Under the pieces are notes generated by a model. The model ran no database searches and was not told the origin of the DNA. It saw only the letters and a list, made by a program, of their open reading frames with translations. Shown here in pieces: positions 1 to 64,000 of a stretch of DNA of 64,000 nucleotides (position 1 is its first letter; the number at the start of each line of letters is the position of its first letter). The stretch spans positions 62,001 to 126,000 of the forward strand of contig QPGO01000002.1 in assembly GCA_008632985.1 (NCBI GenBank), written 5' to 3'. Source of the stretch: Psammoneis japonica. Its lineage: Eukaryota. Position numbers and translations under genes: made by a program.

Positions 1-289
1 GGAACTGTCTAGAGAAGCTTTTGTGTGACCCAGAGACAACACCAGAATTCTCGCTGCCTAAAATTGACAAAAACGGAAATTTGGTGTACAAGAAAGATGA
101 GGACGGCAACCTCCTTGCAGAGCAAGACGAGGATGGGGGCGAATCATTTGTCCCAGACACAAACGATTTTCGCTGTTTCAAGAGGGGTTGCTGCATGGGT
201 GAAGGCAAGCGCCTCATGCCAGAAGACGAGTGAATGGACCCTGCCACTGGAACCCAGTTTGGTTTCACCATGCAATTTTTCAAAATTCC

Positions 290-1050
290 CCGGGATTGCC
301 ACCTTTTACCCTGTTTTTCCGCGGGAAGGGTGAATTCCCGGGGAATCGCCACGAATTTCCATTCGTCACATGTGTGCTTGACACATGAACAAAAAACAAT
401 GCATTGGCAATTCCCCGTGCTTCCCTTCTCGCACATTTCTACGTGTTCTGCATGCCGGCATGTGCAGAACCACACACCAGATGCGCAACAATCAACCATC
501 GACCAACGACCACAGCCAAAAATGGGCAACACGCCATGGAGCGTTCGCGCCCTGTTTGTGACGGCTCTTGTCAAACAAAAATGATGCCAGTCAATCCAGT
601 GAGTGAGATTATGATCAACAGTGCAAAGTGAAACTGAGCAGACGTGTGACAGATGATGTTGAGCAGAAAACCAGTGCATTGATCGTTGCACTTGTTTTTC
701 TTTCCTGTGGTCACAAATGTGAGCCATGCGGCGTTCATGGCAAAGTTAAAGGCAAAAGCAGAACCGCACATGGCTGACAAAAATGTGGCGGATTGAACGG
801 TCATGGTTTTTGTTTCAATTGACACATCTCATGTGCAGAATGAAGCGGGTCGTTTGGAATCACTCCGTTGTTGTGCAGCCACAAATGCAAACCATGAGGC
901 GTGTGGAGAGAAGGCTGAGGCAAAAGCAGAGCCTCACAAGGTCAATGAAAATGTGGCGGATTGACTGGCAATGTTTGTTCTTCCCTTTGACCTGTCTCAT
1001 GCACAGAATGCAGTGCATCATTTTTTCCTTCTTGTGTCGTGTGGTCACAT
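290..1050 (+). repeat. Dispersed repeat family A with internal ~180-bp subrepeats; inverted copy at about 15540-16260
   Basis: Blocks such as ccctgtttttcc..gggtgaattccc..gccacgaa and gcattggcaattccccgtgcttccc..cacac..agatgcgca recur as reverse complement at 16020-16205, with a partial copy near 14290-14390. Boundaries approximate. Confidence 0.75.
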
Positions 1051-1090
1051 GTGCAAACCACAACGGCTCTGGAGCAAAGTGCCCCATGCA

Positions 1091-1511
1091 TGTGCCAGGC
1101 GCTGAAAAAGAAGATGTGTTGCGACTTTGTCGTTGTGAAAAATGTGAGTTAGTTTAGAGCAGAAAAAGTGGGATCGTGCGAATGGGGAATCTTGCCAAAT
1201 CCCCATTCGCTCGCATTTGGATCGCATCAAATCGATCGTGCGTTTGCATTGTGGATCATGCGAATCAAGCCATCACGCGCCATGCACGAGTGATGTCATC
1301 GTGTGGAATCACACTGCCATCGTGGGCCAGATGACGGGCCAGTGTGCTTCACACGGATGCTCTCTTGGCATCCTTCTGGAATTGCCTGAGACCCAGAGCC
1401 ACGCCCTCCTGTGGTCGTGCTTCCCAGGTGCGTGTTAACAACACTGCGTTGCCACGCACAAGAGGCTTGTGCACGGTCTCGCCGTGTTGTCCAGCAGCGA
1501 GGCATGCTGCA
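1091..1511 (-). repeat. 3' LTR of gypsy element
   Basis: tgtgccaggcgctg...ggcatgctgca, same length as and near-identical to 5876-6296; PPT at 1512-1520. Confidence 0.95.
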
Positions 1512-1519
1512 CACTCCCC

Positions 1520-3008
1520 CATGATCAGGGCCGTTAAGTGACAGGATGTCTTGCTGGTGACAGGGTGCAATCTGCCGCAGATTGCATGCATCTGTCAGCG
1601 CTCCGTTCTGGATGCGCAACGTGCCGTTGTCACATGCACGGACAACTCTGGCGGGTCCTGCACAGCTGTCAGAACCGCATTTAGAGGATTGTTCCTGTTT
1701 GATGAGTGCCAATTGCCCTGCCGCACATTGACACTCCTTGCGTTTCTGATTTTCACACTTGTTGTTCAGGTGGATGAGCTTCTGCTTTCTGGTTTCTATG
1801 TGCTTCCACTTGGCACGATGGGCAACAGACAAAACCGCATCGCATCCGAAGACCAATTGCATGGGACTTGCACGCGTGGTCATGTGCACCGCAGCTCTAA
1901 CAGCGAAGGCCACTGTGGAGAGGATGCCACTCCATGGGTCATCTTTGTCTGGTTCCATGTCCTGTGCTGAAAAGGAACGCACCATGTTGCCAAGTGTCTG
2001 GTGCGCACGTTCCACTGTGGCGTTCGCCTGTGGATTCCGTTTGCTTGTGGGTTTCTTCAAAATCCCACAGTCATTTTTAATCATCTGGCTAAATTCTGCC
2101 ATAAATTCTGTCCCACGGTCATAAACCACCTGGGTTGGCCACGGACATCTGCATGGCCACGTTTGTTCTACGACGTTTGCTGCGACGTCTGCGCGTTTTG
2201 CAGACACTTCTTTAATCTCGAACCACCCGGTTGCTGGGTCAATCATTGTGACTGCCCATGACTGCAAAGTGTCTTTTCCGCGTCTTTGAATTTCACATGG
2301 CCCTGTCACATCAATGCACAGAGTCTCCCATGGAATTGTCTCAGCAACCTTTTCTGGCAGCTTCCCACAACGCTGCATTCGGCGTTTTGTCTTCTGACAT
2401 CGATCGCACTTAACGCACGTAGATTGCACCGTAGACCTCATGCCAGGCCAGCAGAAGTGCTGGGCAATGGATGTTTCCGTGCGTGTCTCACCTGGATGAC
2501 ACAGTGTCTCGTGGTGCCATTCAGTTAGCGGAACCTGCAATGACTGTGGCACTGCGATTTTGTCCTTATGACAGATTGACTGTCGTGATGACCCTCCCCC
2601 ACGATGCACGCGAATGGAGCAGTCGGACGAGTCCTCAGCTCGTGAGAGCAGGCGCTTGTCCTTTTGTTGTTCTTTTTGAATGCGCTTGAAGCTGACAGGC
2701 AGAGATGCCTCATCTTGAGCGTCTGCATTAAAAGCTTCATGCAAAGGACGACTCGATGGAGTGTCTTTTACATCCGGATTGGCCTCCGAAGGCAAGCTGG
2801 GTGCCAGCCGAAGGCGACTGAGAGCATCAGCGACTGGGTCATGGGTGCCCTTGACACAGCGTAATTCGGGACCGCATTCTTCGCATGTCAACCGCCAGCG
2901 CATGACGCACTCGGCATTGAATGCTTTGTGTGCAAGATTTTTATGATCAGCATGTGTGATTGTACGATGACCAAGGAGAATCGTTCGAAATTCTTTCAAC
3001 GTCTCCAC
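1520..3008 (-). pseudogene. gypsy pol: end of RNase H and integrase
   Basis: VADALSRL, zinc-binding HETLCHPG...C-x2-C, D(RGTEF) and NPQANATVERAH integrase core. The ORF reads through into the LTR because stop codons were lost. Confidence 0.9.
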
Positions 3009-3330
3009 AATGGCGAGTGATTCTCTCTGTTGTTGTGCAATTCAATTGCGCACTGTTGAGCTTTCTGCTGTAAAAGGCGATGGGTTTGTTGTCTTGGGAC
3101 ACAACTGCTCCCAATTGACATTTAGAGGCATCACTGTGCATCTCAAAGGGTTTGTTAAAATCAGGATGTGGCAACAAAACATCATCCGACATCACCCGTT
3201 TGATGGTTTCGAATGCCTCGTCTTCAACGGACGTCCACTCCCACTTGACAGTCTTGCTTGCGAGTCGTGTCAGCGGAGCCAAGACTTCAGAACGTCTGGT
3301 CCACGTGTCGTGGCAGCAGTTCACCACACC
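2947..3330 (-). pseudogene. gypsy pol: RT connection and RNase H (frameshifted segment)
   Basis: LAPLTRL...W...AFE.IK, HPDFNKPFEMHSDASKCQLGAV, PIAFYSRKLN. Confidence 0.9.
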
Positions 3331-4826
3331 AACAAATGACGCAGGTCGCGTTTGTTGGTTGGGGTCGCGATTCGCTTGATGGCGTTGACTTTGTTGGGTG
3401 TTGGTCGTGTTCCGTCTCTGTTGACCAGATGACCCAAGCACTCCAATTGGGTTTGACAGAAGTGAGACTTAGTTGCATTAACTTTTAGCCCTGCTTTCTG
3501 CACCCTCAACAAAACTTCTTCAAGTTTGTTGAGGTGATCTTCACAGGTGCCTTTTGTCACGACGAGAAGGTCATCCAAGTGCGTTCGAACGAACGACAGA
3601 TCTTCAAATGAGCCTGACATGCGTTCTTGGAAAATGTCTGGCGAGTTGCACAACCCCGCGGGCAATGACTGCATCTCATGCTTGCCCCACGGGAAGATGA
3701 GCGTGCAGAGCTTCTTGCTGTCAGTGTCCAATCGGATGTGACAACAGCCCATGTTTAAATCCAGTGATGCAGCCCACACAAAGCCTTCGAGCTTGAGGAG
3801 CATGTCTTGGATGTGAGGAATCGGACAAGGCAATCGCTTGATCCGTTTGCTCAGCTCTCTGAAATCATTGACAAAGCGCACCGCCAAGTCTTTCTTCGGC
3901 ATGACAAATGATGGAGCTGCCCATTGGGATCGGTTGACGCGTTTGAGAACACCGATGCGCACCAGGCGTTCTACTTCTTTACGCAGCGTAGCTTCGCACG
4001 CACGAGGTGCTTTACACGGACGAGCGTGACATGGTTCTGCACCCTCCTTGAGTTGGATGTGGCAGGGTTCTCCCTTCCATTCTCCCAATGTCCCATCAAA
4101 TGAGGACTCATGGCATTTCAATGGTGCCAAAAGGTCGTTTTGTTGAACTGTGGAAAATTCTGTTGCCCCTCGCGTTATGTCCTTGAGGCATGCCGGCGTG
4201 CACTTAGCGTCTGAGATGCGCAAAATCCGGTCGGTTTCCGAAGATGAGACTTCTGGATCTTGAAGATAGAAGGAGGTTTCTGCCGCAGCATCTACGTGCC
4301 TCATTGGCACTTCTCCATTGACCAATGGCCACTCTGTCATCTGTTTAGAGAAGACAATGTCAATGCCTTGTGTCTCCAGAACATCACGTCCAACAATCAC
4401 ATCATGCTTGCCCAACTTTCCGTTGTGCACATGGATGGCATGTTTGAGTTCTGCAGTTTCGCATGATTCTGGTAACCGAAATTTAACGGCACTGTCGTTA
4501 GATGCACTGAACGAGCCTGCTGCCGTGGTCCAGTTTGTCTCAGCCGTTGAATGGCTTCGCAGACGTTCACAGCATCGACCATTGAGCAGAGCACTGCTGG
4601 CGCCACCATCTGGCAGTGCCTTGATGGTTTGAGTCTTGCCCTTGCCATGTTTGGCATTCACAGCTGTGAACAAGATTGGAGTGAGATGAGTCTTTTTAAC
4701 TCGTTTGCGGGATTGGCCTGCAACACGTGTACGATGGTAACTCAGTTGTTCATCAACACATTCATCTGATGTGTCAAAACCACCTGCATCGTGTCGGCAA
4801 GTGTCCGAGTCTTCGGAATCACTCAA
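3321..4826 (-). pseudogene. gypsy pol: aspartic protease and reverse transcriptase
   Basis: ALPDGGASS (degenerate LxDSGA), WAAPSF..PKKD..VRF..DFREL, LDLNMGCCHIRL (=GYYH), THLDDLL (=YLDD). Confidence 0.92.
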
Positions 4827-5803
4827 GTTGAGGTCGCGGAAGTGATTGAGCTCCTCCTGCGTGCCTTGCGCTTTTTCTGAGCATTGGCAAAGAACTCCTT
4901 GACCTTCGGTCCGACAAGAGCATTGATGTCTTCCTCATTCCGAGGTTTTGCATCAGGCTTGCTGCCTCCGTCACTGGAATGTCCAGTCTTGACACGTTTC
5001 ACGTGGGTGTTCGGTTGGGTCGTGATCAACGACTCACAATTGTCCGTTCTACGTCCCCGCTTACGTGGGACCCCAGCATGTGGGTCGCGGCTGCCTTCGG
5101 CAAGCTCGACCTGCTCGGTGCGCTCGCAGAACTGCACAAATTCGGCGATGGCATGCGCCAACGGGTCAAAATTCTGCAACGTCATGAACTTCTGCCATGC
5201 GTTCGGCACACCGTGCTCGAACATGTCGCACAGTTCGTCATTGGGCAATGGTGCCGGTGCTTCTCCATCCTCCATCACGGGTGGAAACTGAGAGACACAG
5301 CCATTAATTTCAACAGCCCTCGCGACGTGGTCACAAGCAGAAACCTCTGCGGGCTTGCACATGAAGCGCCTCAGATGACGCTTCTGCAACAGTGCCGCCC
5401 TGTGTGGGAAGACACTTTCCTTTAGCTTCGCGACGCATGCTGCGTACGTGGCGTTGGTTTGAGATGCCTGCTCATCAGCGGCATTGTCAAATGACGTCAG
5501 AGCATCGCCCTGTAGCAGGTCACGCATGAGGGCAAATTTTGCTGGCCCGGTCGTCATGTTTTGTCCTTCATGCACGCGTTCCACGTTGCGCAGAAAGATT
5601 GGGAGTGTCTCGCATGTAGCCACAGAAAGGTGCGGGATGCCCATCTTGTGCATTGGACTGTCCGGATCAGCAGGGTTGTTACGCAGCTTGAACGTCTGGT
5701 GCTCGCCCTGCTGTGGCTCTTTCTTCTCCGGCCATGCGAACGGAATCGGCGGCTCAACCCGCTTCTTCATGGTCGTTTTGAGATTTGTCGGTCCTGCCAA
5801 CAT
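4823..5803 (-). pseudogene. gypsy gag-like ORF
   Basis: 326-aa ORF between the 5' LTR and pol; LLQGDALTSF...FP..A...QKRHLRRFM.KP resembles stramenopile gypsy gag. Confidence 0.75.
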
Positions 5804-5875
5804 TTCGTAGTTTCATTTCTGCAGATTTCGTTGCCTCGCACAACATGCAGGAGTGATGTTGCTGTGCCCTGTGTG

Positions 5876-6296
5876 TGTGCCAGGCGCTGAAAAAGAAGAC
5901 GTGTTGCGACTTTGTCGTTGTGAAAATTGCGAGTTAGTTTGGAGCAGAAAAAGTGGGATCGTGCGAATGGGGAATCTTGCCAAATCCCCATTCGTTCGCA
6001 TTTGGATTGCATCAAATCGATCGTGCGTTCACATTGTGGAATGTGCGAATCAAGCCATCACGCGCCATGCACGAGTGATGTCATCGTGTGGAATCACACT
6101 GCCATCGTGGGCCAGACGACGGGCCAGTGTGCTTCACACGGATGCTCTCTTAGCATCCTTCTGGAATTGCCTGAGACCTAGAGCCACGCCCTCCTGTGGT
6201 CGTGCTTCCCAGGTGCGTGTCAACAACACTGCGTTGCCACGCACAAGAGGCTCATGCACGGTCTCGCCGTGTTGTCCAGTGGCGAGGCATGCTGCA
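5876..6296 (-). repeat. 5' LTR of gypsy element
   Basis: Direct repeat of 1091-1511. Confidence 0.95.
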
Positions 6297-6824
6297 AAAG
6301 GCCAAGGCAAAAATGGAGCCACATGTGAGCAATGTCAACATGTGTGATTTAATGGTGAAGTTCATTCTTCCCTCACTCTGCCACAAGGGGCCGCTTTGTG
6401 TCGATTTGTCAATGCATCCGTCACGGTCGTGCATCGTTTTTTCCACGCGCCGGTTGCCACAAGGACAAAAGCACACCCGCCTGTTTACAATTGCCGCACA
6501 TTGCCGCACTCCATTTGTTTTTGCTTCCCCTCCCCTGAGCCCTTTTAGTCGTTCCTTCCTCCCTTGCCCTTGCCATTTTGGGGAATCCCCAAAAGGGCAA
6601 AACCAAACTAAGATGAACGCATTGAATGGTTCTTGCAATTGCAGGTTTGCATTGTGTGTGCAGTGTTGTCAAAAGACCATGTCAGCTGCATCCAACAAAC
6701 GGCGCCAAAGGACAACCTGAAACAACAACAACAAATGAAGGCAACACAATGTGCGTGACGCAATTGCTTGTTTGGATTGCTTGTTTGGATTGATTTCACT
6801 GGCACAGTCAGGGTTTGGCGGATG

Positions 6825-7265
6825 TGTTTGTTCACAGAGTCAATTGAAGCACAGCTTCGTAAACCACAGTTGTTCAGAGCATCAACAAATTTGTTCAGAG
6901 TTGTGATCTGTTTAAATGGAGAGGCTGTCGTCATCCATTGGGGATCCAAACTTTGTTCAGAGCTGTGCTCCAATCAAATGGAGATGCATGGGCATCCAAA
7001 CATTGTTCAGAGTCGTGCTCTGATTGAATGGACACAATCACAGCAGCGCTCTGAATGTCAGCACAATGCTCTAATTTGCAAATTGATGCTCTGAATGCAA
7101 TGCTCCAAACAAAATTCTGTGGCTCCAAATGACCAAATTTACTCTGATTGTGCTCTGCGTGGGCGTCATTGCCTTGGTTGACTCTCATTTGCTCTGAATG
7201 TCCCACATTGTGTCGGGATGATTCAAACAAAGCATGTTGCTCAGAATAAAATGTTCAGAGCACAA
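6825..7265. repeat. Cluster of short TGTTCAGAG / TGCTCTGAA motifs in both orientations
   Basis: The motif recurs more than ten times at irregular 20-60 bp spacing. Confidence 0.5.
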
Positions 7266-7327
7266 ATGAAGAGAATCTCATTTGCAGTGCAGCGGGAGAT
7301 TCAACCAATCCAACAGCATGTTCTGTC

Positions 7328-7786
7328 ATGCAAGACGACGATGATTCTTTCCCAACTGGCGGAGACAATTTTCAAGATTCCAGCTCACTCATGATGGGTG
7401 AAGACATCATCAATGTGGATGACTGCAAGGTTGCTGTTGATTCTCCAGAGGGTGAGACTGTTGCAGCCCCTCCTTTTGCAGGCAAACTTCCACCCGGCAA
7501 GAACGCTTCCTGCTGCACTCCTCATCAACCCGCACAAAATGCGCCACCTCCTGGAAACAACAAAGCAAATAGAAAGGTTGGCAAAGGAAGGGGGGAAAGG
7601 AGGTGTCGAAATTGTGGAGTGGACAAATCAATTGACACTTGCAGCCTTCATCACAAATGGATGGGATTTGACAAGGTGACGCGAAAGTGGACCATGCCCA
7701 ATGACGTGTGTGCCACCCCACCAAACAAACAATTGCCTGGATTCCCTGTTGTCGATGGCGTTTGCATGGAAACAGTGAAAAAGTAA
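7328..7786 (+). pseudogene. Hypothetical protein fragment with a CxxC...H motif, probably TE-derived
   Basis: Protein-like 152-aa ORF (acidic N-terminus, RRCRNCG...HH); no family recognised. Confidence 0.3.
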
Positions 7787-8293
7787 AACACGTCCACTGC
7801 TGAATGTCACCAAGGGTCCGGATTCAACAAGCAGCTTCATTCAGGAGAACGATGTCTGCACAACACCAGCAGATGAATGCTTGGATGGGTTCCCCATGGC
7901 CAGTGGGGTGCGCATGGCCAAATTGTGACAAAGTGGAGTTCACTTTCCCATCTGTCCACTCTGCTGGAGCAGAGCAAGTGCACCCCACATCAACCTGTGC
8001 GAAATGGTGCAAACCCCAGAAAAGATGCAGCAAGCAGAAAGATCAGTGATGGAAATGGGAACAAATGGTGCTGAGAATTTGGAATTTCATGCCTGAAATT
8101 TGGCATTCACGTCACAACGGAAAAAGAGCTGCTGTCCATGGTGGAAACACTTGGGAAATTTTGGAATGCACTGTTTGGCCAACACATTGACGTGTGATCT
8201 CCTGCACACTTCAAGCCAAATCCACCTCAATGAAGGTCAAGTGCAGAACACCCCACCCAATTTCTTCATTGCTGGACATCAAATCACATCCCT

Positions 8294-8402
8294 TTGGTTG
8301 GTTGGTCAGTGGGTTGGTTGGTCAGCGGGTCAGCGGGTCGGTGGGTCAGTGGGTCGGCGGGTCGGCAGGTCGGTGGGTGGGCGGGTCGGTGGGTCGGCGG
8401 GG
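8294..8402 (+). repeat. Degenerate GGTY-GGYR octamer satellite
   Basis: ggtcggtg/ggtcggca/ggtcagcg/ggttggtg units; related arrays at 10125-10500 (inverted), 12018-12146 and 14784-15266. Confidence 0.85.
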
Positions 8403-9499
8403 TTCACAAGACACAACAAACAGAGTCATGGGTGGGCAAATTGATGCAGCACACAATGAGGGCATGGCGAACATTGTCGCAGAAGCATTCAGCCAACTTG
8501 CTGTGAAGAAAGTTGAGCCTTTTGAAATCCTGCAACAATGTCCTGCTTTTAAAACAAGACAATGACATTTCCTCCAAATTGCCAGATGCAACACATCTTG
8601 CCAACACTTTTCATGGAGGCAAGCAAGATCAAAAAGTGCTCATGTCACAAGGACAAAATTGTCTTGTCTGAAGACGCTTTGAAAAAATTGGTGACAGATT
8701 GGCGCACAATGCGTGCCCACTTCACACTGAAAAAAAAGACAGTCTCGCAACACCCGCGCAGTTGCAGTGTAAAATGTGCAAGGCAAGACACAAACAAACA
8801 ACGTCACTCTCAAAAGACATTTGGAAATTGGAGCGGCCCTGTGTGGCCCACACAAAACAACAACAGTCATTGCCAGCGGCACAATGCAGACAACGTGGAG
8901 ACATCATTGATGCTGTCAATGTCTGTTGAACAACTCAACTTCTTGTCAAATGACTCCAATGTTTGATCTCACATTTTCCACTTTGTGCACTTTGTTCTGC
9001 TTTCCTTTGCGCTTGTTCTTTGAGCACAGTGCACCAGAGCAGATGTTTGAAAGGTTCCTTTGCACTGAGTGATGTTTTGACGTGTCCCAGAGAAACAGAT
9101 TGATGTTGAGTTCAGGATGCCTTGCAAAGTGCAATGTGTTTTTGCCAAAAATGAGCACAGTGCATTGTGCACACACACCACAGAAGGTGAAATGGTGCTG
9201 AACTTGTTGGCACCATTGGTTTTGTCATTCAATGCACAACATGCGTGATCACAGCCACAACTTGTGGCAGCAACTGTGGTCTTCCCAGGGCCAGTTGGTG
9301 ACAAATTGACTGTCGCAGCTGAGTTTGCGTCCAGTGCTGTGAAAGCTGTTGTTGGCAAGCAAGCTGAAGCTCAAGAAGGCCTTGAGGGAACGGAGCAAAG
9401 AGGCAGAACACACGGTCAATTTGGGCTTGCCTTGAGAGAATGTTGCAGCTGGCAACAAAATGAAACGTCTCACATTCAGCCAGCAAGCCAGTCATTCAG

Positions 9500-9661
9500 T
9501 CGGCAGGTTGGCTGGTCCGTTGGTTGGTTGGTCGGTTGGTCGGTTGGTCGGTTGGTTGGTTGGTTGGTTGGTCGGTTGGTCGGTTGGTTGGTTGGTTGGT
9601 TGGTTGGTCGGTTGGTTGGTTGGTTGGTTGGTTGGTTGGTCGGTTGGTCGGTTGGTTGGTG
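9500..9661 (+). repeat. (GGTT/GGTC)n tetranucleotide microsatellite
   Basis: Seen directly in the sequence. Confidence 0.95.
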
Positions 9662-9712
9662 ATGAAGGTTTGGCCACTTTGAGCACTTCTGAGGCTCAAA
9701 AAAGGGCCAGGG

Positions 9713-10077
9713 GATGCGCTCCAGCTCTGGGCGGGACCTTGCACTGCTGAACTGTGACATCAACATTTTTTTGGATTGTGCTGTGTGTTGTGCATGTACA
9801 TTTCTACGTGACTTTGGTGGAATTGTGCATCATTTTGTAGCACAATTGGTGGGTGATCCATTCAACAGTTTTTGACATTTTTTTCTTCTGCGTCATTTGC
9901 AAATGCATTGAGAATGGCGCAGGACAGGCAGATTGCCAAAAACTTTGAGTGTGGACAGGCACAAACACACTTGAAGATGAAAATGTCCATCAATGAAATT
10001 CTTGCACTGCAGAGCTCGCACGCAGAATTCTGCGAGCTGAGTGTCACAAAACATCCCACCCAGGACTGGAACCCGTC
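9713..10077. mobile_element. MITE with ~25-bp imperfect TIRs and a 4-bp TSD (AGGG)
   Basis: Left end gatgcgctccagctctgggcgggac, right end cccacccaggactggaacccgtc, aggg on both flanks; sister copy at 38612-39008. Confidence 0.8.
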
Positions 10078-10152
10078 AGGGACAAGGACAGTCAGGGCAT
10101 GGGATGAAAGGGAACTTCAGCGCCAACCCACCGACCCACCAACCCGCCGTCC

Positions 10153-10424
10153 NNNNNNNNNNNNNNNNNNNNNNNNNNNNNNNNNNNNNNNNNNNNNNNN
10201 NNNNNNNNNNNNNNNNNNNNNNNNNNNNNNNNNNNNNNNNNNNNNNNNNNNNNNNNNNNNNNNNNNNNNNNNNNNNNNNNNNNNNNNNNNNNNNNNNNNN
10301 NNNNNNNNNNNNNNNNNNNNNNNNNNNNNNNNNNNNNNNNNNNNNNNNNNNNNNNNNNNNNNNNNNNNNNNNNNNNNNNNNNNNNNNNNNNNNNNNNNNN
10401 NNNNNNNNNNNNNNNNNNNNNNNN
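10153..10424. other. Assembly gap (N run) inside satellite
   Basis: N bases. Confidence 1.
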
Positions 10425-11504
10425 GACCAACCGACCAACCGACCAACCGACCCACCGACCCGCCGACCCACCGACCCACCGACCCACTGACCAACCAACC
10501 AAGGGATGTGATTTGATGTCCAGCAATGAAGAAACTGGATGGGGTGACACCAACATTTTCCATCTGAGTGCAAATCACATTGAAAATTGTGACACTGTGA
10601 AGGGAGTCAACAACAGGACCAGCGGCCCTTGGATCACATTGTTGCACTGTTGACTCCAATCAAGTGACAGCCACAGCAATGTGTCCAACAAAAAAAATGC
10701 AACCCACTCAATCTTCTTCCTTGGACAAATGAGTGTGGGAAGAACCAGTGGATCTCACCGTGAAAAATCTGACGCAGTTCTACAATGTGTGAGAACCTTC
10801 GACCATCACAGTCTTTGGCGGCATCCATTTGAAAAAAACACTTTCCAATTGTGAAAGATTGAAGTTTTGAAAATGAAGTTGCTCAGCATGGGTTGCTCTG
10901 AGACTCGTTGTCAAAGGAAAAAGGGTCAAGTTTGACCTTGTCCAACTCTCAGAAGCTCAGCAAAATTTTCACACACATGGTGAACCCTTTGCTCAACATT
11001 CAGCATTTTGTCACCTTTGCAAAAAAAAATTCAAAAGACATTCACACAACCAGCACAGCTGCTTTGAAGGTTGACAACCAAAAGCCCTTCACCGCTTGAC
11101 TTGAAACAAACCATCAAGACTTCCACGCATGATGGTGTGCACCCAACTGCAAAGAAAATGCAGGCAACTCAGGTGATCACAACACTGAAAAAAAAGAACA
11201 TTGCAACATCTTGTCTCAACACACGTCGCTGATGTCAAGACATGCAGCCTCAATGATCTCCTGCACACTTCAAGCCAAATCCACCTCAATGAAGGTCAAG
11301 TGCGGAACAAAAATCTCCAAAAACATGAAGCGCAGCACCACCATCATGCCTGAAATTGGGCATTCACATCACAACGGAAAAAGAGCTTCTGTCCATGGTG
11401 GAAACACTTGGGAAATTCCAGAATGCACTGTTTGGCCAACACATTGACGTGTGATCTCCTGCACACTTCAAGCCAAATCCACCTCAATGAAGGTCAAGTG
11501 CAGA

Positions 11505-12017
11505 NNNNNNNNNNNNNNNNNNNNNNNNNNNNNNNNNNNNNNNNNNNNNNNNNNNNNNNNNNNNNNNNNNNNNNNNNNNNNNNNNNNNNNNNNNNNNNNN
11601 NNNNNNNNNNNNNNNNNNNNNNNNNNNNNNNNNNNNNNNNNNNNNNNNNNNNNNNNNNNNNNNNNNNNNNNNNNNNNNNNNNNNNNNNNNNNNNNNNNNN
11701 NNNNNNNNNNNNNNNNNNNNNNNNNNNNNNNNNNNNNNNNNNNNNNNNNNNNNNNNNNNNNNNNNNNNNNNNNNNNNNNNNNNNNNNNNNNNNNNNNNNN
11801 NNNNNNNNNNNNNNNNNNNNNNNNNNNNNNNNNNNNNNNNNNNNNNNNNNNNNNNNNNNNNNNNNNNNNNNNNNNNNNNNNNNNNNNNNNNNNNNNNNNN
11901 NNNNNNNNNNNNNNNNNNNNNNNNNNNNNNNNNNNNNNNNNNNNNNNNNNNNNNNNNNNNNNNNNNNNNNNNNNNNNNNNNNNNNNNNNNNNNNNNNNNN
12001 NNNNNNNNNNNNNNNNN
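11505..12017. other. Assembly gap (N run)
   Basis: N bases. Confidence 1.
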
Positions 12018-13019
12018 GGTCAGTGGGTCGGTGGGTTGGCGGGTTGGTGGGTTGGTGGGTCGGTGGGTTGGCTGGTCGGCGGGTCGGTGGGTCGGCGGGT
12101 CGGCGGTTGGCAGGTCAGCGGGTTGACAAGTCGGCAGGTTGGTGGGTCATCGCTGAAGTTCCTTTTCATCCAACGCCCTGATTCTCCTTGTCCCTGATGG
12201 GCTCCAGTCCCAGGTGGGACGTTTTGTGACACTCGGCTCACAGAATTCTGTGCAACTTCATTTCCAAGGCTTCAATCTTCAGCAAATGGAAAAATTTCTT
12301 TCAAATGGATGCTGCCAAAGCCTGTGATGGGAGAAGGTTCTCACGCATTGTGGAGTTGCGTCAGATTTTTCACGGTGAGATCCACTGGTTCTTCCTGCAC
12401 TCATTTGTCCAAGGAACTTTTCAAAAGGATTTCAAACCTCTTAAGAAGAAGATTGGGTGGGTTGCATTCTTTTGGTTTGGATGCATTTCTCAGTGCATTT
12501 GCAAATGACGCAGAAGAAAAAAATGTCAAAAACTGTTGAATGGATCACCCAGCAACTGTGCTGGAGTGAACAGCAAACTGCGTTGATTTGGCTGACAGCA
12601 CAGCCAATGTGCGGGTGCGCCTTGACAATCTGTTGCACTGCATTCTGACATTGTGGAATGAAAAGAAAAACTTCAGTCTACATTGATCCATCACAACAGA
12701 AGCATGTGAGCTTTCCCTGGCCCTTTTGGAGCAATCGGGCAAGTGAAAGAAGAGCTGCAGAAAGATGCGGATGATGCCATTTTGATGCATGGTCATCACG
12801 TGGTGTCATCGTGAGTTGCTGATGGGCATGCCATGCTTTCTGTTTTTGCACTGTGTCTGTGTGGGAATGCACGTGCTTGGCTCTCGTGCAGTTTCTACAC
12901 AAAAAGTGTGCCAGGCTGTCTCCGGACCGCCCCCTCAAATGGAACATCATGATGGAGTCAACTTTTTACATTGCAGTCAACTTGTGGGTTTTGCACGTCC
13001 TCAATCGGCATCACCCTGA

Positions 13020-13550
13020 GGTGATGTTGTGCCAAAACAAATTGCAATGGCGCCAGTGCCCCTCACTGCCAGATGCCAGGCTTCGCGGATGCTTGACTTG
13101 AATGTTGGTTGTGCCATGGCCAACCAGCTGCGCAGTCTGTGGGTTGAACAAGTGAGGTGCTCCTCCACTGAACTGAGCAACTCGGATTGATTGCACGCTG
13201 AACAGTTGTCTGCCTTGGAGTGGATGGCTCATGCTTCTGCCTCGGTGTCACGGTGCTGTGAGGACTTTCTTGTGCCCAAATTGTGCCCATGTGCAGCATC
13301 ATCATGGAGAGTTCCCGCCATTGGGGGCACACAAAACTGCCAATCGCAGTGGCCCAATCTGAGTGCTTTTCCATGTTCGACAAGGAGCGGCACAATCCAG
13401 TTGACAGCAAGCATGATGGCTGGGCTTCATTCCACAAAAGATGAGAAGCGCCTGTTGAAAATCTGTCTCCAACCAATTTCGTCTTGAGCTTGAAACACCG
13501 CCACAGCACTTTGACGGACATTTGCTGAACACAACACCTTGTTGTGAAAC
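13020..13550 (-). mobile_element. 3' fragment of a non-LTR (LINE) element
   Basis: QDEIGWRQIFNRRFSS, W..L...AAHG and HRDTEA match the C-terminal segments of the LINE copies at 39.5-40.1 kb and 42.7-43.2 kb. Confidence 0.65.
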
Positions 13551-13552
13551 CA

Positions 13553-13845
13553 ACATTTCCGCATTTTTGCATTTCCGCATTTCCTCATTTTTGCATTTTC
13601 ACATTTTTGCATTTTCGCATTTCCGCATTTCCGCATTTTTGCATTTTTGCATTTTTGCATTTTTGCATTTCTGCATTTCTGCATTTCTGCATTTTTGCAT
13701 TTCCGCATTTTCTCATTTCTGCATTTTCGCATTTGGGCATTTGGGCATTTGGGCATTTCTGCATTTCCGCATTTCCGCATTTCCACATTTGCGCATTTGC
13801 GCATTTGCGCATTTGCACATTTGCACATTTTCGCATTTTCGCACT
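13553..13845 (+). repeat. Octamer tandem repeat (GCATTTYY)n, about 35 units
   Basis: gcattttt/gcatttcc/gcatttct/gcatttgg/gcatttgc units. Confidence 0.95.
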
Positions 13846-14783
13846 TCCATGAAGCTCCAAAGGTGGTCTTCAAATCGAGGACAATCTTTGCACATGACCC
13901 ACCACATGTCACAGGGGGGCACTGAAGGGACACAGCCCACTGGCAAGGGCGCTGATCAAACAAGATTTGTGGGCAAAAATTCCGTGCTGCTGGAGTGCGC
14001 ACTTGTGCGAAATGGTGCAAACCCCAGAAAAGATGCAGCAAGCAGAAAGATCAGTGATGGAAATGGGAACAAATGGTGCTGAGAATTTGGAATTTCATGC
14101 CTGAAATTTGGCATTCACGTCACAACGGAAAAAGAGCTTTGTCCATGGTGGAAACACTTGTCGGGAAATTCCGGAATGCACTGTCTGGCCAACACATTGA
14201 CATGTGATCTCCTGCACACTTCAAGCCAAATCCACCTCAATGAAGGTCAAGTGCAGAACAAAAGTCTCCAAGAACATGGAGCGCATCTCAGTTTGGTTTT
14301 GCTGTGTTTTTGAACAAAGTTCCCTGGGATTGCCGCCTTTTGCCCTCTGTTTTTCCATGGAAAGGGTGAGCTCCCAGGGAATTGATCACAGGCTTTGGCA
14401 GCATCCATTTGAAAGAAATTTTTCCAATTGCCAAAGATTGAAGTCTTAAAAATGAAGTTGCACAGAATTCCACCAGCCGAGTGTCACAAAACGCCCCACC
14501 TGGGACTGGAGCCCATCAGGGACAAGGAGAGTCAGGGTGTGCCCGCTGACACGCCGACACGCCAACCTCATGTGAATGTCTTTTCAATTTTTTTTTGCAA
14601 AGGTGACAAAATGCTGAATGTTGAGCAAAGGGTGTGTGAACATTTTTGCTGAGCTTCTGAGAGTTGAACAAGGTCAAACTTGAGCCTTTTTCCTTTGACA
14701 ATGGAAAATGATGGTGTCGAAAAGTGCACCAACATTCTTCATGGGGCAAATTTCTTCATTGCTGGACATCAAATCACATCCCT

Positions 14784-15266
14784 TGGTTGGTTGGTCAGTG
14801 GGTCGGCGGGTCNNNNNNNNNNNNNNNNNNNNNNNNNNNNNNNNNNNNNNNNNNNNNNNNNNNNNNNNNNNNNNNNNNNNNNNNNNNNNNNNNNNNNNNN
14901 NNNNNNNNNGGGTCGGCGGGTCGGTGGGTGGGCAGGTCGATGGGGCGCCCCATCAAATTTCTTCATTGCTGGACATCAAATCACATCCCTTGGTTGGTTG
15001 GTCAGCAGGTCGGCAGGTCTTTGGGTTAGTGGGTTGGTGGGTCGGCTTGTCGGTGGGTCGGCAGGTTGGTGGGTTGGCGGGTTGGTGGGTCGGTGGGTCG
15101 GCAGGTCTGCAGGTCTGCAGGTCAGCGGGTGGGCGGGTCAGTTGGCGGGTCGGCAGGTCGGCAGGTCAGTGGGTTGGCGGGTCAGCGGGTTGGCGGGTCG
15201 GCGGGTCGGTGGGTCGGCAGGTTGGCAGGCAGGCGGGACGGCGGGCAGGTGGGTCGGTGGGTTGGC
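14784..15266 (+). repeat. GGTY-GGYR octamer satellite arrays (include N gap 14813-14909)
   Basis: Each array is preceded by aatttcttcattgctggacatcaaatcacatccctt. Confidence 0.85.
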
Positions 15267-16341
15267 GCTGAAGTTCCCTTTCATCCCATGCCCTGATTGT
15301 CCTTGTCCCTGATGGGTTCCAGTCCTGGGTGGGATGTTTTGTGACACTCGGCCCGCAGAATTCTACGTGCGAGCTCTGCAGTGCAAGAATTTCATTGATG
15401 GACATTTTCATCTTCAAGTGCATTTGTGCTTTTCCACACTCAAAGTTTTTGGCAATCTGCCTGCCCTGCGCCATTCTCAATGCATTTGCAAATGACGCAG
15501 AAGAAAAAAATGTCAAAAACTTTGTGGTTTGCATTTGTGTCCACGCCACACAAGAAGGAATGCATGGCACACTGTGTTCTGCACACAAGACAGGTCAAAG
15601 GAAAGAACAAGCATGGCCACTCAATCCGCCATTTTTTAGCAACCTTGTGAGGTTCTACTTTTTCCTCAGCCTTCGTTCTAGATGCCTCATGGTTTGCATT
15701 TGCAGCTGCACGACGTCAAAGTGATTCTAAACGATTTGCTTCATTCTGCACATGTGAGATGTGTTGATTGGTAAAATGAGCAAGACCGTTCAATCTGTCA
15801 CATTTTCATTGGCCATGCATGGTTCTACTTTTTCCTTGGCCTTTGTTCTAGATGCCTCATGGTTTGCATTTGCAGCTGCATGACATCAAAGTGATTCCAA
15901 ACAATTTGCTTCATTCTGCACATGAGATGTGTTGATTAGAAAAATGAGCAAGACCATTCAATCCGCCATTGCGAATGCTCCATGGCATGTTGCCCATTTT
16001 TGTTGCGTTGCTCGATTGTTGATTTGCGCATCTGATGTGTGGCTCCATGCATGCTGGCACGTAGAACGCGCAGCAATGTACGAGAGGGGAAGCACGGGGA
16101 ATTGCCAATGCATCATTTTTTATTCGTGTGTTGGGCACACATGTGATGAAGGGCAGTTCGTGGCAATTCTCCGGGAATTCACCCTTTCCACAGAAAAACA
16201 GGGCAAAAGGTGGTGATCCCGAGGAGTTTTGTTCAAAAACATGGGAAAACCAAACTAAGATGCACTCCATGTTTTTGGAGACTTTTGTTCCACACTTGAC
16301 CTTCATTGAGGTGGATTTGGCTTGAAGTGTGCAGGAGATCA

Positions 16342-16619
16342 TGACAGGATTTGAACAGGATTTGGGTGCGCGCGAAATGTCGTGTGCTGTTTAGTTTGCC
16401 GCACACAGTTTTGTGTGCTCTTTAGTTTCGCGCGCACGCGCGCGATGTGGTTTGCTTTCGAGCCACTCGGCTCACAAGAATGACAACAGCAGCCCGATTG
16501 GGCCGACTTGCACGTCTTTCGGCTCCTGCAATGGTCTCTGAGTGGAGACTCATCTGCTGTTTAGACAGCAGCAAGGAGTCATTGTTTGAATTCTTGCCAT
16601 TTGCCTTTAATTTCTGTCA
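16342..16619 (+). repeat. 5' LTR of copia element
   Basis: Direct repeat of 23152-23429. Confidence 0.95.
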
Positions 16620-17550
16620 GATTGACAGTCTTGCTCATTGTCAACCCATTGAGCAACCGCCATCATCGTCGTTGATTTGCCGATGATGCTGTTTCAATTC
16701 TGCGTGGACCTCCGTGTGTGTTCCACGTGTGCATCGGCAAGTCTGCACGCATTCAACACCAGGCATCGGCAGGAATTTAACATCACCGTCAAGTCTCCTT
16801 GCCGCTGGATGTCTGGATTGATTGTGCTGCCTTTTGTCGCTGAAGACACACATTCAACGGTTGTGTCCAAGTCTGTCCTTGATCCTCATTCCTTGATGTG
16901 TCCATTCAATGGTTGACGGTCAAGAGCCCTGCGTGTTCAAAGATCTTTGTCACTGAAGACATGTGCACACATGTGTGTCTTCACGGCCAAGAACTTGAAC
17001 CCACTCTTTGGACTGCGGCTTTGCCACCACTCTGCAAGCACACCGAGTCTGTTGCACTTGATCTGCCCCGGACTGCTGGTGCTCCACAGTTCTGCCAGGC
17101 CCACAAGGATGACTGTGAGAGCAAGCAGCCATGATTGCAGCCTGCGTTGGAGCAAGGGTGTTTTCCCGCGTTTGTTCGTTCGTCCACAGCGCCTGACGCC
17201 TGCGTCAACTGGCCAGCCTGATTGGGAAATCCAACTGATGTAAAATGAGAACGGCTCGGGGGTCTTGTCCACCTCTGGTCAGCTTGCCTGCAGGGGTTTG
17301 CAACCCGCTGTTCCGCTTGCAAGCAACCCAAAGCGCCGCTGGCTGCAGGTTCGGATGTGCCGGCACAACTCTACGGACCGGATGGGAAGTTTAGCACTTG
17401 ACAACGAAGGGGACAGCACACCCCGGCGACTTCTGATTTTAAGATGGTTCAAGATTTCAAGTCAAGTCCATTTCAAGTCAAGTCCATTCCCACTCAAGTT
17501 TCAAGTCTACCTCCGTGTCCTGACAAGAATCACTTGTCCTGACACCACTT

Positions 17551-19530
17551 TTGTCTGCCATGGTTCTCACCCATCAGCAACAAACCGATGGTTTTGAGCA
17601 CGTTGTTGGAACCGTGCTTGCCCAAGGTGCTGGAAGCCCTCTTTGTTTGGCTTTGACCCACGACGGCACGGACTCGCACCAAGAACTGTTCACGTTCACA
17701 CCTTCCCAAATCGACTCGCTTGAGTGCGATGACGGCACCAATGTGATCCCATTGCCCCGAGGTTGTGAGAACATGTCAGCAGCTCTAGTTGGTCTGCACA
17801 TTGTCAAAGCACACAAGGGCCTTGATGTTGCCAATGACTCTTCGTTGTTCACGCATGATGAGTTCCTTGCCTGCCGCCTCAGTCCCGACTGCATGTCTTC
17901 TGTGTCCGTCGGCAGCTCACCTCTTGCACCTCCGCACGTCACCAACCCGACCAAGGCACGCAACCCAGTGAAAGATTTTAAGCGAGGCATCAAGCGTGAC
18001 CCCACTGCTTTCACGGCTCTCAAATCCAACAAACAGTGGCACACTTGGCACACCTCACTTGTGGCACAAGCCCATGCCCAAGACGTCGAGTGCACTCTAG
18101 ACTCATCGTACAAACCGACCAGCCCTGAAGACAAACTGCTCTTTGCTGAACAGCAAAAGTGCATGTTCGCCATCTTCGAACGCATCCTTCTCACCGACAA
18201 GGGCAAGGCTCTCATTCGCAAAAATGTGGGGTCTTCTGACGCCCAGACCGTCCACCTTGCCTTGTCCGAGTGTGCGCTTGCCTCCACCCATGCATCTGTC
18301 GAGTCCTCCACCTTGCTCACGCACCTCACCACCGCACGCCTTGGTGATGGTGCTTGGAAAGGTCCAACCCAAGGGTTCATCCTTCATTGGCAGGATCAGT
18401 TGCGCAAGTGCGAGGCACTCATCCCGGCCAGTGACCACTTCTCTGAAGGACAGAAGCGCGTCATGCTCAAAAATGCCGCACATCCTGTTGAGGAACTCTG
18501 CGCCGTCAAGAACCAAGCTGATCAACATCGCACGCAGAGTGGCAAGAGCCTCATGTGCGATCAACATTGTGGCTTGCTCCTCTCCGCGGCCGCTCAATGT
18601 GACAGCACGTTTCAACCCAAGATGACACCTCGCGCTCCCTGCCGTGCCACATGTGCGCACGACATCTGCTCCAAGGAACCATCCGATGATGTGTTCTACG
18701 ACATCGACAGCGACATTGACGTCCTGCAGGCTGACACTGCCTGCACCCGCGGTCCCAGCCTCTCTGGCGACCAATGGAAACGTCTCCCTCCCGACCACCA
18801 ACGGATTTGGGATTCGTTGCCCCATTCCTCCAAGGCGATCATCCTTGAGCACTCTCGTCCGCCTCCTCGCAACCCACGAGCAGTCAACTGCCATGAGTCT
18901 GTTGCGGTCAACCTTCACGACCAACGACTTGGGAGTGACGGTGATGTCAACTTGCCCGCCACGACTCTGGCAGACTCTGGTGATCCCGCTCCGAATGTGG
19001 GTGCCACTTCAGACAATCCCATTCTGGCGCATCTCACCAAGTGCAAGCCACTGCCACCCGGTGATCTGCAATGCCTGTTGTCTCCTGACCAAGCCCCCAA
19101 GGCCAGTCGACCGGGCCCATCCGCCGCTCCCTCTACCTCGCCTGCTCCTCCAGATGACATGGAACTCAACGGCCGCACTCACCGCCGCGTCAATGACCAC
19201 AATGTCATTTGCTCTGCCTCTGCTCATCGCTCCACATGCACTGGTGCTCTGGTCAATCGTGGAGCCAACGGCGGCATTGCTGGCGATGACGTTCACGTCA
19301 TTGCACGCACCTCTCGCCAAGTCGACGTTCAGGGCATTGACAACCATCAATTGGTGGACATCCCCATTGTCACCGCTGGTGCCATCATTGAGACACAGCT
19401 TGGTCCCGTCATCGCCATGATCCTCCATCAGCATGCACACACGGGAAAGGGCAAGACCATTCATTCCTGTGGCCAGCTCGAATGGTGCAAACACGATGTC
19501 AAACGGCTTGCAGCGCATCGCCACCCCTGA
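17551..19530 (+). pseudogene. copia gag-protease
   Basis: FKRGIKRDPTAF...W..W, F.EQQKCMFAIFE..L.TDKGK, FILHWQDQLR; protease LVNRGANGG (=DRGANGG of CoDi elements). Confidence 0.88.
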
Positions 19531-20785
19531 TGGCCATGTCATCCCAATTGACATCAAAGGTGGCCTGCCTCATGTTGCCATGTGGCCCTGCACTGATGAC
19601 GAATGGGACACCCTGCCACATGTCATCCTTGCCGGTGATGACACATGGGACCCTTCCGTCCTCGATCACTCTGTCACTGACGACGACCAGTGGTGCGACG
19701 TGATCTCTGACCTGCAGGACGATCCCACCGCCAACCCATTTGACGAGCACGGCAACTGCCGTCACCGTGTCATTGTCAACAAGGCCATCATGTCCGCCTC
19801 CTTGTCTGCCGATCACGCGTCCGCCCTCGATGACCACCTCATTCCGAATGAAGACGTGTTCTGCGAGTGTCATCTACACGCGATTGACCCCAAGGACGAC
19901 GACGTTCCGCCTCCGGAGCACAATGTGCAGCCCAAGGACCCCCCCTGCGAGTCTCTTTGGCCCTGCTTTGGTTTCCAACCTGCCGACACGGTTCGTCGTG
20001 CTTTTGACTGCACCACGCAATGCGCCCGCATGCCCGCCGGTGCACACCTCAAGAAGGCCTGCAAATCGTCCAACCCAGCCCTTGATGTGCACCGCCGCAA
20101 CAAGCCTGTCGCCACTGACACCGTTCATGCTGACACCCCGGCCGTTGACTCTGGTTGCACCAGCACCCAACTGTTTGTTGGCACTGAGTCTGCCGTCACT
20201 GACGTCTGCGGCACCAAAACCGACAAAGAGTTTGTCAACACACTCGAGGATCAGATCCGTGAGCGCGGTGCTCCATCCAAACTCATCAGCGACTGTGCTC
20301 AAGTTGAGATCAGCAACAAGGTGCTTGGGATTCTACGAGCCCTCTTCATCTCCAGCTGGCAAAGCGAGCCTCACCAGCAACACCAAAACTTTGCCGAATG
20401 CCAACACCAGACCGTGAAGCGCATGGCGAACACCATCATGGACCGTTTCGGTTCACCTGCCCACACATGGTGCTGGCTCATGCACGTTTGCTTCATGCTC
20501 AACCACACAGCGTCCCCACGTCTCCACTGGCACATGCCCCTCAAGACTCTCACTGGCTCCACCCCGGACATCAGCCCGTTGCTTCGCTTTCACTGGTGGG
20601 GACCCGTGAGCTTCCACCTTGATGACTCCGATTGGCCGTCCGAATCCCGTGAGTTGTGTGGATGCTTTGTTGGCATTGCTGAACACATCGGCCACCAGAT
20701 GACCTTCAAGGTTCTTTCTGATGACACTCAGAAGATCCTCCACTGGTCCAATGTACGATCCGCTGCCACCGATCCTTCTGTTTGA
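19433..20785 (+). pseudogene. copia integrase region
   Basis: VATDTVHADTPAVDSG, RGAPSKLISDCAQVE, SEPHQQHQNFAE, TPDISPLLRF, GCFVGIAEHIGH. Confidence 0.9.
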
Positions 20786-20893
20786 AACCTGCATCTTGAT
20801 CCTCCTGATGGGGAGCCACCTGAACCCATCATCAAATCTTGCCATGATGACAACCCCATCGATTCACCTGATGGGGAGATCAGGACACCCAAG

Positions 20894-23130
20894 ATGCCAG
20901 TTTTTGATCCGCAAGACATCATCGGACACACCTTCCTCATGCAGTCACAAGAGGATGGACAATGCCACAGAGCTCACATCGTCAAGGCCGTCAAAGATCA
21001 CGACTGGAAAGTGAACGGCAACCCCGAGCTCACTAAGTTTGTTTGCTCTGTCAACAACGACGAGTGCGAGGAAGTCCTGGCCTGCAACGACATCATGAAT
21101 CACATTGAGCAAGAAGACGAAGACACTGCTGTTTGGAAATTCCGATGCATTGTGTCACACGAAGGACCTCTGAAGCCTCATGACCCAACCTGGAAAGGCT
21201 CAAGCTACAACATCATGCTTGAATGGGAAAGTGGGGAGTTCACGTCCGAGCCTCTTGCCATCATCGCCAAGGACGACCCTGTCACCTGCACCATCTGTGC
21301 ACAAGAGAACGGACTTCTTGACACTGATGGCTGGAAGCGGTTCCGCACCATCGCGAGGCGCCAGAAGAAGCCACTCCGCATGACCAACCAAGCCAAGCTT
21401 TGCTCCTTCCGCACTGCACCTCGCTGCAAGCATGGATGCGAAGTTCCCCGGAACTGCAAACATGCCATGTCCCCAGACGAATGCAACGGCAACCGCAAAT
21501 GGGGAGACGCAACCAATCTCGAGATGGACCAACTCAATGAGTGCAAAGTCTTTCATGACTGCGGGCCCTCCGAGTCTTCCACTCCTCCTGCGGGACACAA
21601 GAAGATCCAAGTGCACCCAGTGTGCGATGTGAAACACAACGGCCACCACAAGGCACAACTTGCAGCCGATGGACACATCACGGACGCACCCATTGACAGT
21701 GTCTGCTCTGGAGCAGTCTCCCTTCGTGGCCTTTGGCTGATGATTTTCCTGGCCAAACTCAACAAGTTGGAGACATGGGCCACCGACATTGGCAATGCCT
21801 GCCTTGAAGCCACCACCAAGGAGAAACTGCACATTGCTGCTGGACCCGAATTTGGCAAACTCGAAGGCCACATTCTCGTCATCTACAAGGCCCTGCATGG
21901 ACTGCGCAGCTCTGGCCTCCGCTGGCACGAGCGCTTCACTGACTGCCTGTGAGTTGAAGGTTTCTTCCCCTGCCGCACCAAACCCAACATTTGGATGTTC
22001 AGGAATGGCAACCACTGCGAATGAGTTGCCGTTTGTGGATGACCTCACCATTGCCATGAAGGATCCTCAATCTTTCGTCGATGCTCTCATGGAAAAGCAC
22101 AAGTTCAAGCTCAAGGGTGCGGGACCGATTGAGTTCCATCTGGGCTGCGACTTCTCCCGGGACCCTGACGGCACCTTGTGTCTGTCTCCGCGCAAGTGCA
22201 TCAAACACATGGTCGACAGCTGCACACGACTGTTTGGGGAGAAACCTGCTGCCAACATCCTGTCCCCTCTGGAAAAGGGTGACCACCCTGAACTGGACAC
22301 TTCCGAACTGCTGGAGCCCAATGGCATTCAACAGTTCCAGTCTCTTGTCGGTTCCCTCCAATGGGCAGTGTCTCTTGGTCGAATTGACATTGCCACGGCC
22401 GTCATGTCACTCTCTGGCTTCCGAGCTGCGCCCCTTCAAGGCCACTTGGATCGTGCCAAACGCGTCTGTGGGTGCCTCTCCAAGATGCGACACGGCGCTC
22501 TCCGTGTTTGCACGGAGGAGCCCAACTGTTCGGATCTCCCTGCACCAGCCTGTGAATGGATGCATTCCGTGTGCGGTGAAGCAGAGGAGATGATCCCGAA
22601 GGATGCTCCACCGCCCCTTGGCAAGTTTTTCACTGCCACCCACTGCGTCGACGCAAACTTGTGTCATTGCATGCTCACCGGATGCTCTGTCATGGGAATG
22701 CTCCACTTCCACAACAAATTCCCGGCTGATTGGTTCTCCAAGAAGCAAGCCACCATGGAGACTGCGACCTGCGGGTCCGAATTTGTTGCTGCAAGGACTT
22801 GTGTCAAGCAGACCATTGACCTGCGCATCACCTTGCGTCACCTCGGCATCCCAATCCGTGACATCAGTTGCATGTTCGGTGACAACAAGTTGGTTGTGGA
22901 CAGTGCCACCATCCCGCACTCCAAGTTGCGCAAGCGACACACCGCATCATCGTTCCATCATGTGCATGAGGCGATGGCCTCTGGTTGCCTTGAGCTCCAC
23001 TTCATCGAAGGCTCCCGCAACCCTGCTGACATTCTTGGCAAGCATTGGGGTCATTCCCAAATCTGGGACCTTCTCCGTCCCCTCATGTTTTGGAACTTCA
23101 TTCCATCCAAAGTCGAATCTGTTTCTGTGA
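20894..23130 (+). pseudogene. copia reverse transcriptase and RNase H (stops and frameshift near 21950-22030)
   Basis: WATDIGNACLEA (=NAYLEA), KALHGLRSSG (=ALYGL), FVDDL, CVDANL (=YVDANL), ETATCGSEFVAA, MFGDNKLV, NPADIL. Confidence 0.93.
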
Positions 23131-23151
23131 CTCCTCAAGCAAGCTGGGGAG

Positions 23152-23429
23152 TGACAGGATTTGAACAGGATTTGGGTGCGCGCGAAATGTCTCGAGCCAT
23201 TTAGTTTGCTGCACACAGTTTTGTGTGCTCTTTGGTTCCGCGCGCACGTGCACGATGCAGTTTGCTTTCGAGCCACTCGGCTCACAAGAATGACAACAGT
23301 GGCCCAATTGCACCGACTTGCACGTCTTTTGGCTCCTGTGACGGTCTCTGAGCAGAGACTCATCTGCCATTTAGACAGCAGCAAGGAAGTGTTTTTTGAA
23401 TTCTTGCCATTTGCCTTTAATTTCTGTCA
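23152..23429 (+). repeat. 3' LTR of copia element
   Basis: Direct repeat of 16342-16619. Confidence 0.95.
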
Positions 23430-23682
23430 GATCACATGTCAATGTGTTGGCAAAACAGTGCATTCCAAAATTTCCCCAATTTGTCACCAGCTGGCCCTGG
23501 GAAGAACACAGTTGCTGCCGCAAGTTGTGGCTGTGATCATGCATGTTGTGCACTGAATGACAAAACCCAATGGTGCCAACAAGTTCAGCACCATTTCGCC
23601 TTCTGTGGTGTGTGTGCACAATGCACTGTGCTCATTTTTGGCAAAAACACCTTGCACTTTGCAAGGCATCCTGAACTCAACA

Positions 23683-24420
23683 TCAATCTGTTTCTCTGGG
23701 ACACGTCAAAACATCACTCAGTGCAAAGGAACCTTTCGAACATCTGCTCTGGTGCACTGTGCTCAAAGAACAAGCACAAAGGAAAGCAGACCCTCCTTCT
23801 TCGTTTTTGGAGAGCAAGGCCCAAAGATCAATTAGATTCTGGAAAAATTGAGTCATCCCAAAACGACTGTCGCACCACTCTCCATCTGGCATCCAGCAGC
23901 AGCCCAACATGATTTGGTCGAACCCATGATTGTCAAAATCAACAAGTTTCTCAAACTGCTGCTTGGCTCTCTTGACGAAATCTCTTGCTTTCACATTGCA
24001 ATTCAAGTGCAGATCAGGATGGCCGTCTTGGAGAGAAACTGTTGGAATGACGTTTGTGATTGTTTTGTCAGTTTCCTCAAATGCCATTGCGTGTGCCTCA
24101 TCTCGCCTGTGTTGGTCGGACGACACCAAGGCCACCCCCTTCTCAGAGCACAATTCTTGAGAAGACAGTTGCCTTGCATTGATCGGATGGGTCCTCCCCA
24201 ACCACAGCACATTGTGTGTTTCCCCATCAGCTTTGTCACTGGCGAAACAATCTCCCAAGTTGCTGTGGTCCTCTTCACCCTTGGAGCAATGTGCAACTTG
24301 GTTGTGCTCATCGTCAATGGGCTCTTCGCTTTTGTCCTCTTCACCCACACAAGCAGTTGGAAGTTCACTTGTTTTCTCGTCAATTGACTCCTCCTTGCAA
24401 TCATCACTTTTGTTCATTGC
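23683..24420 (-). pseudogene. Hypothetical protein, possible Rossmann-fold methyltransferase-like
   Basis: VLWLG...TVS...HLNCNV...FDQIMLGCCWMP (restores to FDQIML[D/G]YYWMP); strand spacing is compatible with MTase motifs I-IV. Confidence 0.3.
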
Positions 24421-24559
24421 GAATGACAACAAATCACCGGCGGCCTTCTTCCTGAAATGACAAGAATTCAATGTGATGATGTCAGCACAATCAGACAAAA
24501 AACAAATGTGATTGCCATGAAAAAGCAACCTCTCTTTGCCGTTCCAGTTCGGCTCGAAC

Positions 24560-27315
24560 TTCATCAATCGACATGAATGGGGCTGGCTCCCATTCACACC
24601 TTCCAAACCACTTGGTCATTGATTTGCCCATCAGAGAACAAGAGCAACAGATGCTGTCCGCAACAAAAGACATCGCAGATTCCCATCTTTTCACGAGCTG
24701 CACTCAGGTCACATGGCAAAGACTCTGGGCCATTCTTTCCACAGTCTTCCAAATCAAAGTCACCCTCCATCTATTCCAAGAGCAAATTGCGCTCCTCCAC
24801 CGGGACCTTCATTTCCTCCATTTGCTTTGCCGCTCCCAACTTGGCTGCCGGATGGACAAGATTGCGAAGGTCAGGGTGAGGATGCATGGATCCCCATGCC
24901 ACACAGCATCAATGTCTGTGTGGAGTTCATGCATCTGAGCTCTCCACAATCAGCACCTGTGTGATCCCATGTTTGGACCACGGCTCCAAACATGTCCTCG
25001 ATCGCCTTGTGCATCATGCATGCAGACAAAAGGTTGTTTTTGTCATGCCCTTTGTGACATTTGAAGGCTGCAACACGTCGCCGTGATGCATTGACTCTCA
25101 TCAGCAGCTGTGTGTTGCACTCCTCCCCATGCATCACGCGTCCATGCGGCTCTTTGCCAACGTGTGCTGACACTGCACTGTTTTGGCGGAACAGTGTGGG
25201 CACGTGCGAAGGAACACACAGAACTGCACAGAGTTTCACGCGTTCGACAGTGATCAACGTTGCTGCAGACAACTCCCACTCAGGGTTTCGAACCCCTGGC
25301 GGCCTCCTGCCCAATGGTTGCGATGAACCACTCCGCCATGAATTCACAGTGCAGCATGCATGCAGACAAAAGGTTGTTTTTGTCATGCCCTTCGTGACAT
25401 TTAAAGGCTGCAACACGTCGCCATGATGCATTGACTCTCATTGGCAGCTGTGTGTTGCACTTGTGGTCAAACGTTGGCTTGCCAACATTGTCATTGATCC
25501 AGTCGATGACAACAACCAGTCCGCCAACAAGCAAATCCATCAAACCGTCAAGTTTCGTCCCGCACTCTGCCACATGAACCTCCTCGAAATCAAGTCCCGG
25601 GCTCTGCATGTGTCGGTTGTTGCGATCCCCCGCAATGCTGCCGAGTGGCCTTGCAGCTTCTCTGAAGTGATGAAGGGCACGATTGCCAGCCACAAAAGGA
25701 TGCTTCACAGCATCAGTGTTGCACAACAAGTGGCAAAGACGGGAGAATCTGGTTTGATGCCCAGCCACAATGACGCAACGAAAGCAATCGTGTGCACCAA
25801 CCTCATCAAGGTTGTTGATGATTGCCGAACAACCACGCGAGAAATTAAAGTCCTTCATGATGGCATGCGGAAGACGTTTCCTCGGCATGACAATGATGGG
25901 ACACTCAACTGTGTCGGACGGAAGATTTGGCTTGCCAATTTCCTCTTCCACCCACACAGAGTGAGGGTCAAGGAAAAAATCTTTGATGTTTCTGTGGGCC
26001 AGCTTGCCCGACGGAGGACGATGAGGGCCACGGCATCTCATCATTTCTGCAGCATGTGACAGATCAAGTTTTGCGAAATGACCATGCACACGTGATTGGA
26101 ACTCGGCATGCCCATGTGCCGAACTGACACAGTTTCCAGCATCACTTTTGGATGCAGTGATGACCTTCAATGACCAAGAGCGACCAACAGCATCTCGCAG
26201 TGACAAGCAAAGAGCACCAGTCTTGGTGCACCCATCCATGCCACAATCCTCTTTGTCAATGTGTGGCTTGGTTTTCGAATTGACGGATTTTTTGCCAGAC
26301 GACGAGATGCACTTCACTTGAATTTCCATGCCTTCCCTTCTAATGTGCTTGGCTCCAACCATCTCATGGAGCTCAGCTGCGAAAAGACTGTCACGGTGCG
26401 GGTCGTGGAAGGAACGCATTTCTTTCAAAGCAACAAGATCAACTTTGTCCTCACAGAGTTGCATGGCGTCCAAGATTGAGGCTGTCATCAGCTGCACATC
26501 CTTTGGAAGCTTCTCCCACTTGTCCCTGCCAAAGACAGCACCAGGCTTGTGAGTGGGTCCCACTTCAGCTGACTCACCGTCTGTGACTTTGCAATTCTGG
26601 CCACAACAACCAAAACAGATCCGACAGCGCAACTTGCATTCTGGACCATCCCTTTTTTGTTCGGCTCACCATGTTCCAACACTGCACGGAGTGTTGATGA
26701 CACACTGAATCGCAATCCAAAAAAGCACTTCTGATGCACCTTGTCCGTGTGTCGCAAACAAGTGACCACGTCGGAAAAATGAGAGGTTGACTGGGTCGGG
26801 CAAGTGATCGTAGCCATTGATTCTTGCGTCGGATCATTGGGAGCTGTGCCGTTTTCAATTCCATGCACAAACTTGCGGAGGTGATTCACCAAGCAGAAAT
26901 CAGAGATGCTGTGGAACAACTGGTGCTTGACACAGCTCCCCTTGAAGGAACCGGAAATGGGGGTTTCCTCAAAGACGACAAGGTGAGAATGTTGTGACTT
27001 CACCTCACCCGGAATCGCAAACGGAGATGGTTCAGGAAACACTTTCACAAGCTCTTCTTTTGTGAAATTGTCTGGCAGAGGAGGAGGCGACTGACAAGTT
27101 GCACAGAGGGTTGGCCACTTTGTTCGAGAATGTTCAAATTGTTCCTTGAGAGTCGGCACATCTTGGAGAATCAGCGATTCGTTCTGAGAAACATCAGAAG
27201 GCTCACCATCTTTGGGGTTTTTGAGACTGGGGCTTGAGGAGCAAAGGGCGGTGGCCAAAGAGGTGGCAAGAAGAGTGGAAGAATTGGAGACAAGAAGAGG
27301 AGCACAAACAATCAA
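24560..27315 (-). pseudogene. Large decayed gene with an HxD motif and a C-terminal ExxLC[DE] helical domain
   Basis: Consecutive frameshifted ORFs 26488-27315, 25280-26632, 24871-25431 and beyond; KPHIDKED, GSIAGDRNNR, ESLPCD; internal ~110-bp duplication (25010-25120 and 25354-25462). Confidence 0.45.
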
Positions 27316-27333
27316 TCAAACAATGTGATGGAT

Positions 27334-28440
27334 TCACACCATTTGGATTTTTTCGTTTCCAAGAATTTTTTGTAACACAGATTTAATTGCATTGCCAATT
27401 TCTTTCTTCTTGCACTGAGTGGCAAAGTCACGAAGCCTGGCTTTCCACACAGCCTCAAAACGATCCCTTGTGGCCTTGCTTTTGCCAGAATCGTCAGCAG
27501 CAGAAACCACACAATCAATTTTCACACATCTTAAAAGAGTCTCATCGACATGTGTTGCACGCATTTGTTCTCGCTCAACATCGAGCATCGCCAGTCGCAT
27601 GGGCTTTTCCCAAGAATTTTTGTGTTGGTGGAACAACGACTTTACAAACTCAGGGAAGGACACAGGGCATTCGTCTTTGGTCGTCTCACAGTGACCAAGA
27701 GCCAGGAAAGTCTCCAAAAAGTTGATGCAAGTTGATGTCTCATCACATTCGCCGAACAGGGAGTGCAGCCAACAACCACAATCACCATTCCTTTCAGGTG
27801 TGTGCAGCAGAATCTTGTCACGAAGAATCAAAAAACCAATGTGAAGGTGTTGCGCGTGGTGCAAAACCTTCCCTTCAAAACTTCTCAGCTCAATGTGCTT
27901 GACAAGTGGCTCTCCCTTTGGGTTGCACAAACCGGGATCATGGAGAAGCTTGTGCAACGTGGAAATCTTTGCCATCATGTTGGTTGCAATGTCTGTTGAT
28001 TTTGCCTTGTCGCCGATGACTTTCACATCCTCTGCTTTGGGAGCACGGCGATGCTCCAATGCATGAGGATGTTTGGTGCCTTGGCTGGAACAACTCCATC
28101 CTTTTGCAGAAAGAAAGTGCAGCAAGCTCTTGCACCCAAGTTCCTTTGCAACAATGCGGTTCACAGCCATTGGTTCTACAAAAAAATGAGGTCTGCCCTT
28201 CGACTTTTGCCACACACTGGCAAGCGCGATCCAATTCGGAGAGGGATCACAAGTGGAATCGCGGCGAAACTGAACCTTGGATTTCACCGTCTTGATTGTC
28301 GCTTTGACACGGCTCTGCTTGTTGCTGTTGATCACTCCAAAACCATTGGCAAAGAGAGATTCAAATGCGGCCTCCTCGAGGTGGGAATCATTGTTGTCTT
28401 GCAACAGAGAGGCAACCGACAGGTCACGCGGCGCCATGGT
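27334..28440 (-). pseudogene. Hypothetical protein, TA-mutated
   Basis: Long protein-like ORF (MAPRDLSVASLL... from about 28437); no family recognised. Confidence 0.45.
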
Positions 28441-31400
28441 TGCTGTTCCAATGCCAAAAAATCTGGTTTCTGTAGAAACACACCAGAGTGGTGTGTGGGA
28501 GAAGTTGCTTGTGTCCCTGGTGCGATTTGGAGTTTTAAACACAAAAACCTGCCAGACGCGCGTGCAACTTCTCCCAGGGAAATCCTGCATGAGATTGTGC
28601 CGGGAAAGGGCAATGTGGAGTGTAGAATTGATGGAAGAAAATGTTGTGCGGAACAGCATCAGGAGAAAGGGTGCATGTGCTGGAAAACAACATGGATTTC
28701 TACATGCGCGTTAAGGTGCGTGAAAAACACGTGGGTGCCTTCAAGTGACACATGCAAACAATCACAAAGAAACATTCGAAAATGGAGACAGCATGGAGAG
28801 AAGTCAGAAACATGGATCCAAAACAAAGTGACACACAACAGAGAAAAAAAAACAACAACAAGAGATGAAGGCGACGGCGACAGGATTGATGAAAAAGAAG
28901 GATTCTGATGGAAAGATGCCGGAGACGTGTTCCAGTCTCAGGTGACGCACAAAACGACAATCAGATTTTGAGCACAATTTGTGCACATTTTAGTGCATGT
29001 GGCATTTCAATGAAAACACTTGGACGGATTGACTTTCACAGGCTTCTAGAGCATGAATGTTTAAATGGTTTTTTGAGGGGCATTCAAATCCTCATGGGAC
29101 ATGCATCACAAACTTCCTCAGTGGACTCAATGCTGATTGTACGTCACTGGATTTATGCTGAGATTTTTTTGCAGGTGGAAAACATGCCAAGCAGCATTGT
29201 AGAAAGACACATTTGGGTGACATCCAAGTGACGGCAATGTTTTCACCGAAAATCATCCATTGTGTTGTGAATCTTTTTGCGCAATGAAAAACATGGATGG
29301 CACAATGACAATGATGTTGCAACACTCACACGAGTCTTGTCAGTGTTGCAAAACATTTGCATTTGAGCAAATCTATGCTTTTGGTGGTGAAAGTTCGATC
29401 GCAAGTTGGGGGCTGCGCAAAAATCGCGCAAATGTCGTTTTTGTGCATGATTTGGTTCACGTGCAGCTGGAACATGTCCGGAGACGGTGAAAACAGGCGG
29501 CGCCAAGACGAGGAAGGAAGAGAAAAACAGGGCGGGCAAAATGAAGAAAGACAAAAAGAAGCCGACGACACACGTCAAGAGGGGAGCAGCGATGCGATTC
29601 AGCATTTTGAGGGACCTCTTCCTCTTGATGATGTTCACCCAAATGCAAGAAATGCAGTGTGGCTTTTTTGGAACGGTGACGAGGAAACATCCAACGCAAC
29701 AGCGGCACATTTGAAATTCTTGCAAGAGAGCGGACAACACATGTGGAATGAAGAGGACGATGTGGACGACTGGGCAAATTGGAGCACAGTTGTTGATTAA
29801 ATGATCAGTGCACACTTCACATGATGAAAATTTCATTGCGTGCAATTGCAATGTTTGGCTTGTCGTCAAAGATTGTCAGTTGTTGTGAAAAAGGCAGAGC
29901 ACAAAAATTAAAAAACATCTGTGTTCAAACATGAAGAACAGCAGGAGATTGACAATCAACCAAATGACAAAAACCGTCATGTGCAGACAAGTAGATTCTA
30001 CAATGTGGCAACACATTTTCATCATGTGTGCAGACATTGCGATGTCGTGCACTCTGATGATCCTGGCTTTTGTGATCATGGCAGCTGCATTTCAAATTGT
30101 TTTTAATTGCAAGTTGTTGCAAGTCATTGTTGCAATCCCAACAAAATTGTTTGTTGTTCTCATCTGCCAACAAACAGGGTGTGTGTGTGCACACAGCACA
30201 CAAATCACACCTCAACTTGTTTGACACAGCCATGTTGCAGACAAGGCACTTGGGTTCAACTGGCTTGGATTGGGGCTTGTGGGTTGCCTTGGGGGCTCTT
30301 GCTGCTGGTGCTGCTTTAGATTTAGAATGCTTGGTGCCTGTTTTGGCACACTTGGTGCTCATGTTTGATTCCCTGGCTCAATTTGGTGGCACACCAGATG
30401 CCTGTTGCTGTGCCAGTTGCCTTGCCAAGTTAATCTGATCAATTGCATCTGTTTCAACCATTTTGTTTTTGCGCTCCTTTCCAGCTCTGTCTCCCAGTGC
30501 TTGACAATTGTTTTTTTGCCACCTGCAATTGCAACGCAAAACAGGTTGGCATGGTGCCAAATGCTGATTTGTTGCCGCACCTGTCTGGACACACCTTTTT
30601 GATTCTTTCATGCTGTTCCATCAACTTGGCCTCATCACCACGTTGCTGCATTCTTGCTGTGCACAAATTCATGCCCTGCAAAACTTCATTGCACGGTTCC
30701 CCCCTGAGTCATTGCACTGGCATTGGTGTGCCATGTGGCTTTGCCATTTTTGTTGCTCGCTCTTGCATTTGCCATGGAAGTGCCCTGCAATCCCACATCA
30801 TTGTGTGCACGGCACCGTTCAATGCCAGTTGGAGCTGTGTTTTCCTTGCCTTGATGCAACAGCCAGTCCGTGGCTTTGCTGTCGTTCTCTTGAATCTCTT
30901 GCCAAAACGTCTCTCCTGGCTTTCTCCAACACTTGTTGTGGTTGCATTGATGTCCACACTGGAGGGCAATCAGCATGATTGTGGAATGCGTTGAACACCA
31001 CTTTCAACAATTCACTGGTTGCAGACTCTGCGTCATTGTTTTTGATTTCCCAGCTCTCCACTTGCAACTCTGCTCTAATGTGTGCCACCTTCTTGCCAAT
31101 TTCCAATGGCAACGGTTCTGCTTCCCAATTGTTCCCAGCAGGCACCACCTTCTGGCCCCTCTCCAATGGCGACGGCACCACTTCCAAGCTGTTCCCCATC
31201 TTGACAACTGTGTCGTCACCTCAGTTGTGAAATGGCAAATGATTTGCAGGTGTAAATTGAAAGGCCGTGTCAAACTGCTCAACAACTTTGGCACCAAACA
31301 TTGTGATTTCGTGCCTCCGAAGGTCAGCACCACCATCATCTTGAGTTGGCACCTCTTTCGGCATGTCAAACATGTTTGAATTGTCTGTGTTGGCATCCTG

Positions 31401-33579
31401 TCAATCATGAACATCAAAGCAAAATGGACAACAGTTCAGCGCACGCATGCAAATGGAGCACATCCTCCAACCACAAATGCCTCAATCTTTTTTTGCTTGG
31501 CACCAACATCACTTTGCAACAAAACACTGCCTCCTTGTGATGCTCACTTTTGGTTTCTTCCAAGCAGTTCATGACATCCTTTGTCAACAAACAACACCCG
31601 TTGCAATGATTCTCAAGCACGTCATTGAATTTTTGCAGCTTCTTCGACTTTTCCTTTGTGACATCTGTGTGCACACATCCTGGAACATTCCAAGATGCTT
31701 GCTCCATGTCTGATGCCCAACCTTTCTGCAAGTCCCAAATGCCTTTGTTGACATGAAATGCTTGCAAACACCCCACAAAGTTTTGGTTGTTTCCCACATG
31801 CTTTGCCATCTCTTGAAAAGCAAAGTGAGCCCAAGTTGCCAGCACGCATCCCCATTCCCATGCTCACCGCCAAGTGCACCGCCTCAATTCTGCTCAAAGC
31901 GTCGCACTTCATCTTCTTCAAGAACTCATTGTGTCTCTTCTGCAACTCTTTGACACAATCCTTGTCTCCTGTCTTTTTTGTCTGTTGCCCACAATGCTGA
32001 TGCAGGAGCACCTCATCGTGTTTCTCTGTGCATTTTTCACAAGTGATGTCTTGTCTCCCAAACAAGATGGTGGCATGTGGCTCCTTTGCCAAATCTACAT
32101 CCATCCAGTGCTGCCCTTCTGTTCCTTGTTTTGGCTCAATGCTTGGCATTGGTGCTTGTGCACAAAATGTCCCCGGCCCCTTGTTGCTCTGACAATGGGA
32201 TGCCGCTTTTGAATCTGGCAATGCCAACATTGTCTCGCTCAACTTCTGCAATGAAATTGTGTGGGAAAGTCACGTGATTTTGGTTCTTGCAAGATTGTTT
32301 TGTGCTCAGCAGCCAAAACCCTTTTTTTTTTTTCAAATTGCCAACAGTTGCAACTGAGCACAGACAAGTCACCATTTCTGCAGTTTGAAGGGTGGGATTT
32401 CAAAACGGGTGTGTTCTGTTTGAATTTTTTGAAACACATCCCATCGCTTGTCTTCAGTCTGTGCAATCATTTTGAATTGTGTCCCTTTTTTTGTTCCCAG
32501 AGAATCACATCCGTTGTTGAATGTTGTTCATGTGGACATGCACAGAAATTCACACACAAGCATGTGGATGCCGTTGCCCCTCACTGGTCTGTTGGCTCTT
32601 CATTGCAACAACATGCACACCCCAAGCAATGACACACTGCACCGCAACATGCAATCTACGTTGACACCCCTCATGTGCTTGCCATGTGCACATTTCAGCG
32701 CTGTTTCCATGGCAACAGCCTTCACTTGCTCTCTTCACAGAACATGAAACGTCAACCACCCAGCAGCGCACAATCAACACTGACTGCAGCAGCATCTCTC
32801 TCCATCAACACCGGCCCCATCCTTTGTTTCTGTTGGCAACATCTCCATCTCCATCAAATTTGGCACCAATTGCAAGTGCAGTGCACTTTGCTGCCTTTGT
32901 TCAAGCGCAGCTGTGTCTGTGTCATCAGTCAGCTGTGCCCCGCTGCAAAATTTTCATTGTTGTTTTTGATGGAAACAGGCACAATTGCACACTCAAATTT
33001 TAGAATTTCCTGTTCAACAGGAATCCTGCGGACACTGTTGAAGAAGCAGAGTGTGCAAGTCTCTGCCCGCACAACGTGCCACAAACCCACTCTGATTGTT
33101 GTTGTGTGTTGTTCTTGGCTGCCTTGAAGGTTGCAGCTGCCCTTCCTTCACTGGTGCTTGGGCTGTGTGTCCTTCTTGGAGTGCGCTCATTGTGATTGAC
33201 AAGAGAGCTGGGCACTGTGTCCATTGGCAACCCATCCAGAGACATTGTTCTCCATCGTGGATGCAAGTTGCCACCTTGCAACTTTTGTCCCGGATGCAAG
33301 TCTCTGCCTGCACAATGCAACAAATGCCCACTCTGACTGCATTGCAACAAATTTGTTCCATCCCGCATGCAAGTCTCCACCCGCATGATGTGGCACAACC
33401 CCACTCTGATTGTTGTTGTGTGTTGTTTGCAACTGCCTTGAAGGTCATGGCTGCCCTTCCTTCACTGGTGCTTGAGGGCTGGGTGCTGTGTGTGTTGGCA
33501 ACCTGTCCAGAGACATTGTCTTCTGTCATGGATGCAAGTTGCGCTGTGTGCGCAGGCGGCTTGGACTGCTTCATCATCA

Positions 33580-36500
33580 ATCATGTCGGATGGGGACAAG
33601 CCCGACATGAACATGCAGCAACTGTTGACCACTGTTGAACAAGTTGCTGTGGGGAGGGAAAACATTGATCCCACCCCTGCTGGAATCAGGTGCTTCATTG
33701 AGAGTGACAAGGCACACTTTGCAAGGAAGGGTGCAACCATTCATCCTTGGCATTGTTCTGCATTGACCAGGGTGGTCAACGGCCAGCATGACACCAATGG
33801 CTTGGCAAAAATGGCCACATTCAAAAGGTCTCCAGGCTCCAGTGTCTTCTTGTTTGACATCCCACACCACAGCAACAAATGAGCAAACAACCCAGAAGAC
33901 AAAGCAGGGGTTCAAGAGGCCATGACAGATGTCTTTCTTGGTGTTTTCAACAATGACAACCGCTCAGTTATCCGGCAGTTTGTCCAGCACAAACGCGCAC
34001 ACATGCCAATCATTTGTGAGCAAAAATCAACAAAGGAACATGACTGCAACATGTCCAATGATGTGGTGGCTGTGCTCCTCCACCATTGCTTTCAAAACGT
34101 TGGAGTTGCGTTTGACTTTGTGCACGCGATCGACCATCCACGAGAGGATGTCATTGCCAAAAAGTGCAGTGTTTGTCCATTTTCATTTGGTCTTGCCCAG
34201 TCCCTTTGCTTTCACGCAGGCAACAAATTGCTTCATTGCCAGAAGAATGTTGTTGAGTGCAGCTCAAAAACAATGGGTTTCCAGATGGGTTCCTCAAGGA
34301 GGCCCGCTGTGCCAACGCAGAGGCATGGTGGAACTGGAAAGAATTGACAGAACTTGAAAATGACAACTCAAGAGTTTTAGAACAACGGAGAGGGTGCAGA
34401 CCCGGTCGAAGTCATTTTTGTTGCCGTTTCCCCATGACAAGGATGTTTGCCAGAACTGCACATGAAGAAAACTCTGAACAACAGCACCGTCTGGACAAAG
34501 GACAATCCTCGATGGTTCAAGGATGCTCTGAAAACCATGAAGGAGGCAACATGCGGCCAATTTGCAATTGATCTGTCAGAGCATGGACTGCATGACACAA
34601 AACCCTCTGCTGCAGTCAGCAAGAGGGAGTTTGCCAAGTTTCAGGAACTGCCACTTGGTGAACACATTCACAAAAGTCATCACAACCATGCAGTCAAATC
34701 AAACGATCCAAGAGCATGCACGGAAATTGACGCATTGCACTCTTTGAAGTTGGCAGTTAATTTTTTTTCAAAGAGAACTGACGCAGATGACAAAGATTGC
34801 AAACCGCCAGAGCCAGAACCATGTCAAACAGTGGGAGACAATGATCAGTGGTGCAAACAAATGACGCATTTTTGCACAAGTGTGGAAGAGGGCCCAGCGA
34901 GCAAGCCAGCAGGAAACCGCAGCAAAAAGCTCACAGACAATGACTGCGAACAATGCAGGCTTCTCCAAGGTTGCTGCCAATGGCAGCACAGTGAATCTGA
35001 TGCTGACCTGGAAGACACAGCAGCACATGTTGATTTGGAGGATGATCGCGATGTTGCTGGCATTGATGCCAACAACCTGGAGGCCCAGGTGGCACTCGGT
35101 TGCACCAACTGCAACGTGTGTGTGACTGAGAAGAGCTTTGCCAAAGAAGGGACAACAGATGACAGCACTGGAGAACTTCCGTGCATGGGGAAATGATTGT
35201 TTAAAGAGGTGATGATGACACACTTCGACCATGTTGCACAGATGCACCCACCAAAATGCAAGAACAAAATGACACACAGGATGTGCAGCACATTGTTGAG
35301 GGTGGTTCAAAGTGACTGTGATCTCTCAAAAGAGGTTCAAGGTTTGGATCAACAAAAGTTCTATGGTGCTGAGATGAGCCATGTTGCTTGTTGGTGCAAA
35401 TCTGCCTGCTGTCTGCACCAGCACCAAGAACAAAGAGCGATCCATCACGTGCAATGTCAAAACCTTGCCAGGTGAACTCGTGCTGCCGTGGATTCTTCAA
35501 CAAGTGACCAAAGAGATGCAATCAGTTGCACGGACAAGGAGGAAGAATTTTTGAAAAGGACAATGGGAAAAGACAATGTTGAAGGGTTGTTGTGCAAGGC
35601 TCCCGAACACCACGTCTGTCCAAAAGAGGACATGGATGCATGTTGCATTGTCAAAGTGGAGCACAATGATGCAATCAATTTGTCCAAAGTGCATTGCATG
35701 GAGTGGACAATGCCCAAAGACAGGAGTGCAGAAATGCCAAAATGTCCCAGGGATTCACTGGAACATGACGTGCCTCATTTGTTTGGTTGGTGCTGAGAAC
35801 AAGAAAACGGCAGAGCACTGATCAAAGACAGGTTTAAAGACAGCAATCATGAGGGAACAGCCAACATGGACAAGCTGCGGCGTCCAGTCAAAAAGGCCAA
35901 GGAGAAGCCTAACAGGCCACAGAAACTCCACAAGAAGTTGAGGAAAATTCCACAACGAAGGGCCAAACAGCAGATCAAAACAGACCAGATTTGGAAAGTG
36001 CAAGCCCTGCAGAAGGATGAGGCAAAACAGCATTTTGTGGAGGACTTGGCGGACAGTGCAGAAGATGCGGGCAAAAGCGCCCTAAATTCCGTGCATGGAC
36101 AGTCACAGGTGATGAGCAAAAGCATCATTCTGGTTGGTGGGCTGAGCACAACTTTGAACATTGCCACCCATGTGTGTGCAAGGCCATGATGGCATTGAAG
36201 CCAGGTGAGACTTGTGAAATGCCTGAAGGATCGGTGTTGTTGAAGCCAGAGGAAATCTTGCACCCCATCTTTGGTCCCAAGGTTTGCTTTTTACAAGGCA
36301 ACAACAACACGCGCGTTTTTTCTTTGTTGGCTGGTGCGCTGCATTGCTTGCAAGACGAGCACATGACTCATCATGTCAGCCATCAAGTTGAGGCTTCTGC
36401 AACATCAGCTGCTCGTGGAGACCAACGGATGTTGTTTGTGGTGTCTCTGATGCAAGGTCTGTTTTGAAAGGAGCATCCTCCGGTTGATGGTCCCATGAAG

Positions 36501-36830
36501 TTCTACAAAGGCAGGAAGATAGACTGCACAAGAGATGTTGGCATCACGATGGGAGATTTGTTGTGCAAGAAGCTCACCTTGTGTGGATTGTCAAACAACC
36601 ACTGCGTGGCTGTGTGCAATGGTTGGATTTTTGACTCCAGTCATTCACATGCCATGTCAGTGACAAATCTTGATTGCTGGAATTGGTGTTTGGGCAACCA
36701 GCCGGAAGAAGCAGCCTGCATGACCAATGTGCCCAAGTTTGTCTGCAGAAAATTGAACAAGCGCAAGTTGATGGAGATCTGGATGTCAGCTGCAATGCAT
36801 GTTGGGCATGACGCGTGTTAACCTGCATTG
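33580..36830 (+). pseudogene. Large fragmented gene ending in a papain/C39-like peptidase-type domain
   Basis: Run of same-strand ORFs (33472-33882, 33922-34347, 34447-35196, 35197-35796, 35866-36821); C-terminal LQGNNNT[R/C]VFS...NHCVAVCNGWIFDS follows a Q-x5-C/H/D pattern. Confidence 0.4.
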
Positions 36831-36855
36831 TGCAGGCAGCAATTGAATTGCTGTT

Positions 36856-39350
36856 TCACTGGGTTGCCCATCTTAGAGCCAAATCTTGGCACAGGTCTCC
36901 ATGCTCGGAGTCAAAGAATCCCCAACAAATTTGTCCATCCAGTGTTTTCCTGCAGAAGCCAACCAAAATGGCTTCAATCTGGTTTGTTTGCAACAAACAT
37001 CCATTGGACAACTCTTCACTGGAGATGGTGGCAGCAAAATGATCCTTGCAACCAAATGTTTCCTTGCGCTCAAGCTGGATGTGAAGCAGATGGTTGGGTT
37101 CCACTGCAGCTCCAGTTTTGCCCTCTTCTGACTGTGCAATGACTGTTGGTTCTTTGTCATCTTTCCCAATGATGAGAGAAAGAAGATGCTGCCATGTCTT
37201 GTGCACACACAGATCTGGCATCACTTTTTTAATCTGAAGCTCCAGCGACAATGTGTCAGAGTCCAAAGATTTGTGTTTCTTGCCAGTTGAGCTCACGCGG
37301 TCCATTGCAGCAGTGACATTGAACCCTCTGTGCATGTTTTGAGCAAAATTTTTGCTGTGTGAATGGAATTTTCTTTTGGTCTGCTTCAGCACCTTTTCAT
37401 CTTCCCCTTCCCAATGCACTCAAACCGGTCCTTTGTCATGCATGTCCTCAGGAAAAGACAACATGCTAAGAACATTGTGTGGTTCATGCCAGATTGGGGC
37501 CAGATCTTTGCCGTCTTCACCACGGTTTTGTTGCACTGGCAAATCTAGAGCTTCCATGTCATTGAGAAATCGCGCGATGCAAAACCTGAGACGTGGCTCT
37601 AAATCATCTGAACTGAATCCTGCCAGTGCATGCACATGCATGTTTGAGGCAGAGTTGAGCATTTTGACAATGTCCGACACCTGCAATTGAGCAGATGGCA
37701 GTGTGCCTGGGGGGGTTTGTCACAGCCATGTAACCCACAACACGTTCGCGCAGTTCTTTGGCATTGCCGTCCATTGGCAATCCACACATTTTTAGCCATG
37801 CCTTGTCAAACGGCATGGTCCAACTTGCTTGTTTGTCCACAGGCGGAAACACCACAGGTGGGCCATCCGGCATTTCGAGCACCAAGTTGGCAAAGAACTT
37901 GAACAAACGTCCAAACACAATCCAATTCTCGCATTTAAATCCAGCAAAACTGTCCTTTGTGAAGGGACGCACATTCAACCAAGGAAGTCACAGTGTTTCA
38001 CAACAGCGTCATGTCTGGTTCATCAGTGAGGACTCTACAATCTGCTCCCATTGCCCGTGCAAGCAGCAAGCCAAACCTTTCTCCATCAAATGCATCACGG
38101 CCTTTGCAGTGTTGCTGAGTTCATGCATTGGTGTCTCTTGCCACTGGTCAGGAGGTGTCCCGCTAAACCAAATGGGAGGCATTTGACACATGCGGCATTT
38201 CTCAGGATGACGTTCACGACCAAGCAAAAGCACTTCTGACAATTCTGGATTTTGATCGGGTTTGTCTTGCAACACTTTCAGCAGATTGCAGTTGTTGGCG
38301 TTTTCCAAAATGCCAGAAACAACTTGTGTGTTCACACTGCAACAATCACCAAGACAAGCTTTGCCTTCCGCTGTGGTCCGCTGGTTCTGACAGACGTTTG
38401 TGTGCGTTTTAACATCAGCACTTTGAAGAAATTTGTGGGTCCATTTGAAAGGAGGGAGAGCTGATTTACCACCAAGTTTGCAGGCAAGGGGGGCACACAG
38501 CAAAGGATTGGAAGCATCAACAGACCAGTTGGCGCACAATCCAAATGGACATGTCAAGTCTGCAATCATTTGAAAGCCATTGACAAGGGTTTCTTCAATG
38601 CATTTGCAACAGACGCGTTCCAGCTCTAGGTGGGACCTCGCACTGCTGCACTGTGACATCAACAGTTTTTTGGATCGCGTCGCATGTCGCGCAGGCACAT
38701 TTCTACGTGTAAAATTCTACGAAATTGTTTCATGCTCCCTGTTTTGCGAAGCCAAAGGCTTTCTATTTTCAACATTTGTGACAGTGAAAATACGCTGGGT
38801 GTGTTCTTTAATGTCTGAAGAACATGCCCGGGCAAACTGTCAATGATGTGCTAGAAGCATGAAGGAGGAGATACGTTCGTAAAATTGCCTCTTTTTCTGT
38901 TGGCGATCATTCACATTTTCATTGCAGAACAAATTTACTACGGAGCTCGCACATGGAATTCTACGGGCCCAATGTCACACGGAGTCCCACCCAGGACTGG
39001 AACCCGTCAACAGTGGATGCAAGACGCAAGATGACAACCAACTTTCTTGATGTTCAACACATGGCCAAACAATGCATGATTGGTTTTTATGCCAAGTTTC
39101 ATTCCAGTGATTGCGCGTTTTTCCGGTTGGTCTCCAGATTGCAACAAGACATCTGCAACGGGTTTCATCAATTTGCCAGTGCTGCCAACAAACACAGGTG
39201 GCACCTGCCCAGTTCAAAGAAGGTGAGTTTCCCTTTCAACCTCAGACACACATGTCATGATTTGCACCTTTGGGCCCAAGCGCAGCAAGAAAGTGGTTGG
39301 TGAACTCACCAATGCCGGTTGCGATCACACTTGAGTCATCAGGGAACAAA
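36856..39350 (-). pseudogene. Putative Plavaka/CACTA(CMC)-like transposase with a SAP motif, interrupted by a MITE
   Basis: SGDQPEKR...HALFG...C..C, PMHELSN..K, AGFKCENW..FGR, SAP-like WLKMCGLPMDGNAKELRERV, SML.FPEDM..KGPV..HWEG..EK. Confidence 0.5.
38612..39008. mobile_element. MITE with imperfect TIRs and a 4-bp TSD (AACA)
   Basis: gacgcgttccagctctaggtgggac ... gtcccacccaggactggaacccgtc, aaca on both sides; the flanking reading frame continues across it. Confidence 0.85.
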
Positions 39351-39359
39351 GGCCCACAA

Positions 39360-41600
39360 CATGAAACAAAACCCAAAATCCAACTTCAAGTGCTGCTATG
39401 CTTCCACCCTGCAACTCTGGCAACAAGCTGACCCACACTCCCAGCACACCAGGTGCGGCAGGAGCACATGACAATTGGCCAAGATCGGCATCACCCTTGG
39501 GTGATGCCGTGCCAAAGCAGCTTGCGATGGTGTGCGTGCCTCAAACGGCTGGACGCCGGGCCTCTCGGATGCTTGACTTGAACATTGGCTTTGCCATGGC
39601 TGGCCAGTTTTTGAGTCCATGGGTGGAATGGGTGAGATGTTCATCCACCAAATCAAACAACTGTGCTTGGTCACGGGCCAAGCACTTGTCTGCCCTTGAG
39701 CAAATTTCTTTGACCTCCACCTCTGCATCCCGGTGTTGCAAAGACTTTCTTGTTTTGGAATCGTGCCCATGTGCTGCATCATTGTGGGTGTCCCACAGTT
39801 CCCGCCATTGTGAACACACATGACTGCGCCAATCGTTGCCGCCCAGTCCAATCTTTTGTCTTTGTTGGACAAGGAACAATGCAAGCCAGAGGACAACAAG
39901 GTGTGACATTTGGGCCTCATTCCACAAAGAAGAAAAATGCCCGCTGAAGATGTGACACCAGCCAATGTCATCTTGGGATCGAAAAACATCTGTGACACTG
40001 TGGTGAACGTGATTAGAGTGAAGCATGTCCTCATGAAACCAACCTTCCAAGGCACACAACAACAGGTCTCATGTGGACGGGGAAGTGTGCATGTCATCGC
40101 ATTTCTTCCACAAACCTTGGAGAAACGTGCGCTGCCACAATTCATTGTGGTCGCAATGCAGGATGTGGTCCCCATCTTCAAGGGGGTGTTGGCAATGCAT
40201 GCAGCAGTTGGGGCATGTGGGCTCACATCTGTGGACAATCTTGTTCGTCGGTGGCAAGTCTTGGACCAATTTCATGGTGCTCACCTTTCGTCGGATGTTG
40301 CGAGACATCAGCTTGGAATGCACTCTCCAATCAATGGATTTGTGCACTGAGTCTGACCATCCATGTTTCTCCTTCATGTGTTGTGTCAAGGCGGGGCTGG
40401 ACACTTCACAACAAAGAATGGATTTAAACTTGAATTCGCCAATGCCGCCTGGACGTTCAGCAATGAAGAGCAGTGGGGCATGTGGGGGCCATTGAGGTGT
40501 CACCAGTGCACTGACCCTGAAACACACCTGCCAATTGTCAGCTCTGACATTCAATTTTGCTGGACACGGGAGGGACTTGCATGGAGCATTGTCATCCTGA
40601 TGACTTTTAATCCACTTCATGTCAATGGCATTGCTTGCAGAGTGTCCGTTAAATTGGGCCTCCAAACTTTTTAATGAAACAAAGATCTTGTGGATGATGT
40701 CCCAGTCCGGCACCAATGTGTCAGCGATGTTGTGCCTAAAATGAAAATCTTGTTGTCTCTGAGAGTCATCTGCTTCCAATGGGAGCGGTGGGGGAGAATG
40801 AAAGTTGGCAACGTTGCGCACCAGAGAAGAATTGTTGCAGCAGGCATCCACACCATGAGAAAGACAACAACTGCAAAATTCCAGTGCTCAAACAAGAAAG
40901 CACAAGACTGACAAGAAGCCACATGCTTCAGCTTGGTGCAAGGATGGCCGGAATCCAAAGACCGGTCCAGCACAATCTGCAAGAATCACGCCATTGACCG
41001 CTGGCGTCCAGCCAAAGGTGCCATTGAAATGCAACACAGAGCCATCACTTCCTGCCTCTGCTCGGAAGTGCCAAAGGGAATCTGCCATTTCAAGCACTGA
41101 TGCATGCATGGTTTGGTCATTGAACAGGGCAGACTCCCATGGCGACAAAGGCCACAGCCATTCACAGAAGTCCCCGCGGACAGGAATTGTCGGAGGTGTC
41201 ATCACTGGGGATGCAGTTGAGCGCAACCACCATCTGCCATCTAAAGTCATGTCCACCATCACAGGTGATGCCAACGGAGACAGATCTGGAGCCGTTTCCA
41301 AGTGCTGCAAGAAGATTTGTTGGCAGGTGAGGAAGCTGGAGAAGACATTGGCTCAGAAGACAATGAGGTGCACATGTCAGATGGGCACTTGTTCAGCCCT
41401 GAAGAGCTGGAACAACTTCACCAAGCACTCCCTGTGGAGCCTGATGGCAATGATTTGGTTGTTGCAGACACAAGAAAAAGCAGAACCTCAAGAGTGACAC
41501 AACTTGCAAGAAACATGATCACACCCCACTGTTGCAGCTCCATTTGTGTGCCACATTGTGAGAGCTTTTTGGTTTGAAGTGCAAGAAGTCCAATGTCAAA
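39360..41600 (-). mobile_element. 5'-truncated non-LTR retrotransposon with RNase H (Ambal/L1-like), copy B
   Basis: SDGSVLHFNGTFGW, SLHQAEACG (=SYRAEAYG), WIKSHQDD, LNVRAD, CPNCCMHC...EDGDHILHC zinc motif, QDDIGW. Confidence 0.8.
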
Positions 41601-42059
41601 TGGGACAAGAATGACCAGAGACCGGGTCATTTTTGTGATGACAAAAACTGAGGGGGGGTGCAGAGCAGCATGTTGTTTTCCTTGTGTTGATGAGACCTTG
41701 CAACAGAGGGACACCAATGAAAGAGACAGAAGAGGCAGTTCTGAATTCATGCGGCAGCACTGGTGGTTGAAAATTTGTTTGTGTGCATGGCTGCAGCTTG
41801 TTGGGTGTTGACCACAGTGATGGCAGCAAAGGAACAGTTGCGGCAGCGCTTGATCTGAGTTGTGGCACACGTGGTGTCAATGGACAGCAAAACTTGTGGA
41901 CTGGCAGCACAGGGATGATCTGACGGCATCTGGGACTGAGATGACAACCACACACTGGATGAGAAAGAAAGTGAGCAAAGGAGAGGTCATCAGATCTCTC
42001 CATCCTGTCTGCGCCAGTCTGTCCAACACAAGGGAGTGTGCTCTCCATCTCAGACATCT

Positions 42060-42620
42060 GTCGCCCTCCCCTGATGAGCAATGCATGACTCAGCAAGAAA
42101 AAAGAACGATCTCAACAAAAAGAGAGGACCAGAATGGCAGGACAGAAAAGAGAGGACCAAAATGAATGGCCAAGACGCGGTCCGCAAACATGACAACAAT
42201 CAACGGCAGTGTCCCATCAAACGCTGAGCATGCCGAGCATGAAAGATCCAACCCACAGCCTTGGTCAGCAGCACATTGGCAGTGTCAATGACGCGCGGGA
42301 TGTGTCGAGTGACAATCTTGCCCACCTCGCACCAGTCTTGGACAGCTGAAAATTGAGCGTCAATGTGGCAGGAATGTTCTGCAGGGATTTTGTCATTGAT
42401 CATCTGGGCAGCAGAAGCACTGTCAATGTGCAAGGGAGTGGGACCAGGCTGGGGAAAACCCAGTTCCTTGAGCACCAATCAAAGATGCAAGGTGTGTTTT
42501 GCAGCAGCAACACTTGCAATGAACTTGACCTCTGTGGAGCTGGCAGTGGCAAGAGTCTGTGTGCAACAATGGCAGTCAATTGCAGCACCAGCAAGGGTGT
42601 GACCATGGCCCGCAGTGGAG
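42060..42620 (-). mobile_element. Ty1/copia RNase H fragment with PPT
   Basis: ATASSTEVKFIA, LKELGFPQPGPTPLHIDSASA, HIDAQF..VQDW, ANVLLTKA; purine tract ggggaggg at about 42064-42071. Confidence 0.8.
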
Positions 42621-42639
42621 CGACGACTCCAAAGTTCAT

Positions 42640-45600
42640 CAAAACAAAACCCAAAGTCTGTTTTTAAAGTGCTGCCATGCTTCCACCCCACAACTCCGGC
42701 AACAAGATGATGCCAATCCGAAGCAACTTGGGACAGTTCCAGTGCCTCTGGCAGCCAGAAGTTTGGCTTCCTTTGCACTTGACTTGAACATTGGTTTCAC
42801 CATGGCCAGCCAATTTCGAAGTCTGTGAGTGGAGCGAGTCAGGTGCTTGTCAACAAAAATGAACAGATGCGCTCTGTCCTTTGCCAGGCAGTCTTTCACC
42901 TTGGAACAAATCTTCATCTCAACGTTGGGATGACTTGCAAGTTTCTAAATTGTGTCCATGCACAGTGTTGTCATGAGAACCCCACAGGTCCCGCCATTGC
43001 TCCCAGACATGGTTGCCAACTTTGGCTGCCCAATCTAGTCTCTGTTCCTGTTCGGACAGTCTTTGGTGCGTGCTGCTCACCAGGAGGTAAGTGATTGATT
43101 CACATTCCACAAGGCAGAAAACCCTCCACTGAATGAATGCTGCCAACCAATTGCTTCCTGAGAGCAGAAGACCAAAACCGTGCTGCAATGAAATTCTTCA
43201 GATCACATCACTTTGTCCCAAAACCATGCTTCTGTTGCCAAAATGAGCACATCCTGAAGAGATGGAGAAGTGTGTGTGTCACTGCACTTCTTGCGCAGGC
43301 CTTGCAAGAACTTCCACCTCCATGCTTCATTGTGAGGGCAGCGGATTGTGTGATCTCTGTCTTCCATGGGATGTTGACAGTGGACACAGCAATCCAGATG
43401 AGTGGGATCATGTCAATGCACAATCTTGTTGGTCAGCAGAAGGTCATGGACTGGCTTGACAGTGCTGACTTTCCTGCACATGTTTCTGACATGAGCTTGG
43501 CATGAACCTTCCAATCAATTGATCCACACACTTTGTCAGACCAACCATGTTTCTCTTTCATGTGACTGATCAGAGCCGGGTTTGAAGCTTCGTGGCGGAG
43601 AACTGACTTCATTTTGGAGGACATTGCAGAATCTTGAACAACCAAATTCACAAGGCAGTGAGGCATGCAATGCGCCAGTGAAGTGCAACCAGTGCATTGG
43701 TCTTGGTGACAACCCGCCAACTTGTCAGCACGAATGTTCAGTTTGGCTGGCAACGAGAGTGTTTCAAGTGGAGCATCATCATCTTGATGTCCCTTCACCC
43801 AATGAACATTGATCTCTGTGCCCAAGGTGTTGTCTGCCCTGAAATCAAAGATTTGATGGAAGTCAGCAGACAGGGAGTTTGCAATGTGATGCCGTTTGAC
43901 AAAATCTTGGTTGGCATCTGTCTCTTCTGGTTTGGAAGGCATGGGGATGATGCACAGAAGTCAGACACATTTCTGACCAGAGATGAGTTGTCACAGTGAA
44001 GATCAGTGCCCAGTGCGAAAGTTTGGCAACAACAATCCATCAACCTGAAAACAAAATGAAGGAAGGAAAGCAAACCATGTGCTTCTGCTCTGTGCGAGGA
44101 GGGATGACAGCCAAATGCAGGTCCTGCACAATCAGCCAACGGCAATCCATCAATGGTGAGAGTCCAACTGAAGGCACCCTTAAAATCAACAACCGCTGCC
44201 AGCGGAAGATCAAAAGGATCCAAGTGGCTCAGCATTTTCAAAGACTGAACAATGTGAGGCAATGTCAGCAAACAAAGTGGACTCCCATGGAGGAAGAGAT
44301 TGTGACATCTGCTGGAAATCATTGGAGACGAGAAGAGAGGGTGGTGAGTTGACCAAAGTGTCAGGTGGTGCCACTTTCCAGCATCCTTTGCGGGTGGTTG
44401 CAACTGAAACAGGAGCAGCAGATGGAGACACATCAGGGCTGTTTCCAGTTCACTGATGGAACCTGCACAACCATTGCATGTGGGGAAGACATGAAAGCCA
44501 GAGTCAGGTCGCATGCATGAAATTTCTTTGGATGGTTCATGGTGAGCTGAGTGAGCCATTCTCATTTCTGTGGCAGGCACTGTCCAGGGTCACACAGGAC
44601 TTCAGAGTTCAACTGAATCATCTTGACACAAGTGCTTGCACAGTCGGTGCCATTGCTTCCATGCCCTGTTGCATGGCTGAGCTTGTTCTGCTGGATTCAA
44701 GGCGGAGGTGCCGCTGAGAAGGGAGCATTGTCCCGCAATCTCTTGAGTTTGTCTGGGGTCCAACCATCTGGCAGCATGACATCCAAAACTGCAAGAACGT
44801 TTGAACAGAGTCGGCAACAATTGATCCACTGAATTTCTTGGTCCAAAAATGAGGCTGACTCCAACACCATGTCCATGATGTGCTGGTCATTGTTTTTGCT
44901 GGACAGGGAGCACTCCAGTGTCATCAAAATCCATGCAAGCATTGACTCTGGCAAGAAAGGATCAAAGAGACATGAGCCACTTAGATTCAGAGTGAGAGGT
45001 GATTTTGTGTGGACATCATGCAAGAAGCTGACACCAGTGCCAACTTGAAACTGTGTCCAAGCAACTGCAATGTGTGACAGTGTCTGAGGTTGACCGGGAC
45101 TTCTCCAGTGTCAAAGAAGCTGGAGCAATTGGGCAGTGCCCTGTTCCATGTCTAAAGACTGAAAACCGCCACCTCCCAAGGAATGTGGTCCGAACAATGC
45201 ATCTCTCTTTGTGTTCCAACCACAACCGCATTTTGCAAAAATGACCCCCGTTGCCTTTTGTTGGACATCCAGCAATTCCGTTGGTTTGAAATGAGCATTT
45301 GGCAACACACAAGTCATCACCGAAAGACACCCAGCAAAGCAATGTGTCCAAGCATCATGTCTGTCAAGTGGGCAAGATTGGAGGAACAGGGCAATGTCAT
45401 TGCTTTTCTTCTTCAATGCATGCAACTGTGTCTTTTGGTTGCCTGCTGGCACTTTAAAGTGACCTGAGGTCTTGTGGGGGGGACAAGCCAACAATTGTGC
45501 ACTGCAACGTGCAGCAGTTTGATCCACAGATGAAATTTAAATGATGTTGTCATTGCAGGGGCAAAGACAAGGCTCGCTGTTGTTGGAAAACTGCCATTTG

Positions 45601-47650
45601 ATCATGTGAAAGGAACATTTGGGTGGTTTCAGTTTGTGGCCGGTGGCATTTAAGAGATTGCACCAAAGCTGGTTGTCCTCCTCCATCTCAAACGCAAGAT
45701 CCAAGATGCAAGGTTGAGGGGATGCACGAAAATCATCAGCCTGTTTGGACATGTCATTGACATTTCCTTGATTGAAAATCTCTAAAGAAAGGGTCCAATC
45801 TGGAGTCACAAAGAAAGCGCCATGTGGGCTTGTTGGTCAAAAATGTGAAAAAGGCTGTTTCACATCTGATTCCAACAGAATGGAGAGTTGCCGCTGCCCT
45901 GTCCAGCACCACAAATTGGGGCATCTCCAGCATGAGAGTGTGATGATTGTGAAAGTCCCAGAACCGCCTTCAACCAACATCGCATGTTGTGAAGAGTGGA
46001 GGTTGCCACTTGCACAACTGCCTTTGGCACACCATTGCTGCAACTTTCCAGTGCTGCCAGAGCCAGGACATTGCAGTCGTGACATGATGTGCAGTCATCG
46101 TCACTGTGAACAGCAGACTTGCATGAGACCCAACCAATTTCCAGCATCAACTCTTCAAGATAAACTGGAGTGTTGGCGCAAAGGAAGGGACGCCTGCCAC
46201 AAATGCCTTGATTGTGCAATCAACGGTGTCCCACATTCTGTGCCAATGCCCACCACTTGATGCTGGAGATCAACTGGAAGTCAGCTTTGCAGAAGTGAAT
46301 GACTTGCAGTTGATGCATCTTGTTGTTTCCTGGTTCCATGAAAATCATGACATTGACCATGTCCTTCCAGCGATCACAAGAGCAACCCCAGCACAGAGCA
46401 TGGTTCAGAAGATTGAGCCAAATCCAAACAAATGAATGTTGGATCACATCAAGTTTGTCCTTGTCAGCGGCATCTGTGTCAGTGGCACTGCCAGAGTTGG
46501 AGTGTTGATGAGGAGCATGCGTTGCCTTCCAATGACCAAGATGAAGGCCAGAGCATGTGGACGTTGACGCAGACTCCTTCCAACACTTGATCTTCCCTTC
46601 TAAGTCAGATTCTGTGAGCAGAGACGAGACTGATGCAGGAGAGCGTTGTTTGAGATGTTGGATAAATCAGGGTGCAGGTTCATTCAAAGAAGATGCATTG
46701 CAAGCTCCGCAGCAAAATTGTTGGGCAATGAGAATTTCAATGATCGCCAACAGAAAATGAGGCAATTTTGCGAACGCACAAACTCATCAACAATTGAAGT
46801 GCATTGTTTTTTACTTGGCTGCTGCGTTCTTCAGACACTGAAGCATGCAACTGGTGCACTGTTGTTCCTAAAAATTTGTCAAATGAAACGACTGGGGCTT
46901 CGCAAAACAGCGAGTCTGGAACATTTTTTTTGAATGTCACATGCAGAAATGCACGTGCGAAACATGCGACGAATGACAAAAAATGATTGTGTCACACATC
47001 AGCACTGCAAGCTCCCACCCAGGGCTGGAGCACGTCCATCCATCATGACCATCAAACACCTGAATGGACCAATGACCAAGTGGGTCAGACTGTTGGGAGT
47101 GTGGCAGTGGGACGAGACAGAGTTGCAAGAAATGATGGCAGTGCCACCTGGTTTGCATGGAGTGGTGAAAGTCATGGAGCTGTTGGAAAAGATGCCTTGA
47201 CTGTGGAGCAATGAACCAGACACCGTGGATTGGCATGTGGACAGAATGTCAAATTGGGAGGTGTCCAGACAAACCCACCAAGTCAGCTTGAATTTCCGTT
47301 GCGACCTGGCAGCAATCATTCACATCCCCACCGCGCTTGTCAAACTTGCAGCCACTGGCATCAAATGCATGCTGTTGGGCATGGTGTGGTGCTGACTTGG
47401 TTTGTCAAAATTGCCTGTGTTGTTCCAACTGTTGGAATGAGACAAAATTCAAATTTGGGTTCCCGCCAGTGCACCAAGTTCCCACACAGCTTCTGCACAA
47501 CCACCAAAATGGTCTTGGTTGCTGTGACTCAGGTTTCCACATGCATTCCACACAGAGCTGACAACTGACAGGTTCCACATTTTAGATTGCATGGTTTGAC
47601 ATGGTCTTTTGTGAGACAATGATTCGGCAGAATTCAGCGCTGAATCAGTC
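42640..47650 (-). mobile_element. Non-LTR retrotransposon ORF2 relic (APE endonuclease, RT, RNase H), copy A
   Basis: PGGTAII...DPLGHWS (endonuclease), RWKDMVNVMIFMEPGNNKMHQLQVIHFCKADF, GAGQGSGNSP, LKPPKCSFH, GPHSLGGGGF, SSHRAEAHG, WVKGHQDD; 3' end shared with copy B. Confidence 0.82.
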
Positions 47651-48949
47651 ATTGCATGTTTGGATGTGTTGACACGGCAGGACCTGCCACCTGGCAAAAG
47701 GTGATCCTGGCACTGCAGCTCCAACATCGTGCGACACAGGGAAGTGTTTTGTCAGCCAATGAGGAAGAAATGTTTGAGCTTTTCTGCACACTTGTTGCAG
47801 GGAATTTGGCAGTTTTTTGGGGATGTCCCCTGATGGCTGGGGATGTGGTGCTTTTCACCTTGGCTGAGCCAGTGCTGTCAACAACTGTGGCTGTCTCTTT
47901 CCATCCTTCAAGTCTGGGACAAATTTTCCAGCCGCTTGACATCTCCTTTTTTGTTGGGGCCGGTTTCCTCTGATGGGCACAGCACTTTGTTCTTGCACAG
48001 GAGCAGTGGTGCCAACCTGGCAACATGAAAAACAAGCAGAGGTGAGAATCAAAACAAGGCAGGTGTGTGTGGCATCTGCAGCTGTGGTGCAGCTGACATG
48101 TGCAATGACAACAACGTGTGCTGCATTGAGTGCTGACAGCCAAGCAGCCTGAAAAGCAGCAGAGGTTCAACAGCAAGGAGAGAATCTTCCCGGCCTGCTC
48201 CAGCTCCAGGTGATCCGCTTTTCATCACGCGAGAGACTGACTCATGTCAAAGTCCTTCATTTTGATCATTTTGACAATCAAAAGGCAAGTGTGCACCCGA
48301 GTGTGCATGCAAAGTGTGCACTTGCCCTTCGATTTGGCAAAAAATGGATTTTGAAAAAGTCAATTGCGCTGAACCTGGAAATGGGCAAATGATGGGAATC
48401 GAACCCACTCGGAGCACCTGGAGCTGGAACAGGCCTCCCTTGCCTTGCCCAACTCCCCAGGCTTCTCTTGGGTGGCACCACAGATGGAGATGACTTCACA
48501 AGCACATCAACAGAGAGCTGTTTTTTTTTGCTGCTGCTTCAAGCATGGAATTGCAAGAACGGCTTTGTTTTGTCAAGCGCTGCCTTGCAAGATTTTTTAA
48601 ACCAAGCTTTGTTGTGTCTGGGCACCGCAACACCTGGGCGAACAGCAGATTTTGGGCAATGAGCACAACTCACCATGCTCCCTGAAAAAAATGTGTTTTG
48701 AAACTGCGCCTCGCAGTCGCATGCATCATGATGACATTTTTCCATGTTGGAAAGACACCAGACCTGCAGCGCACATTGAAAAGATGCCAGACCTGCAGAA
48801 TCTCACAACCATCACAAGCATCTCCCACCCCACATGACAGACAACAACCCACAACCATGGCAATGGTGCAAATGACATCGCATTGGATGTGGCATCCAAT
48901 GATCAGCAACAATGTGTCAGACGTTTGGCCAAGGACGCAGACATTTGGG

Positions 48950-49100
48950 AGCTTTGAATGACTGTGGTTGATGATGAAGTTGACGCGGATGCTTTGAAAT
49001 GACTGTGCTTGATGATGCAGTTGATGCAAATGCTTGAAATGACTGCAGTTGATGATGCAGTTGGTGCCGATGCTTTGAATGACTGTGCATGATGATGCGC
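48950..49100 (+). repeat. ~40-bp tandem repeat, about 4 copies
   Basis: atgactgtg..tgatgatgcagttga....atgctttgaa units. Confidence 0.7.
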
Positions 49101-49877
49101 TGCATCTTTTGCTCATCATCCATCAAGGCGGCGGCTGCAAGCACAGGAGCGGTGTCAAGCACGATGCCTGGGCTCCCAACCTGTGATGACTCTCATTGAA
49201 GAGCCCAGGGGAGTTGACTGAAGGTTGGGTGATGAGTGCATTGCCAGCAGCAGGGCCAGCAACAGTGACAGAATCGACAAAGCTGCCAGTGTTTTGTTGC
49301 GCTGGGTGTTGCGGCTGTGAGAAGAAAAAAAGAAGATCGCTTCAAAGGAAATTCGGGAAACCACACACGCAAGTGAAGCACGCGAATCATGCATGAGTTC
49401 GTGCTGTGTTGACAGGGCAAAGCAAGGCGTGGCATTGTGCAAAATGTTCGCTCTCGTTTCATGCCTTGTCCCGCACCTGTGCTGTGTGTGAGACCACTTA
49501 AAACACATGCCGTGACATGTGATTTTTTTGTCCATTTCACAGGATTTTGCCCCAGTTCTTCAACGAGCCGGTGCTGCACAATGGTGCTTAACGTCTGAGT
49601 TAAAAGTCATTTTGAGCCGTGCAAATGACTTCTCACAGAACACTTCTTTATGTCACAAGTGATCACATGACATCCTTGAGAATGACTTGTTGCAGCACCT
49701 CCTTTAAGTGATGTGTGGTTTGCCACTTGGCAACCCACCAAAAAAATTTGTCTTGTGTAAAATGTTTTCACGCCTTGTGCATGTTGTGCATGCTAATCGA
49801 AACGGCACTCTCATTGTTTTCTCATTGTTGGAGCTGTCTGGATCAGGATCGATGTCGATTTGTTGTTTTAATGTTGT

Positions 49878-50216
49878 CCCAAGAGCTGCTGGCTCGGGCA
49901 TTGGGCTAGCTTCATTGCTGCTTCGGTGGTTTGCGACTACAGTCACGCTGAGTTCTTGCCTTTGAGTGAGATTCGTTGTGAAAACTGGTCGGAAACAACT
50001 GCAAAGCCACACCTGTTTGACACCGGTTGAGCTGCTGTCGTGCTTTTGGGTTGTCAGGTGTCCCAAATCTGACATCTTGTTCCAAAGTCGTCCCAAGAGC
50101 TGCTGGCTCGGGCATCGGGCTAGCTTCATTGCCACTTCGGTGGTTTCGGCTACAGTCACGCTGAGTTCTTGCCGTTGAGTGAGATCCATTGTGAAGTTGG
50201 TCGGAAACAACTGCAG
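49878..50216 (+). repeat. ~125-bp direct duplication
   Basis: cccaagagctgctggctcgggcat...cggaaacaactgca at about 49878-50003 and 50092-50215. Confidence 0.8.
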
Positions 50217-50236
50217 AACTTTAAAGATTTTAAGAA

Positions 50237-53226
50237 ATGGGCACACGTGGCATTCCATGGCACGGCGACGCTCCGAGGCCTCGATGGCCAGTTGAACAAC
50301 AACCAGATTTGGCATTTGAGAAACCAAAAGCACCGTTCAAGTTCAAACCTGAGAATGTGAAAAGACATGGATTGCTTTCCAAAAAGTGGAAGAAGGAATC
50401 TGTCAACAGATTGGAGGTGTCGGAAGCTGGAGCTTGCATGTTGTGGGACGGACACAGCAAACCGCATTGCCAAAATCCCCGTTCTGATCGTGGGAAGCTC
50501 AACAAACTGGCGAAAGAACAAGGTGTTCCTGTCAATGGAATGAAAGGGACGCACATTGACCCTGGCGAGTTCATGCACATTGACCATGAAAGTGATTTTT
50601 GGCGTGATTGTTTTGCACCCCATTTGTCCAAGTTGGATGTCAAGGGATTGGTTGATGACATGTTGAAGTCTCATTCGGAAGATGCTGGTGACCGCCTGAG
50701 GGGCAATGTCACTGCAGGCGGTGGACATGCTTCACAAAACACATGGTTGAATGAAGACGGAGCAACAGAACCTCAGGTCACTAAAGGGCTTAGGAAACAG
50801 CACGTGGAAACAATGTGTTGCATGTCTGACATGCTTCATGATTGGGTGAAAGCTGCTCCTGGATGGGACGAAGTGCCGTTCACTGCAGACAAACGGCGGA
50901 ACGATTGCTTTGCCTCCAAACTTTGCGACAAATTTGGTTTGAACCGGATCAACAAGAATGGCAAACAATCACAACTGTTCGAGCACTTTACATTGGCTGT
51001 GACTTCGGCGGATGGGTTAGATCCTATTGCCAAACTGGCTGTGTTGCTTGGTTGCCATGCAGACGACTTGAATTGAAGGAAAAAGAACTGCAACGCTCTC
51101 ATGTGCATCCACTTTCATGTGTGCATTGATGGTGAGTCATTGCTGTGGCATGTCTTTCATTTTTGATTTGTTCAATGTGCACGCTCTAACGTCATTGTTG
51201 ATTTATTGCCTGTCAGGCAAATGGCATCGAACAAGTCTAAAAGCACTTCATCCATCCAGCTGGCAGTGACGAGTTGCTTTGCCAGATGTTGGACTTCTTC
51301 CACTCCTTGCCAAAAGAGTGTCGCCAAATCGATGCACGTTTCTTGCTGCCATCACGTTCAGTTGGGGTCCACTGTCCTTTCCCCAACATGAACAAAATGG
51401 TGTGGCACGCAGCCTTCGCCTCTGCCATGCTGTGCAGGCTGCGGTCTTTTCCAGTCTCTAAGGAGCGAGCTTGCGAATTGCTTCTACCAGTGGGATGGTT
51501 GACCACCCCCAATCAGATGTACGAAGTGTACAAAGGGTGGGCGAAGAACGGTCTTCCCAAGTGTAATCTCACAGAGGCGTTCATTGATGAATGTGTGCGT
51601 CGTCATGGTGGGCTGTTGCGTGGCGACGGCAGTCGCTTGCAGCCGGCATTCACCTGCTCCACTACAAATGTGGGGATTTGTCGTTCACTGTTTGATCTTC
51701 TTCAATCCATTCGCAAGTCTGATGCTGGAGAGTTAGATTGTGACGGAGTGCTCAAGCTTCTCACTCACTGCGACAAGAAGAATGGCGTTCCAATTCAAAA
51801 TGTCATTGGTGTGGCGGACATTGGAGCACAGACTTTGGTTGCAGTCGGCAGCACAGTGGCCATGTACGAGGATGCGACATTGGTGGAGCAAGCTCGAGTG
51901 TGTCCTTCCACACGCACATGCAAGGTCATCAACGAGACGTTTGGCATTAGAACTCCTGTGGTGAATGAGTGTTATAAGAAGTTTGCCCGACTCACTGGCA
52001 CAAGTGCAGCTGTGGCCGAGAATGTTCCTTGTGAAAAACTCAGAACTTTGGGTGAAAATGCAGACTGTGTGACGTCTGAGCTTGTCAAGAGTGGCATGTC
52101 TCAACGGATTCAAAAGAATGGCCATTGCTACAGGCCAGACACTGTTCACCACGATCAATCTGTCTTTGAAATTGAAAACGGAGTTAGGATAGAATCGTTC
52201 AAGAAGTGCCATTCGGACGAAGGAGAGGAGCATGATCTGGTGCGTGAGCCAATGAAACTTCCCCAATACAAGATCAACAATAGAATTGAAATGGATTGTC
52301 CTTGGGTGCTGGGGAAGTTTGCATCCTTGAAGCCGGCAGAAGTAAAAACTTCCGAAACGTCTGTGCTCCCAGAAGACCGCAAGAAGAACGAGACTCGAAA
52401 GAAGAAGAGTGCCAAGTTCAACAAGAACAGTCACTCTGGCGTGGGAAGAAACTACGCTTGGGAAGCGTCTCTTCGGGCAAAGGTGGACAAAGATTCTGAG
52501 CTTGACTTCGAGATCAGCAAATGTGAAGAGGATGATCAACCTCACTACACCAGTGTCAACAAAGATCTTAAGTTAACGCTCACTCTTGGCAGAAGAAGCG
52601 TCACTCGAAACTCGACACGTCCTGACTTGGAAAGCATGTTTGGAGCTAACCGATCAGACGGCACATGTCGAATAATAGAATTGGCGAAGCTGGCTATGAC
52701 GAGTCTTGGTGCAGTGGCTTCTCGGAAAAGGAAAAGAGGGAAACGAAAATTGGTCCATTGCACAACCAATGAACAATTTGGTCGGGATCCAATTTTTACT
52801 GCCACCGTTAATTCAGCGAAACAAGTGCTTTTGCGGAGGAACTACAACGATTGCGTCTTGCCATTGGAAGGACTGGTGGCACATGAAAGAGATGTCGCGT
52901 TCTACCGGACACGTGCACAAGCCGAAGCCGCTGTTCTTCTGAAAGCTATCTTGCATCACACGCCGGAAACTAAGACTCAGTCGGGGATCAAGACGGACCC
53001 AAAATGGGCTGTTAACCTTCTACCAGCTTCAAGAATGAATGTTTTGGGTAGAGATTTTGTGGTGTTGTACACATGCACTACCACTGGTCATGGCAAAAAC
53101 TCAAGAGCAGTGAATACGTTGCTCGGTGTGTTGTTCTTTCGAGGAGGATGCCGGATTTTGTCCATCCCTACTGACAAAATGGATTTGAAAAGAATGTGGC
53201 AAGACTACTGTTTACAAAAGTTATAA
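50237..53226 (+). pseudogene. Spliced gene with an HxDxxN motif and an HhH-like ENxxCE domain; damaged at the 5' end, nearly intact at the 3' end
   Basis: ORFs 50237-51076 and 51274-53226; likely intron 51132-51216 (GTGAGT, CTAAC branch, CAG); CHADDLN, WHRTSL, GVADIGAQ, AENVPCEKLR; in-frame TGA at 51074 and a frameshift after the intron. Confidence 0.6.
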
Positions 53227-53796
53227 TTAAAGTGTGTAACTGTGAGGAAGTGCTTGTTAACGATTAAGTCGTTCAATCTTATTGTGTCGCTGACAATTGT
53301 TCCGTTTCCACCAAAATCGTCGTACAGCCGTCTTACAATTTGGCAAAATTGCCCATTTGTGAAGGTGTCGACGTCACGATTGAGATTATTGGTCATCCGT
53401 TCGTTGGCGTTGTCGACGACGTTGCTCCTCTCTGTCGATGTTTGCTCTTGCACGTCTGTGGCTTCAGATAGATCAGCCACTTTCAACTTGCTCCATCCGC
53501 TTTTCTTTCATCCTTGCAATCTTATTGTGGACAATCTTTCTCCAATGCGACCCATATTCATTTAGTTGAACAACGGTGATTTTTTCTGTTTCTGGATCAA
53601 AGACAATTCCGGCTTGTTCCCATTCTATCTCGACATTCGACACCCTCCGTTGCATCTTCGTCGTCCGTATTGATACACTCGTCAATATCAGAGTCAACCA
53701 TAAAGCAATGGTTCTTCCTAAAAGTTCTTCTGGGTATAAGACAACTGCCAACGGTGCCACGACGAAGCTATCATACTCGAGGAGCATCTCATTCAT
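53205..53796 (-). CDS. Hypothetical protein(s), two overlapping short ORFs
   Basis: ORFs 53473-53796 and 53205-53486 lie in TA-normal sequence and have protein-like composition; no family recognised. Confidence 0.25.
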
Positions 53797-53827
53797 GATA
53801 CCCAGGACTCTCGCATAACTTAAGTCG

Positions 53828-54253
53828 TCACAAAATTCTCGGTTCCAACGGGTTTAACGTCTGTAATGGAGCACTCCCCATCTGTCTATGCGCCGCAAGA
53901 GCAGGATTGAAAGAGTAGGATTTATCCCTTTTCGTGCACTGGTGCACTTTGAAATAGATATCATGATCGTACGCCTCGTCGTCATGGGCGTAAATACCAA
54001 CCTCGTGTCCCGAATCCTTGTAGGTGACGGTCGCGTCGCACTTTGCCTCCCAGTTTACGGTCCACGGTATAAATCTAAAAAACCCTCTTGTTCCCTCGTA
54101 ACAACCGCGATTGTTGTCGCCCATCTCTCGACATGTCTGCTCGCAAACGGACGTTTGTGCAAAGACGCAATAACTTCCTCGGTTTGGATGGGGCCGCCCC
54201 TCGGATGGGTCAATGGTGGGTAATGTAATGGAATCTTGATAATCTTGTCCCAA
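53828..54253 (-). CDS. Hypothetical protein
   Basis: 141-aa ORF with normal Tyr content in the TA-normal island. Confidence 0.35.
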   Translation of the reverse strand: MGQDYQDSITLPTIDPSEGRPHPNRGSYCVFAQTSVCEQTCREMGDNNRGCYEGTRGFFRFIPWTVNWEAKCDATVTYKDSGHEVGIYAHDDEAYDHDIYFKVHQCTKRDKSYSFNPALAAHRQMGSAPLQTLNPLEPRIL

Positions 54254-55109
54254 ATGGAAATAACCCTAAAACCAAGCCTTGATGGCTCGGGGCTCTTGAA
54301 AATGTTGGAAGACAAACTGTCAGGACAGCTCGAACGGAATCTCCAAAACCCGGCCAGCACACCATGCCGAAGAAGGCTTCAAAGGTAATGACGCAAAGAA
54401 TAACTCTCCTATAAACACCGGGAAACTTGGAACGCGCTTCCTCTCCATGGACGGCTTCCTGAAATGGAACTAGTAGGATGATGGAGCCATCAAACAGCAA
54501 AACCGGCACTTAAGACACAAACAAGCACGCATCAGAGAGGAACATTAGATTCAGTTTCCGGACTAGGTCCTAACCAACACACTGTGTCCTGCACTTTGAG
54601 AATGGGCTTCACGGACTGTTCGTTCTTGTTTTCGAGAGCCCAACTCTTGAACAAGCAATCCGAGGAAAACAAAACACTGGAGTAGTCAAGGCTAAGACAG
54701 GCAGCGCAATGGCATAGCCAGAAGTAGCAAAGGCGTGCGGTAGATACAAAGTGGTAGGCCCCACCAGTCCCGCTGAAGGGTGATGACGATAACGGAGTTG
54801 CGCCAACGTCGACAGCGTTGTCGTTGCCATTCTTTCGCACCGATGCGTCTTGAAGCGACACCGCGGAGCGGCGGCGAACCCCTTCCTTTCCAATCTTTTT
54901 CAATGAGACGTGCGACAGCCCGGGATCCTCCAATGAAATCATGGTGACTGGTGCTAACATGCTAGAAACCCACAAGGCAAAACATATAAAGAAAAAGCGA
55001 CACGCGTTCTATGCAACGACAGGAATCGCACAACGTACAGCACACTCACAGCGAGTTCACTCTTGACAAGATTAGAAACCATCATTTGAGTTGGTCCCAC
55101 GCATCGTTC

Positions 55110-55400
55110 CAAGAGATTGGATACAACCAGTTTGGCGCTTGACTAGAATGTTGAAACTAATGCCAGGGACAAAGAGAGCAGGTCTCGTTCCGTTGGCGTT
55201 GCAAATCGTGGTGCGAATCTCCTCGTCGCTCAGTCCATCGAAGGCGCCGACAGAATTCATGGAAGACGAAAACGCCTCCGTGAAAATATAGGAGACACGC
55301 GCTCCTCTAAAGAGCTCATTCAAGGAGTTGTGCTTAGCGCCATTACTGGGTATAATGACCACCGCGACCTTCAAGGATCGGCGCAAAGCTGTACAGTATC
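55110..55400 (-). pseudogene. Dynamin-related protein (Drp1/Vps1-type) middle-domain fragment
   Basis: ELFRGARVSYIF...FDGLSDEEIRTTICNANGTRPALFVP.ISF.ILVKRQ is the dynamin central-region signature; no GTPase domain nearby. Confidence 0.8.
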
Positions 55401-55699
55401 GTTCACGGAGAGCGATTCTCCAAAACATCGAGTTTGTGCGTCAGAAGAGCCACGTTCATATCCCAACACGCAACACGTGAAGCCTTGTGGTGGACTCTGT
55501 CATTCACAGGCGACAAAAGCCTTAGGTGCAGTAAAGTCACTTCTCGAATCTGGAAACGGATGTTACCCTCTCTTGTCGTACTGCGCGCTGCTGCTTTGTG
55601 CCGGTAGAACGTTATTGAACATGCTCATCGTCATTTTCTTGGAAGCAAATTCACGAATTTCAAAATCACATGTGGACGAGAGACAAGCCACGTGGAAGC

Positions 55700-58250
55700 A
55701 AAAAAACTGTCCTCGACGTTTAGGTCGACTACGCGATGCTCTCACCCGCAGGACTTCCCCCGAACCCGTCAACGTGCCACCGCCAACGACTACCATAAGT
55801 TGCTTGGAGAACTCCGTTCGCTCTCGCTTGCCACACCCGGCTCCCGAGGCCTTTTCTCTGAGCTGCAAGACGCTCTCCGTCACACCCCACCTGACTCCCG
55901 TGTCCGTTTGACTCCCACCGTGCACAGTGTCTTGGATGATTTCAGCGATCTCACCACAACAATCGAAGATCGACCCGCACGCATCCAAGAGCTTGCACCG
56001 TTGGACTTTACCGTGCATGGCTGCCATGACGCCGCCGGCCATGGTGCTGGTGGTGTCCTCCTCCCAACTCCTGCTGCTGTCCCCCGGGCGGCCCGGGTGA
56101 AGCATTCACCCCCCGAGGGCGGCCCCGGCGCCAGCAGGATTCAGGCCCCGCGGCATGGTGCATGCCCTTTCCCTGCAATGTCACCATGGATTTGGCAACC
56201 TTTGACAGCCCCAATGGTTCCATTGCCAACACTGACCTCGAATTAGCAGGTGGCATGCTCCACACCCATGCCGCCACGGATTGTTTCGATCTGCGGGAAC
56301 GCACCAACCTGCAGTGCACCGACAGTTTGGGCACAATGTGCTGGCAACGTAAGGGCTCTTCCACCACTGCCAAGCCCTGAGCCAAGCTCCCACACCATGC
56401 CGCCTGTCACCAATGTTGTCACTGCCACATTGCGCTGCATGATTGCCTGCCGCCGGGGCCGTTGAGCACAGCTGCTGACGATGCCTCCCGCCTTCAATCA
56501 CTGACCACTGCTGCCTTTTTGTGACATTTTAACACTTTTTGTCCCCAGACCAAATCTTGGCACTTGTGGACGCTGCCACAAGAGCTGCGTTCCTGCGCAA
56601 TCTTGGCGCTGCGCAATTCGCAGTCACCAACTCCGTTGCCCCTGCACGCGCCACCGCCTGCGACACCCATTGGACAAAATGGACTGAATTTTGTGCTGAC
56701 ATGGCCATCGACCCATTGCTCCAAGCCATCGACAACCCAGTTCTCTTCCTCCAGGTCTTCATGCACTGACACAGAACTGGCCAAATCGCCCCACATGGCC
56801 ATCCCATCAAAGCACGCACCGCTGAAGATGCCGTGCGGTCGGTTGGACAAACGCTTTCTGCAATGGGGGCCCCAGACCCACGCAAAACACCCCAAGGCCA
56901 AATGGATTTCCATCTTACCCAACAAATCCGTCACTGGGTGAAACCCATCCCGATCACTGTTCTCCATTGGATCCTCACGTCGGCGGCCACTGGTCACCAC
57001 CCCGGCACCATGGCCATTGCCGACATGATCACTCTTGCATTCTTTTGTTTGATGTGACCCGGCAAATGCACTGCAACACCACCCGACTCCACCCCATTCT
57101 GTCTGGCCGATTTGTGTCTGAGCACTGGTCAAGCATGCTTGGATTTATTCACTTGCCCTGCTGCCCATCTCAATGCTGCTGCCTTTGCCATGCTTGCTTT
57201 CACCACCCAGAAAAATGGTGTCCGTGGTGAAGTCACAGGTCAAGGCCTCTCTGGGCATCCTCAACTTTGCCCCGTCAAGGCTGCAGCACGCCAAGCTCTG
57301 CATCTCCGCTCCCATGGAGCGCAACCTGACACTCCGCTGTCCGTTCATTTTCACAATGGTGCCTGGCATTGTGTCACTCCTGCTGACATCACTGCCATCC
57401 TCTGCACCGCTGTCCTGGCCTCGGCCCTCAGAACCTCAGTTTTGCACCTGGCAATGTCTCTGCCCACAGTCTTTGAGCTGCAGGTGCCATGGATTTGCTG
57501 TGTGCCCGAGTGGACACGGACATTGCACATCTCTTGGGTTGCTGGCACTCTGATGAAATGCCTCGGCACCTCCACCTTCAGGCGGAACCGATTGTGTGCC
57601 ATTTCTCTTGATGGATGCTCCAAGGTGGCAACTTTGTTCTCCTTCCGAATGCCAATGTCCCCATTGACCCTCCGTGAGCACCACACCCACCAGACGTGGC
57701 CCACCCTCCCGCCCAAGTCACAGGCCCTCCACTGCATTGCCACGCTGTTGTGGGTGGCACTGGCGGCCTGCTGTCCAGCTTGGGTTTGGGAGCAGGGCTT
57801 CCTGCAGCACTGGCAAAGCCATCTCCACTCCTGCCTGTTGGATTTGGTCCTGTTGTGTCTTGTCTCCCAGCTTGAATCACTCTGCCGAGGACAAACGAGA
57901 AAAGCGGCGACAGCTGCTGTCCTTGTGAGATCCGCAAAGAGGGACTCCCAATTCCTTTCCCGTTGAAAGTGCCGTGCGTTGCACAGGAGTTAGAATGACT
58001 CTTCTCTGGCTTTCATTGTTTTCATTCTTTTGAGAACAACAACAGCAAGCCGGGCTCTAGACAGCCAATCGCTCCCACCTCTCCCGCCCTCTGGCCTGCC
58101 TGCCGTCCAGCTTGGTTTGGGAGTGGGGCTTCCCACAGCGCCAGCAAAGCCATCTCCACTCCTGCCTGTTGGATTTGGTCCTGTCATGTCTTCTCTCCTG
58201 GCTTGAATCACTCTGCCAAGGACAAACGAGAAAAGTGGCAACAGCCGCTT
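55700..58250 (+). mobile_element. Tyrosine-recombinase retroelement relic (DIRS/Ngaro-like): RT end, RNase H, YR and terminal direct repeats
   Basis: YHKLLGELRSLSLATPGSRGLFS, HDAAGHGAGGV, IANTDLELAG, RSVGQTL..MGAPDPR, AFFCLM*PG, FTTQKNGVRGE, LCPVKA, HSL*AAGA, GCWHSDEMPRHLH (=GRWxSD..LRYLH); duplicated block about 57767-57915 and 58095-58245. Confidence 0.82.
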
Positions 58251-59236
58251 TCTTCTGTCTTTTGCACCCAAAAACCGCCAAGCAACAAAAAAAAAAAGAT
58301 CGGTTGCTCACGCTTTACGCAGTTGTTCTCAGCTCACAAGGAATGCCCCTCAACACCAACGAGTGTTTGTTGGACCCTGTTCTTCCTGATTTGTTTACGT
58401 TCAATCCTTTCATGGCTGTGATCCAGTGTGCAAAGATGAGTTTGAACAAGGTGCAGAAGGTCTGAACCTGACCGAGATCACCGGGTGCTTTGATGAGCCA
58501 GGCAACAGTGCAGACACATGTTGTGAGTTGAGTGGAAGACCAATGAGCTTCGTGCTTGATGCACTCAATGCTCTGGCACACGACAGCCAGCTTGACTTGA
58601 TTTCATGCTCATCAAGCTTCCAGCTCTGTCTCGCCATCTCACCTGACCTGGTCGCCACATTGAATCACTCATCAAGTTTCTTGAGCAAAATTTCAATGTG
58701 TGTTTTGCAATGTTTCGCGGGTGCTTGAGGCACAACAAAATTTGGTTCAGCAGCCACAACAATGGGGTGATGTTGGGGGTCAAGACAAGATGCACATGGA
58801 AGTTGATGATGCACACTTTGCAAGTCTGAGTGCTCAATTTGGAGAGTGGATGCACCACAAGGGAGAATCGCTGATGACGCTCTTGATGGAGTGGGCACGG
58901 CACACAGCACATGGCATGCAGTCTCAGCCCTGTGCAAAGTGCTGGCCATTTCAGTTGACATGCATGATTCCTTGATGAGAGTGCAACATCATCCAAGAAT
59001 CGATCAGCTTTGTGTGCAGTCCCTTCTGCAGCAGTGTGGCTTCTTCCCAGTTTTCTTTTGCCAGGCCTTCTCCAAAACAAAAAATGCTGAATCTGAGCAT
59101 GGTGGAGAGTGGTGTGCAATCTGAAATCTCCAAATCACCGGCACATGCTGTGCCAACAATCCAAAGCAGTGGCACAAATGACAAGACATCCAACAGCAAG
59201 TGTGGAACTCAAATGCTCTCACTGCACTGCTGCTGG

Positions 59237-59345
59237 ATGGGCTCCAGTCCCAGGTGGGACTCTGTTTGACATTGGGCCCGCAGAACCCCACATGTGAGCT
59301 GCACAGCACAAGAAATTAATCAGTGGACACATTTGTCTTCAACAT
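59237..59345 (-). mobile_element. Truncated end of the MITE family
   Basis: gatgggctccagtcccaggtgggac...ttgacattgggcccgcagaa matches the MITE right terminus in reverse complement. Confidence 0.6.
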
Positions 59346-60495
59346 CAAATGAATGACCAAATTTGCAGTGCAACTGTGCCTCTTGCCATGTCAAACTGCA
59401 CAACAGCAGCTGGGATCCCCACCCAAAGTTGTGCAATGACTTCTGTCACACAGCTGCAGGAAAAGAAGAAGCTGTTGTTTTGGTGCTGCAGGGCCTCTCT
59501 GCCCTGCAATCCCAACAACAGGCAAGTCCATGCTTGCGCTGCACCTGGCAGCAATGCGAAAGTGAGTGCAGCTGGCCTGTGTTTGCATTGCACAATGATG
59601 CCAACCCACATCAAACAAGACAACCACAGCATCACACTGCAGTCAAAAGGGTTGGTGCTCACAATCATTGGAACAAAGCAAACCACTCAAGCACAGCTGT
59701 TCTGTCTTTCAAGAGCAGGTGTGAGGCATTGCAGCAACTCAGATTTGGGTTTGCAGCTTTGGGCACCACCTTTTGTTGCAGTTGCCAACTTTTGCATGGC
59801 CAGGATGCCAGCCCCCATTGGCTCTGACAGGCTGTCTCAACACATTCAAAGGAGGCTCAAATGCACAAGTGATGTTTTCCACCTTGTGCGCACAAGTTGT
59901 GTCAATGTTGCCGGTGGGGGGGTCTTTTGGTCACAAACCAAAGCTGCTCCTCTCTCCTTTTGCTCTTCTCTTTTGCTCTCTCTCTCCTCCCACTCTCTCC
60001 TGGAGCTGCTGACTGCCACAAACTCTCAGATTCTGTGGAGAGTGTTCTGCAACCATGTCCATTGTCAAAGCAACATGAACAAGTCAAAAAACATCCAATG
60101 ATGGAAAAACACATCATGTGTTTGGATTGACATTTGTGTGAGTGGGAAAACATTGTCAAAGTGTTTTGGTTGAACGTTCTCATCAAGGGTGGTTGTAGAC
60201 CAGCCAGCTGCAAGACTGCATGCCCGCTGCATGGCACTGCACAAGCAAATGCAGCTGCCGGATGGGCTCAGCCACTCACAGTCTTGGTGGCTCCAGAGTT
60301 CACTCAGTCCCCTTGAAGTGTTCCTGGCAGACTTGGCAGGGACAATTTGTCCTGGTGCTGACCCAGTGTCTCCCAAACAACAACCACAATCTCTGAGCAT
60401 GGTGCAAACCCTCGCTGGGGACAAAATCGCCAATCACAATCTTTGAGCATGGTGCAAACCCTCACTGGGGAAGAAAATCACCACTGCTCCATGCA

Positions 60496-63470
60496 TCAAA
60501 CTCTGTGCATGGACTTGTCTAAGAACAGAAAATTCCATCTGATGGATGACACAATCTTCATGAACTGATTGCTCAGGTTTGTCTCTGTTCCTTCCTTCAC
60601 AATCCCAACAGTCCCTGCAGCAACAGCTTTGCGGTTGCGGTGATGTGCAACGGAATGATGTTTCTTCTTGAGTGTAGACTCAGCAACAGAACAGCTCTTG
60701 CAGACGGCCTTGTTGTCACAAAAGACATTGGCTGGCCCTTTGATTGGCACACCAAACATTTGAAGCTTGCGTCACAAACCCTCTGTGATCTCAACAGCAT
60801 TCTTGAGCGTGACAATCTCAGCTCCAAATGTGCTGGCCTCCACAGCATTCTGACGCTTCGAGTGCCACATGACAGGTGCCTGATTGACAAATGTCAAGAT
60901 GCCTGCACAGCTGCAATGATCAGCAACATTGCCAGCATGGCTGTCATCCACAAAACAATGTGTTGACACTGCGTTGCCTTGAGCAGGCAGTGCATTAGTT
61001 GGGATGGCTGCCAGTGAAAGTGCTGCCAATCGCACTTTGCAAATTGCAATTCATCTGTCTCAGGATGAGCCGGGTCAAATGCAATTTGGTGCTTTGCAAC
61101 CTGTTTGAGATGCACAAAGATGTGCAGCACCTGTTCCAGGTGGCCAATGCAAGGCAGTGCAAGGTGAGCAGCAGACATGAATGAAACTTCCAAATGCATG
61201 TCCACTCTGCCAAGTTCTGTGGCTCAAACCATCATGTCAGTCAACCCTTGGCAGCAGATCAGTCCTTTGGCATCTAATTTGCCAGTCATGCCCAACTCAG
61301 GTTTGTGCTCACTGCTCAGCGGAGTTGTTGCCTTGCCAGGCAGACATTTCCCTTCCTTGCCAAGCCCATCCTTGACATTCTGAACAGTGGCCTTGCAGCA
61401 CTTCTCTGCAGACATGGCCCAACCTGCAGCCCCACTGGCCAAAGTCATCTTGCAAAGAGCAGCACCAAGATGAGAATCTGACTCAGCTGCCTTGTCACCC
61501 TTGAGCTTGAACTTGGACCTGATGCCATCCATCATCTTTGTGGGTTCATGACCAATCAACAGCACATCATCAACATAAACTGGAACGCACTTGCAGTGCT
61601 TGAATCCATCCATTTTCACCACAGGTCTCATCCATGCATCCGGGTTGGCCTTGCTCGGTTTGTGCCCCAGCTCACAAAGCGTCTCCACTGGAAATGCTCT
61701 GAGCGCTGCTCTGGAACTCTTAAATCTGCACAGAGCCCTGACCACAATCATGATGCAGCCTTCATTCTCACCAAATTCAGATCCTGCATGTGTCCAAATC
61801 TTCTCCCTGCAAAGGGCAGCAAGGCACGCATTCTGGATGTCACACGCAAAAACTTGCAAGTCGTTGAGCACTGCAAGCATGAGTGCAATTCTTGCCAAAT
61901 GTGGAGAGACAACAGAAGAGCAGGTGATGTGTGCACGGGGGGTCCTGCCACCACACAAGCTTTGTGCGGCGGAATTTTTCTCCCATCTTGATGTCAAAAA
62001 TCACATGGCACTTCACTTCCAGGAACCCATGCACCATGTCGTCAAGCTCCCCTTCACACTTTTCAAAAGCAACCCACACATTCTTCATCTCCATGCAAAC
62101 GGGCATCCTGCCAGAGGGTGTTGCCATTTGCACAATCAATCTGAATTGCCTCCTTGATGCTCTTCAGAATCCAAATGCCAAACTCGTGCTTTGGAAGCCA
62201 GCACTTTGACTTGACCTTTGCAATGGAACGCTTGCAAGTTCTCACAACATGAGGACCCACCAAGCAAACGCCGCCTCCTTTGAGATCCTGCGTTGAATGG
62301 CAAACTTGGCAACTTGCACAAGAAAGCTCTCTTTGGTGTCCTTCAAGTCAACCCATGTTGTGCTTCTGTCCTTCCATTGGAGCACAAGTTCCCATCCTTT
62401 GGTGGACTTGCACCCTTTCCCAATGCCCTCCTCAGTCTTGAAGAACATGGATTGTGGAATGTCCCCATTTGCACAGAAATCTGCCATCTTGTCAAATGGG
62501 AGGTGCCGGTTCCCAACCTTGGCAATCTGTGCAAACACTCTCATGGCAATGGAGTCAGCTGAGAGCACAGTGCAATGCCCATCAGGGTGCTCTGCCTCAT
62601 GCATCCTTGTGTCAAGGATGGGATTGCCATTGTCATCTCTCAACCTCTTTGTGACACAAGCAAAACTCAGGGCCATCATCATCTCTTGATGGAAGTGCAA
62701 CTTCCATGTTGAGACATCCCCAGTCAGCTGCCTCCAGCATTGATGCTGATGTCACAAGTCTTTGTGTGGTCTTCTTGAGTGTGTTTGCCACTTGCTTGAG
62801 CCTGATGCACCATTGTTTGCTTGAGTCAGCAGTCAGCGGCCAACACATTGCCATGCCTCTCCTCAGACATGAAAGTCTTTTGGAGCACTGAGTCTTTCTT
62901 GTCCTTCGCCAATCGTCTCCATGGCAGAGATCTGGGCTTCCAATGTGGAGATCTGGACTTCCGACTCTGCTCCCACATTGACAGTCTTGAGCTCAATGGT
63001 CTGTGGATTTCAAGGTTGTTGGGAGGTCATCTGGATCTTTGGGCATTTGTGCAAGTCCTGCTCTGTGGGAGTGCAGGTTGTCACAATGCAACAATGTTGG
63101 CCCCCATGGCTTCAAGTGGCACAATGAATGACTTGTCCTCCACAAGGATGATGTGCAGTGGCAAGTCAGAACAGGGATTGTCCTGGACCTTGACACCAAG
63201 ATGCCACAGCTGCTTTATGCCAACCAACAAGTTCTCCATGGAATCAGGCATCCACAAGCCCTGCGGTTGAAGACCAGAGTGAACGTTGCTCCCAATGTTG
63301 GTGACGTCCAAGCTGTGGCCACTGAAACTGTTGGGACACTCTTGATGGAATCGCACCCCTCATTGAAAGGCAGCACATTGCATTCTTGTCCAGAACAACC
63401 TGAGAAGGTAAAGCTTTGACCAAAAACAGTGGAGTCAGCATGCAAATCCATTTCATGTGTGAGTGATTCA
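60496..63470 (-). mobile_element. Ty1/copia relic (protease, RT, RNase H; integrase largely missing)
   Basis: DLHADST (protease), STKGWELVLQWKD.ST.W..LKD.KES, DIQNACL, VYVDDVL, FVDDSHAGN, VEASTFGAE, FCDNKAV, STLKKKHHS. Confidence 0.88.
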
Positions 63471-63788
63471 TGTGTCAGATGGCACTGCTGAGATGCGTCA
63501 TGTCAAGGCAACAACTGCGTGGATTTTGTTTTTCTGATTGACATGGCTGTCTCCAGCCCCAATGTGGCAACCACAACATGAGGTCCGTGATGTTGCTGAG
63601 CAGGGGATCCAGCTTGGCAGTGTCAACTCTGCTTTCCATTGCACCTTCTGCTGTGACCACCAAATGCATCCCCAGCATTGTGCCCATCTTGAGCATCATG
63701 CCTTGAACTGCCATTGCCAGAATCAGTGTTGATGCTGGTGTTCAAGGCAGAGATTTTACAGCTTGCTTCTTCAACCCTTCAACCACCA

Positions 63789-63963
63789 CAGAGCAAATCT
63801 CCACGGGTGGAGATTTGCTCTGCTCAAGGAATTGTGATGTGTCATGCATTTGCATGACAATGCAGTGCACATGTCATGAAAAGGCACATCATGTGCAATC
63901 TGCGTAAAACACACCACAGGCAATTTTTCAATGCAAGCAAATCTCCACCAGCGGAGATTTGCT
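63789..63963. repeat. Two related palindromes AGCAAATCTCC-n-GGAGATTTGCT
   Basis: 16-bp perfect stem at 63789-63822 and 11-bp stem at 63936-63963. Confidence 0.8.
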
Positions 63964-64000
63964 CCAAGGGTGTGGCATTTGCTGCTCCATTGTGATTGTG

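What the first reader, a model, noticed from the sequence alone, without database searches (positions are those of the whole stretch)
290..64000. Region-wide TpA to TpG/CpA hypermutation of repeats: a candidate 'reverse-RIP' genome-defence system
Seen: TA is almost absent over ~55 kb while TG and CA dominate. In five unrelated element types, invariant Tyr codons (TAY) read Cys (TGY) or His (CAY): gypsy HLDD and GCCHIRL, copia NACLEA, ALHGL and CVDAN, LINE SHRAEAHG, YR catalytic RHLH. Leu CTA also becomes Pro CCA. Established: fungal RIP runs CpA to TpA and creates TA, and 5mC decay acts on CpG; neither removes TA. Inference: a DNA-level A>G (T>C) mutator acts on TpA on both strands in repeat-rich chromatin. 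Candidate chemistries are adenine or 6mA deamination, a mispairing thymine modification, or an error-prone polymerase. It destroys catalytic tyrosines and so inactivates TEs. I do not know of a described mechanism, but cannot check the literature.
Basis: partly seen in the sequence, partly recalled or inferred. Interest (0 to 1): 0.95.

Follow-up and report, generated by a model that had tools for sequence, protein, structure and literature searches.

The report
TpA-erasing hypermutation of a transposon graveyard
About 50 kb of dead transposons in this eukaryotic window have had nearly every TA step rewritten to TG or CA after insertion, a DNA hypermutation so far described only once, in a 2026 preprint on a different alga.

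Summary
TpA observed/expected is 0.10 for the window and 0.05-0.06 outside a 5-kb island, while TG and CA stand near 1.7. Comparison with relatives polarises the change. In a gypsy and a copia element, 69 of 71 conserved Tyr columns are changed, mostly to Cys or His, against 234 of 1245 other conserved columns. Ancestral TA became TG or CA at 12 of 13 sites. None of 80 related copia loci from metagenomes has TpA O/E below 0.35. The two LTRs of each element resolved the same sites differently (TG versus CA), so the mutation acted on DNA after integration. I estimate it at roughly 300-400 times the background rate. It is regional: a degenerate dynamin fragment in the island keeps TpA O/E 0.52. 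Contigs of a public run carry the same bases. The same TpA>TpG/CpA signature was reported in 2026 in mutation-accumulation lines of Bigelowiella natans, so it is not undescribed. The enzyme is unknown there and here. Verdict: genuine, striking, probably a second instance of a just-described process.

The parts
1..49500 (.). TpA-depleted, transposon- and satellite-rich zone. TpA O/E is 0.06 over 6300-49500 and CpG O/E about 0.5.
1079..6296 (-). Gypsy-type LTR retrotransposon. LTRs lie at 1079-1511 and 5864-6296 (94.7% identical) and pol at about 1554-4622. 24 of 25 conserved Tyr columns are changed. TpA O/E is 0.195 and CpG O/E 0.86.
16342..23432 (+). Copia-type LTR retrotransposon. LTRs lie at 16342-16622 and 23152-23432 and the polyprotein at 17560-23096, with two frameshifts relative to homologues. 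45 of 46 conserved Tyr columns are changed. TpA O/E is 0.07.
8304..15267 (.). Arrays of 8-bp satellite units (GGTCGGCG, GGTTGGTT, GGTCAGCG and variants; CATTTTCG), broken by three N runs. TpA O/E is 0.02-0.10 in the 2-kb bins.
51200..56000 (.). Island that keeps TA (O/E 0.44, peaking at 0.66) and CpG (O/E about 1). TpA O/E falls gradually on both sides, from 0.66 to 0.1 over 2-4 kb.
51241..53223 (+). Open 661-aa frame of an unnamed protein family (75 representatives at E<=1e-3, no Pfam domain). Tyr is 1.8% of residues and TpA O/E is 0.31.
54866..55390 (-). Degenerate fragment of a dynamin-related gene, covering only residues about 370-585, with an internal deletion and a frame change. It keeps TpA O/E 0.52. 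All organism-named nearest homologues are diatoms.
56200..64000 (.). Second TpA-depleted transposon zone (TpA O/E 0.045, CpG O/E 0.31). It holds a copia fragment at 60583-61919 on the minus strand.

Best explanation
The window is a heterochromatin-like block of dead LTR retrotransposons, unclassified repeats and satellites from a microbial eukaryote. After each element integrated, a regionally targeted DNA process converted the A:T pairs of TpA steps to G:C. It did so on either strand, giving TpG or CpA, until almost no TpA was left.

My rough estimate of its rate is a few hundred times the background substitution rate and about twenty times the rate of CpG decay in the same DNA. It prefers a pyrimidine after the A (TAT, TAC > TAG > TAA). 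It leaks a few kb into neighbouring DNA.

Its consequences are the loss of Tyr codons (TAY>TGY/CAY) and the loss of TAA and TAG stops. It also turns ATA/TTA/CTA/GTA codons into ACA/TCA/CCA/GCA, and it raises G+C. The elements' proteins are therefore irreversibly inactivated.

The chemistry I think most likely is enzymatic deamination of adenine to hypoxanthine in DNA by a TadA/ADAT2-type deaminase recruited to silenced chromatin. This is the same process as the TpA hypermutation seen de novo in Bigelowiella natans.

Shown here: the direction, the TpA restriction, action on both strands, timing after integration, regionality, the flank preference, and the co-occurrence with CpG decay. Inferred: that an enzyme does it, that adenine rather than thymine is the attacked base, what recruits it, and that it serves defence.
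For: Direction:
- 69 of 71 conserved Tyr columns are changed in gypsy plus copia, against 234 of 1245 other conserved columns (Fisher p=2e-44).
- Every I>T reads ACA (4), every L>S reads TCA (7), L>P reads CCA (2) and V>A reads GCA (6).
- 17 of 21 first-codon-position A>G replacements follow a T, against a 23% baseline (p=4e-8).
- At sites where at least 70% of 79 related loci agree, 12 of 13 ancestral TA changed (8 TG, 4 CA). CG changed at 4 of 6, GT at 5 of 12 (3 of the 5 are GT>GC), and the other 13 dinucleotides at 0-26%.

Not a family trait:
- 0 of 80 related copia loci have TpA O/E below 0.35.
- At 12 Tyr columns the relatives carry at most 2 Cys/His (61 loci 0, 15 loci 1, 3 loci 2), while the window carries 10.

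After integration, on DNA:
- The gypsy LTR pair has 6 TG-versus-CA sites where 0.07 are expected from CpG decay. It also has 4 TA-versus-TG/CA sites, only 1 shared TA, and 3 other differences in 349 sites.
- The copia LTR pair has 7 TG-versus-CA sites where 0.5 are expected.

Both strands: TG 6511 versus CA 6533.

Regional:
- The island has TpA O/E 0.44-0.66, and the dynamin fragment within it keeps 0.52.
- TpA O/E correlates with CpG O/E over 61 one-kb windows (Spearman 0.65, p=1e-8).

Flank preference:
- Among the 182 surviving TA in depleted zones, TTAA is 4.5x and TTAG/CTAA 2.9x over-represented. ATAC/GTAT is at 0.07x and ATAT is absent.
- Where a C precedes a Tyr codon, the outcome is 18 Cys to 1 His.

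Assembly: contigs of public run X1 match with 0 differences over 951 and 1893 bases.

Precedent: in B. natans mutation-accumulation lines, 230 of 231 mutations in two viral inserts are A>G or T>C and all of these fall on TpA. The rate is about 1000-fold raised, and an ADAT2-like candidate is named.
Against: - No genome is held. I therefore found no deaminase gene and could make no genome-wide contrast between genes and repeats. The only internal control is one 5-kb island, whose TpA O/E (0.44) is itself lowish.
- TA is a palindrome, so adenine- and thymine-directed chemistries give the same products.
- The rate estimate rests on 3 background differences in one LTR pair and on an assumed share of hidden concordant sites.
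- The flank preference is inferred from survivors and from 57 Tyr outcomes. It uses relatives' coding DNA as the expectation, and one class (CTAC/GTAG, 1.34x) fits the additive model poorly.
- The listed differences between the run's contigs and the window are mostly CpG-type. Only about 2 of 40 are TA-type, so current activity is not shown.
- Defence is an interpretation. The same pattern would arise as a by-product of some chromatin state.
Confidence: 0.6

Rival explanations
1. Thymine-directed chemistry. The T of TpA in silenced DNA is modified (for example oxidised or glycosylated by a TET/JBP-type enzyme) or excised, and is then repaired or copied as C.
For: The products are identical, because TA is its own reverse complement. 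The flank rule reads equally well as 'purine before the T'. The co-variation with CpG decay shows that the region carries base modification.
Against: Nothing in the sequence favours it. The one experimental precedent proposes adenine deamination, although it does not prove it. From recall only: TadA/ADAT enzymes naturally read a U before their target A, which would explain the strict 5' T.
Confidence: 0.12
2. Untargeted genome-wide TpA mutation bias. All DNA of this organism loses TA quickly, and only selection keeps TA in functional sequence.
For: Even the island is TA-poor (O/E 0.44) and the open 661-aa frame has 0.31. No genome-wide data are available.
Against: The dynamin fragment is degenerate (internal deletion, frame change) and so presumably neutral, yet it keeps O/E 0.52. 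The 1.6 kb beside it, where I found no gene, keeps 0.585. The gradients at the island edges suggest spreading from a targeted block. In B. natans the process is local.
Confidence: 0.1
3. Error-prone patch repair. Mismatches from 5mC deamination recruit long-patch repair with a polymerase-eta-like enzyme, which miscopies T at WA motifs (recalled from somatic hypermutation biology).
For: TpA loss and CpG loss co-vary (Spearman 0.65). A>G at TA is the commonest polymerase-eta error (recalled).
Against: AA and TT, the other half of the WA motif, are not depleted (O/E 1.27 and 1.24). In the young gypsy element TA is nearly gone while CpG is barely touched: 27 CpG are shared by its two LTRs and 4 differ. 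TpA loss therefore does not wait for CpG events.
Confidence: 0.07
4. RNA editing before copying. ADAR- or TAD-like A-to-I editing of element transcripts is fixed by reverse transcription.
For: ADARs favour a U before the edited A (as cited in the preprint's Discussion). Sense-strand outcomes are somewhat in excess: Tyr>Cys 37 versus Tyr>His 20.
Against: The two LTRs of one element are copied from one RNA, yet they differ as TG versus CA at 6 and 7 sites. Both strands are hit about equally. Satellites and unclassified DNA are as depleted as the retroelements. A 3' G is disfavoured here.
Confidence: 0.03
5. Artefact of sequencing, assembly or data handling.
For: The pattern is extreme. The window has three N runs.
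Against: Contigs assembled independently from a public run cover 38-58 kb, some with no differences, though that run may come from the same sample as the assembly. The changes respect biology: an island is spared, and codon-level outcomes are coherent.
Confidence: 0.01

Closest known systems
Localised TpA>TpG/CpA hypermutation of integrated viral DNA in Bigelowiella natans (Mettrop et al., bioRxiv 10.64898/2026.01.13.699255; abstract, Introduction, Results and Discussion read, supplements closed)
   Same: The changes are A>G/T>C only at TpA, with both strand products. They are regional, at 100- to 1000-fold raised rates. They leave a long-term footprint of low TpA with high CpA+TpG. TpA-poor coding sequences there are enriched in reverse transcriptase and transposase domains.
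   Different: There the targets shown de novo are a giant-virus insert and a virophage insert that still hold many TA (rho 0.45). The text never mentions LTR elements or diatoms. Here the targets are LTR retrotransposons, satellites and unclassified repeats, driven to near saturation (O/E 0.05) over about 50 kb and with parallel CpG decay. The host is probably a different lineage, since all organism-named dynamin relatives are diatoms. Here the evidence is historical, not de novo.
Repeat-induced point mutation (RIP) of ascomycete fungi
   Same: It is a DNA-level, dinucleotide-specific, saturating transition mutagenesis that kills transposons and leaks into neighbouring DNA.
   Different: RIP runs C>T, mostly at CpA, and so creates TpA and lowers G+C (abstracts listed). 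Here TpA is destroyed, CpA/TpG are created and G+C rises. Dependence on duplication is not shown here.
5-methylcytosine deamination (CpG decay) in methylated repeats
   Same: It also yields TpG/CpA and is at work in the same DNA. Evidence: CpG O/E 0.25-0.5, Arg>His/Cys/Trp/Gln in 23 of 61 conserved Arg columns of copia, and CG/TG differences between LTRs.
   Different: It cannot remove TpA. Relatives with CpG O/E about 0.2 still have TpA O/E about 0.5.
ADAR hyper-editing and APOBEC editing of retroelements
   Same: They are deaminase-driven clustered transitions that inactivate mobile elements. ADAR favours a 5' U.
   Different: These act on RNA or on single-stranded cDNA before integration and are strand-specific. 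APOBEC gives C>T/G>A. Here the change follows integration and hits both strands.
TadA/ADAT2-ADAT3 tRNA adenosine deaminases, with reported DNA activity of amphioxus and trypanosome ADAT2 (as cited in the preprint)
   Same: The chemistry is A>I. From recall: their natural target A34 always follows U33, which gives a built-in 'TA' context.
   Different: No such gene could be looked for here. From recall: the natural tRNA substrates have G, A or C after the A, whereas here T and C are preferred.

Membership tests
B. natans-type TpA hypermutation | The changes are almost only A>G / T>C. | tested here: met
   12 of 13 ancestral TA became TG (8) or CA (4). Of 69 changed Tyr columns, 57 became Cys or His.
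B. natans-type TpA hypermutation | The changes are restricted to TpA. | tested here: met
   TA O/E is 0.10 while AA is 1.27, AT 0.92 and TT 1.24. 17 of 21 first-position A>G replacements follow a T.
B. natans-type TpA hypermutation | Both strand products (TpG and CpA) appear in the same region. | tested here: met
   TG 6511 versus CA 6533. Both Cys and His outcomes occur within each element.
B. natans-type TpA hypermutation | It is confined to particular regions of foreign or mobile origin, with the rest of the genome ordinary. | tested here: inconclusive
   The island at 51.2-56 kb keeps TA, but no genome is held.
B. natans-type TpA hypermutation | The rate is about 1000-fold above background, measured de novo. 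| not testable with these tools
   The historical estimate from one LTR pair is about 300-400-fold, resting on 3 background differences.
B. natans-type TpA hypermutation | The host is a chlorarachniophyte. | tested here: inconclusive
   All 8 organism-named homologues of the dynamin fragment among the 120 listed are diatoms. A ninth carries a Cyclotella cryptica-style tag, which I read from recall. The top hits are unnamed.
Fungal RIP | C>T at CpA (or another CpN), which creates TpA and lowers G+C. | tested here: not met
   TpA is destroyed and CpA/TpG are gained.
Fungal RIP | It is triggered by sequence duplication. | not testable with these tools
   Copy numbers and crossing history are unknown.
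ADAR-type editing fixed by retrotransposition | The changes are made before integration, so they are shared by both LTRs and lie on one strand. | tested here: not met
   There are 6 and 7 TG-versus-CA discordant sites in the two LTR pairs.
CpG decay by 5mC deamination | CpG is lost to TpG/CpA. | tested here: met
   CpG O/E is 0.25-0.5 in the repeats. There are 4 and 7 CG-versus-TG/CA sites in the LTR pairs. This is an additional process, not the cause of the TpA loss.
Polymerase-eta WA-motif mutagenesis | A>G at both TA and AA. | tested here: not met
   AA O/E is 1.27. The motif definition is recalled.

The most novel reading that the evidence does not exclude
A TpA-specific DNA adenine-deaminating genome defence is not a peculiarity of one chlorarachniophyte. 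It is a widespread system, possibly ancestral to the SAR lineages, that diatom-like algae aim at heterochromatic retrotransposons. It has its own flank rule (TAY preferred), spreads like RIP, and outpaces CpG decay about twenty-fold. That would make it an A-side counterpart of RIP and APOBEC, and a natural double-stranded-DNA adenine editor.
Probability: 0.35. Interest if true: 0.9.

Novelty: new member of a known kind. Interest (0 to 1): 0.7.

Why it matters
If the host is indeed not B. natans, this is the second organism, and the first retrotransposon case, of a hypermutation process known from a single 2026 preprint. It would show that the process can run to saturation and reshape tens of kilobases.

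It offers clean material for finding the enzyme. A strict 5'-T rule and a 3'-pyrimidine preference on duplex genomic DNA would be unusual for any known deaminase, and would interest base-editing work.

There are also practical consequences for annotation:
- Such regions have almost no TAA or TAG, so they produce long spurious ORFs.
- Their transposon proteins escape Pfam because Tyr, Ile and Leu codons are rewritten.
- Their TG/CA excess can be mistaken for CpG decay alone.

Tried and rejected
- Whole genome: none is held, so there is no genome-wide TpA map and no deaminase search.
- Rfam on the window: 0 matches.
- Viral-contig scan with the 661-aa ORF: none confirmed.
- ESM Atlas: nothing above 0.79 for that ORF. 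For a copia relative the taxa were 'not recorded'.
- Pfam on 16 homologues of the 661-aa ORF: only one Tudor-domain hit, in one protein.
- LINE and tyrosine-recombinase identities: no support from Pfam at E<=0.01 on 121 ORFs or at E<=1 on 30 ORFs. PDB sequence searches of 3 ORFs also found nothing.
- Small ORFs of the island: 0 Pfam hits in 36.
- Cluster look-up of 10 dynamin hits: no organism names.
- Sequencing runs: no RNA holder is listed.
- Laid contigs: of the 40 best-supported differences, most are CG<>TG/CA, 2 pairs are TG>CA doubles and about 2 are TA-type. They give no evidence on current activity, and 422 further differences were not shown.
- TG-versus-CA doubles across all 13 repeat pairs (44 events) are ambiguous between a TA and a CG ancestor. 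I relied only on the two LTR pairs, where the CpG expectation could be computed.
- Earlier findings of this scan: nothing on this genome and nothing related.
- Literature: seven searches returned only the B. natans preprint for this signature. A preprint on retrotransposon adenine methyltransferases does not mention deamination or TpA.
- Biased gene conversion was considered and rejected, because AT, AA and TT steps are not depleted.
- Selection against UpA in RNA was rejected, because conserved residues are destroyed and satellites are equally affected.


Full report
OBSERVATION

The window holds 406 TA dinucleotides in 64 kb, an observed/expected (O/E) of 0.10. TG stands at 1.69 and CA at 1.66, and CG is 0.55. 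AA (1.27), TT (1.24) and AT (0.92) are not depleted.

Outside one island the depletion is stronger. TpA O/E is 0.061 over 6300-49500 and 0.045 over 56200-64000. On both strands together there are 327 TAA, 217 TAG and 2909 TGA triplets. This explains the 47 stop-to-stop frames of 200 aa or more. Three N runs (272, 513 and 97 bases) lie at 10-15 kb.

Contigs assembled from a public run (X1) cover all 30 bins of 38-58 kb. Pieces of 951 and 1893 bases show no differences from the window. The assembled TG and CA bases are therefore supported, although that run may come from the same sample as the assembly.

WHAT IS THERE

- Pfam finds a gypsy-type pol (RT, RNase H, integrase) at 1.3-4.9 kb on the minus strand. 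It finds copia RVT_2 at 20.8-21.9 kb (+) and at 61.2-62.0 kb (-).
- Self-comparison gives the gypsy LTRs (1079-1511 and 5864-6296, 94.7% identical). It also gives the copia LTRs (16342-16622 and 23152-23432, 89.3% identical).
- Full-length homologues map the copia polyprotein to 17560-23096 and the gypsy pol to about 1554-4622.
- Arrays of 8-bp satellites fill 8.3-15.3 kb.
Their motifs exist, but Pfam gave only a zf-RVT hint at E=0.099 and the PDB sequence searches gave nothing.
- The island at 51.2-56 kb holds an open 661-aa frame of an unnamed family (75 representatives at E<=1e-3; no Pfam domain).
- The island also holds a degenerate fragment of a dynamin-related gene at 54866-55390 on the minus strand. 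It covers only residues about 370-585, with an internal deletion and a frame change.

DIRECTION OF CHANGE

I used 29 gypsy and 40 copia homologues, 45-60% identical and mostly from metagenomes. I scored columns where at least 80% of the homologues agree.

- Tyr is changed in 24 of 25 gypsy columns (15 Cys, 7 His, 1 Trp, 1 Met).
- Tyr is changed in 45 of 46 copia columns (22 Cys, 13 His, 5 Phe, 2 Ser, and 1 each of Trp, Arg and Leu).
- Together that is 69 of 71 Tyr columns, against 234 of 1245 for all other residues (Fisher p=2e-44).
- The other replacements are the ones expected from TA>CA within codons. I>T is always ACA (4), L>S always TCA (7), L>P is CCA (2) and V>A is GCA (6).
- Replacements also match TA>TG across codon borders. 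17 of 21 first-position A>G replacements follow a T, against a 23% baseline (p=4e-8).
- At nucleotide level I took sites where at least 70% of 79 related loci share a dinucleotide. 12 of 13 TA changed (8 TG, 4 CA) and 4 of 6 CG changed. GT changed at 5 of 12, and 3 of those 5 are GT>GC. The other 13 dinucleotides changed at 0-26%.
- The depletion is not a property of the element family. 80 related loci have TpA O/E of 0.35-1.02. At 12 Tyr columns they carry at most 2 Cys/His, whereas the window carries 10.

A SECOND, SLOWER PROCESS

CpG decay runs in the same DNA. In copia, 27 of 61 conserved Arg columns are changed, and 23 of them became His, Cys, Trp or Gln. CpG O/E is 0.25-0.5 in the old repeats. 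TpA O/E and CpG O/E correlate over 61 one-kb windows (Spearman 0.65).

Both processes feed TG and CA. So the TG/CA excess, and TG-versus-CA differences between repeats in general (44 events in 13 pairs), are ambiguous taken alone.

TIMING AND LEVEL

The two LTRs of an element are identical at integration.

- The gypsy pair has 27 shared CpG and 4 CG-versus-TG/CA sites. CpG decay should therefore give about 0.07 TG-versus-CA sites, but 6 are seen. There are also 4 TA-versus-TG/CA sites, a single shared TA, and only 3 other differences in 349 sites.
- The copia pair has 7 TG-versus-CA sites against 0.5 expected.
- Hence TA was resolved independently, to TG in one LTR and to CA in the other, after integration and on DNA. 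This excludes editing of the RNA template.
- For the rate I counted the visible sites and allowed for about as many hidden concordant ones. On that basis some 73-82% of ancestral TA were lost per LTR, while background divergence per LTR is about 0.4%.
- That gives a rate roughly 300-400 times background, and about 20 times the CpG rate (per-LTR CpG loss 0.069). With only 3 background differences, this is an order-of-magnitude figure.

REGIONALITY

- TpA O/E climbs from about 0.1 at 50 kb to 0.66 at 53.5-54 kb, then falls to 0.08 by 56.5 kb. Inside the island CpG O/E is about 1.
- The dynamin fragment is degenerate and presumably neutral, yet it keeps TpA O/E 0.52. The 1.6 kb beside it, where I found no gene, keeps 0.585.
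- This argues against a uniform genome-wide bias. The gradients look like leakage from the targeted blocks.
- The young gypsy element still has CpG O/E 0.86 but TpA O/E 0.195. TpA loss is therefore the faster clock.

FLANK RULE (tentative)

- Among 182 surviving TA in the depleted zones, TTAA is 4.5-fold and TTAG/CTAA 2.9-fold over-represented relative to relatives' DNA. ATAC/GTAT is at 0.07-fold and ATAT is absent.
- An additive model with the base after the A ranked T > C > G > A fits 9 of 10 classes reasonably.
- Tyr outcomes agree in part. Where a C precedes the codon, so that the opposite-strand A sits in TAG, Cys beats His 18 to 1. Where a G precedes it, the count is 8 to 11.
- The overall excess of Cys over His (37 to 20, p=0.03) may come from this rule rather than from transcription.

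COMPARISON WITH WHAT IS KNOWN

Seven literature searches returned one relevant work, Mettrop et al., bioRxiv 10.64898/2026.01.13.699255. I read its abstract, Introduction, Results and Discussion. Its supplements were not available.

- In mutation-accumulation lines of Bigelowiella natans, 231 of 302 nuclear mutations fall in a giant-virus insert and a virophage insert.
- 230 of those 231 are A>G or T>C, and all of these are at TpA.
- The rates are near 6e-7, about 1000-fold above the rest of the genome.
- The authors find 124 clusters of TpA-poor, CpA+TpG-rich windows, and TpA-poor coding sequences enriched in reverse-transcriptase and transposase domains.
- They propose an ADAT2-like adenine deaminase.

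The preprint text does not mention LTR elements, retrotransposons or diatoms. Its viral targets are far from saturated (rho 0.45).

WHICH ORGANISM

No genome or name is available. All 8 organism-named homologues of the dynamin fragment among the 120 listed are diatoms: Attheya, Mayamaea, two Cyclotella species, Thalassiosira, Skeletonema, Discostella and Seminavis. A ninth carries a Cyclotella cryptica-style tag, which I read from recall. The best hits (78-85% identical) are unnamed.

I read this as a diatom or a close relative, with about 70-75% confidence. One 70-residue conserved fragment is thin evidence.

MECHANISM

I commit to this reading: a chromatin-targeted conversion of the A:T pairs of TpA to G:C, on either strand, after integration. 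The most likely chemistry is adenine deamination to hypoxanthine by a TadA/ADAT-type enzyme.

My confidence is about 0.85 for the shown part, which is a regional, post-integration, TpA-specific DNA hypermutation. It is about 0.5 for adenine deamination as the chemistry.

The rivals are a thymine-directed chemistry, an untargeted bias, polymerase-eta-type patch repair, RNA editing and artefact. Each is set out in its own section with its tests.

VERDICT

This is probably a new member of a kind described only in 2026, and it is of high interest because the enzyme, the targeting signal and the phylogenetic spread are all open.

Noticed in passing
window 51241-53223 (+): An intact 661-aa open frame inside the TA-retaining island. 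It has 75 distant relatives (best 30% identity, E=8e-49) and no Pfam domain. One 1157-aa relative carries a PTM/DIR17-like Tudor domain. It may be the protein of an unclassified mobile element.
   Followed up: partly
window 54866-55390 (-): A fragment of a dynamin-related gene (middle domain only) with an internal deletion of about 44 residues and a frame change. One conserved Tyr reads His and the Ile after it reads Val (YINT > HVST), which suggests partial exposure to the same mutation.
   Followed up: partly
window 8304-15267: 8-bp satellite arrays whose unit variants (GGTCGGCG, GGTTGGTT, GGTCAGCG, GGTTAGTG) differ exactly at a CG/TG/CA/TA step. These arrays could serve as a dense read-out of both decay processes.
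   Followed up: no
P0054 (homologue of the gypsy pol, from an ENA metagenome): This relative has Cys or His at 6 of 18 conserved Tyr columns, while the other 119 have at most 3. It may be a partly hypermutated copy in some other sampled organism.
   Followed up: no
window 38001-58000, laid contigs of run X1: Word depth is about 190 over the island but 60-110 over single-copy parts of the flanking repeat zone. It rises to 59,000 over some repeats. The halved depth could mean that two diverged haplotypes assembled apart in the repeat zone.
   Followed up: no
L049, L001, L011, L006, L048 (metagenome relatives of the copia element): These relatives have CpG O/E of 0.18-0.24 and TG/CA near 1.4-1.7, but TpA O/E of 0.48-0.52. 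They show what CpG decay alone looks like in this element family.
   Followed up: no
whole window: TAA and TAG are nearly gone, so all six frames carry long open stretches (47 of at least 200 aa). Heavily mutated transposon proteins also fall below Pfam thresholds. Gene finders and repeat annotators would both be misled in such regions.
   Followed up: partly

What the first reader, a model, noticed from the sequence alone, without database searches (positions are those of the whole stretch)
50237..55950. TA-normal island with graded edges: the mutator follows position, not element identity
TA and Tyr codons return progressively along a single gene (rare before about 51.4 kb, common by 52-53.2 kb) and are normal from 53.2 to 55.8 kb. 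They fade again inside the YR retroelement, whose first ~200 bp keep TA (tttaggtcgactacg, taccataag) while its distal part has almost none. Gradients crossing element boundaries suggest spreading from, or protection against, a chromatin domain. Bases 1-110 also keep some TA.
Basis: partly seen in the sequence, partly recalled or inferred. Interest (0 to 1): 0.78.

Follow-up and report, generated by a model that had tools for sequence, protein, structure and literature searches.

The report
Part-spared patch in TA-eroded repeats
A 3.3-kb stretch of dead gene fragments has largely escaped a mutation process that turns TA into TG or CA across this repeat-rich region; one edge of the spared patch fades gradually through a single dead gene and the other is an abrupt step beside a truncated retroelement.

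Summary
The window has TpA o/e 0.10 with CpA/TpG excess. TA/(TA+CA+TG) is 0.011 left of 49.49 kb, 0.065 at 49.49-52.52 kb, 0.20 at 52.53-55.83 kb and 0.013 beyond.

- **Left edge:** it runs through one dead gene (50258-53235), a TET/JBP-like family member. Thirds give 8/210, 14/204 and 29/178 (p=6e-7). A smooth ramp and a two-step staircase fit equally well (BIC 1293.6 vs 1292.6).
- **Right edge:** an abrupt step at about 55.80 kb, 50-105 bp inside a 5'-truncated RT-element fragment.
- **The island is not TA-normal:** 4 of 12 conserved Tyr codons in its two pseudogene fragments are now His.
- **CpG decay:** a symmetric staircase around the island.
- **In situ action:** LTR pair differences show the process acts after integration.
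- **Counter-example:** a 340-bp TA-rich copy of a high-copy repeat sits sharply inside the desert at 38.6-39.0 kb, so element age also sets TA level.

The TpA-to-TpG/CpA signature is already in print for Bigelowiella natans. "Position, not identity" is partly supported. No genome or epigenome was available.

The parts
44004..49487 (.). Left TA desert: repeat-derived, near-saturated TpA loss and strong CpG loss
   Evidence: TA/(TA+CA+TG) 14/1240 = 0.011. CG/(CG+CA+TG) 0.077 up to 49269.
49489..52524 (.). Intermediate zone: 0.77 kb upstream sequence plus the first three quarters of the dead gene
   Evidence: TA 40/620 = 0.065. CpG 0.165 for 49275-52328. TG 328 vs CA 252 on the + strand, p=0.002.
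50258..53235 (+). Dead copy of an uncharacterised family: TET/JBP-like dioxygenase domain, HhH-GPD-like glycosylase-fold domain and dsRBD-like domain. It has an in-frame TGA at 51077-51079 and a frame change between about 51148 and 51283.
   Evidence: - 75 homologues, best E 8e-49.
- Collinear tblastn.
- In-frame stop directly after the invariant HxDxxN.
- Fold matches.
- TA gradient 8/210, 14/204, 29/178.
52533..55832 (.). The island: low-dose stretch with TA o/e about 0.45-0.6 and CpG o/e about 1
   Evidence: TA 119/590 = 0.202. CpG 0.304 for 52334-56156. 200-bp profile.
53485..54310 (-). Fragment of a calcineurin-like phosphoesterase gene (residues about 293-561 of about 600), in two frames: a pseudogene piece
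   Evidence: - search for homologous proteins: 203 hits; named ones are diatoms and Rhizochromulina.
- tblastn.
- 7 of 10 conserved Tyr kept, 3 now His.
- An X2 contig of 1225 nt matches 53487-54300 with 81 other letters and 42 gaps.
54890..55344 (-). Fragment of a dynamin-1-like gene (middle domain only, profile positions 394-557, with a 40-residue gap and frame changes): a pseudogene piece
   Evidence: - Pfam Dynamin_M 8.4e-15.
- tblastn and own profile search of all six frames found no GTPase domain or GED in the window.
- 1 conserved Tyr kept, 1 now His.
55695..56953 (+). C-terminal half (residues about 380-811 of about 800) of the pol protein of an RT-bearing retroelement; 5'-truncated, with no RT core in the window
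   Evidence: 39 homologues, 11 of them with RVT_1. tblastn start at 55695-55755, end up to 56980. 4 of 4 Tyr/His/Cys-informative conserved Tyr columns are now His/Cys.
55801..58482 (.). Retroelement-derived stretch with near-saturated TpA loss but only intermediate CpG loss
   Evidence: TA step at 55800 by maximum likelihood. CpG 0.16 for 56159-58482, then 0.049. Internal direct repeat 57766-57921 / 58098-58252.
38612..38962 (.). Mini-island: a TA-rich copy of a high-copy repeat inside the desert, with sharp element-delimited edges
   Evidence: - Segment 38671-38988 has 12/64 = 0.188, against 0.017 and 0.011 beside it.
- 13 TA vs 3 in the related copy at 46650-47090.
- Aligned TA vs TG 7 and TA vs CA 3.
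- TA positions 38627-38962.
1079..6296 (-). Ty3/gypsy-type LTR retrotransposon whose two LTRs (1079-1511, 5864-6296, 94.7% alike) record post-insertion mutation
   Evidence: - Pfam RVT_1, RNase H, integrase.
- LTR pair.
- 17 difference events: 6 TG-vs-CA doubles, 4 TG/CG, 2 TA/TG, 2 TA/CA, 2 transversions, 1 other.

Best explanation
The window is a nest of silenced repeats. It is being eroded in place by a DNA-level process that converts TpA to TpG or CpA, the same signature as the hypermutation reported in Bigelowiella natans. CpG decay runs alongside it.

The TA level at any spot is a cumulative dose: how long, and how intensely, that spot has lain inside the targeted domain. The 'island' (52.5-55.8 kb) is a low-dose patch, not an untouched one. 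It is made of dead, gene-derived DNA: the 3' end of a TET/JBP-like pseudogene, a phosphoesterase fragment and a dynamin fragment.

- **Right edge:** a junction step. A 5'-truncated, saturated retroelement fragment abuts the patch, and the step lies 50-105 bp inside it.
- **Left edge:** a genuine dose gradient of about 3-4 kb through a single dead gene.

The most likely cause of the gradient (inferred, not shown) is that the boundary of the targeted, probably methylated or silent, domain lay at varying positions over evolutionary time. Proximal bases therefore accumulated more hits. Differences in insertion age add sharp steps elsewhere.
For: Shown:
- **Signature:** TA o/e 0.10 with CA/TG 1.66/1.69.
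- **Conserved Tyr columns becoming Cys/His:** 5 of 5 in the gene up to 52666, 4 of 4 in the RT fragment, and 4 of 12 in the island fragments. Pooled flanks 9/9 vs island plus gene 3' end 4/14, Fisher p=0.0016.
- **In situ action:** 14 of 17 difference events between the two LTRs of one element are at TA/CG vs TG/CA sites, including 6 TG-vs-CA doubles.
- **Still polymorphic:** of the 40 window-vs-contig differences displayed (of 1390), 7 involve TA vs TG/CA and 19 involve CG vs TG/CA.
- **Gradient inside one collinear gene:** p=6e-7.
- **The gene is dead:** in-frame stop and frame change, so selection on it is not the cause.
- **CpG decay steps:** at 49.27 and 52.33 kb, close to the TA steps at 49.49 and 52.53 kb.
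- **The island fragments are not new:** contigs of the same sample differ from them by 81 of 814 and 23 of 263 letters, yet the fragments keep most of their TA.

From the literature: in B. natans the hypermutated tract is a contiguous, single-copy, silent domain. The authors extended it about 21 kb beyond the annotated viral insert (preprint 10.64898/2026.01.13.699255, Results read).
Against: - The right edge shows no decay into the island (trend p=0.26) and is essentially a junction step.
- The mini-island at 38.6-39.0 kb shows no encroachment from either flank.
- A two-step model fits as well as a ramp.
- The profile is non-monotonic at 49.5-50.8 kb.
- TA and CpG decay are not tightly coupled. 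The RT fragment and the intermediate zone have equal CpG fractions (0.16) but five-fold different TA fractions (0.013 vs 0.065).
- No chromatin, methylation, expression or copy-number data could be obtained.
Confidence: 0.45

Rival explanations
1. Age mosaic plus recombination. Every segment simply carries the dose of its own residence time. The intragenic change at about 52.5 kb marks a gene-conversion or recombination tract between a heavily eroded and a little-eroded paralogue of the TET/JBP-like element. No positional gradient exists.
For: - A two-step staircase fits as well as a ramp.
- TA and CpG steps nearly coincide at 49.3-49.5 and 52.3-52.5 kb.
- The symmetric CpG staircase looks like a nested-insertion pattern.
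- Several distinct contigs (3-6) of the same sample overlap places in 50-53 kb, so related copies exist.
- The mini-island and the LTR element show that age sets TA level.
Against: - Within 50258-52524 alone the TA trend is still positive (p=0.016).
- A conserved Tyr at 52666, beyond the putative step, is mutated, while 52903 and 53068 are not.
- No paralogue sequence could be retrieved to show a tract.
Confidence: 0.25
2. Homology- or copy-dependent targeting, as in fungal RIP, with leakage. The mutator recognises repeated DNA. The gene is hit in proportion to how much of it is shared among copies, and the unique or diverged gene fragments are spared apart from leakage.
For: - RIP leaks into adjacent single-copy DNA in fungi (passages on 'RIP leakage' read in PMC9453070).
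- The island's fragments are only about 88-91% like their relatives in the sample.
- TE-derived parts are saturated.
Against: - 44.05-46.4 kb is covered by one contig at about 99% (21 other letters in 2365) and is still TA-depleted.
- In B. natans the main target is reported as single copy.
- Contig depth is not a copy number, so this could not be tested properly.
Confidence: 0.12
3. Transcription-coupled polarity. As with AID at immunoglobulin genes, the mutator loads near a promoter upstream of the TET/JBP-like gene, and its activity decays 5' to 3' along the transcription unit.
For: - Dose is highest at the 5' end of the gene and falls toward the 3' end.
- The intermediate zone is the only one of five segments with a strand skew: TG 328 vs CA 252 on the coding strand, p=0.002.
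Against: - The desert upstream is even more eroded.
- The RT fragment and the LTR element show no comparable polarity.
- No expression data were available.
Confidence: 0.08
4. Assembly artefact. The scaffold joins or blends reads of differently eroded copies or haplotypes, producing an apparent intermediate zone.
For: - The window has three N gaps, and repeats flank them.
- Related copies exist in the sample.
- One listed contig ends at 52542, close to the TA change-point.
Against: - Independent contigs match 51438-52542 (9 other letters of 1105) and 52716-53130 (3 of 415).
- The gene is collinear with homologues across the change-point.
- The N gaps are 35 kb away.
Confidence: 0.05

Closest known systems
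TpA-specific hypermutation of integrated foreign DNA in Bigelowiella natans (Mettrop et al., bioRxiv 10.64898/2026.01.13.699255; abstract, Results and Discussion read)
   Same: - The same dinucleotide signature: TpA to TpG/CpA, with TpA depletion and CpA+TpG enrichment.
- It acts on DNA in place.
- It is clustered in kb-scale tracts.
- RT and DDE domains are enriched among TpA-poor CDS there; retroelements are eroded here.
   Different: - Erosion here is near saturation over tens of kb of a transposon nest (o/e 0.10 over 64 kb, against 0.45 for their NCLDV tract).
- It co-varies with CpG decay, which that paper does not treat.
- The organism is probably different. Named relatives of the two host-gene fragments are diatoms and other ochrophytes, and no hit exceeded 58% (phosphoesterase) or 85% (dynamin). 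This is an inference.
- Tract edges are not analysed in the sections I read.
Repeat-induced point mutation (RIP) of fungi and its leakage into adjacent single-copy DNA
   Same: A permanent, dinucleotide-specific transition mutagenesis of repeats in place. It produces compositional domains, and 'leakage' into neighbouring non-repeated DNA is documented (PMC9453070, passages read).
   Different: The direction is opposite: RIP makes TpA from CpA, whereas here TpA is destroyed. There is no evidence here for a duplication requirement or a sexual-phase trigger. The organism is not a fungus.
CpG decay of methylated repeats, with unmethylated islands
   Same: CpG/(CpG+CpA+TpG) falls stepwise away from the island on both sides, and is about normal (o/e about 1) in the island.
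   Different: CpG decay alone cannot remove TpA. On the right side the two footprints are offset: TA steps at 55.80 kb and CpG at 56.16 and 58.48 kb.
AID-driven somatic hypermutation (decays with distance from the promoter)
   Same: A kb-scale decline of mutation density along one transcription unit from its 5' end.
   Different: The target base and context differ. Here the region upstream is even more mutated. This comparison is recalled, not tested.

Membership tests
TpA-specific hypermutation (B. natans type) | Changes are TpA to TpG or CpA | tested here: met
   - Conserved Tyr (TAY) columns now TGY/CAY: 13 of 23 Tyr/His/Cys-informative columns in four genes.
- LTR pair: 4 TA/TG-or-CA events and 6 TG-vs-CA doubles among 17 events.
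- Repeat copies: TA vs TG 7 and TA vs CA 3 of 13 TA differences.
TpA-specific hypermutation (B. natans type) | Acts on DNA in the genome, in contiguous tracts of foreign or mobile DNA | tested here: met
   LTRs of one element differ at such sites. Desert segments of 10-31 kb cover retroelement-derived DNA.
TpA-specific hypermutation (B. natans type) | De novo rate about 1000-fold above background in mutation-accumulation lines | not testable with these tools
   No lines or raw reads were available. Only the window-vs-contig differences hint at recent activity.
Fungal RIP | C-to-T transitions, mostly CpA to TpA, enriching TpA | tested here: not met
   TpA is depleted (o/e 0.10) and CpA/TpG enriched: the opposite direction.
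Fungal RIP | Requires duplicated sequence | not testable with these tools
   No genome was held. Contig depth is not a copy number.
TET/JBP dioxygenase (for the gene at 50258-53235) | Double-stranded beta-helix fold of TET/JBP type | tested here: inconclusive
   - Model of relative P0181 (pLDDT 79.9).
- VIA-align: NgTET1 Z 9.4 (171 aligned, rmsd 3.8), CcTet 7.2, TET2 7.1, CMD1 6.8, then AlkB family at 6.0 or below.
- Foldseek found no match at E<=0.001.
- Pfam gave no TET/JBP-family hit; the only hits were C-terminal Tudor (P0179) and MBD (P0183) domains in 2 of 12 proteins.
TET/JBP dioxygenase (for the gene at 50258-53235) | HxD ... H iron ligands and a 2-oxoglutarate-binding Arg | tested here: inconclusive
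   - H282, D284 and N287 are invariant in 23 of 23.
- R313 (22), R321 (21) and R330 (21) are nearly so.
- The distal His is split over two columns (H302 in 10, H305 in 9 of 23).
- The motif assignment is recalled knowledge of the family.
Tyrosine-recombinase (DIRS-like) retroelement (for 55.7-58.5 kb) | Reverse transcriptase | tested here: inconclusive
   The window holds only the part after the RT core. Homologues carry RVT_1: precomputed in 11 of 39; in my scan E 2.6e-6 to 4e-4, below the curated cut-off.
Tyrosine-recombinase (DIRS-like) retroelement (for 55.7-58.5 kb) | Tyrosine recombinase ORF | tested here: inconclusive
   No Pfam integrase hit in the ORFs of 56.8-58.0 kb, even at E<=1. 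Erosion of Tyr codons could hide it.

The most novel reading that the evidence does not exclude
The erosion is a chromatin-bounded, thymine-directed process rather than adenine deamination. Proteins of the uncharacterised family found here would oxidise T at TpA to 5-hydroxymethyl- or 5-formyl-uracil, which mispairs with G and gives T-to-C on either strand. That family combines a TET/JBP-like dioxygenase domain, a glycosylase-fold domain whose best structural match is a phage thymidine-hypermodification enzyme, and a dsRBD-like domain; a dead copy lies in the gradient. The kb-scale gradient would record where the silent domain that recruits them ended. The chemistry is recalled, and nothing here links the family to the mutations beyond co-location.
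Probability: 0.06. Interest if true: 0.9.

Novelty: new member of a known kind. Interest (0 to 1): 0.55.

Why it matters
If the left edge is a true dose gradient, the TpA mutator is aimed at a domain, not at a sequence family. That narrows its targeting mechanism to chromatin, methylation or small-RNA spreading rather than homology recognition. It also predicts collateral erosion of genes that border repeat nests.

The locus gives a compact test bed:
- one dead gene with a four-fold dose range;
- an abrupt junction step;
- an element-delimited unmutated insert.

It also suggests that the signature described in a chlorarachniophyte occurs, at saturation, in what is probably an ochrophyte alga, together with CpG decay.

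Tried and rejected
**Resources that were unavailable**
- No whole genome is held.

**Sequencing runs**
- No RNA holder is listed, so nothing can be said on expression.
- Read laying gave contigs only.
- I looked at summed contig depth as a proxy for copy number: about 86-106 at 44-46 kb, 196-479 over 49.3-56 kb, and thousands at 46.7-47.3, 48.0-48.7 and 58.7-59.3 kb. I rejected it because the tool states it is no copy number. The refuting condition 'tracks copy number' therefore stays untested.
- X2 contigs lie only on 49.3-56.0 and 58.0-58.7 kb. Absence elsewhere is no evidence.
- Two joints suggested copies lacking the inserted blocks: 55695 to 58248 (1 contig, side 25) and 48435 to 57917 (1 contig, side 38). 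Both are too weak to use.
- A sensitive blastn of 47.5-49.6 kb against 55.5-59.6 kb returned no alignment; the script then stopped on the empty output.

**Searches that found nothing**
- Self-comparison found no repeat of 49-57.7 kb inside the window.
- Pfam found nothing in the gene and no catalytic-domain family in 12 relatives; the only hits were C-terminal Tudor and MBD domains in 2 distant ones.
- ESM Atlas gave no usable hit.
- Foldseek against PDB found no match at E<=0.001 for either model.
- A 36-base exact pattern from the gene found 0 metagenome contigs.
- The search for related loci: the alignment was unusable, P0123 found none in metagenomes, and P0121 found none in viral contigs.
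- Literature: apart from the B. natans preprint (found), I saw no report of TpA-specific erosion in the top 10-20 listed titles and abstracts of each of four searches. The library lacks most subscription journals.

**Readings considered and rejected**
- RNA editing before integration as the sole cause: LTRs of one element differ at these sites.
- Selection preserving TA in the island: it consists of dead fragments, of which 4 of 12 conserved Tyr are lost.
- A general strand asymmetry: only 1 of 5 segments is skewed.
- TA retention in bases 1-110: p=0.063.

Full report
**1. Observation**

The 64-kb window is extremely poor in TpA (o/e 0.10) and rich in CpA and TpG (1.66, 1.69). CpG is at 0.55. 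In 200-bp windows TA is about 0 at 47-49.4 kb. It is 0.07-0.28 at 49.4-51.4 kb (apart from one empty window), 0.17-0.47 at 51.4-53.2 kb and 0.30-0.85 at 53.2-55.8 kb, then 0-0.22 from 55.8 kb on.

I treated every TA, CA or TG as a site that is or is not TA. Likelihood segmentation of 44-62 kb prefers four segments (BIC 1292.6):

| Segment | TA sites / all sites | Fraction |
|---|---|---|
| up to 49487 | 14/1240 | 0.011 |
| 49489-52524 | 40/620 | 0.065 |
| 52533-55832 | 119/590 | 0.202 |
| after 55834 | 18/1365 | 0.013 |

A logit-linear ramp from about 48.3 to 53.7 kb fits equally well (BIC 1293.6). So 'graded' and 'two steps' cannot be told apart. Either way the change falls inside one gene.

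**2. What lies there**

*The gene at 50258-53235 (+).*
- tblastn with the 75 homologues found by a full HMMER search (best E 8e-49) shows one collinear gene. An N-terminal domain lies at 50258-51148 and the rest at 51283-53235.
- The gene is dead. There is an in-frame TGA at 51077-51079, directly after the family's invariant HxDxxN, and a frame change follows.
- The family has no catalytic Pfam domain; the only hits were C-terminal Tudor and MBD domains in 2 of 12 relatives scanned.
- AlphaFold models of two unmutated relatives were compared with solved structures:
  - The N-terminal domain matches TET/JBP dioxygenases: NgTET1 Z 9.4, CcTet 7.2, TET2 7.1, CMD1 6.8.
  - A helical domain matches HhH-GPD-type enzymes: phage 5-PmdU glycinyltransferase Z 7.3, AGOG 6.5.
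  - A third domain is dsRBD-like (Z 5-5.9).
- These Z values are middling and Foldseek found nothing at E<=0.001. I call the family TET/JBP-like, not a proven member.

*The island.* It holds two gene fragments on the minus strand.
- Residues about 293-561 of a calcineurin-like phosphoesterase lie at 53485-54310.
- The middle domain only of a dynamin-1-like protein lies at 54890-55344, with a 40-residue gap and frame changes.
- The named relatives of both are diatoms and other ochrophytes.
- Contigs of the same sample match these fragments at only about 88-91% (81 other letters and 42 gaps over 814 places; 23 over 263). The fragments are therefore diverged copies of genes that lie elsewhere.

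*Right of the island.*
- Homologues of about 800 residues, some with RVT_1, match only from their residue about 380 onward, at window 55695/55750 to about 56950. This is a 5'-truncated retroelement fragment.
- I could not confirm a tyrosine recombinase.

**3. Is it mutation, and does it happen in place?**

*Conserved Tyr columns.* Homologues of all four genes have ordinary Tyr content. At columns where most homologues have Tyr, the window shows:

| Region | Now Cys/His | Still Tyr |
|---|---|---|
| Gene, 50435-52666 | 5 | 0 |
| Gene, 52903 and 53068 | 0 | 2 |
| RT fragment | 4 | 0 |
| Island fragments | 4 (all His) | 8 |

- Six further columns in the gene carry unrelated residues.
- Pooled flanks (9 of 9) against island plus gene 3' end (4 of 14) gives Fisher p=0.0016.
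- The island is therefore less eroded, not untouched.

*The LTR pair.* The two LTRs of a Ty3/gypsy element (1079-1511 and 5864-6296, 94.7% alike) differ by 17 events. Six are TG-versus-CA doubles, four TG/CG, two TA/TG and two TA/CA. LTRs are identical at insertion (established knowledge), so the process acts on resident DNA.

*Recent activity.* Of the 40 window-versus-contig differences displayed (of 1390), 7 are TA versus TG/CA and 19 are CG versus TG/CA. This hints at recent activity, including at 51604, 52443 and 53014.

**4. The two edges**

*Left edge.*
- The TA fraction by thirds of the gene is 8/210, 14/204 and 29/178 (p=6e-7). The trend persists when the last 0.7 kb is left out (p=0.016).
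- There are no in-frame Tyr codons before 51520 and 12 after.
- The profile is not monotonic: the 0.77 kb upstream of the gene keeps 14 TA, and then 50248-50766 has none.

*Right edge.*
- The maximum-likelihood step is at 55800. The log-likelihood falls by 3.4 at 55740 and by more than 6 at 55700.
- The first 50-105 bp of retroelement homology keep TA at island frequency: 4 of 14 sites (p=2.6e-5) or 2 of 7 (p=0.0034).
- The island shows no decline toward this junction (p=0.26).

*CpG decay* behaves differently. It is a symmetric staircase:

| Segment | CG/(CG+CA+TG) |
|---|---|
| up to 49.27 kb | 0.077 |
| to 52.33 kb | 0.165 |
| to 56.16 kb | 0.304 |
| to 58.48 kb | 0.16 |
| beyond | 0.049 |

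It also declines along the retroelement fragment (p=1.6e-4).

**5. A counter-example in the same window**

Whole-window segmentation finds a second, tiny TA-bearing segment at 38671-38988 (12/64), inside the desert. It is a copy of a high-copy repeat.
- Its 13 TA lie at 38627-38962, matching the copy's limits (38612-38951) to within about 15 bp.
- The related copy at 46.65-47.09 kb has 3 TA. It shows TG (7) or CA (3) where this copy has TA.

Here element identity or age, not position, sets the TA level, and the edges are sharp.

**6. Explanation**

*Best reading (0.45).* A cumulative dose of an in-place TpA-to-TpG/CpA process acts on a silenced repeat nest. Insertion age produces sharp steps: the right edge, the mini-island and the LTR element. 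A real dose gradient of about 3-4 kb runs through the dead gene on the left.
- The signature, the in-place action, the intragenic gradient and the partial erosion of the island are shown.
- That the gradient reflects a fluctuating boundary of a methylated or silent domain is inferred. It rests on the co-located CpG steps and on the domain-like behaviour reported in B. natans: a contiguous, single-copy, silent tract extended about 21 kb beyond the viral insert (preprint Results).

*Rivals.*
- Age mosaic with a conversion tract between paralogues (0.25).
- RIP-like homology dependence with leakage (0.12).
- Transcription-coupled 5'-to-3' decay (0.08). The intermediate zone alone has TG 328 vs CA 252, p=0.002.
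- Assembly chimera (0.05).

**7. Comparison and novelty**

The signature is the one described in B. natans. I read the abstract, Results and Discussion of that preprint; its supplements are closed.

It is the mirror image of fungal RIP, which also leaks into neighbouring unique DNA (passages in PMC9453070).

What differs here:
- saturation over tens of kb of transposon DNA;
- co-variation with CpG decay;
- the edge anatomy;
- probably the host lineage (inferred from diatom-like relatives).

Apart from that preprint, I saw no report of TpA-specific erosion in the top listed rows of four searches of the held library.

I rate this a new member of a known kind. It is of moderate interest because the single locus cannot settle position against identity.

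**8. Limits**

No genome, no raw reads, and no methylation, chromatin or RNA data were available. Copy number remains untested. The paralogues could not be retrieved. The organism is not identified.

Noticed in passing
window 50258-53235 (+); relatives P0121-P0195: An uncharacterised protein family of about 600-1000 residues with no catalytic Pfam domain. It appears to combine three domains:
- a TET/JBP-like dioxygenase domain, with invariant HxDxxN;
- an HhH-GPD-like domain whose best structural match is a phage thymidine-hypermodification enzyme;
- a dsRBD-like domain.

Two distant members carry a Tudor or MBD domain at the C-terminus.
   Followed up: partly
window 38612-38962: A 340-bp TA-rich, CpG-rich copy of a high-copy repeat inside the TA desert, with edges matching the copy's limits. 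The older copy at 46650-47090 has TG/CA where this copy has TA.
   Followed up: yes
window 1079-6296 (-): A Ty3/gypsy-type LTR retrotransposon with 94.7% identical LTRs and only partial TA loss (0.049 over 6-7283). TG-versus-CA double differences between the LTRs show independent resolution of the same ancestral dinucleotide.
   Followed up: yes
window 49489-52530: The only one of five segments with a strand skew of the products: TG 328 vs CA 252 on the + strand (p=0.002, uncorrected). At conserved Tyr columns of 50-57 kb, 11 of 14 changes correspond to A-to-G on the + strand.
   Followed up: partly
window 53487-54300 and 55126-55388: Contigs of run X2 (same sample) match the phosphoesterase and dynamin fragments at about 88-91% and run on into unlike sequence at both ends. 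One has word depth 359, against 3-30 for the other X2 contigs listed. They are presumably the intact genes from which the fragments derive.
   Followed up: no
window 46668-47334, 48002-48668, 58674-59340: Very high summed contig depth (26283, 6695, 12252). Several contigs join about 59285 to about 46699, which marks the ends of a high-copy repeat family.
   Followed up: no
window 49770-50200: A tandem duplication of about 212 bp just upstream of the dead gene. It shows as repeated peptide strings in the minus-strand ORFs and as a contig joint 49985 to 50198.
   Followed up: no
window 10153-10424, 11505-12017, 14813-14909: Three N gaps lie among short segments that recur at 96% identity within 8-24 kb of each other, so the assembly is uncertain there. 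An ORF at 9479-9829 (-) matches the Pfam PT repeat.
   Followed up: no
window 20786-21949 (+) and 61227-62000 (-): Two eroded copia-type RT remnants (RVT_2, E about 1e-5, below the curated cut-off) lie in the deserts.
   Followed up: no
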